A stretch of 64,000 nucleotides of DNA from the NCBI RefSeq assembly GCF_004010195.1, contig NC_057742.1, positions 32,315,101-32,379,100 of the forward strand, in the 5' to 3' direction. The first letter of the stretch is position 1, and each line of letters starts with the position of its first letter. This DNA comes from Chiloscyllium plagiosum. Lineage: Eukaryota. Below are positions 1-64,000 of this stretch, piece by piece. The translations under genes were made by a program, and so were the position numbers. Below the pieces are notes generated by a model. The model saw only the letters and a list, made by a program, of their open reading frames with translations, was not told where the DNA came from and ran no database searches.

Positions 1-416
1 ACCCTTGAGTTTATAAGACTGAGAGGGGATCTGATTGAGACATATAAGATTATTAAAGGATTGGACACTCTGGAGGCAGGAAACATGTTTCCGCTGATGG
101 GTGAGTGCCGAACCAGAGGACACAGCTTAAAAATACGGGGTAGACCATTTAGGACAGAGATGAGGAGAAACTTCTTCACCCAGAGAGTGGTGGCTGTGTG
201 GAATGCTCTGCCCCAGAGGGCAGTGGAGGCTCAGTCTCTGGATTTATTTAAGAAAGAGTTGGATAGAGCTCTCAAAGATAGTGGAATCAAGGGTTATGGA
301 GATAAGGCACGAACAGGATACTGATTAGGAATGATCAGCCATGATCATACTGAATGGCGGTGCAGGCTCGAAGGGCTGAATGGCGTACTCCTGCACCTAT
401 TGTCTATTGTCTATTA
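1..416 (+). mobile_element. CR1 LINE 3' end
   Basis: ORF2 C-terminus RTRGHSLKIRGRPFRTEMRRNFFTQRVVAVWNALP, followed by a 3' UTR ending in (CTATTGT)n. Confidence 0.9.
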
Positions 417-417
417 T

Positions 418-3400
418 GCAGAAAAAATACATCACCAGGGCACACCACCCAGGATGAGGCTCAACTTAAAGGTATCGCTGCAAGGTCTGAAGGCAGAAAG
501 TCGCCACCTGGGTGCGAAAGCACAACAGCGACTGACTGTCCTGCTCAATAAGGAGACTCAGGATCTGCACAGCGACCCAGTGCGTCCTTTTGTCCCAGAA
601 GAAGTGAACCAACGTTCTCTGGATGTCAACGACAAAACCAGGAGGAGGAACCAAAGCTGGTTTATGACCAACACTCGACTCCTGTAAGACAGCACTCTGA
701 GCAGTCCTGTCCAGCGGCCTAGGTGAGATCTTGGCCTCCAGCTCCTGCCAGTTTGCCGGCCAGGATTCCTCAGCTAGGCTGAGGTAGACCCCCAGGTAGG
801 AGAGATGGGTGGTACTCCAGCTGAACCCCCATAACTTCTCCAGTAGAGAGTTCACCTGCCATGGACCGACCAGTAGTCTGGAACATTTGGCTCAGTTGAT
901 CCTGGCGAAAGATGCCGCTGAGTACACCGCCTGACACTCGCACATCCTCCCCAGGTCAGCCAGGTCGGAGAAAGTGAGGAGCATGTCGCCGGCGTAAGCC
1001 AAGAGGACCAACCCGGTGCCTGAGTTGTGCAGCCCTGACAACCTCCTCCTCAAGAGGCACAGGAAAGGCTCCACACACAGGATATACAGCTGGCCAGACA
1101 GGAGGCAGCCTTGACATACTCCTCTCCCAAAGCAAAGGGGCGTGGTCAGGGACTCGTTGACTTTAACCAAACACTCTGCGGCGGTGTCAGACCCGGGCGA
1201 CAAACTGCATCCTGAACCTGAATGCCCGCAGAGTCCCAAGCAGATACTCGTGATCGACCCTGTCAAACGCCTTCTCCTGGACAAGAGACAGGAAGACGCT
1301 TGACAAACTAGCCCATCGACAGAAATGGAACAGGTCCTGGACCAGATGGACATTGTCGTGTATTCTCCGGCCAGGGACCACGTAGGACTGGTCCGGGAGA
1401 ATCACGTCAGCCAGCACGGAAGCCAGGCAAGAAGACAACACCCTGGTGAAATTTTGTAATCCATGCACAGCAGGGAGACCGGACATCAGTCCTTTAAAGA
1501 ACGAAGGTCTCCACTCTTCAGCAGCAGGACGATGACCGCCTTGCGCCAAGAAAGGGACAGCTCTCTGGCATTTAAACACTCCCCCAGGACTTGTGCGTAG
1601 TTGCTCCCGAGGAGATCCCAGAATGCCCTGAAGAACTCCACAGTCAACCTGTCCAGCCCCGGGGACTTGCCCCTTGTGAACCGGTCCAGTGTGCTGGCCA
1701 GCTGCTCTAAACTGACGGGAGTGTCGAGCCTTCTGGCTTCTGCCAGGCTGAGCTGCAGCTGGTCCTCCCACAGAACTCTGCGAGCATCCTCGGTGGATGG
1801 ATCCAGGGAGAACAGAGCTGTGTAATAGGAGTGAATTTGGGCCCTGATACCCTCTGGATCAGAGACGAGGGACCAGTCATCGGCCAGCAGCACAAGGAAC
1901 TGCTGACGGGTGCTGCACCTTTTTCCCAGCAAGTAGTAGAAGGGGGAGCAGTGGTCCGGGTCCTGGAGGAGCTGGATCCATGACCTCATGTATGCGCCTC
2001 GCGACCCAGTGAGCTGCAGGTTTCAGAACGCGGCTTTCTTTGCTTCGTACACCCCGCGCAGGGCTGGGTCCACATCAGGCTGACCGAGATATGACCCCAG
2101 ATCGAACACTTCCTTCTCCACCTCTTTGTCAGCCCTTTCGCGTACCACCGACAGAAAACACGGACGTGAGCCTTGCCTACGTCCCACCAGAGCCTCAGGG
2201 AGGGGAGGCTTCCCCGCTTCCTTCTCCAACCGGCCCAGAACCAATGAAATGAGTCCCAGAACCGCTCGTCCTCCAGCAGCCAGTTGTTAAAGTGCCAGTA
2301 TGTGGACCCGAGCCGGGCGCCAACCGGAAGAAGTTCCGCCCACACCAGGTGATCGTCCGTGCACAGCACCTGCTGCATGGAAGCTGCCGGAAAGCAGGAG
2401 GAGTATGCCCGCGAAATGTACAGGTGGTCAATTCTGGACGCATGACTCCAGGCCTCACAAAGGTGAAGGTGATAGAGTCAGGATGGAGATTCCGCCAGAC
2501 GTCCACCAGGTCGAAGGACTTGACCAAATCCCCCAATCTCCTCCAAGACGCTCAACCAAACCGGGCACTACCGTGGTCCCTGTCCTCGAGGACGCAGTTA
2601 AAGTTTCCCGAGGTCACTGCACTGGCCTCCGTCAATGGAGGCGAGAGGAGCGGCCACTGCTCTGTAGAAGCGCATTTGCTTTGGTCCAACTATGGGAGCA
2701 TAGACAGGTGAAGCAAACAGCCTGGCACAGGTTCCCTGACCCCCAAGATCTCCGGCTGAAAATATGGGGCCAATAGGCTAGCCACCCCACCAGATCTGAG
2801 GGTGAGGGGACTCATGTGGACCTCCCCCACCGCCCCCCACCTTGCCACTCCAGGAGCCAGGTGGCTTCTTCTCCCAGGGGGGTGTAGGTTTCTTGCAGGA
2901 AGCACACCAACATACTTCCCGTCCCGAAGGAATGAGAAGGTCTGGAATCTGTGCTGTGACTCTCTGCTGTCATTGATGTTGAGGCTGGCTATAGTGGTCT
3001 TCATGTCAGCAGGATTCTGGATCAGAGTGGTGCTGGAAAAGCACAGCAGTTCAGGCAGCTTCAGAGGAGCAGGAAAATCGATGTTTCATTGTTTTTACCT
3101 TGTCAGCAGTATTGTGCAACCACCACCAGTACAATTTAAACTATATACATTTACTGGGAGAATGAGGGAGGGGCACAAAAGTCCCTCGCCCTCACCAGGA
3201 GTGCACCCAGAAGTTTCTGACACGTTTTCGCTCATTTGCATCCAGCCCAGGTGGTAAGCAGGCTGGGCCAACCGATAAACCAGGTCAAAGGAGCTCCAGC
3301 AGTCGAGTGCCAATTGGCTCTAGCCCGGCGATTGCGAATTTCCTCAACAAATTCCTGGAGTTCCTCAACGGGGATGGGGTGGGGTGGCGGGGGAGGGGGG

Positions 3401-4780
3401 TTAAGCTCAGTGGGGGCACCTGGGATTCAAAAACTTTGTTGAAGACGGACTCTGCATCATCCCCAGTGTTCACCACTGTGCCCGAACCCTCCTCTGGGAA
3501 ATCACCCTTGGCTACTGGCCCCTCCCCCACTGAGAGAGTGGGGGTTGGTTCAGCACTGCCAGCTGGCCTCAAGCCACCAGCAACCACACCCCCAGGGTCA
3601 CCGGCGGTAACCTCCTCAGTGCACCCCTTCTTGGACTTCCAAGGTCGGGTCATCGGGCAGCGGAGGCTCGGGGCCCAACACTTCACCCGACATCGGGATG
3701 CCCGGCTCCTCAGGAAAAGGCGCTCCCCCAGGGCCAAGGCTCCCAGAAAAACACTGTCAGGGAGGGAGGAGTGAGGATAACACCATCCTCCCCTCTGCCA
3801 TTTGATGACCCAGCAATGTTTAAAATACTACGGCCACATTAGTTTCTATTTCTCCCAGGGGGCTGGTGGAATGGCAGCAGAGAAGGACCTGCTGCTGCCC
3901 CCAGAGGTTCAGGCAGGTTAGGCCACGGTGCAAGACAGGCAGGAGATGCCGCAGGCTCATCCCCTGGGGAGAGGCATGCTGGTGTCACTATCCCCGGGAA
4001 GTCCCTCCTCTCCAGGGGCAGCACCTCTTCCCCAGGGGGAGCAGGGGTACTTTATGGGCACTCCCTTCCCCACCCACCTTGGTGGTCTTGGGACCTGAGG
4101 CTCCTCCCCCCCAGCCTCTCCAGTAACACTGTTGGCTGGGGAAAGCAGGGAAAATAGCAAGGGCAGAGAGAGCCAGTTGTGGCACTTTCTGTCCTGCCCT
4201 GGGGATGTCAGGTGGTGGGGGGAGGTGGCGGGGCCCCGGCCCTACTTCCTGCTCAGAGAGATAGCAGCAGAGTCCAAGGTCAGAGTCTGTTTCTGGCTGG
4301 GTGGGGCAGGGCTCGAGAACCTCAGGGCCAGGTGTTGTAAGGTGGACCTCAGGGACAGGTTCCCCAGGGGTTGTTGCAGTGGGGCAGGTTCCAGTCATGG
4401 GGTCAGGGGGCATACATTCCCCAGAGATCGATGCCATGAGGTGGACGTCAGTGACTGGGTCGGGGTACAGACATTCCAGGGTGGGTTTACAGGCACAGAA
4501 TTGGGGGCATAGGGGTCAGGGTTCCCATCCCAGGAACAGAGTCCACTCCAGTGTACAAAGTGCATTGTCAGAGATGGAATCCACTCCAAACTGCAGAGTC
4601 CGATGCTAAAAACAGAGTCCCCAACAGAGGGCAGAGTTTACTCCTGAAGGCAGCAAATACACACTCCACAGCACACAGGTGTTCAGTCTCCATGGAGTCC
4701 TAGCCCATCCTTGGAGAACCAGGCCCACTCACAGGAACACAGTATATTGTAAAGGTGCAGTTAACTCATGGGGGTTTGGT
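418..4780 (-). mobile_element. Tx1/L1-clade LINE, decayed (ORF1 remnants, APE endonuclease, RT)
   Basis: MKTTIASLNIN at 3004 (EN start), LVDVWRNLHP, DH-W-FNN-LL, GKSPGLD, EKAFDRVDHEYL, GVCQGCLLSGQLY and LAYAGD; many frameshifts. The 5' boundary is approximate. Confidence 0.85.
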
Positions 4781-5649
4781 CCACTCCCAGAGGCAGGGTC
4801 TACTGCCAAACTCCAGGATGCAGCAAGTGCTCACCTCCCAGCACACATACATAGGTGTACAGTCATTGCAGAGATCGAGTTCTAGGGTCAGGCCTACCAC
4901 AAGGAACAGCTCATCTGGTAAGATATGTTTTCTCACAAGGGCTCAGTCCAAACACCAAAAACACAGTAAAGACATACAAAAAAACAAAGAAGACTAGAGC
5001 CCAAGGGCTAGGCCCTGCCACAAAATCAGCATTGTCCTTTTCTCAAAGTAAAAGAGAAAAGAGTAACACACAGGCTGTAACCAGCCAGGGAAACAACATC
5101 CCCTAATGAGAACTGAGTTACACCTGAAACACATTGATTGTGTGGATCAGGCAGTTTAGAAATCAGTCCTCACTTAAAAAAAGGAATACCAGTTTACAAA
5201 CTGGCTAAATAATTCAGCCTGTTCAGGAATCAGGTTTCTGCCAAAAAAGAAGCAGAAACCACCAACAACAGTAACACAATGATTGTAGCACCAGCCAGCA
5301 CAGAGTCAATGCTCTAAACTGAGGTGACTCTAAATCTCCTGGTTATATTTTTGTTTCTTTTATTCTACACATTCTACTATTAACTTGCACATACTCCCAA
5401 CTCCCTTTTGAAAATCTCATTGGCAAGCCAAGATAATATTCAGGCAAATGTGCTTGAACGCAGGAAGACTGCTAGGTACTAAGATATGCATATAAGCACC
5501 TCAAATTGATCATGGTGCAATTTACTCCTGCTTCCAGTACTTTAGATTACTGAGCAACCTGTAATTGCCTTCTATATTTTTTTTCCTGACTGTGGCCCAG
5601 CCAGCACAGAGTCAGTCCCCTAAACTGAGGATATTCTAAATCCCCAGTT

Positions 5650-7560
5650 TATTTTATTTCTCTTTTTTTATCCCCCACACTACCACCCAACTGCGGTAGT
5701 GCTTATATTTTCCCCCGCACCCATGTTGTGTGTGTGCAGGTGTGAGACACAGCGAAAGACAACAGATGTACAAATCTTTATTCAATTTCCACCACTAGGA
5801 AGAAAGGAAACACCCGAGTGGCCAGTGACAAGCAGTGCCCTTTTCAGAGGGCAATGCTGCGTGATCAAATAGTGAGGGAGAGGGCAGGAATCAAATCAAA
5901 ATAGAGTTGGAGGGGAACATAATAATAGACTCCATTCCCTGCGGTGCTCACCTTTCCCTGAAAATCTCGAGGGTGTTAGTGGACACCGCGTGCTCCTTCT
6001 CCAGGGGCACCCGGGCTCTGACATACCCACGGAAGAGGGACAGACAATCGGCCATAACAACCCCTCCATGGCCCGCTGCCTGTTTATGGCCAGTTTGGCT
6101 AGGCCCAGGAACAAACCCACCAGGAGGTCTTCTGACTTACCCTCACCCCCTCCACACCAGGTGCCCAAAGATCAGGAGCATGGGACTGAAGCGCATCCAA
6201 AAACAGAGAAGGTTTTTAAGGAAATCCAAAAATGGAATGCAAGCGCCCACTCCCAATATATACATGGTTGATGGACTCCACAGAACAAGCAGTTTGGCTG
6301 CCGGTGTTGGCTAGATAACCTTCTGGGTGGGGCAGTTCTTCCTTATGTGCTCCACCTCACGGCACAGGTGACATCGTACGCTGTCCGCCATCTAGAAGAC
6401 ACGGTAGGCCATGCCTTCAAGGAGGAGGGTAAATGAACCCTCGGTTACTTCCTCCCAGGCCAGGCAAATAAACACCTGGTGCCAGAAGGAGTAAATGTGT
6501 TTGACGGCAGGGTCCTTCAGACAGAGCAGGAGCGGTTGCACACCTGATTGGATTTCCTCTAGAGTTTGGAGATGGGGGAGAAGGAGCTCACTGGCAATGA
6601 AGGGTGGGACATTGGAGATCACGACCCTCTGGGCCGTGACCTCCAATGGGACCATGGGTGGGAATGTCCCGACCTCAGTGAGTCCCTTCTGTATGGCCAC
6701 CTGAACCGCCTGTTTGGTCTTTAGGAAAAATACGGCCTTCCCATACATCTGGGCTGCAGGGACGATCGCCAGTGGGCCGACCATACTAGCCATGGCCTCG
6801 ATGGTCATGGCAGATTGGGAATAGGGCATTGCCTTCCAATCATTTAGTGAGGTGCCTGAAGGTGGTCGGGGTTGCAGCCAGGGCTGAAGCATCCGAGCCT
6901 AGGGCAGTGGCTACCCTGGCATAGATATGGTTGGGGCCGGCAGTCATGGTGCCCACCATGCTATGCTTATGGATGTTCTTCCAGATGGCCCAGGCAACAG
7001 CAGCAACAGTCTGTGGTGTTGTCGGGCCCCAAGCAGCAGCAGCAGTGGAGGCAGGCCCTGGGCAACAGCAATAGTCTCAAGTCCAGAGGTGGGGCCCCAG
7101 GCAGCAGCAGCGGAATTTTAAGTCTGGGGAAGGAGCCCAAGGTAGGTCCCAGGCAACAGCACCTTTTGTCCAGGGGGCCCTAGGCGAGTCCCAGGCAGCA
7201 GCGATGCAGGCAGGCCCCAGGCAGCAGTGGTGCTCTTAGGTCCCTGGGGGAGGGGGATCCCAGAGTAAGTCCCAGGCAGAAGCAGCAAAGGTATGCCCCA
7301 AACAGCAGCAGTCTTAGGTCCATGGAGGGGGTGGTGGGGGGGGCAAGGCAAGTCCCAGGTAGCAGCAGAGGTGCAGGCAAGACCCAGGCTTCAGTGGCAG
7401 GAGCAGACCCAGAGTGAAGCAGCTGCACAGGCAGGTGGTGGCTGCCTGTGCAGCTGAATACAGCTCAAAAATAAAGAAAAACAAACAAAAAAGAAACGAG
7501 TATCTGCCCTCAACAAAAAAAAGGGGTGGGGGAAGACAAAGAAACTCTTCTCCTCCTCAG
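5650..7560 (-). mobile_element. Second Tx1-like LINE, internally deleted (ORF1 joined to ORF2 3' end)
   Basis: ORF1 6392-6892 (MYGKAVFFLKT, RVVISNVPPFI) followed by a CCHC knuckle (CHLCREVEHIRKNC, about 6332-6373). ORF2 tail DLLVGLFLGLAKLAI lies near 5900-6170. Confidence 0.75.
7000..7460. repeat. Degenerate tandem repeat (CCCAGGCAGCAGCAG-like units) in the Tx1 5' region
   Basis: About ten imperfect copies at 30-45 nt spacing. Confidence 0.6.
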
Positions 7561-10500
7561 TACCAGCCAACACAGACTCAGTTTTCTAAACTGAGGAGAA
7601 TCTAAATCTCCTGGTTATTATCAGTCAACCAGGGCTTTCCTGATTGTCCCAAGTTAACAACCCCAATCAAGAAACTCATAGTTAAAGAGGTCAGTCTGGT
7701 CCCAATCACTACAAAGTTGGAATTGCTGTCTCTTTCTATGTTGTCTTCGAATTTGAAGTAAGACTGCAAGGACTGCAGTCACATTGGTGTCCACGTCAGA
7801 TATGCGAACAGATGATCTGTGGGAAAGGTCAGAAAGATAACGCAATTTTACTGAAGAAATTCCTGAACCCTCACAACCATCACAATGAATCCTCGCGTTC
7901 TGCCCTCACATTATGTGACAAGCTGGTCAATATCCTTCCTTCATAAGGAGCTCTGAGAGATGTGACGCTATCCTCCTCCTTTGCATTAGCAAAGTTTCAC
8001 ATACTGAACACAGTCCACCCCATGGACTGATGGCTCCACAATTGTCACCCTTGACTTCACTAAGGATTGCTCCCTTTTGATTATCAGACATGGCCATTTG
8101 CTTGAAGCAATATGATTGCAGCATAAGCTGCTGACCTGTCCTATAGGTGTTGATGTAGCCCAATGCCATGTAGCAACATGTCCACTTATTTGACTGAGCA
8201 GTGTTCCTCACCATTACAAGTTTTGTGCCCCTCGCATTTCACTAAAAACAATGTGAGCCAGAGAGGTTGTAACTGAGAATAAAGATCCTTTATGCCAATA
8301 AATCAATGAGGGCTGACTGGAAGGGTGTGTTGGTCTGAGAGCCGGCATGATGATGTGGTGAGGCTCTTGATTTGCTGTTGCTGATCTACCATGGATGAAA
8401 GGTTGAGGAGTCTGGTAGCCATGGAGTATGAGGAGAGAATGTAGTGAGGACAGAATTGAATTATGGCTAGAGCAAGCAATCAGTGACCTGCAACCACCAG
8501 TATCCATTCTGACATGCATATCACAAATTTGTTTGATTTCTTGAGGTAGGAGAAGAGAGTTGAGGTGGGCTATTAACGATATTGAAATAAAGTAGTCACC
8601 ATTCAATGGTAAGATTCTAAAGTCACCAATTAAAGTTGAAGGGGAAATTTGGAAAAAAAGTTCTGACATTTTCATTTTGCTGTATTTTCCCAACTTTCTT
8701 GATATTGCCCACATCACAAAGGAAAAATTCCACTCTATTTTTCAATCCTTTGTTGTTGCCTGTACTGCTGAATATCTGTTTAATCTCACTGTAAGTCTAA
8801 AGGTTGATAGTAACACCTACATTAAATGCATAGAAATATATTATGCCCAGATATTGCAGGTATCCATTGGAGTCTGAGTACCATTTATCTCACTGTTCAA
8901 GTGTACAATTTTGTCAAAGTGAAATCTGTGGCAAATTTCTGCAGATTTTTATTATGAGTCATTGAATAGAAAATGAAACTGAATGCAGCATTTGATACCA
9001 TGCCAGGCCAAAACAAAGAGCATTTTTATGGGAAGGTTGAGAAGAACAGAATGTAATTTGACTGTCTGTTTTCATAGTATTCTCTGGGGAGGAGATCAAC
9101 CTCCTACATGCGTGCAACTGATCAGTATTTATACATTAATTATTCTGCATATTATGTATCACTGAGAAGAAGTTTCGCCTTGGTACTGATTCAAAAACCC
9201 AACATAACTGAGAAAGAAACTGGCGTGAGTTTTAGGTTTCTGCAGCTGATGTGAAATCAACTCCATAAGGGTAACCCCATCACACAATCTTCACCCTGAA
9301 GTGCAGCTGCATCCCTCAGGTTAATGATAAGATATGTTTCTTACTAGAACAAACAAGATGCTGAGGACAATTTTATTTCTTCAGCTGCTCTGTAGCCAAG
9401 AGTACACAGTATGCAGGCATTGAATCTAGGTTTGCTTCTTTAAAATGTCCGTTTGCAATAACTATATGCAGGTATTCAGCGATCTGATAGTATTAAGATA
9501 ATGATTAAAATAAAACACTGATGCAGGAGATGAACAAAAATCACCTTGAAATTAAGAACGTAATAAGTGAAACACACACTGGTAAACACACATATCTCAA
9601 AAAGATAGACTCCGAACTTACACTGAATGCTTTGTTCTTTTAATATTTATTTTACTCTGCAACAAGTCAGGTAAAACTTTCATTTTACAGGAAATATTTT
9701 AACTTCTTTAACTGGTGTGGTTTAAAGTTAGTGTTCCCAAACAAACAGGGTCATAAATGATTCTTTTCAATTAAAATAATTTGCAAAAGATTTAAAAGCA
9801 GCTTCTTGTAGAGATGTCATGCTTCAGTAAGCATAATTTTTAATTTGGAATATAAAATACATACACCTTATACGCATACTGAACTAAATAAATTGGGATT
9901 AAATATCATTAAATATACTTACAATAAATTAACACAAATAATTTTGCTTTTTGGTTAGAGTCACAGGTTACATGAATACAGTGTTTGCTGGGTCTAATTG
10001 GAACATGACTGCAGATAGCAATGTTACGGTAGATCCCAAGACTCTGCTCTTGGCATGGAGTCTCACTTGGCAGGAGCATAAATTGGCAAATTAGGAGGAT
10101 GTTGGTGTGCCTAATTTGCAATGTACTTTTTTGGCGGTCATTAATTTGAATTGTTTTCCCAAAAGGGACTTCTGTGGATCAAGTGCTTACTTATCCAAAA
10201 CTCCAATTCACTCTTTTGCCAGTGCCACAGTAGATTTTCCTTCTGCGTTAAGACCTTCAGAACACAGGGATAACTTTATTACTCCTTGGCCTTTGTGCAC
10301 AGCAGGGCATTGCCTGTTGTCAAAGCATGTCACAATTGAACATGTGTTTCCCACAATCTCTGAATCGTTAAAGATATCTGCTAAAATTCTGGACTTATGC
10401 TGCCAGTGGATGAAAATCAACAACAGGGCAGAAGTTTGCAAAACAAAACTTAATTCATTTCTTAATTCAAATTGATATTGCTATTATATCATTATTATTG

Positions 10501-10662
10501 ACTAACATCAGAATATATTGTTTTACAAGAGAAACAATCCTGTTGCAATCTTTGACAACATTTCCTTCATTAAATGCCAGCTTGGTGCAGCTTATCATTT
10601 CAATGGGTAGTGTGTCCTGTAAGAAAGTCCACTCTCTGCATTAGAATGAAGCTGACAGTCTT

Positions 10663-11295
10663 GAATCATAGAGATGTACAGCATGGAAACAGACCCTTCT
10701 GTTCAACTCGTCCATGCTGACCAATATCCCAACCCAATCTAGTCCCACCTGCCAGCACCCGGCCCATATCCCTCCAAACCCTTCCTATTCATATACCCAT
10801 CCAAATGCCTCTTAAATGTTGCAATTGTACCAGCCTCCACCACATCCTCTGGCTGCTCATTCCATACACGTACCACCCTCTGCATGAAAAAGTTGTCCCT
10901 TAGGTCTCTTTTATATCTTTCCCCTCTCACCTTAAACCTATGCCCTCTAGTTATGGACTCCCTGACCCCAGGGAAAAGACTTTGTCTATTTATCCTATCC
11001 ATGCCCCTCATAATTTTGTAAACTTCAGCCTCCGGCACTCCAGGGAAAACAGCCCAGTTCAGTCTCTCCCTGTAGCTCAAATCCTCCAATCTTGGCAACA
11101 TCCTTGTAAATCTTTTCTGAACCCTTTCAAGTTTCACAACATCTTTCCAATAGGAAGGAGACCAGAATTGCACGCAATATTCCAACAGTGGCCTAACCAA
11201 TGTCCTGTACAACCGCAACATGACCTCCCAACTCCTGTACTCAATACTCTGACCAATAAAGGAAAGCATACCAAACGCCATCTTCACTATCCTAC
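10663..11295 (-). mobile_element. CR1 LINE, 5'-truncated 3' fragment
   Basis: ORF 10739-11347 LYRTLVRPLLEYCVQFWSP...RVVRVWNE; closely similar to 18460-19125. Confidence 0.92.
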
Positions 11296-12570
11296 AAGAT
11301 TTTGGAGTTCCACTGATTAAACATAAAGTGAGTCTCAAAGTTGACATTGTTTGCAGCTGCGTCTAATATTTGTAACAATTGTAAGATTGGACAATATTTT
11401 TATCCATTTGGACAGCAAGGACACGAAGATTACACATAAGATGCAAGAGGCATTACAACCACTGACCTGCAACCCTTGATTTTCCATTTGTTTAAAAAAA
11501 AATGAATGGACAATTACAGATAGCACAGCCGTGGATTATCAATGTACATTTCTTCTCTTGGTGATTCTAAACGTCATGAAACATATCTCTTTCTAAGACA
11601 AATTAAATAATGGAAAAGGCTCAGCAGATCTGGCAACATCTGTGGAGGAAAACATCAAGTTAATGTAGGGGTATGGTAATAGCATGGTTTGTTATTGGAC
11701 TAGTGATCCAAAAGTCTATTTATTAGCCCAAATATGTAAGTTCAAAAAACACCTTAGAAGCTGTGGCATTTAAATTTAAATGAAGCTGCATTAGCAATGA
11801 TTACCATTGTCATAAAAACCCATCCAGTTCACTAAGCTGTTCTAATACAATCTGATTTTAACATGATTCTACAGGGAGATCTTGAGGTACAAGGGGAAGG
11901 ATCTATTCCTCATACATTGGGTCTTGCACAGGCTATATGCCATGGAAAGTGTCCTCCTCCCTTCAAGTGGCTACTAATCATCAGTTGTGATTCCAGACCA
12001 TACAGATGTGGTTGACTCTTACCTATTCATATGGCATAGCCTAGGAAGCCATTCAATTGCAATGAAGAAGGCAGTTCAACCATACTTTCTCATGGCCATA
12101 AGAATGGACAATAATTTCTAATTCTGCTAGCAATGTTCACATTCTGTGAAGGTAATGACCTTATATTGGAACTCTTGAACCTATTAATTCTATTTTTTTC
12201 TCTCTACAAATGCTACCTGAACATTTATTCACCAAAATGCCTAGTAGGTGACCATTAAGGTGCCTAATAAGCACAAGGCCTGGTGAGCTTTCTGGGAGAT
12301 GGGGGAATCCTGCATGTTTTGGCATTTGGCACCACACTTAGAAAACAGATTTTAAAAAAATTCGAGTCATTAAATCTGTTTCTCATCACAGATGCTGCCT
12401 GACTTCCTGAGTATTTCCAACATTTTCTATTGTTGTCTCTGCAGCAGTTTGTTTTTGCTTTTGGCATTTCAGATTAGTAAAATACCAGTAAAGAAGTGTT
12501 TTTAGTTCTAGTTGTCAAATTAATAATACTCGCTTTTTAAAAGAACATATCAACAGCAGGATTTTATGCA

Positions 12571-15500
12571 TTATTCCAGTAGGTTTATGGCTTTTTCCAA
12601 GTTTTTCCTGCTTTCATTGCGGATCATTTCCCAGGCACATCTATTGTACCCCTATAAAGAGAACAAGAATTAATACCTAGAAGAACAAATACTATAGTCA
12701 CAGAATTAATTAACCAATGTAAAAGCTTTTAATCATTAGAAGGCTTTTTCCTGCTCAATGTAGGATAAATTATACATATACCTTATTTTGCAGAAACATT
12801 CTCAGCTTTTGGAAATATGTACGAATTCTTTTTCTCCCAAACATTTTAAAGTCTGACTGATGTTCTCCTAAATCCTGACTGAGCTCCTTCAGCTGCTGAA
12901 ACAGAAGCATTGCAAACTCCTCCAATCCATTCTTGTCCCACATACTGGAACAGGCATTTGTTCTATAAAGCTTGCTGGTGTGGCGCAATATTTGATAGAA
13001 GATCATAATTTTGTCCTCAGCCTGTATAAAATGCACAACATACTACTCAGCTAATGGTGAAAAGCTTATGAATGCATGAATGTGTTTGAGGGGAAGCTCG
13101 AAAAGCACATGAGGAAAAAGAAATAGAGGTATATGATAAATTGAGATGAAGTAAGTAGGGAAGGACCTAATATGGAAGGCAAACTTTGATATGGACCTTA
13201 ATTTTAAAAATCAAATTACTGTGGATGCTGCAAATCTGAAATAAGAACAAAATAATTTAGAAATATTCAGCAGGTCAGTTAGCATCTGTGTAGAAAAATA
13301 AAATTGATAACCAGGTCATGATTACCTTTCATCTGAACTGAAAAGCCATTTAAACCAGAAACATTAATCCTGTTTCTCTCCTCAGATGCAGTCCAACCTG
13401 CAGAATATTTCCAACACTTATTTGATTTGATTTTAGGTATCATTCAATGGCCTGTACATGATATTCATTTGTAATTTTATTGGTTAGTCACATATAAAAC
13501 CTTTTTTAAGAAAACACTTTTTTCTAAACAAAATACACTGACTTGAAGTTGCTGCTAGTTTGTACCTGTGGAGTCACATTCCATCCCATGAAGACAAAGT
13601 CCATGGAGACCCCAACAGACATGACGGCATCCCTGGAGATGTGAACAAGTCCTTCTCATCTCATAGAAGTAGAAAATGGATCATCAAAAGGAGTTAATGG
13701 CTGGGACAGTAAAAACATTGATCACCTCAGCTATAAGGCAATAGCTAAAGGGAAGCTTTATGAGATATGAAACAGTCTTCAATATCTTTTGGAACATACA
13801 ACCAAAATAGATAGAGCTATTGTGATATCACTTTTGTGTGAAAGTTTTATTCACATTTGAGCAGAGAGCACACAAGTAAACAATCTTTCTCTTTTTCTGT
13901 ACAATACACCTGTTAGGCAATGAAGCCCACCCTGCTGAGAAACAAAAGTGTGTCTATGATCTTACAGCAGACATAGTTTTTACGGAAAGCTGTTGGAGTT
14001 CTACAACACTGATTTCTAGGAGAAAGGAGGATTCGCAACCATAACTTCAAATTAACTGCTTCAGCTGATGAAATCTGTGGATGCAAACAATGAACATGTA
14101 CTGACTGTCCTTTTTATTAATCTGTATTTTAACTTGGCCAAGTTTATCCTCTATATTTTTTCCTATTCCTTACTTGGGGCCTTGGGTTCATGTTGCACTA
14201 CAGGTTACCCAACCACACAATGCACTCTCATACATAGCTGAAACATGTGTTGCTGGAAAAGCGCAGCAACGCAGGAGGCTAAGCCCTTCTCCTGCTCCTT
14301 GGATGCTGCCTGACCTGCTGCGCTTTTCCAACAACACATTTTTCAGCTCTGATATCCAGCATCTGCAGTCCTCACCTTCTCCTACTCTCATACATACACG
14401 AACACACTCATGCAAACACACTCACATAGACCTTCCTCGCTAAATAACCTGAATCTGCATTCTACAACTATACATAATATAATCTTCTGACAATTGTCAA
14501 CTCCCTACCTGCTCTAAATTTTCTTGCCCTCTTCTTCTGAAGTCACTTCCTCTTGCTAGCTACAGTTCCACAGAAACTAAAAGGTCTCTGGTGCAAAGTG
14601 ACCACTGTCAAGATGTCTGAACCTTGATGAGTGTTGACGAATAGCTGATAGGGGTGGGGTGGAGGGGAGGGGAGATGTGGGACATCATAACTCATGCAAA
14701 TCCATATATATTTTTAGCAAAGCTCAGTGGATAGCAATTTGGAGCAAGATTTGAACTTCATATTTTGCTTTCAGTTATCATTTAATGAATGGTGAAAATA
14801 GTGAGAAAATTAGGAAGATAGGCTTGCTGTGGTTCGTCAATGATTTTATGAAACAGAACAATGTAATCAATATTACATAAATTGTAAAACATTTCATTGA
14901 TTTGTAAACTTAATTTTTAAAATTGTAATTGTTCTATTAGTATTTTAAGCATCATAATGATTCAGCATCAGAGAGATAGAATAGTACTTTTACACTCTCG
15001 GGACCAAAGTTTTAATTTAGCCTAAGGTGAAAGATGAAAGTCTTCCCATTCTGTTGGTGTTAGGGCAATATTTAAAATGTTATTAAACAATCTCAACACT
15101 CTATGGTAGCTATGGCTTCAAAAGCAAAAATGTTGAATACCACAATGTGATTTTGACACAAATTGAATTATCTCACACAGAAGATTTATAAGGAGAAATG
15201 ATGTTAGGAATCAGAACTGGTGCTTAAGGAATGCTTTGATGGCATTTGATGGCACAGGCATAGTAACAGCAATCTTAATCTGCATCTAAATTAGACACTG
15301 CCCACAAATGTATTCTTTCCTTGAGTCATGGGGTTAGCTCTTGTCAGAGTTGCCTCAAACTCTGCCTTCTTATTAATTCTCTTGCCTTTTCTGTCACCTG
15401 CATTTATCACAGTGTTGAAATCACCTGCATATTAAATTACCTGGCAATACGTTGTATTGTCTCCCACTCTAACACATTCACTCCTCGGAACAATAACTAT

Positions 15501-16350
15501 AATAGTAGCAAGACTTTTCACCTTTCTTTTATCGATTAACAATTCATTCATATCTTTTCAACATTTTTATGCCCTATGTTCCAGGTCTTGCCACTTCATT
15601 TCAATTTCCTAATAATGGAAAGTTTGAAAGAATTGGTAAAATTTGATTGCAGTTACCTGCATTTCCATTATTCACTTTGGAACTCTCCTGCAACATGTTT
15701 GAAATTAAACACCTGTCAGCTTCAATGTTAATTACCTTTGCCTATTGTCTAAGGTGCAATGGCACCTTCAAAGTTGGGCTTCTGAATACATTGTCATTAT
15801 CAGAAGTGCCATCTATCACCGATCTGCTCAGATGGATGTACTGAGAACCTAAGGCACCATTTCAGAGATGAGCGAGGGAATTTGTCCTGGTATCCTGGAC
15901 AATATTTGAGCTAACATCACACTTCCTACATTACAATCTTCAGAAGCGCTTAACTGGCTGTTAATTCTTCTGGGACGCCCCTTCTATTTCTGTTTTCTCA
16001 ATCTCTGGAATGCATTCATCACAATTAAAGCAAAACGCACAGATTACCTTCGCATTTTTTCCAATCTCCGTCAGGTCAAGGCTTTTGATCTCCATCCCCT
16101 GCTTTCTACAATGAACTGGAAAGGCGCCCCCCTAAAGCAAGAGCAGAGATAGTGTTAAGACATTAGACTCCGCGTTCGGAAGTTCAACTGCATTGAATCC
16201 CATCCGTAAACTCACCATTGCATTCAATATTTCCAAAATTTCGCTGGTGAAACGCCGGTGGAGTTCCATCCTTATTGGATAGTTCTGACTCAAGGCCCCA
16301 AGCAACAGGAACAATGGAAGAACAAATTGCCAAGTGCAAGCCAACGCCAT
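12571..16350 (-). CDS. Type I interferon, 4 exons (IFN-A), 179 aa; retains only the C2-C4 pair plus one extra Cys
   Basis: Exons (minus): 16350-16216 MALACTWQFVLPLFLLLGALSQNYPIRMELHRRFTSEILEILNAM; 16131-16048 GGAFPVHCRKQGMEIKSLDLTEIGKNAK; 13021-12782 AEDKIMIFYQILRH...WDKNGLEEF...TYFQKLRMFLQNK; 12651-12571 GYNRCAWEMIRNESRKNLEKAINLLE*. All introns are GT-AG, phase 0 (84, 3026, 130 nt). Signal peptide, M|GG-FP-C, YF-L-FL and CAWE motifs are type I IFN hallmarks. Confidence 0.93.
14237..14383. mobile_element. Internally deleted palindromic Penelope-like element in IFN-A intron 2
   Basis: Arms 14245-14268 and 14316-14339; TSD ACTCTCATACATA at 14224-14236 and 14384-14396; the hammerhead core is deleted. 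Confidence 0.7.
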
Positions 16351-16544
16351 GCTCCACAGCAAATCTGACCTTTAGTGCCACAAAGTGAATAGTGTGAATA
16401 AAAAGTCCACGTTCAGTATGGAGAAAATTAACGAATAGGGTCTACCGAGTGCCTAAGCTGCTGGACATAGGCTCCGTCCTGTGACTGGACGGAATTGGCT
16501 ATCGGCCGTCAAATAAACCGTATTCTACACACACAACTGTTTAC

Positions 16545-16785
16545 ATCACAAAAATGAAAAATAGTCACATTCATTTTCTGATCTGAGAGGTAAGAAAATG
16601 ATTTCGATGAGGAAAAGTACCGTGCATGTACGTCATGTGTAATCATCGTTGGCAGAGAAAGTACCCGAACAATCAGTTTTTATTTCAGTCAGTTTAGGGC
16701 ATGTGTTGGTCTAAGCGGGACTAGTGCAAAGAGCCAAAAATATCAGGCTACCAAAATAGTGAGTGAAATTGGGACTTCCACAGCA
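16545..16785 (-). promoter_or_regulatory. IFN-A upstream region with IRF/ISRE-like and kappaB-like motifs
   Basis: GAAAATGAA (minus, 16570-16578), GGAAAAGTACC (16611-16621), GGGTACTTTCTC (minus, 16655-16666), AGTTTTTATTTC (16675-16686) and GGGACTTCC (16771-16779), all 200-430 nt upstream of the ATG. Motif match only. Confidence 0.5.
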
Positions 16786-19125
16786 GCCGGCAGCACCGTG
16801 GGGAAGACATGCAAATAATTCTACCTGACCTGTGTGGGGCATCAAACTTGGGAAATCTCTACAGCTGCCCTTGTGGTTGTGGGGCGAAAGAAGGCGGGCG
16901 AGGGATGTTTCACTGAGAAAGCTGCTTTTGGGGAGCGTTTGGGTGGGAGATTCGGGGGGGGAAATAAATAAGCCAGAAGTTTCTCTTCAATTAACGCCAC
17001 TATAGTAATGTGTGATGTAAAGCTAAACAAGGAGAAACTTATAACACTAAACAATAATCCATGCTTATGTCGGTGAATTCTCACTCATAGGTTCTGAACG
17101 AAAATTAATTTCCCAAACTAAATATGGGACAAGATAACTAAGGCCGAGGAAATAAAGGGTACTTGGACCATGGGATGAGGATGTGGGAAGGGTGAGGGGG
17201 TTCGTGGTTGATGATCAAATATGAGGTGACCATAAAGGAGTAGGCTTTGAGGCAACCAACACGTACAACTTCTGTTGAGGAGTCACACTATTCCCATGAA
17301 CCTGTTGGCTTCCTCTCAGCAACCCGGCTTTAATCACTGGCCGAACGCTTCACATTTTTTCCTCCAGCTGTCCTAGAATACGGGGGCAAAGGCGTCCCTT
17401 GAGGGAAACAGGGCAAAGAAACAATCAAAATAGGAGACAGTCCCTCAAAATAAGGCATAGTTGCTGAATGTGTTAAATGTTCTGTTCATATAGAAAGACT
17501 AGGCAGGCTGGCCTAATTGCTGAGCTCCTACATTCCTCTGGGTGGCGATGTACTATTACACTCAGAGGAACTTTACTGAAGAGAAACATCTAAGATCAAC
17601 TTAATTTCGTCATCATATAAAGATGATGGGGAAGCCCTTGAGGTGGTGTGGTAGTGTCCCTATCTCTGAGCCAGGAAGGCCAGGTTCACCTTAGCTCAGA
17701 GTTGTATCATTACATCACTGAACAGGTTAAATAGAAAATAGTTTCTTCTAAGAAAGATGTTGTGGCCATATTGGCAATACCCTACCTATATGCCAGGAGG
17801 CTCAGGTTCATGTCCTACCTGATCCAGAAGTCATAGAATTATAGAGTTTCAAAAGATAGAAGCAGGCCATTCGACCCACTTATTCCGCACCAACCCTCCA
17901 AACAGCATTCCACCCAGACCCACCCCCTACCCTATTCCTTTAACCCTGTATTTCCCATGGCTTACCTACACATCCCTGGACACTGCGGGCAATTTGGCAT
18001 GGCCAATCCACCTAACCCACACATTCTTGCCAAGACATATCTAAACAGGTTGACTATAAATAGGAGCTGTCGTGGCAGTGTCCTTACCTCTGATCTGAGT
18101 TCATGTTCCACCTGTTCTCGGGGTGTGTTATAACACATGTGAACAGGGAGATTAAAAATACCAATAAAGTTGATGGAGTTGTTGACTAGCCACAGCAGTC
18201 TTTTTTTTCCCAGATACCTACAATACACTGAAACATGGTGATATTTTGGAGCTGTAAGTCCAAAATTTATTTAGCTCCCAGCATTCTGTATTCAGCAAAT
18301 ACTATGTTTCAAATTACTATTACATTGCATGTTGAAAATTTTTTTTGGAAAAAATCCATCTCACATAAATGCAAAAAAAATCAATAGCAGCAGCTTCCTT
18401 TTAGTCACTTGTAGCCTGCTGTCAACTTGCTTCCTAAAATATAGTGTTTCACCAGATTAGTGTCATAGAGTCATAACGATGTACAGCATGGAAACAGACC
18501 CTTCGGTCCAACCTGTCCATGCCGACCAGATATCCCAACCCAATCTAGTCCCACGTGCCAGCACCCGGCCCATATCCCTCCAAACCCTTCCTATTCATAT
18601 ACTCATCCAAATGCCTCTTAAATGTTGCAATTGTACCAGCCTCCACCACTTACTCTCACAGCTCATTCCATACACCTACCACCCTCTGCATGAAAACGTT
18701 GCCCCTTAGGTCTCTTTTATATCTTTCCCCTCTCACCCTAAACATATGCCCTCTAGTTCTGGACTCCCCGACCCCAGAGAAAAGACTTTGTCGATTTATC
18801 CTATCCATGCCCCTCATAATTTTGTAAACCTCTATAAGGTCACCCCTCAGCCTCTGACGCTCCAGGGAAAACAGCCCCAGCCTATTCAACCTCTCCCTAT
18901 AGCTCAAATCCTCCAACTCTGGCACCATCCTTGTAAATCTTTTTTGAACCCTTTCAAGTTTCACAACATCTTTCCGATAGGAAGGAGACCAGAATTGCAT
19001 GCAATATTCCAACAGTAGCCTAACCAATGTCCTGTACAGCCGCAACATGACCTCCCAACTCCTATACTCAGTACTCTGACCAATAAAGGAAAGCATACCA
19101 AACACCTTCTTCACTATCCTATCTA

Positions 19126-19208
19126 GGTAAAAACAATGACTGCAGATACTGGAAACCAGATTCTAGATTAGCATGATGCTGTCTGAACTGCTGTGCTTTT
19201 CCAGCACC
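19126..19208. mobile_element. Short Penelope-like terminal fragment with 15-bp TSD
   Basis: Flanked by TCACTATCCTATCTA at 19111-19125 and 19209-19223; contains the family motif CTGCTGTGCTTTTCCAGCA. Confidence 0.7.
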
Positions 19209-19524
19209 TCACTATCCTATCTACCTGTGACTCCACTTTCAAGGAGCTATGAACCTGCACTCCAAGGTCTCTTTGTTCAGCAACACTCCCTAGGACTTTA
19301 CCATTAAGTGTATAAGTTCTGTTAAGATTTGCTTTCCCAAAATGCAGCAGCTCGCATTTAACTGAATTAAATTCCATCTGCCACTTCTCAGCCCATTTGC
19401 CCATCTGGTCCAGATCCTGTTGTAATCTGAGGTAACCCTCTTCACTGTCCACTACACCTCCAATTTGGTGTCATCTGAAAACTGACTAACCGTACCTCTT
19501 ATGCTCGCATCCAAATCATTTATG

Positions 19525-19743
19525 GAGAAAGTGAGGACTGCAGCTGCTGGAGATCAGAGCTGAAAATGTGTTGCTGGAAAAGTGCAGCAGGTCAGGCAGC
19601 ATCCAAGGAACAGGAGAATCGACGTTTCGGGCATAAGCCCTTCTTCAGGAATCCTGAAGAAGGGCTTATGCCCGAAACATTGATTCTCCTGTTCCTTGGA
19701 TGCTGCCTGACCTGCTGCGCTTTTCCAGCAACACATTTTCAGC
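19525..19743. mobile_element. Palindromic Penelope-like element with back-to-back minimal hammerhead ribozyme motifs
   Basis: About 185-nt near-perfect palindrome (19558-19744); TSD TCCAAATCATTTATG at 19510-19524 and 19744-19758; CTGAAGA-A-GGGC-TTAT-GCCC-GAAA on both strands. Confidence 0.8.
19649..19686 (+). ncRNA. Minimal type I hammerhead ribozyme motif
   Basis: GAATC [CTGAAGA 19654-19660] A GGGC TTAT GCCC [GAAA 19674-19677] CA TT GATTC; stem I GAATC/GATTC, stem II GGGC/GCCC. Confidence 0.65.
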
Positions 19744-21939
19744 TCCAAATCATTTATGTAAATGACAAAACATAGAGGACCCAGCACCAATCCTTGTGGC
19801 ACTCCACTGGTCACAGGCCTCCAGTCTGAAAAACAACCCTCCACCACCACCCTCTGTTGACTTCCTTTGAGCCAGTTCTGTATCCAAATGGCTAGTTCTC
19901 CCTGTATTCCGTGAGATCTAACCTTGCTAATCAGTCTCCCATGGGGAACCTTGTCAAATGCCTTACTGAAGTCCATATAGATCACATCTACTGCTCTGCC
20001 CTCATCAATCTTCTTTGTTACTTCTTCAAAAGACTCAATCAAGTTTGTGAGACATGATTTCCCACGTGCAAAGCCATGTTGACTATCCCTAATGAGTCCT
20101 TTCTTTTCCAAATACATGTACATCCTGTCCCTCAGGATTCCCTCCAACAACTTGCCCACCACTGAGGTCAGGCTCACCGGTCTATAGTTCCCTGGCTTGT
20201 CCTTACCTCCCTTCTTAAACAGTGGCACCACGTTTGCCAACCTCCAGTCTTCCGGCATCTCACCTGTGACTATCAATGATACAAATATCTCAGCAATCAC
20301 TTCTCTAGCTTCCCACAGAGTTCTCAGGTACACCTGATCAGGTCATGGGGATTTATCCACCTTTAACCGTTTCAAGACATCCAGCACTTTCTCCACTATA
20401 ACCTGGACATTTTGCAAGATGTCCCCTTTTATTTCCCTACAGTCTATATCTTCCATATCCTTTTCCACAGTAAATACTGATACAAAATATTCATTTAGTA
20501 TCTCCCCCATTTTCTGTGGCTCCACACAAAGGCCGCCTTGCTGACCTTTGAGGGGCACTATTCTTTCCCTGGTTACCCTTTTTTCCTTAATATATTTGTA
20601 AAAACCTTTTGGATTCTCCTTAATTCTATTTGCCAAAGCTATCTCATGTCCCACCTGATTTCCCTCTTAAGTATACTCCTACTTCCTTTATACTCTAAGG
20701 ATTCACTTGATCTATCCTGTCTATACCTGACATATGCTTCCTTCCTTTTCTAAACCAAACCCTCAATTTTTTAGTCATCCAGCATTTCCTATACCTACCA
20801 GCCTTCCCTTTCACTCTGACAGGAATATACTTTCTCTGGATTCTTGTTATCTCATTTCTGAAGGCTTCCCATTTTCCAGCCGGCCCTTTACCTGAGAACA
20901 TCTGCCTCCAATCAGCTTTCGAAAGTTCTTGCCTAATACCGTCAAAATTGGTCTTTCTCCAGTTTAGAACTTCAACTTTTAGATCTAGTCTATCCTTTTC
21001 CATCATGATTTTAAAATGAATAGAATTATGGTCACTGGCCCCAAAGTGCTCCCCCACTGACACCTCAGTCACCTGCCCTGCCTTATTTCCCAAGAGTAGG
21101 TCAAGCTTTGCACCTTCTCTCGTAGGTACATCCACATACTGAATCAGAAAATTGTCTTGTACGCACTTAAGAAATTCCTCTTCATGTAAACCTTTAACAC
21201 TATGGCAGTTGTGAAACTGCCCCCTTTAAACACAATCTGTTTCCTCTGGTTTTGCTGCTCTGCAGAATTTGAAATAGACTGTCATTGTCAAGATTTCCAC
21301 ATTTCATTAAAATATTAATTATGGCAATGACATCACTTCCCAAACTTTTCCACACCGGTGCGAATTTGCCCAATTACATACTCTCTCCTCCAAATCTAGT
21401 TGCTTCACCCACTCAGGTTTTCTTGGTTCACCTTTTTTGCACCTTTTTTCATGTTTGCCCTTTTCTCTGTCATGACTTGCTTCCTCTCTGTCCAACGAAA
21501 TTGATCCTGTTGTGTCAAACTCAATACTTATAGCCTTTGTGACTGCAGTCCTGTCTTCTGCTCCAATATGCCATTCTATCTTCTATGAGATATTAGACAG
21601 AAATCACCACTCAATCCTTCACAGTCATCTCTTGATGCCCTCCTCTTATTGTTCGACTCACAACTGTCCCAAAATATCCAACATACCTGCATGACCCTTT
21701 TCCGTCTCCTACATATTCATGCACGATGCTCCCTGCTTTTCATTTGTGTGATCTCCTCCATTGTTGTCCATAGGTGCTGAGGTAGTTTTTAAATGCCTGA
21801 GGTTGTGTGAAGTAAGAGAACTCTTAGCTCTGTGCCAGAAGCTTATGGATTCAAACACCAATTAAGGAGCTAAGAAAATAATTCATACTTCACTGATATA
21901 ATGGGGAAGTGCCACTTTTCCAGTAAATATGTTTTTTTT

Positions 21940-22255
21940 TTAGATTAGATTACTTACAGTGTGGAAACAGGCCCTTCAGCCCAACAAGTCCACACCGACC
22001 CGCCGAAGCACAACCCACCCATACCCCTACATGTACCCCTTTTTACCTAACACTACGGGCAATTTAGCATGGCCAATTCACCTGACCTGCACATCTTTGG
22101 ACTGTGGGAGGAAACCGGAGCACCCGGAGGAAACCCACACAGACACGGGGAGAATGTGCAAACTCCACACAGTCAGTCGCCTGAGTCGGGAATTGAACCC
22201 GGGTCTCTGGCGCTGTGAGGCAGCAGTGCTAACCACTGTGCTACCATGCCGCCCC
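21940..22255 (-). mobile_element. tRNA-derived SINE with CR1-like 3' tail (shark-type SINE)
   Basis: On minus: tRNA-like head with A box (TAGCACAGTGGTTAG) and B box (GGTTCAATTCC), and tail GGCCTGTTTCCACACTGTAAGTAATCTAATCTA; many copies in the window. Confidence 0.85.
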
Positions 22256-22429
22256 ATGTTCTTACAGCTTAAACATTACCTCCTTTCATAGCTCAAAATA
22301 TTTTGTGGCATTGTTCAAAAAGAAAAGAGCTGTTTAGCAGCATCATAGTGAACATTGGTCTTCAATCATGCCATTGAAAAGTAACATTCATGGCAGAAAA
22401 GTGACCAGTAATGAACGCCTTCAGTAAGA

Positions 22430-24095
22430 TTTGATTTGATTTCTTTTATTGTCACATGTATCTAAGTACAGTGAAAAGCTTTGTTAGTGAACAGTACAAG
22501 CAGATCATAGGAAGCAGAGACATACAGACAATAGGATGCTTAAACAGAGTGAGGCATAACGGTAAACAGGTGAGGCACACATGTTACACTGCGCAGGAGG
22601 TGCCTGAAGGAAAATCAACATTAACAGGATCAACATTATTTGAAGTTAGAGTCCATTCAGCAGCCTAATAACAGCAGGGAAGAAGCTGTTCTTGAACCTG
22701 TTGGTGCATATCGTCAAGCTTCTGGATCTTCTGCGTGATCAAAGAGGTTTTAGGCGAGCTTTGCTGGGGTGGGAGGGGTCTTTGCTGATGCCTCTCATGG
22801 CAAAGAGATGTATAACTGGAGTCCATGGATGGAAAGTTGGCTTCCAAGATGGTCTGAGCTGTGCACACAACCTTGTGTAGTTTCTTATGGTCCTGGGCAG
22901 AGATGTCGTACCAGGCCATTATGCATCCAGATAATATGCTTTCTATGGTGAATCTGTCAAAGTTGGTGAGGGTCTTTATGGACATGCCAAATTTCCTAAG
23001 CTTCCAGAGGAAGAAGAGGTGTTGTTGTGCCTGCTTGCCAATCACATCTACATGGTAAGTCCAGAACGGGTTGTTAAATATTGTTGTTCTTAGGAACTTG
23101 ATGTTCTCAAACGTCTCAACCTCCACTGCATTGATGAAGATGGGGGTGTGTTCTCTACCTTTCTTTCTGAAATCAATGATCAGCTGTTTTGTTTTGCCAT
23201 CATTGAGAGAGGGGCTGTTCTCCTTGCACCATGGCATCAAGCTCTCTATCTCCTTTCTGTTTTGTTACTAATTGTTGTTTGATATCCATCCTACCATGAT
23301 GGTGTTGTCAGAAAATTTGTAGATGCCGGTCATTTGGAATTTGGCAACACAGTCAGGGAGTACAGGCGGGGCCTGAGAATGCATCCTTGGACAGGGGGTG
23401 GGGCTCCAGTGTTGAAGATTATTGTGGAGGAGGTGCAGTTGTCACTGATTGCGGTCTGTGGATCAGGAAGCTGAGGATCCAGTTGAAGAGGGCAGAGCCG
23501 AGACCTAGGTCTCAAAGTTTTGAGATCAGTCCAGAGGGGATAATGGTGTTGAAGAATAGTCGATGAGCAGAAGTCTGACTTAAGTGTCCTTTTTCACCGT
23601 ATATTCCATGGATGAGTACAGGAGTAGTGCAATGGCATCTCCTGGGGAGCTGTTCTATCCGTAGGCAAGTTCCAGGGGATTGAGGCAGACTGCGAGGCTG
23701 GCAGCGTTGATTTGGGCTATGACCAGCCTCTTGAAGCACTTCACAATAATGGTGGTCAGCATCACTGGACATTAGTCATTAAGGCATGTTACGTATGCTT
23801 CCTTAGGTACCACGATGATGGTGTTCTTCTCGAAGCAGGTGGGGACTACGGCTTGTCGGAGAGAGAATTTGAAGATGCCAGTAAATACCTCCGCCATCTG
23901 GTCCTCACAGGATCTAAGTACATGGCCAGGAACTTTGTCTGGACCTGTTGCTTTCCTTGGGTTGACTTTCAGGAAGACTGACCTGATGGTGACAGATGGA
24001 TCAGGGACAAGTGATACCACGCCACTAGTGTTCTGCTTGAACTGGGCATAGGAAGGGTTAAATACATCAGGGAGGGATGTATTTTTGTCCAACAG
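22430..24095 (-). mobile_element. Rex1/Babar-like LINE, decayed RT and 3' end
   Basis: KATGPDKVPGHVLRSC, KTKQLIIDFRK, LFFLWKLRKF, IESILSGCIMAWY. Confidence 0.8.
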
Positions 24096-24519
24096 GGTCT
24101 AATCACCTCCTCTTAACATTCAATTGTTTTATCTTCAACAAATATCCTACCATCAAAACCATGGGAATTAATATTGATCAGAAATTTAACTGACCAGCCA
24201 AGTCAATAATGTGGTTATGACAAGGTCAGAGTGGATACTCTTCAGTAAGTGACTCACCTCCTGACTTCCTGAGATCTGTCCAACATCTCCAAAGTAGAAG
24301 CTAGATTGTGATAGAATACTTTGCACTTTCCAGGATGAGTGCAATTACAGCAGCACTCGAGAAGCTCAATACTGTTCAACCAAAAAAACAACCTGGTTTA
24401 TTTACACGCCATTCACCACCTTCTACATTCTCTCTCTCCACTACCATTGCTGCAGTGTGTACCACCTAAAAGATGCTCTGTAACACTTCATTAAAGCTTC
24501 TAGGTAGGGTCTTAAGGAA

Positions 24520-25170
24520 TCTTAAGGAACACAGGGATCTTGGAGTTCAGGTGCACGGTTCTCTGAAAATGGAGTCACAGGTAGACAGGGCAATGAAGAA
24601 GGCTTTTGGCACACTGGCCGTCATCAGTGAAGGCATTGAGTATTGAAGTTGGGAATGTATGTTGCAATTGTACAGGATGTTGATGAGTCCACACTTGGAG
24701 TATTGAGTTTATTTTTGGTCACCTTGTTATAGGAAGGATGTTATTAAGTTGGAAAGAGTGCAGAAGAAATTTACAAGGATGTTGCCTGGACTCAATAGTC
24801 TGAGTTATAGGGAGAGGCTGGACAAGCTAGAGCTTATTTTCTTTAGTGTATAGGAGACTAAGGGAGGACCTTATAGAGGTGTATAATTTCATGAGAGGCA
24901 TGGGTAGGGAGAATACATTAAGTCTTTTTCCCAAGGTTCGGGAATTGAGGGCGAGAGTGCATCAGTTTCAAGTTAGAGGAGAAAGAATAAAAGGCAATCT
25001 GGGGTGGGGGGCAACTTTTTTACACAGAGGGTGGTATGCATATAGAATGTGTTGCCAGCAGAAGTGGTTGAGGCAGGTGCATTAGTAAGATTTAAAAGGC
25101 ATTTGGGCAAACACATGGACAAGTACGATTTAGAAGCATGTGGACTGAGTGAAGGGAAATGGGGATAATA
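24520..25170 (+). mobile_element. CR1 LINE 3' fragment (decayed)
   Basis: RDLGVQVH, LERVQKKFTRMLPGL and RRLREDLIEVY motifs. Confidence 0.85.
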
Positions 25171-25620
25171 GACAATAGACAATGGGTGCAGGAGTAAGTC
25201 AATTCGCCCACCGAGCCTGCACCACTATTCAATATGATCATGGCTGATCATCCTTAATCAGTATCCTGTTCCTGCCTTATCTCCATAACCCTTGATTCCA
25301 CTATCCTTGAGAGCTCTACCCAACTCTTTCTTAAATGAATCCAGAGACTGAGCCTCCATTGCCCTCTGGGGCAGAGCATTCCACACAGCCACCACTCTCT
25401 GGGTGAACAAGTTTCTACTCATCTCTGTCCTAAATGGTCGCTGCCCTCCCTCAATAGCCAGAATGTCTTTCCTCAAATTTGGAGACCAGAACTGCACGCA
25501 GTACTCGAGGTGTGGTCTCACCAAGGCCCTGTACAGCTGCAGAAGCACCTCTTTGCTTCTACACACAATCCCTCTTGTTATGAAGGCCAGCATACTATTA
25601 GCCTTCTGCACTACCTGCTG
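25165..25620 (-). mobile_element. CR1 LINE 3' fragment with internal deletion
   Basis: LYRALVRPHLEYCVQFWSP joined directly to RPFRTEMSRNLFTQRVVAVWNALP; same subfamily as 1-416. Confidence 0.88.
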
Positions 25621-28279
25621 TGGCGTGGGCAAACATTTTGGTCAGCAGGGCCAGTTTTGGTCTGTCTCCGTTCTTTTGGACTGTATGACTCTATGACTCA
25701 AAACAATTTCCCAAACGCATGACCTCTACCAAGAGCATTTGGCAAATGAGAAAGCCACCTGCTATTTGCCCTCCAAGTCACACATCGTTGTCACTCAGAA
25801 ATATATGAACGGTTTACCTTTACAGCTATAAGAATCAATCTGGCCTCTTCCTAAATTAATGATTAAACATCAAATTACTCCCCATTTTGCAAATATTTTG
25901 TACTTCATCCACACATCTTGTATTTGTCATCTTTTGACACACATGTTGTCATTGTTTTTGCTTACCTACTCAAAGTAAATGTTTATTTTAAAAGATTGGC
26001 ATTGAAAGATTAGGACTTAAGACATAACACCAATCATTTTTAGCTATGGAGCTGTTCTCAATTAATTGACACCTTGTCCATCACTTTCAGTTTCCATTCC
26101 CTTCACTAGCAATGCACATTGGAAACAACCATCTGCAAGGTACACTACAACATCTGATCAAAGCTCTTTTGACAGCACCTTCCACATCTGGGAGCTCAAC
26201 CAGCTAGAAGGACAAAAGTAGCAGACACATGTTAACACCGCAAACTGCACTTCCTCTTCACATCATGCACCAACCTGATTTGGGCCCATATCACCATTGT
26301 AATGATACTGCTCCTTTAACAAGGTTATGTTGTCCTTTGTATTTTTTCAAAGGTTGGTAAAGATACAGGTTCTGAAATGTCTGGGATTATCTACTTGAAG
26401 AAGCCTTTAATTTTTTTTTTTAAACAAGCTCTTGTACAAAAAAAGTGAGTGGCCCATTTACCCAGTTTAGCCTTTCTCTGATATAATTTGGTTTAGTTTG
26501 GTTTTAGCAAGCAGTCGGTTTTTTGAGGCTTCTGGTCAAAGAAATAGATCCATGCTGATCCTCTCTCTCTCTCTCTCTCTCTGACATGTCTCCTGTAAGA
26601 ACCTGTATTTGTTTTTACCTGTTTTTGTCAAGGGGGTGTTTATAGGGCTGTTGCAAGTATTTGGAGCAGCATCATTAAGTTGTGATATAGTTGGTTGGGT
26701 GTTCAAATAGTTATGTTATTCAAAACTTGGTTTTCTTTTGTTCATGTGTAAAATAAATTCTGTTTTGTTTGAAACTGAGTGGTTATGCCAACTGCATCAC
26801 ACCTGGGACATCCACTGTATACCTGCTTAGAACAACGAGCAAAGCTGAGGACTGGGCTACCCTCTTGCAATGTTTTGAGGGGCTCTGGCCTGGTCCATAA
26901 CAGACTGTGGGCTCTTTGTGTGATTCATTCTATAGTTAGGATTAGGGTTGTTGGACTTGAAGGCAGCGAGTGGTATGTGTTAGGGCTTTTTGTTCAGGGT
27001 GTTGATTTCAGTTGGTTTCAACAGTGCAATAGCTCACTCAATCACTCAGAGTTTTCTTGGGGTGGAAGAAGTGACTCTGAAGGCTTTATGAAAAGTGAAC
27101 AAGGAAAAGTTGCTGGAATTGACAGTCATGCTGGAGTTGGAGCTGCCTCCTTTTGTGAGGAGAGGAGAGATAATTACAGCAATAGCTCAATATTTAGATT
27201 TACTGGATATGTCATCAGAATATATATGGAGATGGCTAAAATTCAATTGAAAATGAAACAGCTTGAGCTTGAGGAAAAATAAAAGAAACTTTGAATTAAG
27301 ATTAAAAGCAGAGGAAAGCGAAAAATTACAAATCGCTTTAGCAAACTAGAAAGAAAGAGAGAAGAGGAAAGAAGAGAGAGGAAAGGGAGAATGAGAGAGA
27401 GTTTAAATTTCAGAAATTGGCACTTAGACAGGAAAGTCAGCTTAAAAGAATAGATATGAAGGCTGAAAGTAGGCTTGGAGAGTAAGACAGTGAGGATGAA
27501 CAGTAGCCAAAGACCCGATGGCGATCTGTTTAAATATATCCAGACATTTCCTAAATTTGATGAGAAGAATGTGGAAGCTTTTTTCATCTCATCTGAAAAG
27601 GTGGCTGAACAAATGCAGTGGCCAGTGACCAGGTGGGCTTTGTTGATTCAAACAAGATTTATAGGTAAAACAAGTGAGGTCTTTGCATCACTATCAGAGG
27701 AGGTATCTGGGGAATATGAAGAGGTGAAAAAAGCAATTTTAAGTGCTTATGAGCTTGTTTCAGACGCCGACAGTGTTTCAGGAATCTAAGGAGGGACCCT
27801 GGTCACATCTACATTCAGTTCGAAAGTATCAAACAAAGTAATTTTGATCGGTGGATCAGGTCATTAAAAATAGAGCAAACCTATGATGCTCTTAGAGCGA
27901 TGATTATTTTGGAGGAGCTCAAAAATTCACTTCTTGAAGTAGTGAGAACTCATGTGGAAGAGCACAGGGTTAAAAGGTCGAGATTAGCAGCTGAAATGGC
28001 TGATGATTATGAGTTGCTTCATAAATCAAAGTATGGCTTCCAAATTCAATTACAATTTATGAGGGATAGAAATTGGGGAAAGGAGAAATCGTCCTGTGGA
28101 AAGGGAAAGGTAGATCTTGGTGAATATCATAAGGATAATTTACCATTGGGTAAAAAGATCACCCTGGAAGGGGAAAAAGAAGTTAAAAAGCTCCAGTGTA
28201 TTCACTGCAAAAAAGTAAACCATATGAAATCATAGTGTTGGTAGGTTAGAAAAAGCACTGGGAAGCCAGATGTAGGAAA

Positions 28280-28779
28280 NNNNNNNNNNNNNNNNNNNNN
28301 NNNNNNNNNNNNNNNNNNNNNNNNNNNNNNNNNNNNNNNNNNNNNNNNNNNNNNNNNNNNNNNNNNNNNNNNNNNNNNNNNNNNNNNNNNNNNNNNNNNN
28401 NNNNNNNNNNNNNNNNNNNNNNNNNNNNNNNNNNNNNNNNNNNNNNNNNNNNNNNNNNNNNNNNNNNNNNNNNNNNNNNNNNNNNNNNNNNNNNNNNNNN
28501 NNNNNNNNNNNNNNNNNNNNNNNNNNNNNNNNNNNNNNNNNNNNNNNNNNNNNNNNNNNNNNNNNNNNNNNNNNNNNNNNNNNNNNNNNNNNNNNNNNNN
28601 NNNNNNNNNNNNNNNNNNNNNNNNNNNNNNNNNNNNNNNNNNNNNNNNNNNNNNNNNNNNNNNNNNNNNNNNNNNNNNNNNNNNNNNNNNNNNNNNNNNN
28701 NNNNNNNNNNNNNNNNNNNNNNNNNNNNNNNNNNNNNNNNNNNNNNNNNNNNNNNNNNNNNNNNNNNNNNNNNNNNNNN
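28280..28779. other. Assembly gap (500 N)
   Basis: Run of N; the round number suggests a placeholder size. Confidence 1.
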
Positions 28780-29101
28780 AAGGAAGTTATGGACAGCTTA
28801 GGAATAAAACAATTCAAATCAAATGCATACCATCCAAAATCATGGGGAGCTCCAGAAAGGTGATATCAGATATTAAAGACCATCTTGAGGGCTTGTAGTC
28901 AAGACGATCCTGATGATTGGGAGAAACTAATTCATTTGTAGTTTTTGCCATCAGAGATGCACCAAATGAATCGACCGAATTCAATCCATTTGAATTAGGT
29001 TTTGGGCATGAAGTGAGAGGTCTGCTAAAATTGATTATGGAGAAATTGGTAAGTTATAATTCAGAGACCACATCTTTGGACTATGTATCAAATTTTCAGG
29101 A

Positions 29102-29616
29102 TTTGGAGGTGCCGATGTTGGACTGGGGTGTACAAAGTTAAAAACCACACAAAACCAGGTTATAGTCCAACAGGTTTATTTAGAAGCATGAGCTTTCGGA
29201 GCATGGCTCCTTCATCAGGTGGTTCATCAACCACATGATGATAGAGCGGAGCTCTGAAAACTAGTGCTTCCAAAGAAACCGGTTGGGGTGGCACGATGGC
29301 TCAGTGGTTAGCACAGTTGCCTCACAGCACCAGGGTCCCAGGTTCAATTTCAGCCTTGGGTGACTGTCTGTGTGGAGTTTGCACACTCTCCCCGTGTTTG
29401 TGTAGGTTTGCTCTGGTTTCCTCCCACAGTCCAAAGATGTGTGGGTCAGGTGAATTGGCCATGCTAAATTGCCCATAGTGATAGGTGCATTAGTCAAAGG
29501 GAAATGGGTCTGGGTAGGTTACTCTTTGGAGGGTCGGTGTGGACTGTTGGTTGGGCCGACGGGCCTGTTTCCACACTGTAGGGAATCTAATCTAATAACC
29601 TGGTGTTGTGTGATTT
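29102..29616. mobile_element. Palindromic Penelope-like element with a nested SINE (29285-29595, +)
   Basis: Hammerhead motif on minus at about 29188-29222 (CTGATGA AGGAGC CAT GCTCC GAAA GC TC); flanked by AATTTTCAGGA-like direct repeats; the SINE interrupts the right arm. Confidence 0.7.
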
Positions 29617-30429
29617 CAATTTTTCAGGAATGATTAAATAGAGGAAGGGAGTTTCTCGACTACAGTTAAAGGTATCACAGCACACAATGAACCAGGAAGC
29701 AGAGAAGAAATAAAAAATTTGCGATTTTGCTATCGGATATAAAGTATTACTTCCAGTGATTGGTGAACTTTAAAAGCAAGGTTTAATGGACCTTATCAAG
29801 TTGAAAGGAGATGAGTGAGATGAACTATTTGATAAGGACGCCAGACAGAAATAAATCTCACAGAGTGTGTCATGTAAATATGCTCAAAAGGTATTTTGAC
29901 AGGGAAGGAAAACCAAAGGAGACTGTGTTATTGATTACAACACAGAGTGAAGAACCATGTTAAAATGATTCTGAATTCGATATTCCTCAGACTAAATTGG
30001 ACAATGAGGAGGTTGTCAAAAATTGGGATAAATGATTGCGTTATTTGTGGAAATAAGCTGGGAAGTACTAACCTAATTATGCATGATGTCGATAAAGGAA
30101 ATGTTCTAATTAAACAACATTCCTATCAGCAGAATCCTCTGAAGTTGACACAGGTTCAAAAGGAGATTGAATGTATGCTGCAAGACAACATAATTGAAGT
30201 GAATTACAGTGACTGGGGCTCACCCATAGTAATGGTGCCAAAACCAGATGGTACCCAATGGCTATATGTAGACTATCGCAAAGTCAATGTAGTTACAAAG
30301 ACTGACACATATCCGATCCCACATTTGGAACACTGTGTTAAAACGGTGGGACAAGCAACTCATATTTCTAAATTGGACTTGCTCCGAGGGTACTGGCACG
30401 TACCTTTGTCCGGAAGAGCGAAGTCAATT

Positions 30430-30760
30430 TGGGTGGCACGGTGTGGTGGCTCAGTTGTTTGCACTGCTGCCTCACAGCTCCAGTTCAATTTCGGCCTCAG
30501 GCGACTGTCTGCGTGGAGTTTGCATATTCTCCCTGTGTCTGTGTGCGTTTCCTCCCACAGCCCAAAGATGTGCAGGTTAGGTGAATTGGCCATGCTAAAT
30601 TGGCCATAGTATCCAGGGATGTGGAGGCTAGGTGCATTAGTCAGGGGAAATGTAGAGTAATAGGGTTGGGGAATAGGTCTGCGTGGGATACTCTTCAGAG
30701 GGTCAGTGTGGACTTGTTGGGCCAAATGTCTTGTTTCCACACTGTAGGGATTCTAATCTT
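30430..30760 (+). mobile_element. SINE inserted in the Gypsy RT
   Basis: Same SINE family as 21940-22255; it interrupts RT between AKSI and AFVM. Confidence 0.85.
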
Positions 30761-31217
30761 GGCTTTTGTAATGCTGAATGGACTGTGTCAGTTCAAAGTC
30801 ATGATATTTGGTATGAAAAATGTGCCAGCCACATTTCAGAGACTGGCCAATAAGGTCATTTGCGGATTACTTAATAATATAGTTTGTATTGATGACCTGG
30901 TGATTTTTAGTCACACGTGGAAGGAACATTTGCAACATTTACCAGAATTATTCGATTGACTTCGGGAAACAAGTTTGGTGATATACCTGAGTAAAAGTTG
31001 CCAAAGCCCAAGTTTCCTTCCGGGGCCATGTTATTGGACATGGGCAAATGGCCCCTCAGAATGCAAAAACAAAGGTAATTGGGGAGTTTCCCATACCATT
31101 GACCAAAATAGCAGCACAATGGTTCCTGGGGATGATATTGAAAATTCATAAATGTTAGCAATTTGGCTGCTTTACTCACTGAACTACTAAAGAAAGGAAA
31201 GAAGTTTCAGTGGAGAG

Positions 31218-31863
31218 TGTCACAAGGCTAGTCCCTTTTTTCTAGAAGCTATTCCTTGGCTCAAGGATACTCTGAACTTGATTTTTTCAGAGGGGTAATA
31301 AACTGAGCTGGGCTTCAATCAGTCTGGTTTGGTACAGAGATGAAAAGGATTTTGAGAAGCCTTTTGTTCATATGTAACTTATGATGAGACTTCAGCCAAA
31401 GTGGCCATGTTTTAGAAGTGACCTGTATAAAGTGAGGGGAGTGGTCAGCTCTCGAGCTAGCTGTGCTGAGCTGAGCAGTTTTAGTTCAGTCTGACTGATG
31501 AGAAGTTCAACAGGGAGCTGTGTGGAAACGCTCTATCTCTTCTCTGCCCTTCAACATCAACCTGTAAGCATGCATTCCATTTATACTCATTTTTAAAGGG
31601 AGTTGCTTATTAGGATTGTTGTGTATATTCGGAACAACATAATTAAGTCCTGTTTGAATAGACTGAGTTTTGTAGGGGTTCTTTCTTCTGTTCTTTGTGT
31701 AATTTTGTGAATAAATTTTTGTGTGTTTTAAAATCTAGTAGTGAACCCTAGCTAACTTAAGTTGGGTAATTTTCACTGTACAGCTTACCGAAACAAATTA
31801 CAAAGTTATGGTCTTATCTGCCTGCTTAAGAATGTTTTGAGTGGTCTGGCTTAGTCCATAACA
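31218..31863 (+). mobile_element. Nested solo LTR inside the pol of the Gypsy element
   Basis: Starts TGTCAC and ends GTCCATAACA (same terminus as the host LTR); internal AATAAA; degenerate 4-bp TSD AGAG/AAAG; the host pol sequence resumes on both sides. Confidence 0.78.
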
Positions 31864-32680
31864 AAAGCAGACTGTCAGAAGGCGGTTGACAGCCTGAAAG
31901 CTGTGTTAACCACAAACCCCAGTGTTAGCCACACCTAAATACACAAAGCTACTCAGGGTGGCTATTGATGCAAGCAATGTCAGTATCGGTGCTGTGCTCT
32001 TACAGGAAGCTGACAAGAAAATGGAAAGACCTATTGGATATTTCTCCAGGACATTGGACATGCATCAGCAGAAATATTCGACAGTTGAGAAGGAGAATCT
32101 GAGCTTGGTGTTGGTGTTACAACATTTCAATATTTATGTTATCAGTAATGTGTCTGACACAATCATACAGTGTACACAAATCAAAACCCATTGAGGTTTG
32201 TGGAGAAATTGAAGGACAAAAATTTCAGATTGTTTAGGTGGAGCTTGTTGTTACAACCGTTCTATTTGAAAATTGTGCATGAGGCAGGACAAGGAAATGT
32301 GATTGCTGACGCATTATCGAGACTTGGATGAGAAACGGATGCATACAGTGGCAGGAGTAAAACAGACTGAAACAGAACATAGTACTGCATGTTTGCAGGT
32401 TTATAGTCAATGTAATGTATATGGGTGTAGTTGTGTACAAACAGTGTAGTATCAAGGGGATTTAAAATGAAGCCATCTTTGGATATTGATGGCTCATTTT
32501 TTTAAGGGGGGTATGATGATGCTGCTCTTTTCACAAGGTTGTTTTTTTTTTGCGAGGTCATAAAGGCACAGGTTCTGAAATGTCTGGGTTTAACTACATG
32601 AAGACATTTTTAAGTTTAAAATAAAACACACTTGTACAATGAAAGGGAGTGGCCAGTTCTTCCAGCTTAGCTTTTCTCTG

Positions 32681-32850
32681 TCAAGAGTGTCTTGCTGGGA
32701 AAGCACAGCAGGTCAGGCAGCATCATCCTGATGAAGGGCTTATGCCCAAAACGTCGATTTTCCTGCTCCTCGGATGATGCCTGACCTGCTGTGCTTTCCC
32801 AGCAACACACTCTCAATTCTGATCTCCAGCATCTGCAGTCCTCACTTTCT
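32681..32850. mobile_element. Palindromic Penelope-like element in the 3' LTR
   Basis: TSD CTTAGCTTTTCTCTG at 32666-32680 and 32851-32865; absent from the 5' LTR; its hammerhead has GAAA>AAAA. Confidence 0.78.
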
Positions 32851-33771
32851 CTTAGCTTTTCTCTGGTTTGGTTTGGTTTGGTTTGGTTTTAGCAAGCTGT
32901 CAGTGTTTTGAGACTGCTGATCTAAGAAACAGCTCCATGCTGATCCTTTCTTTCTCTGACATCTCTCCTGTAAGAACCTGTGTTTGATTTAACCTTTTTT
33001 TTGTCAAGGGGGTGTTTAAGGGGATGTTGCCAATGTTTGGAACAGCATCATTAAATTGTGATAGAGTCAATTCGGTTTTCAAGTAGTTATCTTTTCCTAA
33101 ATTTTCTTTTGTCCCTATGTAAAATGAATTCTGTTTTATCTGAAACCGTATGGTTGAGCCACCTGCATTACTCCTGGAACATCTGCTCTCAACCTGCTTA
33201 AAACAACTAGAAAACTTAGGGTCTGGGCTGCTCCCTTGACATGTTTTGAGGGGGTCAGGCCTAGTCCATAATACCGTTCCTTCAGTAAAATCCTGTAACA
33301 CCCTCCCAAACATCACCGTGGATATACCCACATACCAAATATTATAGTTATTGAAGAAGATTGCTCACAATCACCTTCCCCAGCACCATTAGTGATGGGC
33401 ACTAAAAGCTGGCTTGACAAATAATGCACCAATCCCACAAATGAACAAATAAAACCTCTAATCTCAGGGGTTTAGCATCCTGATGCTACTTATGCATTCT
33501 TTAAGACCAGCAACGTTAGGATGTAAATGCAATAAAATATCTTTTGTTTCTGAAAAAATGCTTAAATGTTTTGCATGACCTTATACCTTGGTATGAGTTT
33601 ATATTATGCTCTCTGTCTAGATTTTCCACTCTGCTTCAGACAAGAGTCTCTAATTAAGTTAAATGTTCATAATATCACTAATAAATGAACAATTTTACAA
33701 TTAATATAATCTTGCAGTGTAATACAGAAATTAATAAAAATTATGAAGCAAAGAGAGTATGCGATAATATA

Positions 33772-34088
33772 TTTATTGAAACCCAGATGTGAGTAACAAA
33801 GTAACCTTCTAAACAACATTTTTTTCCACACGGTTATAAGTTAGATTCAATAAATATAAATAATTTAAAACGTTTGTGCAATTTACTTCTTCTTTGTGCA
33901 ACACTAGTAAGCTTGTGCAATACATTATACAATATAAAATAATTTAGGGCCCCTGTTACGTGACAATTTTGTTATTCCTTATCATCCCTGGCAGTGAGAG
34001 CGGTAAGTCTGTCAATGTTGTAAATAGCAAATAAATCCGAATTACAAAAAAACCCATCGATTTCCTCCAGTATTAGAAAATATTCTGA
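33772..34088 (-). promoter_or_regulatory. IFN-B 3' UTR with AU-rich elements and polyA signal
   Basis: ATTTA on minus (TAAAT on plus) near 34021, 34032, 33851 and 33857; AATAAA on minus at 33772-33777. Confidence 0.62.
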
Positions 34089-36130
34089 TTAAGATGATCG
34101 CTTGGCCTCCCTCTGAATTCGTCCTATTATGGTTTGAATCTGCTGTAAGTAAGACATGGTGCGAGAGCGGACTCTTTCCCAGGCACAGTCACTGAATCCC
34201 TGAAAGGCAAAAATATTGAAACATGTTAGCAGGACTGCACCGAATTTTAAGGGAATACAAAAGTTGCACATTATTTGAAAGCCATACTCCAGTTTTCGCG
34301 TGAGAATATCAGCATTCATTTGATCTCAGTCATTTTTGGGCATTGCTAATATCATGATGCTGATTTTAACGTGATAATTAAATGATCAGAATTTAGATTT
34401 ACCTACAGTGTGGAAACAGGCCCTTCAGCCCAACCAGTCCACACTGACCCTCTGAAGAGTAAGGAGAAATTGAGGTCTGCAGATGCTGAAGAGTAACCCA
34501 ACCAGACCCATTTCCCTCTGACTAATGCACCTAGCACTATGGGCAATTTAGCATGGCCAATTCACCTAACCTGCACATCTTTGGACTGTGGGAGGAAACC
34601 CATGCAGACACGGGGAGAATGTACAAACTCCACCAAGACAGTCACCCGAGGCTAGAATTGAACCTGGGACTGGCTCCAGTGAGGCAGTAGTGCTAACCAC
34701 TGAGCCACGGTGCCACCCTTGAGCTACTGATATTGGAAGCCAAATTTTCTAAGGAATTTCACTAGACATTCTCAGCAGAGAAACTCTTCACTAATACATC
34801 TCTCGTCAGCCCTAGTCTGAGTAGTGACAAAGTTATGGACCTTGCTACATGGTTTGTCTACACGAACTTCACTAGATGTAAAATAGTAAAACATGAATCG
34901 CCCATACCTGTTGCGTTAGCAGCTCCCTCATCTTGCTGAAGTCCTGTTGAATTTCCTCGCTTCTAGTGGACGCTGCAGGGTCTCCCACACATCCGTTCAG
35001 ATTTGTCAGCTGCTCACTCAGATGAATCAGAAAGGTTTCCAGCCGGTCAGAGTCCCAGGGAGCAGTATTGAGGTTCTCAATGAAGATCTTGTTGATTTGA
35101 TCCAATGCTTGGTGGATAAGCAGGAGTGTGTCTTCCCCCTGTTGGACACAAAAAAATGTTACTTCGCGGAAATGTGTCACTATTCGAATTTTAAAAGAAT
35201 TATTTAGAACCTGAGAAAAATGAGCAAGGCTGGGCCATTCCGCCATTCAAGACCATCTTGAATTCCTTGTTTTTTTTCTCCATTCAGAATCTCAGATCTA
35301 CTCAAGGACGACGTGATCAGAAACCTCTGGGATGGAGAATTCCACAGATTCACCACCTTCTGAATGAAGGGATTCCTCCACATTTCAGTCCTACAAAGCC
35401 TGCTAGTTACTCCAAATTATTTGGAGGAGCTAGTGTTGGACTGGGGTGTACAAAGTTAAAATCACCCAACACCAGATTATGGTCCAACAGGTTTATTTGG
35501 AAGCACTAGCTTTTGGAGCGCTGCTCCTTCATCAGGTGGTTGTGAAGTATAAGATCATTAAGATCCAGGTCTTTTTCAATACATAATTTCAGTTACATCA
35601 TACTGTAAACTTTTGCTATAAACTCTGTGTCTTACGATCTTATACTCCACAACCACCTGATGAAGGAGCAGCGCTCCGAAAGCTAGTGCTTCCAAATAAG
35701 CCTGTTGGACTCAAACCCGGTGCTGTGTGATATTTAGCTCACTTACTCTAAGGTATAGCTTTGTGATCCAGTATTATTTTAACATTGAGAATACTGAGTA
35801 TTTTGCTAGGTACAACTCAGAATCTGTGCTGGCTACATACCTGAATATTTTCCGTGAGATCAATGAGTGAATGGCCATGGGGCATTCGTGTCATTTTCAG
35901 GCAGCGCAGACTGAGTTTTCTACCCTGCAACACGAAATTCAGAGGTTAAAAATGCCACATACACAAATCCTGGCGAGGGGAATAGATCAAGATCAGTTCA
36001 GACGCACCATTAAAGTCAGTTTGCTTTTCGTCTCAGCATTGTGGAATGCCAACTGCTCGCAGCCCAGAGTCAGGCTACAGGGCACCAAGACTAGCGCCAC
36101 CCAAAATCTCCAGATACAAGAAAGAGCCAT
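34089..36130 (-). CDS. Type I interferon, 4 exons (IFN-B), 182 aa; 4-cysteine type, divergent from the others
   Basis: Exons (minus): 36130-36008 MALSCIWRFWVALVLVPCSLTLGCEQLAFHNAETKSKLTLM; 35924-35841 GRKLSLRCLKMTRMPHGHSLIDLTENIQ; 35138-34908 GEDTLLLIHQALDQINKIF...PWDSDRLETF...LNGCV...RELLTQQ; 34199-34089 GFSDCAWERVRSRTMSYLQQIQTIIGRIQREAKRSS*. GT-AG phase-0 introns (83, 702, 708 nt). CAWE-VR motif and four conserved Cys. Confidence 0.93.
34393..34718 (-). mobile_element. SINE in IFN-B intron 3
   Basis: Same SINE family as 21940-22255. Confidence 0.85.
35420..35742. mobile_element. Palindromic Penelope-like element (second family) in IFN-B intron 2
   Basis: Inverted arms at about 35455-35556 and 35636-35739; the same family occurs at 29102-29616. 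Confidence 0.72.
35654..35688 (+). ncRNA. Minimal type I hammerhead ribozyme motif (antisense to IFN-B intron 2)
   Basis: CAC [CTGATGA 35657-35663] A GGAGC AGC GCTCC [GAAA 35678-35681] GC TA GTG; palindromic AGCT helix-III loop and stem I CAC/GTG. Confidence 0.7.
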
Positions 36131-36319
36131 GTTCAGCAGGACAGTGCGGATCTGAAATAGAGAGATATCGTTATTAGACAGCAACCTTCAGCAAAGTGAC
36201 TTAAGTGCTCCTGAGGCGGTGATAATAGCAGCGTTCTTACTTCTTGGTGATGGACCCCGCTCTAAGAGACACGACTAATGTCAGAGTCAAGAGTGAACTG
36301 ACAGATTGGAGCGCCATGG

Positions 36320-36605
36320 CGAATATAAAGAATAATGCTTGCATTAGAAAAGTGAAACACCGGATTTACAGCACCTCAAGAAATTTTCTAGCCACATTCG
36401 TTTTTCAAAATGAGAGGAATTTACGTTGAAAAAGAAGACAATCGAAAAGGAAGAGAGTTAGTCTGCAAGAAACAAAAACAAAACCCTCAAATGTTGCTCG
36501 CAGGCTGCATTGGTAAACCGCACTGTTCACAACTGAGGAAATGTCAAAGTCTGGTTGCATGTGAATCAAAAACAAAACTGCACAGACTCAGCGGGAAAAT
36601 TTCCT
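36320..36605 (-). promoter_or_regulatory. IFN-B promoter: TATA-like box, IRF element, kappaB-like site
   Basis: TTTATAT on minus at 36323-36329; GAAAAGTGAAAC at 36347-36358 (canonical IRF-E); GGGAAAATTTCC at 36593-36604. Confidence 0.6.
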
Positions 36606-37211
36606 CCTGTCTTAAAGAGTCTACCGCTGCTCAGAAGACCAACCGAGACCCCAGTTTTATTTCCCGCTTTCCTCAGGGTCCCCTAATGGACCCTAGCCTC
36701 AGCATTCCGTGCTGGGAAGATGTACTCGGCATTGCAAATCTAGATTTTGGGAGTATCCTTTCTTGCAGTTGTGCGATTTAACGCTTTAAACCCAACCTTT
36801 GGTTCATTTTCCCCAGTTCTCGTGTTTTCACAATATCTGAAGAATTCACACGTATTCCAAGATATTTTCTAATCAACCTGTTCAGAGAAGTCACAACACG
36901 TCTTTGGAGCAGATGGAACTTATTTCGGGATGTCCTGTTTCAGAGATAGACACACTACAACTGTCCCAATCTCTTCCCTCTAAAGCTGCTGTAAGTTAGA
37001 AGCATTTTCTGTTCTACTGTTCCAGCTATTAATACTGGATTGCTGCGCCAACCCCAAGTTGAGGCAGAGCCCATTGTACCTATGGAACGGAGTAGGCGCA
37101 TTCCTCAAATTGAAGGTACAGGTAATAGCTATAGAGCAAGACAGCATGATTCCTTTGGCATTGTTTCAGTAAAGTTATAGGAGAGATGAAGGGACAACTG
37201 AAAACACCTAG

Positions 37212-37487
37212 GTAGCAAGGTCTCTCAGTGGTTAGCTCTGCTGCCTCACAGCGCCAGGGACTCAGGTTTGATTCCAGTCTTGGATGACTGTCTGTGTGGA
37301 GTTTGAACATTCTCCCTGAGTCTGCATGGGTTCCCTCCTGGTGCTCTGGTTTCCTCCCACAGTCCAAAGATGTCCAGGTTAGGTGGATTGGCCATGGAAA
37401 ATACACAGTTAGTGGGTGGGTATTGGTGAGATTCTCTTCAAATGGGTGGTGTGAATGGCCTGTTTCCACACTGTAGGGATTCTATGA
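37212..37487 (+). mobile_element. SINE, decayed
   Basis: Same family head and tail motifs. Confidence 0.8.
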
Positions 37488-37496
37488 CTTCTACAA

Positions 37497-38420
37497 CTGT
37501 GTACATTAATGATCTGGACATGGAAATAGAAGACATGATCAGTAAGTTCATAGGTGATACAGAAATTGGTGGTGAGGCGAATAATGAGAAGGATGTCTTA
37601 GATTACAGGACAACATGGACGGACTAATCAGATAGGATTAAGAGTGGTAACTTAAATTTAATCCACAAATGTGTGAGGTGATGAATTTTGGGAAGGCTAA
37701 CATAACAATGAAGTACAGGTTGAATGGTAAGAACCTAGGAATGACAGAGGAACCTGGTTTTTATATCCATTGATCCTTGAAGGCAACAGGACAGGCAGAT
37801 AAATTGGTTAAGAAAGTATACGGCTTACTTGCTTTTATTAGTCAAGGCACTGATTACAAGGGCTCTATACAACATTAGTTAGGCCAACATGGAGTACTAT
37901 GTGTAATTCTGCTCACCATACTAGGAAGTATATGATTGCACTTGAAAGGGTGCATGTGATTCACCAAGATGTAGCTGGATCTCTCCAGCTCAAGCAATGA
38001 AGAAAGGAGTGATAGGCTGGGGTTGTTTTTCTTGGAGGAGCAAAGGCTGTGGGGGATCTGATTGTGGTATACAAAGTTCTGAGGAGCATAGACAGGGTAG
38101 ATAGAAGGAACTTTCTTCCTCTTAGTAGAGGGGTCAATAATTAAGGGTACAGTTTTAAGGAAACCACATTCGTTTTAGAGGATATCTGAGAGAGAAAAAA
38201 ATCACCTATGGGTTATGGATATTTGGAACTCACTGCCTAAAAGTGTGATAGAGATCATAACCCTCAAGAGCAATTTAGAATTATTTAGACGAGCATTTGA
38301 AATGCCATTTCATACAAAATTACTGGCTAGTGCTAAACAAAGGGTATCAATAGATATCTGATGATCAGCACAGACACAATGTTTTTTCTGCATTTTAAAA
38401 ATTCTGTCACCCTATGATTC
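37497..38420 (+). mobile_element. Old CR1 LINE RT/3' fragment
   Basis: YINDLDMEIEDMISKFIGDTEIGG followed by degenerate downstream CR1 motifs. Confidence 0.8.
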
Positions 38421-39804
38421 TAAATGGCCTCTTCCTCTGGTGTAAGTACTGACAGTTCTTTGAGTTTTCTTGTTGTTCACATTTCCTTATCACCTCTGGT
38501 GTAAGAACAAAATCTCTGTTACTTACATGGCACAAGCAGATAACCAGTAGCTTCAAATATTAGCTATTTTCTCCCAAAGCAAATTAATGTCCTCCTCAAT
38601 GTAACAGTGGCAGAAGCAGCACTGGAATTTATCAGACATAATAATCAGACACATTGTTTCACTCAATTTCCACAGATAGAATGCTCTCCCAAAGATTCAC
38701 TGAACCAACCACCTACTTCATCCAACACTCTGCTTTGTCAACAGTTCTCGCAATATTTGGTCAAAATGCAATTTATTTCTTTGCCAATCTGCTAACAGAC
38801 ATATGTTATGACATAATTAGGCAACCGTCAGGTTTTTTTTTTGTCTCCACTCCTCTTCACTGTAATGGATGATCTGGAGCAGATACTGATTTCTCCAAGG
38901 AGAAAGAGGCAAAGCATTTTATGATACCAGATAGAGTGAGGTATGAATGATGCAATCTCCCAATTACTTACTCACTACCTCATTCCCTCGTCTCCAAAGA
39001 CCATTTGAGAATCTTTCTGACAGGTTGTGCTTAAGGACAGAGGTACACAGAGGCTTGCTGCATGAATGAATTGTTAGAATAGCTGAATAAGTGTATATTC
39101 CACAGAGATAGATCCTCCTACACCAAGAGTGCATTGTAAAGGGTCAATGTCTTGCTTGTGAAGAATTCACTGCAATGCCACTTGATGGAATTGGGGTTAA
39201 ATGAGAAGTGAAGATAGTAACTGATCATTGCATAGTGTTCCACACTATTAACAACTTCTCGGCACTGCAGTATCCTCTGCCCACATGCAGCAAGACTTGA
39301 ACAACATTTAGGCTTGAACTGGTAAGTGGCAAGTAACAGTCCACAACAAAATTACCAAACAATGAAAAACTCCAATAAGAGTGACTTTATCCATCTGACC
39401 TGGACATTCAACAGCATTGTCACTTTTTGAATGCCTTCCTGGAAGATCTGGGATGAGAGATATATTGTAATACCACTATCTCCAAGAATGCTTCCATGTC
39501 ACACACTACTTTGCCTCAGGACCATTGACATGCTTTCATTGTAGTGTGGTCAAATCCCTGAAAGCTGTATCTATCTATCTACGCCACATGGATTGCAGTG
39601 ACTGAAGAGATGACTGAACACCACCTTCTTAAGGACAATTAGAGATGAGAAATAAATACTGCTCTTACCAACAATGCTCACATCCCAAGAATAAATAGAA
39701 ATAAATAATGGTATTGTCACCTCCACTCAGGTGGAGCAAGTGGAATTCCTGACAAGTTCACAAACATAGTCATTGCTCTATACCATTTATTCAATTTCAG
39801 TGAG

Positions 39805-40340
39805 AAATGATAGAGTAATTTACAGCACAAAAGGAAGCCATTCAGCCCATTGAATCTATTCCGGCTTGCTGTGGAGCAACCCAGTCAGCCCCAGTCCCCT
39901 GCTGGTACTTATGCTTCTGGAGACTTATATTGTTCAAATGCTGAACAAGCTTTCTCTTGAAATGATTCCATGTTTCCACTTCCACTACTTTTGTAGTCAG
40001 CAAATTCTGGGCAGTACTACTTGCTATGAAAAGAAACATCCTTCCTCATATTCCTTCAGCATCTTTTGGCCAAGATCTTAAATCTGTGACTCACTATCCC
40101 TTGTGCCATCAGGTAATGGTTAATCATTTCTCTTGTTTACCTTATCTGAGTTTATCATAATCTTGTGCCCTCCCCACATTTTCCTTTGCTCGCAAAGTAA
40201 AGCCAGCCTTTATGATCTAACCTTGTTATTAAAATTCCCATCCATGGAATAGTTCTGGTGAATCTCCACTGAATCTTGTCAAGGGGTCTTCCATCTTTCC
40301 AGAACTACATGTACTGCTCTAGTTGAGTCTTAACCAGATT
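39805..40340 (-). mobile_element. Old CR1 3' fragment
   Basis: KVVEVETWNHFKRKLVQHL on minus and a CR1-like 3' UTR. Confidence 0.6.
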
Positions 40341-42313
40341 CATAATGGCTCATAACAGTGACCTTAAGATTAAACCACCACTAATTGTCTCTCTCTAATA
40401 ATAGAAGGGCTCAGGCCTGAAACGTCAATTCTCCTGCTCCTTGGATGCTGTCTGACCTGCAATAATGCTACTAAGACATCATCTCACTAGTTGGACATTA
40501 ATCCTCCTGTTCCACAAGACTCAATGCTGTTAATCAGCAGTTTATTAAACACTTGCTTAAGATCTAAATAGATAATATTTATTGTTGCCCTTCATCAACC
40601 TGTTACTTTATGAATAAATTCAATTAACTTAGTCAAACACAATTTGCCTTTCACAAATCCTTGCTGACACTTTTTAATTAGTACAAATCTCTCCAAATGT
40701 CTGTTGCCTTTTCCTTAATTATTGTTCTAAAATCTTAAATTAGCTGGCCTGTAGTTTCAAGAACTGTCCTTACTCCCTTTCTTGAATAACTCTTTAATCC
40801 AGCCCAATGTTATGGAATAATAAAACCCCAACGGTGAGGAAGCAGCTCATCGAGTCCACCCCAACCAGATGCAGCACCATTCCGCTCCTCCTCCCCTTCC
40901 CCCGCACCCGTCACTAACAACAACCCTATCCCCATAACCCTACATTAACCGTAGCTAACCCACCTAACCTGCAGATCTCTGGAAATTTATGGGGCATTTT
41001 AAGTTGGCCAATCCACCTAACCTGCATGTCTTTAGATTGTGGATGAAACCCTACTCAGATAGGGGGTGAATGTGCAAACTTCACACAGACAGTCACCTGA
41101 AGCTGGAATCAAGCCTGGATCCCCACCTTGTGTGGTAACCTCCCACATGAGTCAGTGGAAGCTTGAATCAGAAACACAAATGTGTTCTTGTTTTGTGCAC
41201 ATAAACAACATTATGCTGCATTTCACAACTTGTTCCAAATGATTTTACTGTTAACCTTTTTGGTAAGTGTCATAAAGCAATTAATGAGATACATAATAAA
41301 GATTCCAAAGGGTTGAACGAGTAACCAAAGCCCTCCTTTTTCCTCACTTGGTTATCTCCCAGTTTGTTCCTGATGTGCACAGGCTGAACTATCCATTTAA
41401 ATGTTGCATCCATTGAAATTATGTTAATCATGCCTCAAATTGTTATGCACATAAACAGGCACAGGAAACCTCACCTGATCACCAGCAGGTGGATATCTAT
41501 TTCTACTGTTGTAACACAGTGGTGCAGTTCACCACATAGATATTTCTCCCATCACTCCAAAATTGGTTGGTCTACATTTGGTCACCAAATATCTGAATTC
41601 CTGTTGCCTTCCAATAGATTCTTCACCACCTCTGCTATGTATAAACCCCTTATTTCATCTTCAAATTCTCTATGGTTTCTCTTGCCTTAGATGCACTCTT
41701 TAGTCTTCTGATTTGGGATGCCTTTTTCCATTATCCCACTATTGGTGATGGAACATTCAGCTCTCTAATGGTCTCTCTTTTTGATCCTCAATCCTACAAT
41801 TTCTATTGATCTCCATCTCGCTCCTCTACCGATCAAGTTTTTGTCATCTTTCAATGTTATATTCTATGAGTAGACATCTTTTTTTTCTACATAGTTTGAT
41901 TTGATTGGTGTCATAAGGTACATTTTACTCCACTTTTGTTTAAAGTTACCAGCTTGGTAGAAAACGGAAGAGTTTGCGTTGTTAAATTCTTCACTTTAAT
42001 GAATATAAATGACACGCAATGCTTGACTACAACCATTATATAACAATTTTTGTGCTGGGTTGGGCACTTGTGAGACATAGCAAACACCTGATACAGTTCA
42101 AACAGTTTATTTTTGCAACTTAAAAAATATAACATCCAAACAGGAGTTGCATGATATCAAGACGTACTTGACAATCTCTGAATCACTCTGACATTATCAA
42201 GTTTGCAGATTAATTGGCCATTAAAATTAATTCCTGTGTTTATTTTATTCATTCATACGATGTGTCATCACTGGCTAGGCTAGAGTTAACTGATCATCCA
42301 TAATTGCTAATAG

Positions 42314-42407
42314 GATTCCTGAAGAAGGGCTTATGCCCGAAACCTTGATTTTCCTGTTCCCTGGATGCTGCCTGACCTGCTGCGCTTTTCCAGCAACACA
42401 TTTTCAG
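42314..42407 (+). mobile_element. Penelope-like half element with hammerhead motif and 16-bp TSD
   Basis: CCATAATTG(C/T)TAATAG at 42298-42313 and 42408-42423; CTGAAGA AGGGC TTAT GCCC GAAA CC TT GATT. Confidence 0.75.
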
Positions 42408-43869
42408 CCATAATTGTTAATAGACAATTAACTGTGGGTCTGGAGTCACATGTCAAGCAGACCAGGTAGGAATTGCAGATTTACTTCCCTGAAGGACATT
42501 AGTGAACCAGATAATTTTCACTATCATCAAAAGTTGCATTATTGCCACTAGGCTGGCTTTTTATTGAATTCAAATTTCACTATCTACTAGAGTAAGAGTC
42601 AAACCCATGAACCCAGAACATAAGTCTGGTGGTTCTGAATTGAATAATATTGCCACTAAGCCATGACCTTCTATTGGTGTGCGAAACTTGTTTCCTATTT
42701 TCTTTCAACTACTGCACGTGGCTTTCAACTACATTGTTGATGTTGCAATATCACATCTCTGAAATGTACTTAGATACTGCTGCATCTTTTTTTCCAAGCC
42801 CTTTTAGATATGTTTTCAATATAACAATAGGCCCAAGATTTTAAGATAACTTCTATCCAAAATATTTTCCTCTGACAAAAGGAGGAAGAAGTTTTTCGCT
42901 GAGATGTAGAAGACGATGTCACTATTCATTAATTGAAGCTGGTGGCAATGGTCATCGAATACCTTGAGGCATTTCAGAGGCGAGTTCAGAGTCACCACAT
43001 TGCCATGGAGTCACATGTATGCCAGATGAGGCAAATGTGGCAGACTTCCTTCCCTAAAAATATTAGAAACAGATCAACTTTCATCACGGTCAATGTTTAT
43101 GGTCCTATTGCTAAGACTAGGTTTCAACTTCAGATTAGCTCATTGAGTTTAAATTTCACCCAATGCCATTATGGGATTTGAATCCATGTTCCCAAAATAT
43201 TAGCTTAGACCTCTGCATTACCAAATCCAGAAACATTACAAATGCACCATTATTGCTTAGTGGCAATGTTATTGAATTCAGAAACACCAAACTGATGTTC
43301 TGGGTTTATGTGTTTGACTCTTACTCCAGTAGATAGTGAAATTTGATTTCAATAAAAAGCCAGTCTAATGGCTCTGTAAGTTTCTCCTCATCTCAATATC
43401 AAATGTCTATGTTAAGACTGTAACACTCATTCCTAGAAACATCTGTCAGGGAAAATGCACTCACACCATTGACTCTATGAAACAATTCAACATTTTTCAA
43501 TGGATCTCGTCTCATTTTTCTAAGTTCCAGGGAATGGAGATCCTACCTTCTTAACCTATCCTCATAGAACAGTTCCCTCATCCCTGGAATGGTTTTCCCT
43601 CCAAGACTAATGATTCTTCCTCAGGTAAAACGATCAAAATATTTTTAATATCACTGAAGTATGTTCCATTTTAAACTGACAAGGACCTGAGAAGTTTCTG
43701 AAACAAAAAGAGATTTTGCATTTTGGGATTTAAATATGTCATAAAATTATATAAAATTATTTTGTTAGTTCTTGGGACCTGAGAATTACCCAAAGTGAAA
43801 TCTAGATTTGCACTTTTAATATTGAAGAACAGTTTTGTATATTAATTTATCATAGACATTCTTACTTTT

Positions 43870-44000
43870 AATTAAGCAGAAAGTGAAAAATTCCAAATGA
43901 AGAAGTCACTTTGAGAACGGAGTTGAAAGATTCCCTGAAAATACATTGTGGTTAGAAGCAAAATCAATCTGTTTTTATAACGTCAAAGGAATACCCTGGT
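43870..44000 (+). promoter_or_regulatory. IFN-C promoter: IRF element, TATA-like box, CRE half-site and kappaB-like site
   Basis: GAAAGTGAAA at 43879-43888 (PRDI-like); TATAA at 43976-43980 overlapping ACGTCA; GGAATACCC at 43988-43996. The block is conserved in the IFN-D promoter. Confidence 0.62.
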
Positions 44001-44148
44001 GTACATCTTAAAATGGGCCCAGCTCACCCAGAAGGAATATTCCTTAGGAGGGAGAAGGAGTTCAGCTCGTGTTGGTACCCGGAGCTGACGTCTGATTCAG
44101 TCCCACTCTGCAGCTTCAGATCACTGTTTTAGCATTTATTGTTTAAAT

Positions 44149-45534
44149 ATGAACTTTACCGGTGTCTGGGGACTGTGCACTTTGTTTGTCTTGTTGCCTG
44201 GAATCCTGAGCCAGGACTGCCAGAGACTGCAGTTACAGCAAGTGCTAAACAGGGATGCTCTAAAGATCCTGACGGACATGGTGAGTTAATAGAAAGATCA
44301 GTGGTACGGGCAAGACAATTCTCATCTTAAACCTGCAGTTTCTCGGGATATTCTCACTTCCAGAAATTGTTCAGGTTGGGCGTTTTGCATCATGCTATGA
44401 GGAATATCTCCTTGAGAGAATAGTCAAGTATGTATGAAAATACGAAATGAAATGTATGGAAAACAGGACGTTTTTACAGCGGAAGTGGCTGATTTAATTA
44501 GGCAGACAGTTAAATATGTGAGGTAAAATCGGGAAGCAAATTGTTCAGTGATAATGAATAGCCGTAGATGCTTTGGGGGAAACATTTCTAACTACTTGTT
44601 TGTGTTCGGAGCCGCTTCTGACACTTTCTGTCCTATTATAGGGAGGGTCCTTTCCACTGCAGTGTGTAGCAACCAGAGAATCACTGCAAATCGATCCCCT
44701 GGATCTGCACCAGCTCGTCAACCGGTCACAGGTGAGTGTGTTCCTTGTAAACCCTCAGTTCGCCCAGGTGGAATAAATGTAGGGAAATATCTCCAATCCA
44801 GCCAAAACAAGAAGTTTGGCAATGATCCCAAATGTTGGTCTGAAAGTTCAACGTATCTGTGATGAATAAACAGGCTAGAAATGTTTTGAAGTTAATTTCT
44901 TCTTTTTCGTAATTGTTGCTGTTAACTTGTCAGCCAGACACAGGATAGTGCAATAGAAAGCACCTCGGTATTAATCAGTATTGTTAAAAACAATATTGAT
45001 GATGCCTTTGTAAATTCAAACAGCCTATATATTTGCAGTTTCAAATGTCGATTGCAATAGTCAGTTACACGAGAAATGTCCTGTGTATTTTTCTCAGGCC
45101 CAGGAAAAGTTCCAGATTGTCCACCAAACCTTGCGTCACATCAGCAAGATCTACAGCAGGAGCCTGGGGTCAGTCACCTGGTCCCGGGAGAAGGTCGAAA
45201 ACTTTCGTCTTCTCCTGGAACGTCAGCTCCAGGAGTTGGAAACGTGTGTGAGAAAACCAGGAGCTGGGTCCAGGCAGAGGAGAAACTCCGCCATTCTCAA
45301 ATACTTCAAGAAACTGAACAAGTTTCTCAAACAGAAGGTGTGACAATTGATAACTGACTGGCATTCAGTTCATGTCAACCCATTTAAATCTGTTCAATTT
45401 TCTAATGGGGTTTTCTCTATGTTTGCATTTTACAGAAATTCAGTGACTGCTCCTGGGAAATAATCCGCACTGAGACCAGAGCCCGTCTACAACAGCTGCT
45501 GTTCATAACGGGACAACTGAACAAAAGCAACTAA
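44149..45534 (+). CDS. Type I interferon, 4 exons (IFN-C), 186 aa; 4-cysteine, cationic
   Basis: Exons: 44149-44280 MNFTGVWGLCTLFVLLPGILSQDCQRLQLQQVLNRDALKILTDM; 44642-44731 GGSFPLQCVATRESLQIDPLDLHQLVNRSQ; 45098-45337 AQEKFQIVHQTLRH...LETCV...KYFKKLNKFLKQK; 45436-45534 KFSDCSWEIIRTETRARLQQLLFITGQLNKSN*. GT-AG phase-0 introns (361, 366, 98 nt). CSWE variant of the CAWE motif. Confidence 0.95.
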
Positions 45535-45843
45535 GGATTTCCCATTGATACTTATTAAAATCAGGGATCGATTATTATTTAATATTTAAATATTGAAGTT
45601 TTACAGAAGTGTTGCATAGCTCGATTAAGGGAATCAAGCCAGTATAATTCTGAATGACATTTGTTCAGAGTAATCTAATTAACAACATGACCTTAATATT
45701 CAAAGCGAGGTTGATATTTATCTGGAATATGAACATATTTAAAATGCAAAATATTTGTATGTTCAAGTCGCTGAAATATGTATGTTATTTTGTAAACTAT
45801 TTATGACAAGAGATGTTGCTCAATTACACCAATTAGTAATAAA
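45535..45843 (+). promoter_or_regulatory. IFN-C 3' UTR with AU-rich elements and polyA signal
   Basis: About five ATTTA pentamers (e.g. TTATTTAATATTTAAA near 45575-45590) and AATAAA at 45838-45843. Confidence 0.7.
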
Positions 45844-47371
45844 TCTTTTGAATTTTAGCATTTTATTTTGTGGTCTTTGTTTCTACACGAGGTTCATGTC
45901 TGTTGGGAATGTTAGATGACCTGGGTGGCTGATTTGCAGTAACGCCAACAGTTTGGGCTCACTTCCCTGGCTGATGTCCCCATCAAGGACTATCCTCCTC
46001 ACCTTCTCCCCTCACCTGAAGTCTGGTGACCCTAAGTCACCGCTGTCTAATGGTAGAACCATAGGTCTGATCTATGGTAGCTTCTTCATCCTGCAGTTGG
46101 GGAGGGGATGTCGCGTAGCCCAGTATTACCTTGCAGTGCCCTTGAGCTGGGAACTTCCGGTTTCGACTCCCATCTGGAAGGAATCCTAATGACGAGATTC
46201 TAACAGCCATCGTCATAATCTTTCCAAAACTTCCCCACGAGGTGCTAAAGGAAGACGGAATATGAAGATACCATGTTAACACTGTCCTACATGACCCCTG
46301 TGAATACCTGCAGTATAAATATCAGGCACCTTTCTGAAAGAGATCTTGTTACTTTGAGTCGATGATTAGCCTACGGAAAGACTGAATCCGAATACACACA
46401 GATTGGGCATGTACACCAACGGCTCAAACGAGATCGTATTCCAATACTAAATTAGTTTAAATAAGAACGGAGAAACCTTATAACTCTTTTAAACATTTAA
46501 TCGTTATCAATCGGAACACAGTGCAGCTAAACGTGTTAGTTTACATGGTGAAGCTGTAACCTTCTTGCTTCTTTGAAATGTGTGAAGGCATACATTTGGA
46601 ACGTACATTTGGAAATGTTCATGGCTTTTTCATGCAGCCTTCCGAATCCTGATTGCCATTGACTAAATGTTACATTAGAGAGAAAAAAAAATCGAACTAT
46701 TTGCAACGCTGAAGGTAGCTGGATGCGAATTACACAAATTGCAGAGCAATGTAATGAAATCTGAGCAAATGAAACTGCCTCACTGTGTTGGAAGAATGCA
46801 AGTGTAGTCAGAACAGGCAGCACTCGCTGCCCGCTCAGCGTGCAATAACAATTTCCACACGGGAAAAGTTGTTTGAATGTGTCAAGCGAAGAGATGGCGG
46901 CTGTGAATCTCCTCTCTCCGTCACACAGTGCGGTCTCCACTCTGGAACATCAGAAATTCTGGGCAAAACGATTTACCACGTAAATAGATCCCGGCGTTGG
47001 AGTAAATCAGGGTCCGGTCAAATATATTATTTCGTTCAGAGTGCTTACAGTCTCTGTGCTTGTGAATTGCTGTAATTACATTCTCTCACAGCCCAACCTC
47101 CAGATCCGGGTTCACCTGCTACTTTTGTCATTATTGAAAGTTTTTTTCTTGTGAGTCCCTGGGATGAATTCCAGTAAGCGCATTGACTTCTTGTCAGAGC
47201 CATCCACAAAAATGGCCGAGCAGGTAATCATCAATCAGGATCCAACAAAAATTTTCAAGTGTTCATTCGTGGGTGAACAAATTTTGCATTCAAAAAAAAA
47301 TTCTTCTCGTTGGATTTACTTCTAAATGGAGGGGTCGGTTTGCTCGATTGAGAGCGAGAGAGAGAAGGTAG

Positions 47372-49620
47372 CTTTTTATTTGTCATTTCTACCATATACA
47401 TCCGATGCAGTAAAAGCGAGACAGCGTTCCTCCAGTACAGAGGGTGCTACATTGACAGCGCCAACTATAGAATCGTACACGGCATTAAGTGGATAAGCAG
47501 TGCAAAACACACATGTTACAGTGTAACAAAAGAATGATGAATGATTGACATTTTTTCTAGCAGCAAGACGAAAGAATTTTAGATGGGAAAGAATCTGATC
47601 ATACTGTGTTAAGGAGTCGGATGGCTTGGGGAAGAAACTGTTGCAAAGTCTGGCAGTGAGAGACCGAATGATCTGGTATCTTTTGCCCGATGGCAAGAGG
47701 GAGCAGAGTCTGAGTGAGGGGTGTGTGGGGTCTTCCATAATGCTCTTAGCCTTTCGGATGCAGCTTGTAATGGAGGGAAAAGAGACCGCTACGATCTTCT
47801 CAGCTGTCCTCACTATCTGTCGTAGGGTGTTACCATCCGAGATGGTGCAATTCCTGAACCAGGCAGTGATGCAACAACTCAGGGTACTCTCAAAGAACTA
47901 TCTGTAGAATGTGGTAAGATCGGGGAATGCGAGGAGGAGGAGGACTTTCTCAGCCTGCGCAGAGAGTAAAAAAACACTGCTGGGTTTTCTTGGCTCCTGA
48001 GCTGGTGTTGAGGGTCCAGGTGAGATTCTCCACCAGGTGTACACCAAGAAATTTGGTGCTCTTCACGATCTCCACAGGGGAGTCGTCAATGTCCAGTGGA
48101 GAGTGATCTCTCTATGCCCTCCTGAAGTCTATTTTGTTTTGTCCACGTTCAGAGACTCTGGCTCTGCACCAGTCTGTTAGCCGCTGTACCTCCTCTCTGT
48201 ATACTGACTCATCGTTCCTGCTGATGAGGCCCACTCCAGTCGTGTCATCAGCAAACTTGATGATGTGATTGGACCTGTGGATCACTGCACAGTCGTCTGT
48301 CAGCAGGGTGAACTGCAGTGGACTGTCCTGTAGAGTGATGGTGCTGGAGATGCTGTTCCCGATCTGGGCTGACTGAGGTCTCCCAGTCAGGAAGTCCAGG
48401 ATCCAGTTACACAGGGAGGGATTTAGGCCCAGCAGACTCAGCCTTCCAATCAGGTGCTGAGGGATGATGGTGTTAAATGCAGAACTGAAATCTATGATTA
48501 GTAGGCTAACCTTCTTCTCCAGCTGGGTGAGGGCCAGATGGAGGGTGGTGGAATTGGCATCATCTGGTGAGCTGGGTGGATACACGAACGACAGGGTGTC
48601 CAGTGAGGAGGGAAGCAGGGTCTTAATATGTCTCATCATGAGCCTTTCGAAGCACTTCATTTCATGGGTTTAAGTGCAACAGGGTGGTAGGTTATTGAGA
48701 CAGGACGCTGAAGACTTCTTTGGCATGGGGATGATGGCAAAGTCCTTAAAGCACATTGGAACTATGGCGCAGCTCAGCGAGATCTTGAAGATGTCTGTGT
48801 GAATAACCACCAGTACGTCAGAGCACCCTCTGAGCACTCTGCCAGGGATGTTATCTGGTCCAGCAGCCTTACTTGGGTTGACTCTGCATGGAGTTATCCT
48901 CACATTGACCGTGGTAAGACACAGCACCTGGTCATTGGGAGGAGGTGCAGACTTCCTTGCTGCCACATTGTTTCATGCCTCAAACCATGCATAAAAGTTG
49001 TTCAACTCACCCGGGAGTGAGGCATCACCAGCACAAGCAGGCAATGCTGTTCTGTGGATGGTGATGGCCTGGATGCCCTTCCACATGCTCTGCGTATCGC
49101 CTCTGACCTGAAAGTGGCTGTGTACTCTGTGTGTGTGTTTGTACGCTTTACCTCTTTGATGGCCTGGGTCAGGTTGGCCCTCACTGTTGTTAGGGCCACC
49201 TTGTCACCTGTTCTGAAGGCAGAATCACGGGTTCTCAGCAGCGCACACACCTTTGTGGTCATCCAAGGCTTCTGGTTGGGGTGAGACGTGATGGTTTTGG
49301 ACACAGTGATATCATCATTACACTTGCTAATGTCATAAATCACCAAGGGAGTGTACTCCCCTAAGGTGATGGAGTCATCATCGGTTGCCACCTCCTCAAA
49401 CTTGCGCCAGTCAGTGTGCTCAAAACAATATTGAAGAGTAGAAATGGCCTGCTGGCCAGGTTTTCACCTGCTTTGAAATGATTTGACACAACGAGTGGTC
49501 TGTATGCTGGGATTAGCATCACAGAGGTGTGGTCTGAGAAGCTGAGTTGGTGCCCGGACTCTGCCCTATATGGTTTGGGGATGTTTGTGTTAACCAGATT
49601 GGGGGATGTTTGTGTTAACC
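47372..49620 (-). mobile_element. Rex1/Babar-like LINE, decayed ORF2
   Basis: [63 protein letters not shown]. Confidence 0.88.
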
Positions 49621-49675
49621 AGATTGGCTAATTGATTTGAGTGCAGGACAGAATATAACTAATGGCACAGTTCTG

Positions 49676-50253
49676 ATTAGATTAGATTCCCTACAGTGTG
49701 GAAACAGGCCCTTCGGCCAACAAGTTCACACAGACCCTCCAAAGAGCAACCCACGCAAACCCATTCCCCTACATTTACCCCTGATAATGCACCTAACACT
49801 ATGGGCAATTTAGCATGGCCAATTCACTTAACCTGCACATCTTTGGACTGTGGGAGGAAACTGGAGCACCCGAAGGAAACCTATGCAGACACAGGGAGAA
49901 TGTGCCAACTCCACACAGACAGTTGCCCGAGTCAGGAATTGAACCCGGGTCGCTAATGTTTTTTTAGATTAGATTACATTACATTACAGTGTGGAAACAG
50001 GCCCTTCGGCCCAACAAGTCCACACCGCCCCGCCGAAGCACAACCCACCCATACCCCTACATTTACCCCTTACCTAACACTACGGGCAATTTAGCATGGC
50101 CAATGGACTGTGGGAGGAAACCGGAGCACCCGGAGGAAACCCATGCAGACACGGGGAGAACGTGCAAACTCCACACAGTCAGTCGCCTGAGGTGGGATTG
50201 AACCCGGGTCTCTGGCACTGTGAGGCAGCAGTGCTAACCACTGTGCCACCGTG
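49676..50253 (-). mobile_element. Two tandem SINE copies (49676-49952 and 49965-50253)
   Basis: Each begins on plus with (ATTAG)n...CAGTGTGGAAACAGGCC; the second copy retains the tRNA-like head. Confidence 0.85.
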
Positions 50254-52459
50254 CCTAATCCCCATACTGATCTATAGTAACTCATAGAAGTCTGCCTCCT
50301 CACCTTATTCCACTCTCATGGAGTGGTCAACCTCAACCTGCTCGCAACCAAATATCCCTTCGAATATACAGGGGATTTATGGCTGCATGCCACTGAGCTC
50401 CAAATGTAAGGGGTTGGTACGTGACCTTGCATCATTGACAAATTAAGTCTTTTTTTAAAAATTAAAGTAATCAAAGGTTGCATTTTCGGGCAAGGTACAA
50501 TGAGTTACAATTGTACAAGCTTGTCACATTTTTCTGTTCAACTAAAACAAAGGGAAGGGATGTTTTAACCTCAATATTTCGTTGAGACACCCTGTTCAAA
50601 CATGACAAACTTTTTGTACGTCACCTTCCAAGCAAAAGTGAACATTGACAGTTGTGATTTGTAAGCAACCTGGTCAAAATTGCGAAAGTACTCTTCTGCA
50701 GCAGATTGGCCTTGAATGCAAGCCCTTCAGGCTCAGAGGTAGAGATACAGCCATTGTACCACCACACCCTGCAGCTGGAGTTATACTGTGACCAAGAGGT
50801 ACTTGCCAATATTCGATGCCCCCTTAAATTCCCAACCTGAGACATTCATTGGCTGTTCCTAGGTGCGTGATAAGTGAAAATAGCCTCGTGTTTTCTTGAA
50901 AGGAATTATTGGCAAACTACAAAACTTGAACCCGAGGGAGACTGTCGTGTCCCTACGTCTGAACCAGAAGGTATCTGCTCCTATCTGCTCTCAGGTCCTA
51001 TCTGCTCAAGAAGGGTCACATCACACATTTGGACGGATTGATAAAAAAAAGACGGACCCAAGGTAGCCTCGCCTCACCCGCAGATACAATATTTTACATA
51101 TCCAGAGAAATTGCATTTCACCACATTCTCTGACAGAATCCGTTACAAACCCGTATGAGTTTAATCGTTCAATATTTAAGCACCGCCCAGTGTGGAGGTG
51201 ACATTTCTTCTCGACATTTGGATGTGAGGACGGAAAAAAGGAAAGATGGACGTATCGTAAAAGACAACATCGATCGAATTGGAAAGGTGGCAAGAAACAA
51301 CCGGGAGCTTTCAGAGGCAAAGACCAAGATGACTCTGTCAGAGTGACAAGGGAATAATCACAATGATAGAGAAAGGCAGCGGCTTTCACTATTAGATACA
51401 TATTAATTATGGCAGGTTTAGAAAATAACGCCTCGTATCAGAGCGAATGAAAGCAGCAGCTCTCCAGAGAAACATTCCTTTCAGAAACCCAACACCTCGC
51501 CTCACCTATGCCTCAGCTGATTCAGCTGCTGAGGAGCAAAGCCACTCATGTCAGAGGGAGATCTGTGATTGATCGATTTCAATCAGCGTTATCGTCACTT
51601 CTCTCAGCTCCAGTTGTAGCAGAGCTGATTGGTTGCAACACCATTGAAGGAGCGGGAACACTAATCAGTTCTGTCTACATTTTTTCGGTCAGTATCCGTT
51701 TATAATGTTCACAGTCGAAGCTTGTGTGCCTTTTGGGTTAATTCAAGACCAATGGTCTCTTGCTTACTGAACGGGCAGACACATAAACTGGTGGCAAAAA
51801 ACAGAAATTGCTGGAAAAACTTAGCAGGTCTGGCAGCACCTGTGCGGCGAAATCAGAGTTAATGGTTTCGGGTCAGAACCTTATACAGTATCCACATTTC
51901 TTTGTTGTTATTTAAACTGTGATATCAGAGGCAGAAAAATGGTTTAAAAGGTTAAAAAAAAAAGCCCAAATTGACAACTTCTCATTCACAAGCCCCGTTT
52001 ATAGTTGACAAGGAAATCCAATTCCAACATTCTATCGAGTTGTTCAGTGGATTGAAATCCCACGGTTTGTCTGCAAATGTACCCGAGAGTGGAAGCTCAC
52101 TTTTTCAACAAAAAATCATGAGGTACGAGGTTCTTTCTTGCAGCTTTTATCATAATTGATTCCATTCCTTTTCCAAGTTCTCCATAAAAACCGTAAGAAT
52201 CGTACCCCGTGAGAATCGGACTTAATATTTTAAACCTCTCAACAAAGCCCCAGCAAATCACATTGACAGTGAACGGAGGAGGTTTCGATGTAAAATGGTT
52301 CCTTTTTTTCAGAATCTTAGAATATTAACAAATTTTTTTAGGAATTTGTTTTTAAAGTCGCTCAAGCAAATGGCCAGAACGTGAAATTTAGAGAAACACC
52401 AGCCCGGTTCATAAATCGATTTTTTCTTTTGTTTTGTATCTTAATTTATCAAACATTTT

Positions 52460-52605
52460 AATTAATCGGAAAGCGAAAAGTTTCAAATGAAGAAGTCACT
52501 ATATGAAGTTGGGTTGGGAGGAGCAGTAGTTGTAAGATTCCCTAGCACACTGCGGTTAGAAGCAAACTCGATTCGTTTTTATAACGTCAAAGGAATACCC
52601 TGGTG
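52460..52605 (+). promoter_or_regulatory. IFN-D promoter: IRF element and TATA-like box
   Basis: GAAAGCGAAA at 52469-52478; TATAA at 52580-52584 followed by CGTCAAAGGAATACCC, identical to IFN-C. Confidence 0.62.
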
Positions 52606-52758
52606 TACACCTTTAAGATGTGCGCATCTCACCCAAAAGGAATATTCCTTAAAACCCACCGGGGAAGGAGTTCACCTCGTGTTGTTACCGTTTGTGGAGC
52701 TGAAATCCAGTCCACTCCCACTCTGCAGCTTCAGATCGCTGTCTTGTATTGTTTAAAC

Positions 52759-55539
52759 ATGGGTTTTCCTGGTGTCTGGGGATTGTGCAGCTTGTTTGTC
52801 TTATTGCCCGGAATCCTGAGCCAGGACTGCCAGAGACTACAGTTACAGCAAGTGCTAAACAGGGATGCTCTAAAGATCCTGACGGACATGGTGAGTTAAT
52901 AGAAAGATCAGTGGTACGGGCAAGGCAATTCTCATCTTAAACCTGCAGTTTCTCGGGATATTCTCACTTGCAATTGTTGAGATTGGGTGCTTTTCACCAT
53001 GCTGTGTGGAATGCCTCCTTGAGAGAATAGTCACGTTGGTATAAAAATGCGAAATGAAATGTGTGGAAAAACAGGACGTTTTTATAACGAACGTGGCTGA
53101 TTTAGTTAGGAGGAGAGTTAAATACCGTGGAAGTGTGGCGCTGGAAAAGCACAGCCAGTCAGGCAGCATTGGAAGAGCAGCAGAGTTGACGTTTAGAACA
53201 AGATGGAGGTGGGGGTAATGGTGATAGGTCAGAGAGAGAGTGGAGCGGATAGGTGGTAAGGAAGATGGACAGGTAGGACAGTTCAAGAGGATGGGTGCCC
53301 AGTTGGAGCTGGGATAAGGGGAGGGGAAATTAAACTGGTGAAATCCACATTGATTCTGTGTGGTTGGAGGGTCCTAAAGCGGAAGATGAGGTGTTCTTCC
53401 TCCAGGCGTCAGGTGGCGAGAATTTGGAGGCAGGGGAGGCCCAGGACTTACATGTCCTTTGCAAGTGGGAGGGGGAGTTAAAGTGTTAGCCCACAGGGGT
53501 TGCTTAGTGCGTGTACCCCAGAGATGTTCTCTGAAACGTTCCGAAGGAAATGTGACTGTAGTAGCGGGTCTGCTTCAGGACATAAAAGCAAATTACTGCG
53601 GATGCTGGAATCTGAAACCAAAAGAGAAATTGCCGGAAAATCTCAGCAGGTCTGGCAGCATCTGTAAGGAGAGAAAAGAGCTGACGTTTCAAGTCTAACT
53701 GACACTTTGCCAAAGCTGACAAAGGGTCAATTAGACTCGAAACGTCAGCTTTTTTCTCTCCTTACAGATGCTGTCAGACCTGCTGAGATTTTCCAGCATT
53801 TTCTCTTCTGTTCCAGGACATGACTGAAGAGCTTCAGGACACAGGAGAGGAGCTGGGGGGTGCAGTGAGAGAGAGAGCGACTCACTGAGATCCTTGTAGA
53901 GGGAGGAAGAGAAATTGTTCAAATTAGGTATCCTTGGAAGAGGCTTCACAGCAATGTTATAATCAACTAGGAGAAAGTGAGGGCTGCAGGTGCTGGAGAT
54001 CAGAGTGGAAGAGTGTGGTGCTGGAAAAGCACAGTCTATCAGTCAGCATCGGAATAGCAGGAGAGTCGACGTTTCCAGCATAAGCCCTTCATCAGGAATG
54101 AAGAGGACTGAGAGATAAGGGGAGGGGGTGTCTTGAGAATGGGGTAAGGTAGCTGGCAATGCCATTGGTAGATGAGGTGGGGGTGAAGGGGGCCTGTCCA
54201 TCTTCATCCCCACCTACCTGCTCCACCCTCCTCTCTGAAATATCACATTGAAGTTGATATTTCAGAGACGAGGGTGGAGCAGCTAGGTGGGAATGAAAAT
54301 GGACAGGTCCCCTTCACCCCCACCTTCACCTACCTCTTGCATTCACAGCTATTTTCCTCCAGCCCCACCTCCTCCCATTTTTCTCTCCGTCCCCTTGGGC
54401 CACCCCTCATTCTTGATGAAGAGATTATGCGCAAAACGTTGATTCTTCTGCTCCTCGGATGATGGCTAACCGGCTATGCTTTTCCAGCAACATACACTTC
54501 GATCCTTCGGACAGTTAAATATGTGAGGTAAAATCGGGAAGCAAATTGTTCAGTGATAATGAATGGCCGTAGATGCTTTGGGGGAAACATTTCTAACTAC
54601 TTGTTTGTGTTCGGAGCCGCTTCTGACACTTTCTGTCCTATTATAGGGAGGGTCCTTTCCACTGCAGTGTGTAGCAACCAGAGAATCACTGCAAATCGAT
54701 CCCCTGGATCTGCACCAGCTCGTCAACCGGTCACAGGTGAGTGTGTTCCTTGTAAACCCTCAGTTCGCCCAGGTGGAATAAATGTAGGGAAATATCTCCA
54801 ATCCAGCCAAAACAAGAAGTTTGGCAATGATCCCAAAAGTTGGTCTGAAAGTTCAACGTGTCTGTGATGAATAAACAGGCTAGAAATGTTTTGAAGTTAA
54901 TTTCTTCTTTTTCGTAATTGTTGCTGTTAACTTGTCAGCCAGACACAGGATAGTGCAATAGAAAGCACCTCGGTATTAATCAGTATTGTTAAAAACAATA
55001 TTGATGATGCCTTTGTAAATTCAAACAGCCTATATATTTGCAGTTTCAAATGTCGATTGCAATAGTCAGTTACACGAGAAATGTCCTGTGTATTTCTCTC
55101 AGGCCCAGGAAAAGTTCCAGATTGTTCACCAAACTTTGCGTCACATCAGCAAGATCTACAGCAGGAGCCTGGGGTCAGTCACCTGGTCCCGGGAGAAGGT
55201 CGAAAACTTTCGTCTTCTCCTGGAACGTCAGCTCCAGGAGTTGGAAACGTGTGTGAGAAAACCAGGAGCTGGGTCCAGGCAGAGGAGAAACTCCGCCATT
55301 CTCAAATACTTCAAGAAACTGAACAAGTTTCTCAAACAGAAGGTGTGACAATTGATAACTGACTGGCATTCAGTTCATGTCAACCCATTTAAATCTGTTC
55401 AATTTTCTAATGGGGTTTTCTCTATGTTTGCATTTTACAGAAATTCAGTGACTGCTCCTGGGAAATAATCCGCACTGAGACCAGAGCCCGTCTACAACAG
55501 CTGCTGTTCATAACGGGACAACTGAACAAAAGCAACTAA
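52759..55539 (+). CDS. Type I interferon, 4 exons (IFN-D), 186 aa; mature protein identical to IFN-C
   Basis: Exons: 52759-52890 MGFPGVWGLCSLFVLLPGILSQDCQRLQLQQVLNRDALKILTDM; 54647-54736; 55103-55342; 55441-55539. Exons 2-4 sit exactly 10005 nt downstream of the IFN-C exons. Intron 1 is 1756 nt because of a ~1.4 kb insertion. Confidence 0.95.
53125..54512. mobile_element. Composite Penelope-like insertion (~1.39 kb) in IFN-D intron 1
   Basis: Absent from IFN-C intron 1; flanked by AGTTAAATA (53116-53124, 54513-54521); the ends are inverted copies of the GTGTTGCTGGAAAAGCACAGC motif; internal hairpin at 53623-53806. Confidence 0.75.
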
Positions 55540-55848
55540 GGATTTTCCATTGATACTTATTAAAATCAGGGATCGATTATTATTTAATATTTAAATATTG
55601 AAGTTTTACAGAAGTGTTGCATTGCTCGATTAAGGGAATCAAGCCAGTATAATTCTGAATGACATTTGTTCAGAGTAATCTAATTAACAACATGACCTTA
55701 ATATTCAAAGCGAGGTTGATATTTATCTGGAATATGAACATATTTAAAATGCAAAATATTTGTATGTTCAAGTCGCTGAAATATGTATGTTATTTTGTAA
55801 ACTATTTATGACAAGAGATGTTGCTCAATTACACCAATTAGTAATAAA
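55540..55848 (+). promoter_or_regulatory. IFN-D 3' UTR with AU-rich elements and polyA signal
   Basis: Near-identical to the IFN-C 3' UTR; AATAAA at 55843-55848. Confidence 0.7.
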
Positions 55849-57544
55849 TCTTTTGAATTTTAGCATTTTATTTTGTGGTCTTTGTTTCTACACGAGGTTC
55901 ATGTCTGTTGGGAATGTTAGATGACCTGGGTGGCTGATTTGCAGTAACGCCAACAGTTTGGGCTCACTTCCCTGGCTGATGTCCCCATCAAGGACTATCC
56001 TCCTCACCTTCTCCCCTCACCTGAAGTCTGGTGACCCTAAGTCACCGCTGTCTAATGGTAGAACCATAGGTCTGATCTATGGTAGCTTCTTCATCCTGCA
56101 GTTGGGGAGGGGATGTCGCGTAGCCCAGTATTACCTTGCAGTGCCCTTGAGCTGGGAACTTCCGGTTTCGACTCCCATCTGGAAGGAATCCTAATGACGA
56201 GATTCTAACAGCCATCGTCATAATCTTTCCAAAACTTCCCCACGAGGTGCTAAAGGAAGACGGAATATGAAGATACCATGTTAACACTGTCCTACATAGC
56301 CCCTGTGAATACCTGCAGTATAAATATCAGGCGCCTTTCTGATAATATGTTGTACCCTTGAGATTATATAATTAATTTTAATTTAAGCGTTCATATTTTT
56401 ATCCGGATACAGTGAACATCCTTCAAGTTGAAAAATGTTTGTTGTATGCCAGAGTCTCTGCATTGTGTGTATTTAACTAATTTTATTGCACTATAGTATT
56501 TATTGGCGTCAGACCTCTCAAATGTAACTTCGAAATAGATATTTTGTACTCTCTTTATGAAGTGTTTTCAAATTTTAACGTTAAGTTCCTCTCGTTTGCA
56601 TATGTATGTGTTAGTCTTTGCATGATCTTGAAATTATAATTACGTTTCATTCTTTATTTATCGATTTCCAAGTGATTTATTTGCTTTCTCTGGCCATGTT
56701 CTTTCAAGCATTGACTCCTGTCACTTTTTGGAGTGTTTCTTCCAGAGCAGGCTGTTGTCTGTATTCCACTAAATGAAATTTATCAAATTGCAGATATGGT
56801 GGTTACCGAGAGTTGTAAATGTATCATTGGTAACACGCCTTTGTGGGGGTGGGGGGTGGGGAAGGAACAGCAGAAACTCCTTTCTTGTTTATATCGCCCC
56901 TCTCCGCCCAACCTCTCACCCCCACCCCATGACTGTTTATCAGTATTCTTGCTTGAATGAGTTAGCCCATGGCAAATTTTAAAATAAAATAATTTGTGAA
57001 CGAAATTTAACATCAATTGGCCACTTCAGAGATAGAGATCTCTGCCATTCTACACAGTTACATACTGAGAATTACATTGCAAAATTTTATTGAGTGGAAT
57101 AATTATGGCTAAAGTTTGCATGAGACAAAATTATCAAATTATTTGCAAAATTAAGTAGAAATAAGTATTAAATATATTCTAAATAAATCTCAACAATTCA
57201 AACAATTAATGTAACAGTTTCATCCAAAGATTGTAAACTACAAATAAAATCAGAAAAGGTAGCTGCAGCTGGCCCTTGTATTTGGGCTCCCAGTCTGTCT
57301 AACATAAAAATACTCATGGTTAGAACAGGGAGGGGACAATGGGAAGCAGTGAATGCTAAAATTGATTTGAATAAATAATTACAAAGTCATTCATTTGCAG
57401 TGTTTTTATCCCTGAACATTCACACTTACTACAAATTGACACCAATGTGAAATGGCAGAGTTTTAGAGCCCTACTGCTCTATTACTATGTTTTAACAGCA
57501 CCTTTATTTTCACAGCACATTCTGTCAAGTTGTTAATACTAATG

Positions 57545-57655
57545 GCATAATACGTGTGAGGATTTCCAAAGCAAGCATAGCCTTTAGTAGACTTTGGACA
57601 TCAGTCTGGAAATAAAAAGGAGTAAGTCTGTCTACCAAATGAAAGCTCAGTGTAC
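57545..57655 (+). mobile_element. RTE-like LINE fragment
   Basis: Translates as RISKASIAFSRLWTSVWK*KGVSLSTK, resembling an RTE RT C-terminal region. Confidence 0.45.
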
Positions 57656-60600
57656 AAAGGTCTTGCCCATAATTAGAACTGAGCTATTGGAAGTATTTAA
57701 TAAGACTCGAAGCATATGTGGAGAGAGAAAAAGTTAACATTTTCAATCAAACAAGATTCTTCAAAACTAAAAGAAGAAGAAATGTAATGGGTTTTATATC
57801 TTTAGAAAGTGGGAGGAAGATGGGGATAAAGGGAAGATCTGAAAGTAAAAACTATGGGTAGAATGGAATCAGAGTAGCAATAATAAAATTAAATGGGAAT
57901 GGCATTCTTTGCTTGAAATTATCAAATTTGCTGAGCCAGAAGACAGTAAAGATTTGCTAAAAGATGAGTTGCTATTCCTTGAACTTGCATTGAACTTACA
58001 GGAGTGCTAAAGCAGATCAAAGGCAGAAATGTGAGACCAAAATGTTGAAGTAAAATGTTAACTAGATTATCATAAAATGTAGGAGCAAAAGTAAGTCATT
58101 CAGTCCACTAAGTCTGCTTTCCCATTCAACTCCACTTTTCTGTCTTTTTTCCATGACTTATGGTTCCCTTACGAATTACAAACCTATCTTGAAGTTCAAT
58201 AAGGAGATTATCCAATCTGTGTTTGCTCTCTGCATTATGAATCAGACTAAATTGAGAGCATTAAATGCATTATATTAATTTGGAAGTATGACTAGTAAAT
58301 CAAAGCTTCATCTGGAAGGAGTATTTGGAGCCTTAGATTATAACGAGACAAGGTCCTTCTAATTCTGGTCTTGCATAGTGTACTAGCAACATGCCAAAAA
58401 GCGTCACTGTTTTCACATGAGCTGCTTATGAATATAAGAAGCTTTTGAATATCAGAAAGCAGAAATAAGTGCCAGACATTGAAATGCACATCTGAGCTCC
58501 ATTCTATTTGCAGCAGCACCTTCTGGGAGCAGTTTCCTATGTCTCAAGTCCTATCAAACTTCCCAAGTGATAAAATGAAATGAAGTGCTAAAGAAACTCA
58601 GCAAGTCTGGTAACATCTGGGTGGAGAGAAACAGTGCAGAGCAGTGTGTCAGATAACTGTACTTTACTGAGGAGATCCTTGCATTCACATACCACCTACC
58701 ATAACTGCAATCTCAGTGTAGGGCAATGACTGCAATGCCATTGTTTGTGGTGGTTTGATCAATTGCCTCAATTCCTATCAAACTGTGTTCAATGTTCCAT
58801 GCAACACCTCCCACTTTTCCATCCATTTTTGCATAAGAGAAATTACTGAACTGTATATTCTGAGACTGTTGAATAACTTTCAGTTACTCCTGCCAAAAAC
58901 AAGCAGACAGAACGAATGCACCGCATCACGGGAATTACAGGTCTTCTACTTGTGTAGCGTAACATTGACCACGTTTCTTACCAGGTGCCACATATCAGTT
59001 CTTAAATGCATTAGAACTTAGAAAGAAATGTCCATTCCTTAAAGCTGGTGTGACATGCTATGCACTACGTAGGTCAACATCTGGTATTCTGGCAGCAGTC
59101 AAGATGCCTTCATTCTGCAGCAGTCAAATGTGACATCTGCATTTGGGCACCAGGACAAATGATGATGTGGAATATCCTTTGACTATAGCTCATGACTTGA
59201 ATCTGCAACCTGTACATGAATGGACAGCATGGATACAAGGAATGTCATGTCATTAGATGAAATGTTAAAGATTAGGCCATTGGATACTGTAATGATGCTT
59301 TGGTACAGAATCAGAAGAAGTTGGAGCATGCTTTCCAACCTAATGTGTAGTAATTTTGTCTTCTAACTCAAAGTCTTGTCCATAAATAGTTCCAGTATCT
59401 ATTCCAGCCATCATAGTGATGCAGACTAGCTTTAAGTGAGGATATCCTTGAACAAACTGCTGTTGGTGCATGCAGCCATTTAGCAGTGTATTCAGCACTA
59501 GATATGTGCAGCAATCTGACATGTTCAGTTAGTTCAAAATTCTGCCTGCATCGGGAACTATTGACATGGATTATGAGGCACCTAATTTGAGACATGTCTG
59601 ATTTCACCCCTGTTACTTCCTACAGTGTTTGCTGGTCATGAAAGGCCTGAAACTGCTGCCTCAAAACCAGATACTCAAGATCCATGCCATGAAAAGTAGA
59701 TCCTGAGCAATGTTCCCAAGCTGGCCACATTTATTCTGGAACATTTGCTATTCCCAGTCCTTCTTGCAAACAAGTCTACATCGAACCATATGTCATTAAC
59801 AATTTTACATTTGAGATGGTAGGGACTTAAGTTTTGTTTGTTTTTGCCTGTTATTACAGTATGTACATGGAAAACAACAATAGTAATAGTGGATGAATGA
59901 GGTATCATGCATTTTACAAACTAATCAATATTGATCAAAATTATAATGAAAACAGAAACAGCTCAGAAAGGTCTGGCAGAAACTGTGAAGAGAGAAACAG
60001 AGTTAATGTTTTGAATCAATGAATGTTTTCTATCTCTTCTATCTCCTGGATGCAACCAAGCCTGTTGAGTATTTTGCAGCATTTTCAGTTTCTATTCAAT
60101 TTTCCAGCACTCGTAGGATGTTTCCTCTGTAAAGCAACATTTATTTCATGATAATGAAGGTAGCTACAATAAAAGAAAATTTAAAACTATTTCATGTAAC
60201 ATATGTTTCCATGACAGGAAATTGAACGGACATTGAAAAGAAAAAAATTATATCAAACTTTATGCAATAATGACATTGTCTCAGAATGAGACAGGAAATG
60301 GTGGCTTACTTTGGAGAAGCAGTAACCTACCAAGATGGAAATAATGACAGTTAAATAGAACTAAGTTCACAGCTGCATCCCTTTCAATCTCATAAACAAA
60401 GCAATAGTTTCAATGAGGAAGATTCACATGAACTGTGATCATTGTTAAACATTGAAACAAATTTAGCAACAATACAGATTCAACAGACAGTTTAAATCTG
60501 GAAAGACTTAATAAGCTTTTCTTTCAAGAAGACTGAGAGGTGGTTTCTCTCAAAGTTATGAAACAGTTTGATGTGAGTTAGACCAGTCATGACCAGCAAA

Positions 60601-61189
60601 CACTGTAGGAAGTAGCAGGGATGAAATCAGACATACCCCAAAGTAAGTGCCTGATAAGCCATGTGTTAGAGTTCAACATTAGAAGCCTTAAACATAAACT
60701 GATCACTGGCTAGGAGTGAACATAGTGCAATGGCAATGTCATTGCACTAATACTTTCAGGGCCTATATTATTGCTCCAGAGTTAGAATTCAAACCCTACC
60801 TCTGAAACACATAATTGGTGGACATTTAAATTCAACTCATAAAATATAAAATCAAAAGTATCATAAATTGCTGTTCAAAATGGTTTCATTAGTTTCCCTC
60901 CCTTTGAGGAAGGAAATCTGCCATCTTCACATGGTATGGCCCGCATGTGTCTCTACCACAAAAGGCTCTTAGGAATGATAGTGATGTGCATGTCATCTGA
61001 AAGAAATACACTCAGTGTAGAGTTTCTGTAGCTATAGAGTGGTTAAGAAGTAGAACTTGCTGGTAATTTTAAAAATAATCAAGATTGAAAAGAAAGCTTG
61101 CTTATTGAACCATTGAACTTTGGCTAGCTCCTCCCTCACATCTCTATAGTTCCCTTTGTTCAACTGCAATACTGACACTTCCAATCCTC

Positions 61190-63130
61190 CCTTCTCTCTC
61201 AAATTGCAGACTTAAACTTCTCTCCGATCAAATTTGGTTCATTGCGCAACACCAGATCCTGAATTGCCTTCTCCCTGGTAGGCTCCAGTACAAGCTGCTG
61301 TAAGAATCCATCTCAGAGGCACTCCACAAACTCGCTTTCTTGGGGTCCAGTACCATCCTGATTCTCCCGGTCTATCTGCATGTTGAAATCCCCCATAACA
61401 ATTGTAGTAATACCTTTGCGACAGGCCAATTTCAACTCCTTATTCAACTTACACACTACATCCAGATTACTGTTTGGGGCCTGTAGATAACTCCCATTAG
61501 GACCTTTTAACCTTAGAATTTCTCAGCTCTATCCATACTGACTCTACATCTCCAGATTCTATGTCCCCCCTCGCAAGGGACTGAATATCATTCCTCATCA
61601 ATAGGGCCACCCCACCCTCTCTGCCCATCAGTCTGTCCTTTCGATAGTACGTATAGCCTTGAATATTCATTTCCCAGGGTCTGTCTACTTGAAGCCACAT
61701 CTGTTATCTCCACAACATCATACCCGCAAATTTCCAACTGAGCCTCAAGCTCATCCACCTTATTTCTTATGCTTCGTGCATTCATATATAATATTTTTAT
61801 TTGTTACTCCCCTCACCCTTCCTATCAATCCCTATTTCACTTGACCGTACTTTATGATCCCTTTTTGAGTTTTCTGCTCCATTGATTCTGTTGTCTATCT
61901 TAACTTCTCTTATTCTCACCTTCCCTTTGACTTCCTTCTTGAATTTCCAGTTTTTCCCCTCACCCCCCCCCACTACTTAGTTTAAACACACTTGTGTTGC
62001 AGTGGCAAACCTACCTGCCAGAATGCTGGTCATCCACCTATTAAGGTGCAACCCATCCCTCTTGTATAATTTATCCTTACTGCAAAACATACCTCAGTGA
62101 TCCAATAATTTAAATCCTTGCTTCCTGCACCAGTTCCTCAGCCACACATTCAAGTCCATTGTCTCCCTGTTCCTGCCCTCTCCAGCCCGAGGAACTAGAA
62201 GCAAACCAGAGATAACCACTCTGGAAGTCCTGCTTTTCAGCCTTCTTCCGAGTTCTCTGAAGTCCCATTGTAGAATGTCCCACCTCTTCTTCCCGACATC
62301 ATTTGTGCCGATATGCACCACCACCTCTGGCTCTTCACCTTCTCCTTCGAGGATTCCCTGCACTCTGTCAGTGACGTCCTGGATCCTGGCACCAGATAGG
62401 CAACACACCATCCTCAAGTCCCATCTGTTGCCACAGAAACCCCTTTCAGTCCCTCTCACTATGGAGTCCCCTATTGCCATGGCTCTGCATGATGTCTGAC
62501 TCCTCAGCTCTGCCTCCACGCCAATTTTCGATTGGCCGATCTGTCTGCTTCTCGGACTGGCAGTGTCGTCTATCTCAACAGTTTCCAGGAAAGTCAACCT
62601 GTTCACAAAAGGTACTTCCCCAGGGTTTCTTGTACTTGAATCATCTCTTCCTTCCTCATCGTCATCTCCCTTCTCTCTTCTGGTATGCTCAGTGTAAGGA
62701 CCTCGCTGAAGGTCCTGTCCAGAAAATTCTCGTTCTCTCAGATGAGCCTGAGGTCATCAAGTTCTTTCTTCAGTGCTGCAACATGTTCCTTCAGAAGCTG
62801 AATGTGTACACACTTTCCACAGCTTTAAGAGCCAGAGACACCATCAGTGTCCCTGACCTCCCACATCATGCACACAGCACACTGAATCAGCTTGGCAGTC
62901 ATGTCTTCACCCGCTTCAACCTGTGGCATAATCTCTTTTCTCACCAGACACTTCCCTCGACCTCCTTTTTTTTAGCTGTGAGTTTGTGGACTCTTAATTA
63001 GGTTAGAGGAGGCCCAACTGTGTAGGACCTGGGGTCTAGAACACACCTACTTAATTAGCACTCACTAACCTTCCCAACAGCCTCTGTGCTCCGACCTCAC
63101 TTACGCCTCATTCCTGCTGCAAAAAAAAGC
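61190..63130 (-). mobile_element. CR1 LINE 5' part: ORF1 (SGNH esterase) and start of the ORF2 endonuclease
   Basis: AIGDSIVRG, VCCLSGARIQDV and HIGTNDV (62094-62606); NARSIRNKVDEL, YRKDR...GGGVAL and ESVWIELRN (61500-61785). Confidence 0.9.
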
Positions 63131-64000
63131 AAAATGATTGCATATTTTTTGATAGGATTAGAGGAAAAGTAGGGGGAGAAATTTCATGTAGAGCATGAAC
63201 ACTGGTATGGACTTGTTGGGCCAAATGACCTGATTTAATTGTGAACATCCTATGAAATGTTCCTTACTTTCAGTGATGTGGTTCTGGGTAACCTAGAATA
63301 CATAGGCGCTGCATTCATTCTTCTTCCAAAGATGCATCACATCAACAACTTTCATTAATATAGCACCTTTTAAAAATGTATGAAAACAATGATAGTGCAC
63401 TTCACAGGGACATTAGAAATGACAATTTGACGTAGAAAATATTAGGATGTGGAGCCAAGCCTGATCAAAGGTAAAAGTTTGGAGGTGTATTTTGATGGAG
63501 AGAGTTGAGAGAAAGGCAGGGAGGAAATTCCACAGCTTCTAATTTCTCTGTATTCAATTTCAACTGCAATTGACTTCCCATTACATGGCATACAAATTGA
63601 CTAAAGATACAGACCACATTCAAAAACTAATAGCTACTCTATAAAGGTGCTCCAGGGGTAGGACTTGAAACTGGGGCCTCTGGCTTAAATGAACCTAAAT
63701 ACTGGTGGTACATAAGAGTAAAGGATATGAAAGGTAAAGAATTCCTAAAATATATTGGTCAGTTTAAGTAATTAGGATGTTGTTAATGAATATAGAATAA
63801 TATCATGCTCAATCTAGGTCTAGGGAATGAAAATAGCAGTAATTGAACAATGCATTCAAGACACAAATAGATTGGATGCAAGGTACGCTTAGTTGCACCA
63901 GGAGTGGGCTCTTGTGATGCAGTGGTAGTCCCCCTGCCTCAGGGACAGAATATCTGGATTCAAGACCTGTCTGCCCCAGAGATGTGTCTTAACATGTCTG

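Follow-up and report, generated by a model that had tools for sequence, protein, structure and literature searches.

Four-exon type I interferon genes of three lineages in the bamboo shark Chiloscyllium plagiosum and likely gene conversion between two of them

Gene structure and family assignment

The window, a stretch of 64,000 nucleotides of the Chiloscyllium plagiosum genome (contig NC_057742.1, positions 32,315,101 to 32,379,100), carries four genes with outer ends at 12571 and 55539, here called A to D (Table 1). As the first-pass annotation had described, all four are intact and consist of four coding exons and three introns: the reading frames are open without internal stops, the lengths of all 16 exons are divisible by three, and the 12 introns are of the GT-AG type and in phase 0. 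The described arrangement of two genes on the minus and two on the plus strand, with B and C head-to-head about 8 kb apart, also agrees with the exon coordinates, with 8,019 nt between the ATG of B and that of C. Exon 3 comprises 77 codons in B and 80 codons in A, C and D. All four proteins start with a hydrophobic leader, recognised by eye, which is a predicted signal peptide. A second signal-peptide exon 1 was not found within the window by tblastn with the individual exons (E 0.5).

Table 1. Positions of the genes and further features in the window
Feature	Position	Strand	Description
Gene A	12571..16350	-	type I IFN, 179 aa; exons 16350-16216, 16131-16048, 13021-12782, 12651-12571
Gene B	34089..36130	-	type I IFN, 182 aa; exons 36130-36008, 35924-35841, 35138-34908, 34199-34089
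Gene C	44149..45534	+	type I IFN, 186 aa; exons 44149-44280, 44642-44731, 45098-45337, 45436-45534
Gene D	52759..55539	+	type I IFN, 186 aa; exons 52759-52890, 54647-54736, 55103-55342, 55441-55539
Promoter element of A	16541..16559	-	209 nt ahead of A ATG
Promoter element of B	36339..36357	-	like that of A; 227 nt ahead of B ATG
GAAANNGAAA site	43879..43888	+	C promoter
GAAANNGAAA site	52469..52478	+	D promoter
Mini-exon of B implied by RefSeq	36303..36317	-	five codons, 151-nt GT-AG intron; doubtful
Short tract	44182..44359	+	97.8% identity with 52792-52969; covers the greater part of exon 1 and the beginning of intron 1
Long tract	44505..46337	+	99.4% identity with 54510-56342; runs from late intron 1 through exons 2-4 into ~800 nt of 3' flank
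High-copy repeat insertion	53125..54509		~1.4 kb in D intron 1; absent from C

When compared with the Pfam Interferon profile (PF00143, cut-off 26.8 bits), the third exons of all four genes scored above the cut-off with 35.3-46.1 bits, and the full-length database proteins reached 97.2 (C and D), 72.7 (B) and 95.7 bits (orthologue of A). The family had no match in any of 14 control genomes; Exo84_C and other stray Pfam matches remained under their cut-offs. All 21 sequence matches in the PDB are type I interferons, the best being zebrafish IFN2. For the whale shark orthologue of A (not for A itself), the AlphaFold model (pLDDT 89.5) suggests a long-chain helical bundle like that of solved type I interferons, and the first 26 Foldseek matches listed for it are all members of this family (best match grass carp IFNa, TMq 0.74). 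Profile and fold matches together support the proposed identity as type I interferons. The gene layout on its own would also suit IFN-gamma-like (type II) proteins or other class II cytokines, as 4 exons and 3 introns, with intron 3 lost, are given as universal for IFN-gamma in PMC5332411. However, PF00143 is the sole profile above cut-off, the PDB and top fold matches are type I interferons, and the motif C-[AS]-W-E is present in all four proteins, and we regard such an identity as practically negligible. Profile searches with the cluster genes gave no match to the IFN-gamma family, and its fold was not among the top Foldseek matches of the whale shark model.

Three lineages and their cysteine patterns

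Protein identity is low between A and B (27%), A and C (33%) and B and C (32%), and amounts to 98% between C and D; the approximate isoelectric points from residue 21 onward are 9.5 for A, 6.5 for B and 10.2 for both C and D. In a maximum likelihood tree of 47 sequences the three types claimed at the outset were recovered as clades with UFBoot values of 100 (A), 100 (B) and 97 (C/D). Each clade contains members from other shark orders and two of them contain rays; orthologues of A were found in horn shark, sawshark, devil ray and whale shark. All chondrichthyan sequences group together (UFBoot 88; FastTree 0.945), while support at the deep nodes is weak (41 for placement with IFNf). A group of A and the elephant shark protein P0079, which likewise has no Cys3, does not exist as a split in this tree. 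Judged by their sequences, the three interferon lineages in the cluster are ancient.

A difference in cysteine pattern, also proposed in the first-pass annotation, holds for A only, since B, C and D have the same four-cysteine pattern (residues 24, 49, 119 and 151 in the near-neutral B; 24, 52, 124 and 159 in the basic C). Gene A lacks Cys1 and Cys3 and has Cys53 and Cys158 in the mature protein, corresponding to Cys2 and Cys4, and an additional Cys97. A and its orthologues thereby belong to the 2-Cys form of cartilaginous fish, which keeps Cys2 and Cys4 as defined in PMC5332411. One disulfide (Cys53-Cys158) is likely in A, leaving Cys97 free, and two are likely in B, C and D.

Promoters, 3’ ends and likely mode of action

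Putative IRF-type motifs are found in all four promoters. A and B have in common a 19-nt element that we take to be IRF-like plus ATF/CEBP-like, and the C and D promoters carry GAAANNGAAA, presumably an IRF-type site. The 19-nt pattern, which was built after the sequences had been aligned, matches five times in 194,739 bases, each time 197-258 nt ahead of an interferon start codon. A search of the assembly for promoters of the C/D type returned two matches, C and D themselves. With the pattern used, the NF-kB consensus was detected in none of the four promoters. We also looked at a splice acceptor in the 5’ UTR that is conserved among A-D, but abandoned it because genes upstream in the cluster lack it. 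B, C and D have AU-rich 3’ ends; A is not enriched (one ATTTA in 700 nt versus 1.4 expected).

From known interferon biology, sensing of a virus would lead to binding of IRF3/7 to the predicted IRF-type sites, the mRNAs of B, C and D would be short-lived owing to their AU-rich 3’ ends, and the predicted signal peptides would direct secretion of proteins that would act on the type I interferon receptor by IFNAR-JAK-STAT signalling. We conclude with high confidence that A-D are intact four-exon type I interferon genes, likely virus-induced, spliced as predicted, secreted and signalling via IFNAR. Raw reads of run X21 (~2% sampled) fell into repeat bins only and left the bins with exons of A and D at zero depth, and no RNA match to exons 3-4 of A was listed; both results are uninformative for an inducible gene.

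C and D form a mosaic of old and recent identity

The mature proteins of C and D are identical, and their signal peptides differ at residues 2, 4 and 11. The repertoire can be called diversified, as claimed, with respect to A, B and C/D as separate types but not to C and D, which encode one mature protein. At the nucleotide level the pair is a mosaic, in which tracts of ~84% identity alternate with tracts of 98-99% identity. Among non-coding positions we counted 9 mismatches in 1,404 in the long tract versus 70 in 442 in the promoter and the middle of intron 1 (Fisher p=1e-35); within intron 1 there is 1 mismatch in the first 79 nt versus 24 in the 142 nt of the middle (p=2e-4). Both p-values are optimistic since the tract ends were picked by eye. 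The Jukes-Cantor distance falls from 0.18 in non-coding DNA that shows no conversion to 0.006 within the long tract.

This pattern of identity points to gene conversion. C and D would have arisen by an old tandem duplication, and at least two tracts would later have been homogenised, likely through conversion. As a result, one mature cytokine stands behind two different promoters.

Alternatively, exons 2-4 of C and the 3’ flank may have been duplicated recently by unequal crossing-over, the copy coming to lie downstream of the promoter and exon 1 of an older paralogue. The limits of homology (43832-46358 and 52431-56362) fit with this, as nothing is detectable past 46358 and 56362, and so does the sharp 5’ edge of the long tract, which adjoins the repeat insertion. 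However, a single crossover is insufficient for the separate 98% tract within the older 5’ part. A related species (run X13) also carries the insertion junction of D, and its shared block, with 18 differences to the window in 835 bases, is one contig with ~1.8x single-copy depth, the depth being a hint only. In addition, the paralogues of whale and zebra shark pair together (support 98), apart from C and D. We consider a recent duplication unlikely, though it is the strongest competitor to old duplication with conversion.

An assembly artefact, in which D is a second haplotype of C set in tandem, would also account for 99.4% identity across 1.83 kb; there are assembly gaps in the vicinity, and contigs of run X1 show the letters of C at most C/D differences. 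On the other hand, the promoters of C and D are 15% different, and the junction between insertion and block is spanned by contigs of both X1 and X13 (54391-54557 and 54311-54566). A contig of X13 also spans the junction between block and flank (56300-56598), and run X5 contains a C-form contig plus the D intron-1 junction. An artefact is therefore very improbable.

Annotation status of the four genes

The suspicion that the genes may be incompletely annotated applies at most to A, because B, C and D exist as RefSeq models. The proteins of C and D are identical to XP_043530573.1 and XP_043530574.1 of Chiloscyllium plagiosum, and that of B equals the last 182 of the 194 residues of XP_043530572.1. 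The names of XP_043530572.1, XP_043530573.1 and XP_043530574.1 (alpha-1-like, phi 4 and a3-like) are not a guide to orthology. For A, the whale shark interferon beta-like protein XP_020391693.1 has the same length of 179 aa, the same cysteines and 87% identity, and is co-linear with A, so that independent gene models use the same junctions for all four genes.

The RefSeq model of B has 12 additional N-terminal residues and implies a fifth coding exon of five codons at the 5’ end. Its ATG is in frame, a GT donor and a pyrimidine-rich AG acceptor flank the 151-nt intron, and alternative 5’ exons are reported for trout IFN1 in PMC3828176. The ATG of this mini-exon is located only ~20 nt past the promoter element and a few bases past a TATA-like run, and would thus precede the likely transcription start; moreover, the sawshark orthologue of B begins at the downstream methionine. 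We regard the five-exon model as rather doubtful.

No protein of A was found among Chiloscyllium plagiosum proteins of 141-2000 aa (1 match, 2 candidates), and A seems to be missing from the protein records of this species while being annotated in whale shark. Together with the broken first exons upstream in the cluster, this might indicate that at least one gene, most likely A, is intact yet silent or decaying. The equal length of and high identity to the whale shark protein and the orthologues in three further species (horn shark, sawshark, devil ray) argue against it, as does the retained promoter element; none of the nine indels listed from other DNA runs falls within the exons of A. Silencing or decay is improbable.

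Extent of the cluster

The window covers the tail end of a larger interferon cluster, in a part where the assembly is gappy. At least four further pairs of exons 3 and 4 are located 24-71 kb ahead of the window start, and the description of the repertoire as small was not upheld. When checking the flanking synteny, we found a Hormone_1 match (one exon) at C33:31,965,632, ~350 kb before the window on the same contig, and a RUN-domain match below its cut-off (18.1 versus 22 bits). The gene of the latter we take, by name, to be PLEKHM1. The interferon cluster would lie between a growth-hormone-family gene and the RUN-domain gene; linkage to growth hormone is described for the elephant shark interferon cluster in PMC5332411.

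Exon modularity and significance

In each of six further sharks, old subtypes share a homogenised exon 3. We tentatively propose, with somewhat less than even confidence in the whole, an exon-modular reading of the cluster: promoter, exon 1 and exon 2 would define subtypes as old as the split of the shark orders, and the fused exon 3 would have been overwritten repeatedly by conversion within lineages, so that the subtypes would differ mainly in regulation and in the N-terminal surface. C/D would be a fresh case, possibly with a copy number that differs from one individual to another, and A an unstudied pan-elasmobranch lineage with one disulfide and a free cysteine that could use a second IFNAR2-type chain.

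Usable outcomes are the model of gene A, a correction of B and three deep lineages in a group with interferons that published trees sample poorly. Should conversion restricted to single exons be a general feature of sharks, IFN1 trees built from whole proteins blend two histories, which bears on the question of birth-death versus concerted evolution raised in PMC6640115. A single mature cytokine under two promoters would make a simple natural experiment on how regulation diverges.

Comparison with known systems

Four exons with loss of intron 3 are already published for cartilaginous fish (PMC5332411), and A-D share this layout, as the first-pass annotation had stated; because the architecture is known, the finding as first stated is a confirmation. 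Its equation of exon 3 with exons 3 and 4 of bony fish also proved sound, with Cys3 at codon 50 of exon 3 and no intron after it. One database protein has a 28-residue insertion at the canonical intron 3 point, which from its sequence looks like a read-through intron. Our literature search, with subscription papers mostly outside its scope, returned no paper dealing with the IFN1 genes of bamboo sharks or with conversion of single exons in shark IFN1, and in the bamboo shark genome paper interferon appears in the reference list only. The rows found in Table S2 of PMC6640115 cover elephant shark, Squalus and one catshark IFN1.

As described in PMC5332411 and PMC6640115, elephant shark IFN1-3 and Squalus IFN1/2 resemble A-D in having 4 exons and 3 introns with intron 3 lost, in forming a tandem cluster, in the link to a growth-hormone-family gene, which is a putative one for A-D, and in the occurrence of both 4-Cys and 2-Cys (Cys2+Cys4) forms. 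In contrast to these, the bamboo shark cluster is larger, unites three deep elasmobranch lineages at one place, and has the extra Cys97 that is present in shark A genes. Teleost group II (4-Cys) interferons and IFNf have the fold, the phase-0 introns and the four cysteines in common with the cluster but differ in having five exons; the teleost 2-Cys form retains Cys1 and Cys3, whereas gene A retains Cys2 and Cys4. Concerted evolution of IFN1 clusters, as treated in PMC6640115, makes paralogues more alike within than between species, as is the case here. In our data, however, the process is limited to tracts and across sharks mainly affects exon 3, while exon 1 holds the old subtype identity.

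Four interferon genes and their annotation

A six-frame search with the PF00143 profile gave 11 matches in the bamboo shark genome, eight on the contig bearing the window (C33; four of these inside the window) and three on small contigs; matches were found in 0 of 14 control genomes. The four genes of the window, A to D, have coding exons whose lengths are multiples of three in 16/16 cases, and all 12 introns are GT-AG. Exon 3 cleared the Pfam cut-off in all four genes, the three fourth exons scanned all matched below it, and none of the seven first and second exons scanned gave a Pfam match. The first-pass annotation had proposed four intact 4-exon interferon (IFN) genes, to be checked against Pfam Interferon; the complete models, splice sites and exon 3 matches bear this out. 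The predicted cluster is real, the earlier reading correct, its kind already known and three-quarters of it annotated. Three things are new here: gene A, the division into lineages and the putative conversion mosaic of C and D.

Features of the IFN cluster (window positions unless a contig is named)
Feature	Position	Strand	Description
Gene A	16350-12571	minus	179 aa, complete model read from sequence
Gene B	36130-34089	minus	182 aa, complete model read from sequence
Gene C	44149-45534	plus	186 aa, complete model read from sequence
Gene D	52759-55539	plus	186 aa, complete model read from sequence
Upstream cluster part	C33:32,223,644-32,291,325 (L010, L001-L006)		four exon 3+4 pairs and first exons
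C/D promoter			84.7% identity
C/D short tract after promoter			178 nt, 97.8% identity
C/D mid-intron 1			83.1% identity
D insertion after mid-intron 1			1.4 kb, in D
C/D long tract after D insertion			1,833 nt, 99.4% identity
Decayed LTR retrotransposon	26302-33271		between A and B; SCAN, RT and RNase H pieces; terminal repeats ~78% identical
LINE fragments	10663-11294, 18468-21225, 47376-49463, 62097-62753		RVT_1 matches in two
Inverted repeat pairs	19557-19745, 35454-35739, 53619-53810, 54008-54500		

The products of C and D match XP_043530573.1 and XP_043530574.1, respectively, residue for residue, and the 182 residues of B form the end of XP_043530572.1 (all three Chiloscyllium plagiosum). 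RefSeq's extra upstream exon of B is spliceable and probably sits before the start site. The suspicion of incomplete annotation holds at most for A, which lacks a bamboo shark model among proteins of 141-2000 aa, and not for B, C and D, which are already RefSeq models. Among proteins of that length the sole match to A's exon 3 (one of two candidates) was whale shark XP_020391693.1, 87% identical to A and likewise 179 aa long; given this size range, a truncated database model of A, shorter than 141 aa, may exist. Further orthologues, from horn shark, devil ray and sawshark, came from a full HMMER scan. The predicted fold of the whale shark orthologue has a pLDDT of 89.5, and type I IFN structures rank first in the structure-database comparison of this model. 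Contigs of sequencing run X1 and of X13, a run from a related species, both carry a 13-nt insertion directly after A's stop codon (window position 12568), so the window's own sequence carries a small deletion or an error in this 3' UTR.

Lineages, intron layout and cysteines

We built a maximum likelihood tree (JTT+G4, 185 columns) of 47 sequences: the four window genes, two upstream exon 3+4 pieces and 41 proteins hand-picked from 192. A groups with whale shark, horn shark, sawshark and devil ray (support 100), B with sawshark and sevengill (100), and C/D form a lineage that includes rays (97). A FastTree analysis of 158 sequences, restricted to proteins of 140-240 aa and with six models removed as duplicates or odd, agrees. 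This makes the three sequence types noted earlier old lineages rather than variants that arose locally. All chondrichthyan sequences group with support 88; deeper placement is weakly supported (e.g. 41 with IFNf), as PMC6640115 reports too.

Codon 50 of exon 3 encodes Cys3 in B, C and D, and no intron follows that codon. PMC12232857 places teleost Cys3 in exon 3 of five-exon type I genes. The proposal that exon 3 corresponds to teleost exons 3+4 is borne out. One database protein has, relative to a homologue, a 28-residue insertion at this point, which we read as a probable read-through intron 3. The types were also said to differ in cysteine pattern. This sets apart A only, as B, C and D share one four-cysteine pattern. 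A and its orthologues, wherever the alignment covers these columns, lack Cys1 and Cys3; A shares its extra Cys97 with three sharks, and the ray lacks it.

Promoters and 3' ends

A 19-nt promoter pattern, presumably an IRF-like half joined to an ATF/CEBP-like half, matches five times in 194,739 bases, each time 197-258 nt upstream of the start codon of an IFN gene, A and B included; as the pattern was built after the alignment had been seen, its chance figure of 0.002 does not count as a test. In C and D the pattern is present in decayed form, and both have a GAAANNGAAA site (0.08 expected per 450 nt), which lies 270 nt upstream in C and 290 nt upstream in D. In the 700 nt past the stop, ATTTA occurs once in A, eight times in B and five times in C and D (expected 1.4). 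Judged from these motifs, the promoters and, in B, C and D, the ATTTA-rich 3' ends may act in regulation.

The C/D pair

C and D differ in nine codons; the three non-synonymous ones all lie within the signal peptide. Identity alternates along the pair (see table). Protein-level selection does not account for this, since non-coding mismatches alone show the same contrast (9/1,404 vs 70/442); gene conversion in two tracts would be the simplest reading of the mosaic. That D is real is shown by contigs of X1 and X13, which span its junctions, and by those of another run, X5, which have C's form. In X1, contig depth reaches 4-6 over A and over the flank of D, 14.5 over the 5' part of D and ~20 over the block that C and D share, although depth is no measure of copy number. 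Over window 52580-56342 it suggests that this individual may have two to three D-type copies, only a lead; unequal crossing-over with a period of 10,005 nt would yield such copies.

In a comparison of six other sharks, each species was represented by one pair of proteins, chosen by hand, with the two first-exon types; all proteins had been retrieved with C's exon 3. Exon 3 identity was 87% within species (n=6) versus 78% between species for the same type (n=30); the order was reversed for exon 1 (48-49% vs 72%) and exon 2 (53% vs 64%). One of the six pairs (exon 3 76%) lacks the within-species excess. Such homogenisation is not universal, as bamboo shark C matches the upstream genes at merely 46-54/80 exon 3 residues.

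Cluster setting and comparison with known loci

The cluster extends upstream of the window at C33:32.22-32.29 Mb; this region, broken by many gaps, has a further four exon 3+4 pairs along with four or more additional near-complete first exons. These first exons have two promoter types; two stand in tandem 2.4 kb apart, one is broken after codon 30 and another has no GT donor. The gaps, and orientations that contradict one another, point to a local misassembly. Unplaced contigs C40339, C90510 and C50047 (L016-L018) carry upstream-type IFN exons, the C50047 copy with an in-frame stop in exon 3. Many short repeats occur in the window, some of them as the inverted pairs of the table, and its LINE fragments include, at 62 kb, a GDSL-like ORF.

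On the near side, C33:31,965,632 holds a Hormone_1 exon, and 36 kb beyond the window end there is a putative RUN-domain exon (match below cut-off), presumably of PLEKHM1. Zebrafish IFN flanks include GH and PLEKHM1, according to PMC12232857. A second somatotropin-family gene is on another contig (G000:C39:6,489,396-6,491,837). Some database IFN models (P0018, P0051) join a short leaderless peptide to exon 2 or 3; they resemble the intracellular trout IFN isoforms described in PMC3828176.

Follow-up and report, generated by a model that had tools for sequence, protein, structure and literature searches.

What becomes of a type I interferon (IFN) that has lost one of its two disulphide pairs and acquired a cysteine elsewhere? 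The question is raised by IFN-A, one of the four interferon genes (IFN-A to IFN-D) in the window, the whole 64,000-nucleotide stretch of shark DNA that was analysed. A first-pass annotation, made from the DNA letters and their reading frames, had proposed that this gene is intact, has lost both partners of the C1-C3 bond, keeps C2 and C4 in an independently evolved likeness to IFN-beta, and bears a free cysteine that could allow dimerisation or an alternative bond. Taking codons, orthologues, trees and a predicted fold together, we consider that IFN-A is an intact member of an old line of two-cysteine interferons in sharks and rays, and likely an ordinary secreted antiviral cytokine with a single Cys53-Cys158 bond and with Cys97 likely unpaired.

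Gene structure and cysteine sites of IFN-A

IFN-A lies on the minus strand, where four exons encode 179 residues in an uninterrupted frame with neither stop nor frameshift; its three introns are all GT-AG and in phase 0. Exon 1 (16216..16350, minus strand, residues 1-45) is followed by a GT donor and likely carries the signal peptide and helix A. Alignment with paralogues C and D places the likely signal peptide at about residues 1-21, and the mature part of the exon shares 21 of 24 residues with the whale shark orthologue. Exon 2 (16048..16131, minus strand, residues 46-73) encodes the AB loop, and exon 4 (12571..12651, minus strand) the last residues, 154-179, and the stop codon. Between them, exon 3 (12782..13021, minus strand, residues 74-153) is of the fused kind that characterises the IFN1 genes of cartilaginous fish and by itself matches the interferon alpha/beta domain of Pfam (PF00143) with 46.1 bits (E=7.6e-12; cut-off 26.8), the whale shark orthologue reaching 95.7 bits.

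Besides Cys5 in the signal peptide, the protein has cysteines at residues 53, 97 and 158 only, so that the mature chain holds these last three. Codon reads and the alignment agree that the C1 column is occupied by Tyr24 (TAT, 16279..16281, minus strand) and the C3 column by Asp123 (GAT, 12872..12874, minus strand), the fiftieth residue of exon 3. These two residues share columns with Cys24 and Cys124 in paralogue C, and in paralogue B with Cys24 and Cys119; in fact, B, C and D all have the four canonical cysteines. C2 is retained as Cys53 (16108..16110, minus strand; gene model and alignment) and C4 as Cys158 in the CAWE motif (12637..12639, minus strand; gene model). The extra cysteine announced in the motif TNACSS is a TGT codon at 12950..12952 (minus strand), read as Cys97 and placed by alignment and by the orthologue model. 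All five sites thus read as the first-pass annotation had described them, including its remark that TAT is one base from TGT, with the detail that in B and C the C1 codon is TGC and the C3 codon TGT, the latter two bases away from the GAT of IFN-A. A displaced C1 or C3 is ruled out, because Cys53, Cys97 and Cys158 are the only cysteines of the mature chain.

The same residues recur in four comparison runs, which are assembled contigs and not raw DNA reads; two (X5 and X6) carry the same organism label and come from another study, and two (X10 and X17) carry two other organism labels. X6 covers 12617-12880, including the Asp123 codon, and X5 covers 12921-13243, including the Cys97 codon, both with 0 differences. 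Over 15116-16500 (1385 bases) X5 shows 7 differences, and none of the 6 that are listed falls in 16279-16281. X10 and X17 each span 12420-13070 in one piece, with 12872-12874 and 12950-12952 unchanged, and Cys158 is retained in X17 despite a synonymous TGT>TGC change. Directly after the stop codon, at window position 12568, 13 bases present in X10 and X17 are absent from the window and from X6, a small deletion that the window's species has in its 3' untranslated region.

Over 106 codons of exons 3 and 4, dN/dS is 0.12 against X10 (2 synonymous and 1 nonsynonymous changes; p=0.10) and 0.26 against X17 (6.5 synonymous and 7.5 nonsynonymous; p=0.04), both below 1 and not near it, as the first-pass annotation had said a decaying copy would be. 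These counts are small, and the stronger argument for constraint is that sharks and a ray, lineages that split more than 200 million years ago, all retain an open frame.

AlphaFold2, run on the whale shark orthologue (87% identical) with an alignment of 110 rows, returned a model with a pLDDT of 89.7 and a pTM of 0.82. Its best Foldseek matches among PDB structures were grass carp IFNa, zebrafish IFN1 and IFN2, and mouse and human IFN-beta, and all top rows among the matches listed are type I interferons (TMq 0.70-0.76, ranks 1-9). IFN-A is accordingly predicted to form a type I interferon helical bundle.

The IFN-A clade and its missing cysteines

A word-based protein search combined with a profile yielded four further clade members, all automatically annotated database records, from a sample in which catsharks, mackerel sharks, skates and dogfish are unrepresented. 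The whale shark protein XP_020391693 ('interferon beta-like', 179 residues; 85% identity in exon 3, 87% overall) has Tyr, Cys, Cys, Asp and Cys at the five diagnostic sites, all as in IFN-A; the 87% identity makes a carpet shark the likely source of the window. The others come from the horn shark Heterodontus francisci (XP_067869159, a model with an insert that is probably mis-predicted), the sawshark Pristiophorus japonicus (a partial model of exons 3-4, without the C1 and C2 sites) and the devil ray Mobula hypostoma (XP_062893866). The C3 column is Asp in all five clade members, and the C1 column is Tyr in IFN-A, whale shark and horn shark and Phe in Mobula, that is, non-cysteine in 4/4 members covering the site. 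Whale shark, horn shark and devil ray hence lack both C1 and C3, and the partial sawshark protein lacks C3. Cys53 is found in 4/4 members covering its site and Cys158 in 5/5, the ray included. The first-pass annotation had proposed looking for the pattern in other sharks and rays and had held that cysteines at C1 and C3 there would speak against it; instead, the loss is common to sharks and one ray. Because it is shared in this way, it is old and not specific to this species.

IFN-A and its four orthologues form one clade in a 52-protein tree (100/97) and again in a 38-protein tree from which the five cysteine columns had been removed (100/99), both built from proteins hand-selected among the search matches. 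The AU test rejects a grouping of this clade with three mammalian IFN-beta sequences (p=4.9e-7), and with it the orthology of IFN-A and mammalian IFN-beta. If the ancestral type I interferon had four cysteines, as PMC5332411 and PMC6640115 indicate, the C2-C4-only pattern shared with IFN-beta is convergent. Mammalian IFN-beta has C2-C4 only and Tyr at C1 in 3/3 named rows, but it is intronless and sits in a separate clade. An aromatic residue, Tyr or Phe, would have taken the place of C1 in the IFN-A clade, as Tyr has in mammalian IFN-beta; one transition suffices to turn Cys into Tyr, and the convergence therefore calls for no particular cause.

How new is this pattern? Two-cysteine interferons of cartilaginous fish are described as keeping C2 and C4 and as having lost C1 and C3 independently of mammals, and the IFN1 genes of these animals as having lost intron 3, which leaves four exons (Secombes and Zou 2017, PMC5332411). 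IFN-A is like them, without C1 and C3, with C2 and C4, and with four exons and three phase-0 introns. Thus, both the presence of the C2-C4-only pattern in these fish and its separate origin were already published in 2017, in a statement that probably goes back to Zou et al. 2014 (J Immunol). The proposal of an IFN-beta-like pattern evolved independently in an intact gene therefore holds, the gene being intact, constrained and separate from IFN-beta by the AU test, but not as a surprise. Our analysis confirms the published pattern and extends it, in that the loss of C1 and C3 marks a distinct and well-supported shark-and-ray clade, which can help in the naming of shark interferons and in asking whether cysteine class predicts receptor use beyond the teleosts. 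In the shark and cartilaginous-fish interferon literature that we searched, in which most subscription journals were not covered, we found no mention of this clade or of Cys97.

One of the closest published counterparts is elephant shark IFN3, which resembles IFN-A in its four predicted exons, its length (178 versus 179 residues) and its retention of C2 and C4 only, as given by a trimmed alignment row in PMC6640115 (Redmond et al. 2019); it differs at two sites, with His where IFN-A has Cys97 and Ser in the C3 column. It is sister to the IFN-A clade in the 52-protein tree (90/62) and falls outside it in the 38-protein tree (91/73), and an AU test with the two united gives p=0.26. The loss of C1 and C3 in cartilaginous fish may, on these placements, reflect one or two events; both cysteines would have gone by the shark-ray ancestor at the latest. 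Two other classes were considered and rejected. Teleost group I (2C) interferons also keep one conserved pair but the opposite one, C1-C3 (PMC5127012 and PMC8980424), and membership is ruled out by Tyr24 and Asp123. Type IV interferon (IFN-upsilon) has a type I-like C-terminus, as does IFN-A, but comprises five coding exons and lies between ADARB2 and PFKP (PMC8863823); this identity is rejected on the four exons of IFN-A and on its location in a type I cluster.

In the 38-protein alignment, which was not hand-checked, paddlefish IFNf (P0015) has C1 and Asp in the C3 column, and a caecilian protein (P0034) and P0066 have neither C1 nor C3, apparent further losses. Both trees also group IFN-B (window 34089-36130) with proteins of Pristiophorus and Heptranchias (100/98); judged by these placements, the IFN-B group is a second old shark subclade, distinct from the C/D type.

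The extra cysteine at residue 97

In an alignment of 138 rows, made of the 4 window proteins and 134 homologues picked by length from 167, the Cys97 column is Cys in 4/4 shark clade proteins, from three orders, and in 0/134 other rows. Ser (41/138 rows) and Thr (27/138) are its commonest residues, and Mobula has Ser. The site lies four residues ahead of Trp101, a position that is Trp in 133/138 rows; it corresponds in the alignment to the leading Ser of SSAAW, a motif of IFN-tau, and echidna IFN-beta has Ser there. Extra cysteines as such are ordinary among type I interferon homologues: at least one non-canonical cysteine occurs in the mature region of 70/115 rows having C4, 32 of them at one near-C-terminal site, a count in which the four shark rows are included and to which mis-predicted models or canonical cysteines out of alignment may contribute. 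Some fish interferons likewise have extra cysteines at non-conserved positions, which are judged likely unbonded in PMC5127012.

We therefore regard Cys97 as probably an unpaired and near-isosteric replacement of Ser. After cleavage of the signal peptide near residue 21, a Cys53-Cys158 bond would fasten the AB loop onto the final helix, like Cys31-Cys141 of human IFN-beta, and the N-terminus would be freed from the helix that bears C3; the cytokine could then signal via shark homologues of IFNAR1 and IFNAR2 and induce interferon-stimulated genes. Cys97 would most simply have been gained in the shark stem, by a near-isosteric swap for the usual Ser or Thr, or it may have been gained in the shark-ray ancestor and then lost in the ray. 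In Mobula both C2 and C4 are present while this site is Ser, so the clade folds without Cys97. A free cysteine beside the single bond is also found in human IFN-beta (Cys17 alongside Cys31-Cys141; PMC7242330). Cys97 and Cys17 differ in position, Cys97 being mid-chain and Cys17 elsewhere, near the N-terminus. Cys17 sits in helix A.

Could Cys97 nevertheless do something in sharks? It might form a covalent homodimer or undergo a regulated thiol modification that alters stability or receptor use, a reading that we hold to be unlikely. Its presence in every shark clade member across the three orders and in no other row is what speaks for it, together with the unchanged codon in X10 and X17 and the position of the residue in a loop: in the whale shark orthologue model, residue 97 falls in a one-turn helix (96-98) within the short loop between helices 74-92 and 103-129. 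Retention of the cysteine by all four sharks, whose exon 3 is otherwise 59-85% identical to IFN-A, in a column that varies across the family hints at selection on Cys97. Its neighbours are conserved too, however, with RTN preceding the site in 5/5 clade members, so that the cysteine may just occupy a constrained segment, and the ray has Ser. In human IFN-beta, moreover, the free cysteine leads to mispairing and instability, and the Cys17Ser form is more stable (PMC7242330). A bolder version would make IFN-A an ancient single-copy analogue of IFN-beta beside fast-duplicating four-cysteine genes, convergent down to the Tyr at C1, in which a selected shark cysteine yields a covalently dimerising or redox-switched interferon; we rate it as slightly more doubtful still. 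In the literature examined, we found no report of a native type I interferon that dimerises covalently or forms an alternative bond, and the search returned nothing relevant on a structural role for the Ser72-equivalent site and nothing usable on unpaired cysteines in IFN-alpha. The shark-wide Cys97 is thus a small new detail, which would become weightier only if such a dimer or such a bond proved real.

The alternative bond that the first-pass annotation had envisaged would join Cys97 to Cys158 or Cys53 within the chain and leave the other free, or have the three cysteines exchange. Up-up-down-down topology would put the residue-97 loop at the C2-C4 end of the bundle, and human IFN-beta shows minor Cys17-141 and Cys17-31 mispairs (PMC7242330). 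Against this, Cys53 and Cys158 persist in every clade member covering them, even in the ray, which lacks Cys97, as expected of mutual partners, and such a bond appears to us less probable again than a functional thiol. As for a decaying gene copy or codons that are assembly errors, we found no supporting evidence, and this reading, having next to no chance of being right, is rejected on the same residues in independent contigs and named orthologues, the open frame and the dN/dS values.

The interferon cluster around IFN-A

IFN-A sits in the middle of a cluster of at least 8 type I interferon loci, in both orientations, at 32.24-32.37 Mb of its contig (C33), made up of the window and loci L002, L005, L006 and L008. 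A growth hormone/prolactin-family exon at 31.97 Mb on the same contig fits the growth-hormone-linked type I locus of fish. When the shark's own genome was searched with exon 3, 10 matches came back; besides IFN-A these were 9 paralogues of 35-41% identity, all nine with C3, and IFN-A appears, on this search, to be single copy. Three exon-3 matches (L003, L004 and L007) fall on small contigs. Genes of the four-cysteine type at L006 1501-1923, L007 435-857 and L008 1333-1746 have an extra exon 3 cysteine of their own (ENFCLLL), and the L007 copy has a TAA stop within exon 3.

A plain pattern scan of 16351-17350, which is the 1 kb directly upstream of the start codon of IFN-A, found no perfect GAAANNGAAA element; a near match to it lies 228 bases upstream of that codon. 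C and D have perfect elements at -270 and -290, and IFN-A may, judging by these upstream sequences, be regulated differently from them. This absence counts against our reading, in which virus-induced expression of IFN-A is assumed. No reads from IFN-A exons were found in about 2% and about 6% of two single-cell RNA runs with the same species label, an uninformative sample for an inducible cytokine.

Over 1833 bp that cover exons 2-4 and flanks, IFN-C and IFN-D share 99.4% identity (44505-46337 versus 54510-56342), but their promoter and exon 1 are only 84.9% identical over 608 bp (43921-44516 versus 52528-53124). Their mature proteins are identical, and the pair looks like the product of gene conversion or of a patchwork duplication that would leave two promoters in charge of one protein. 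A stretch of 500 N (28280-28779) separates IFN-A from IFN-B, and most long reading frames of the window are, by eye, retrotransposon-like fragments.
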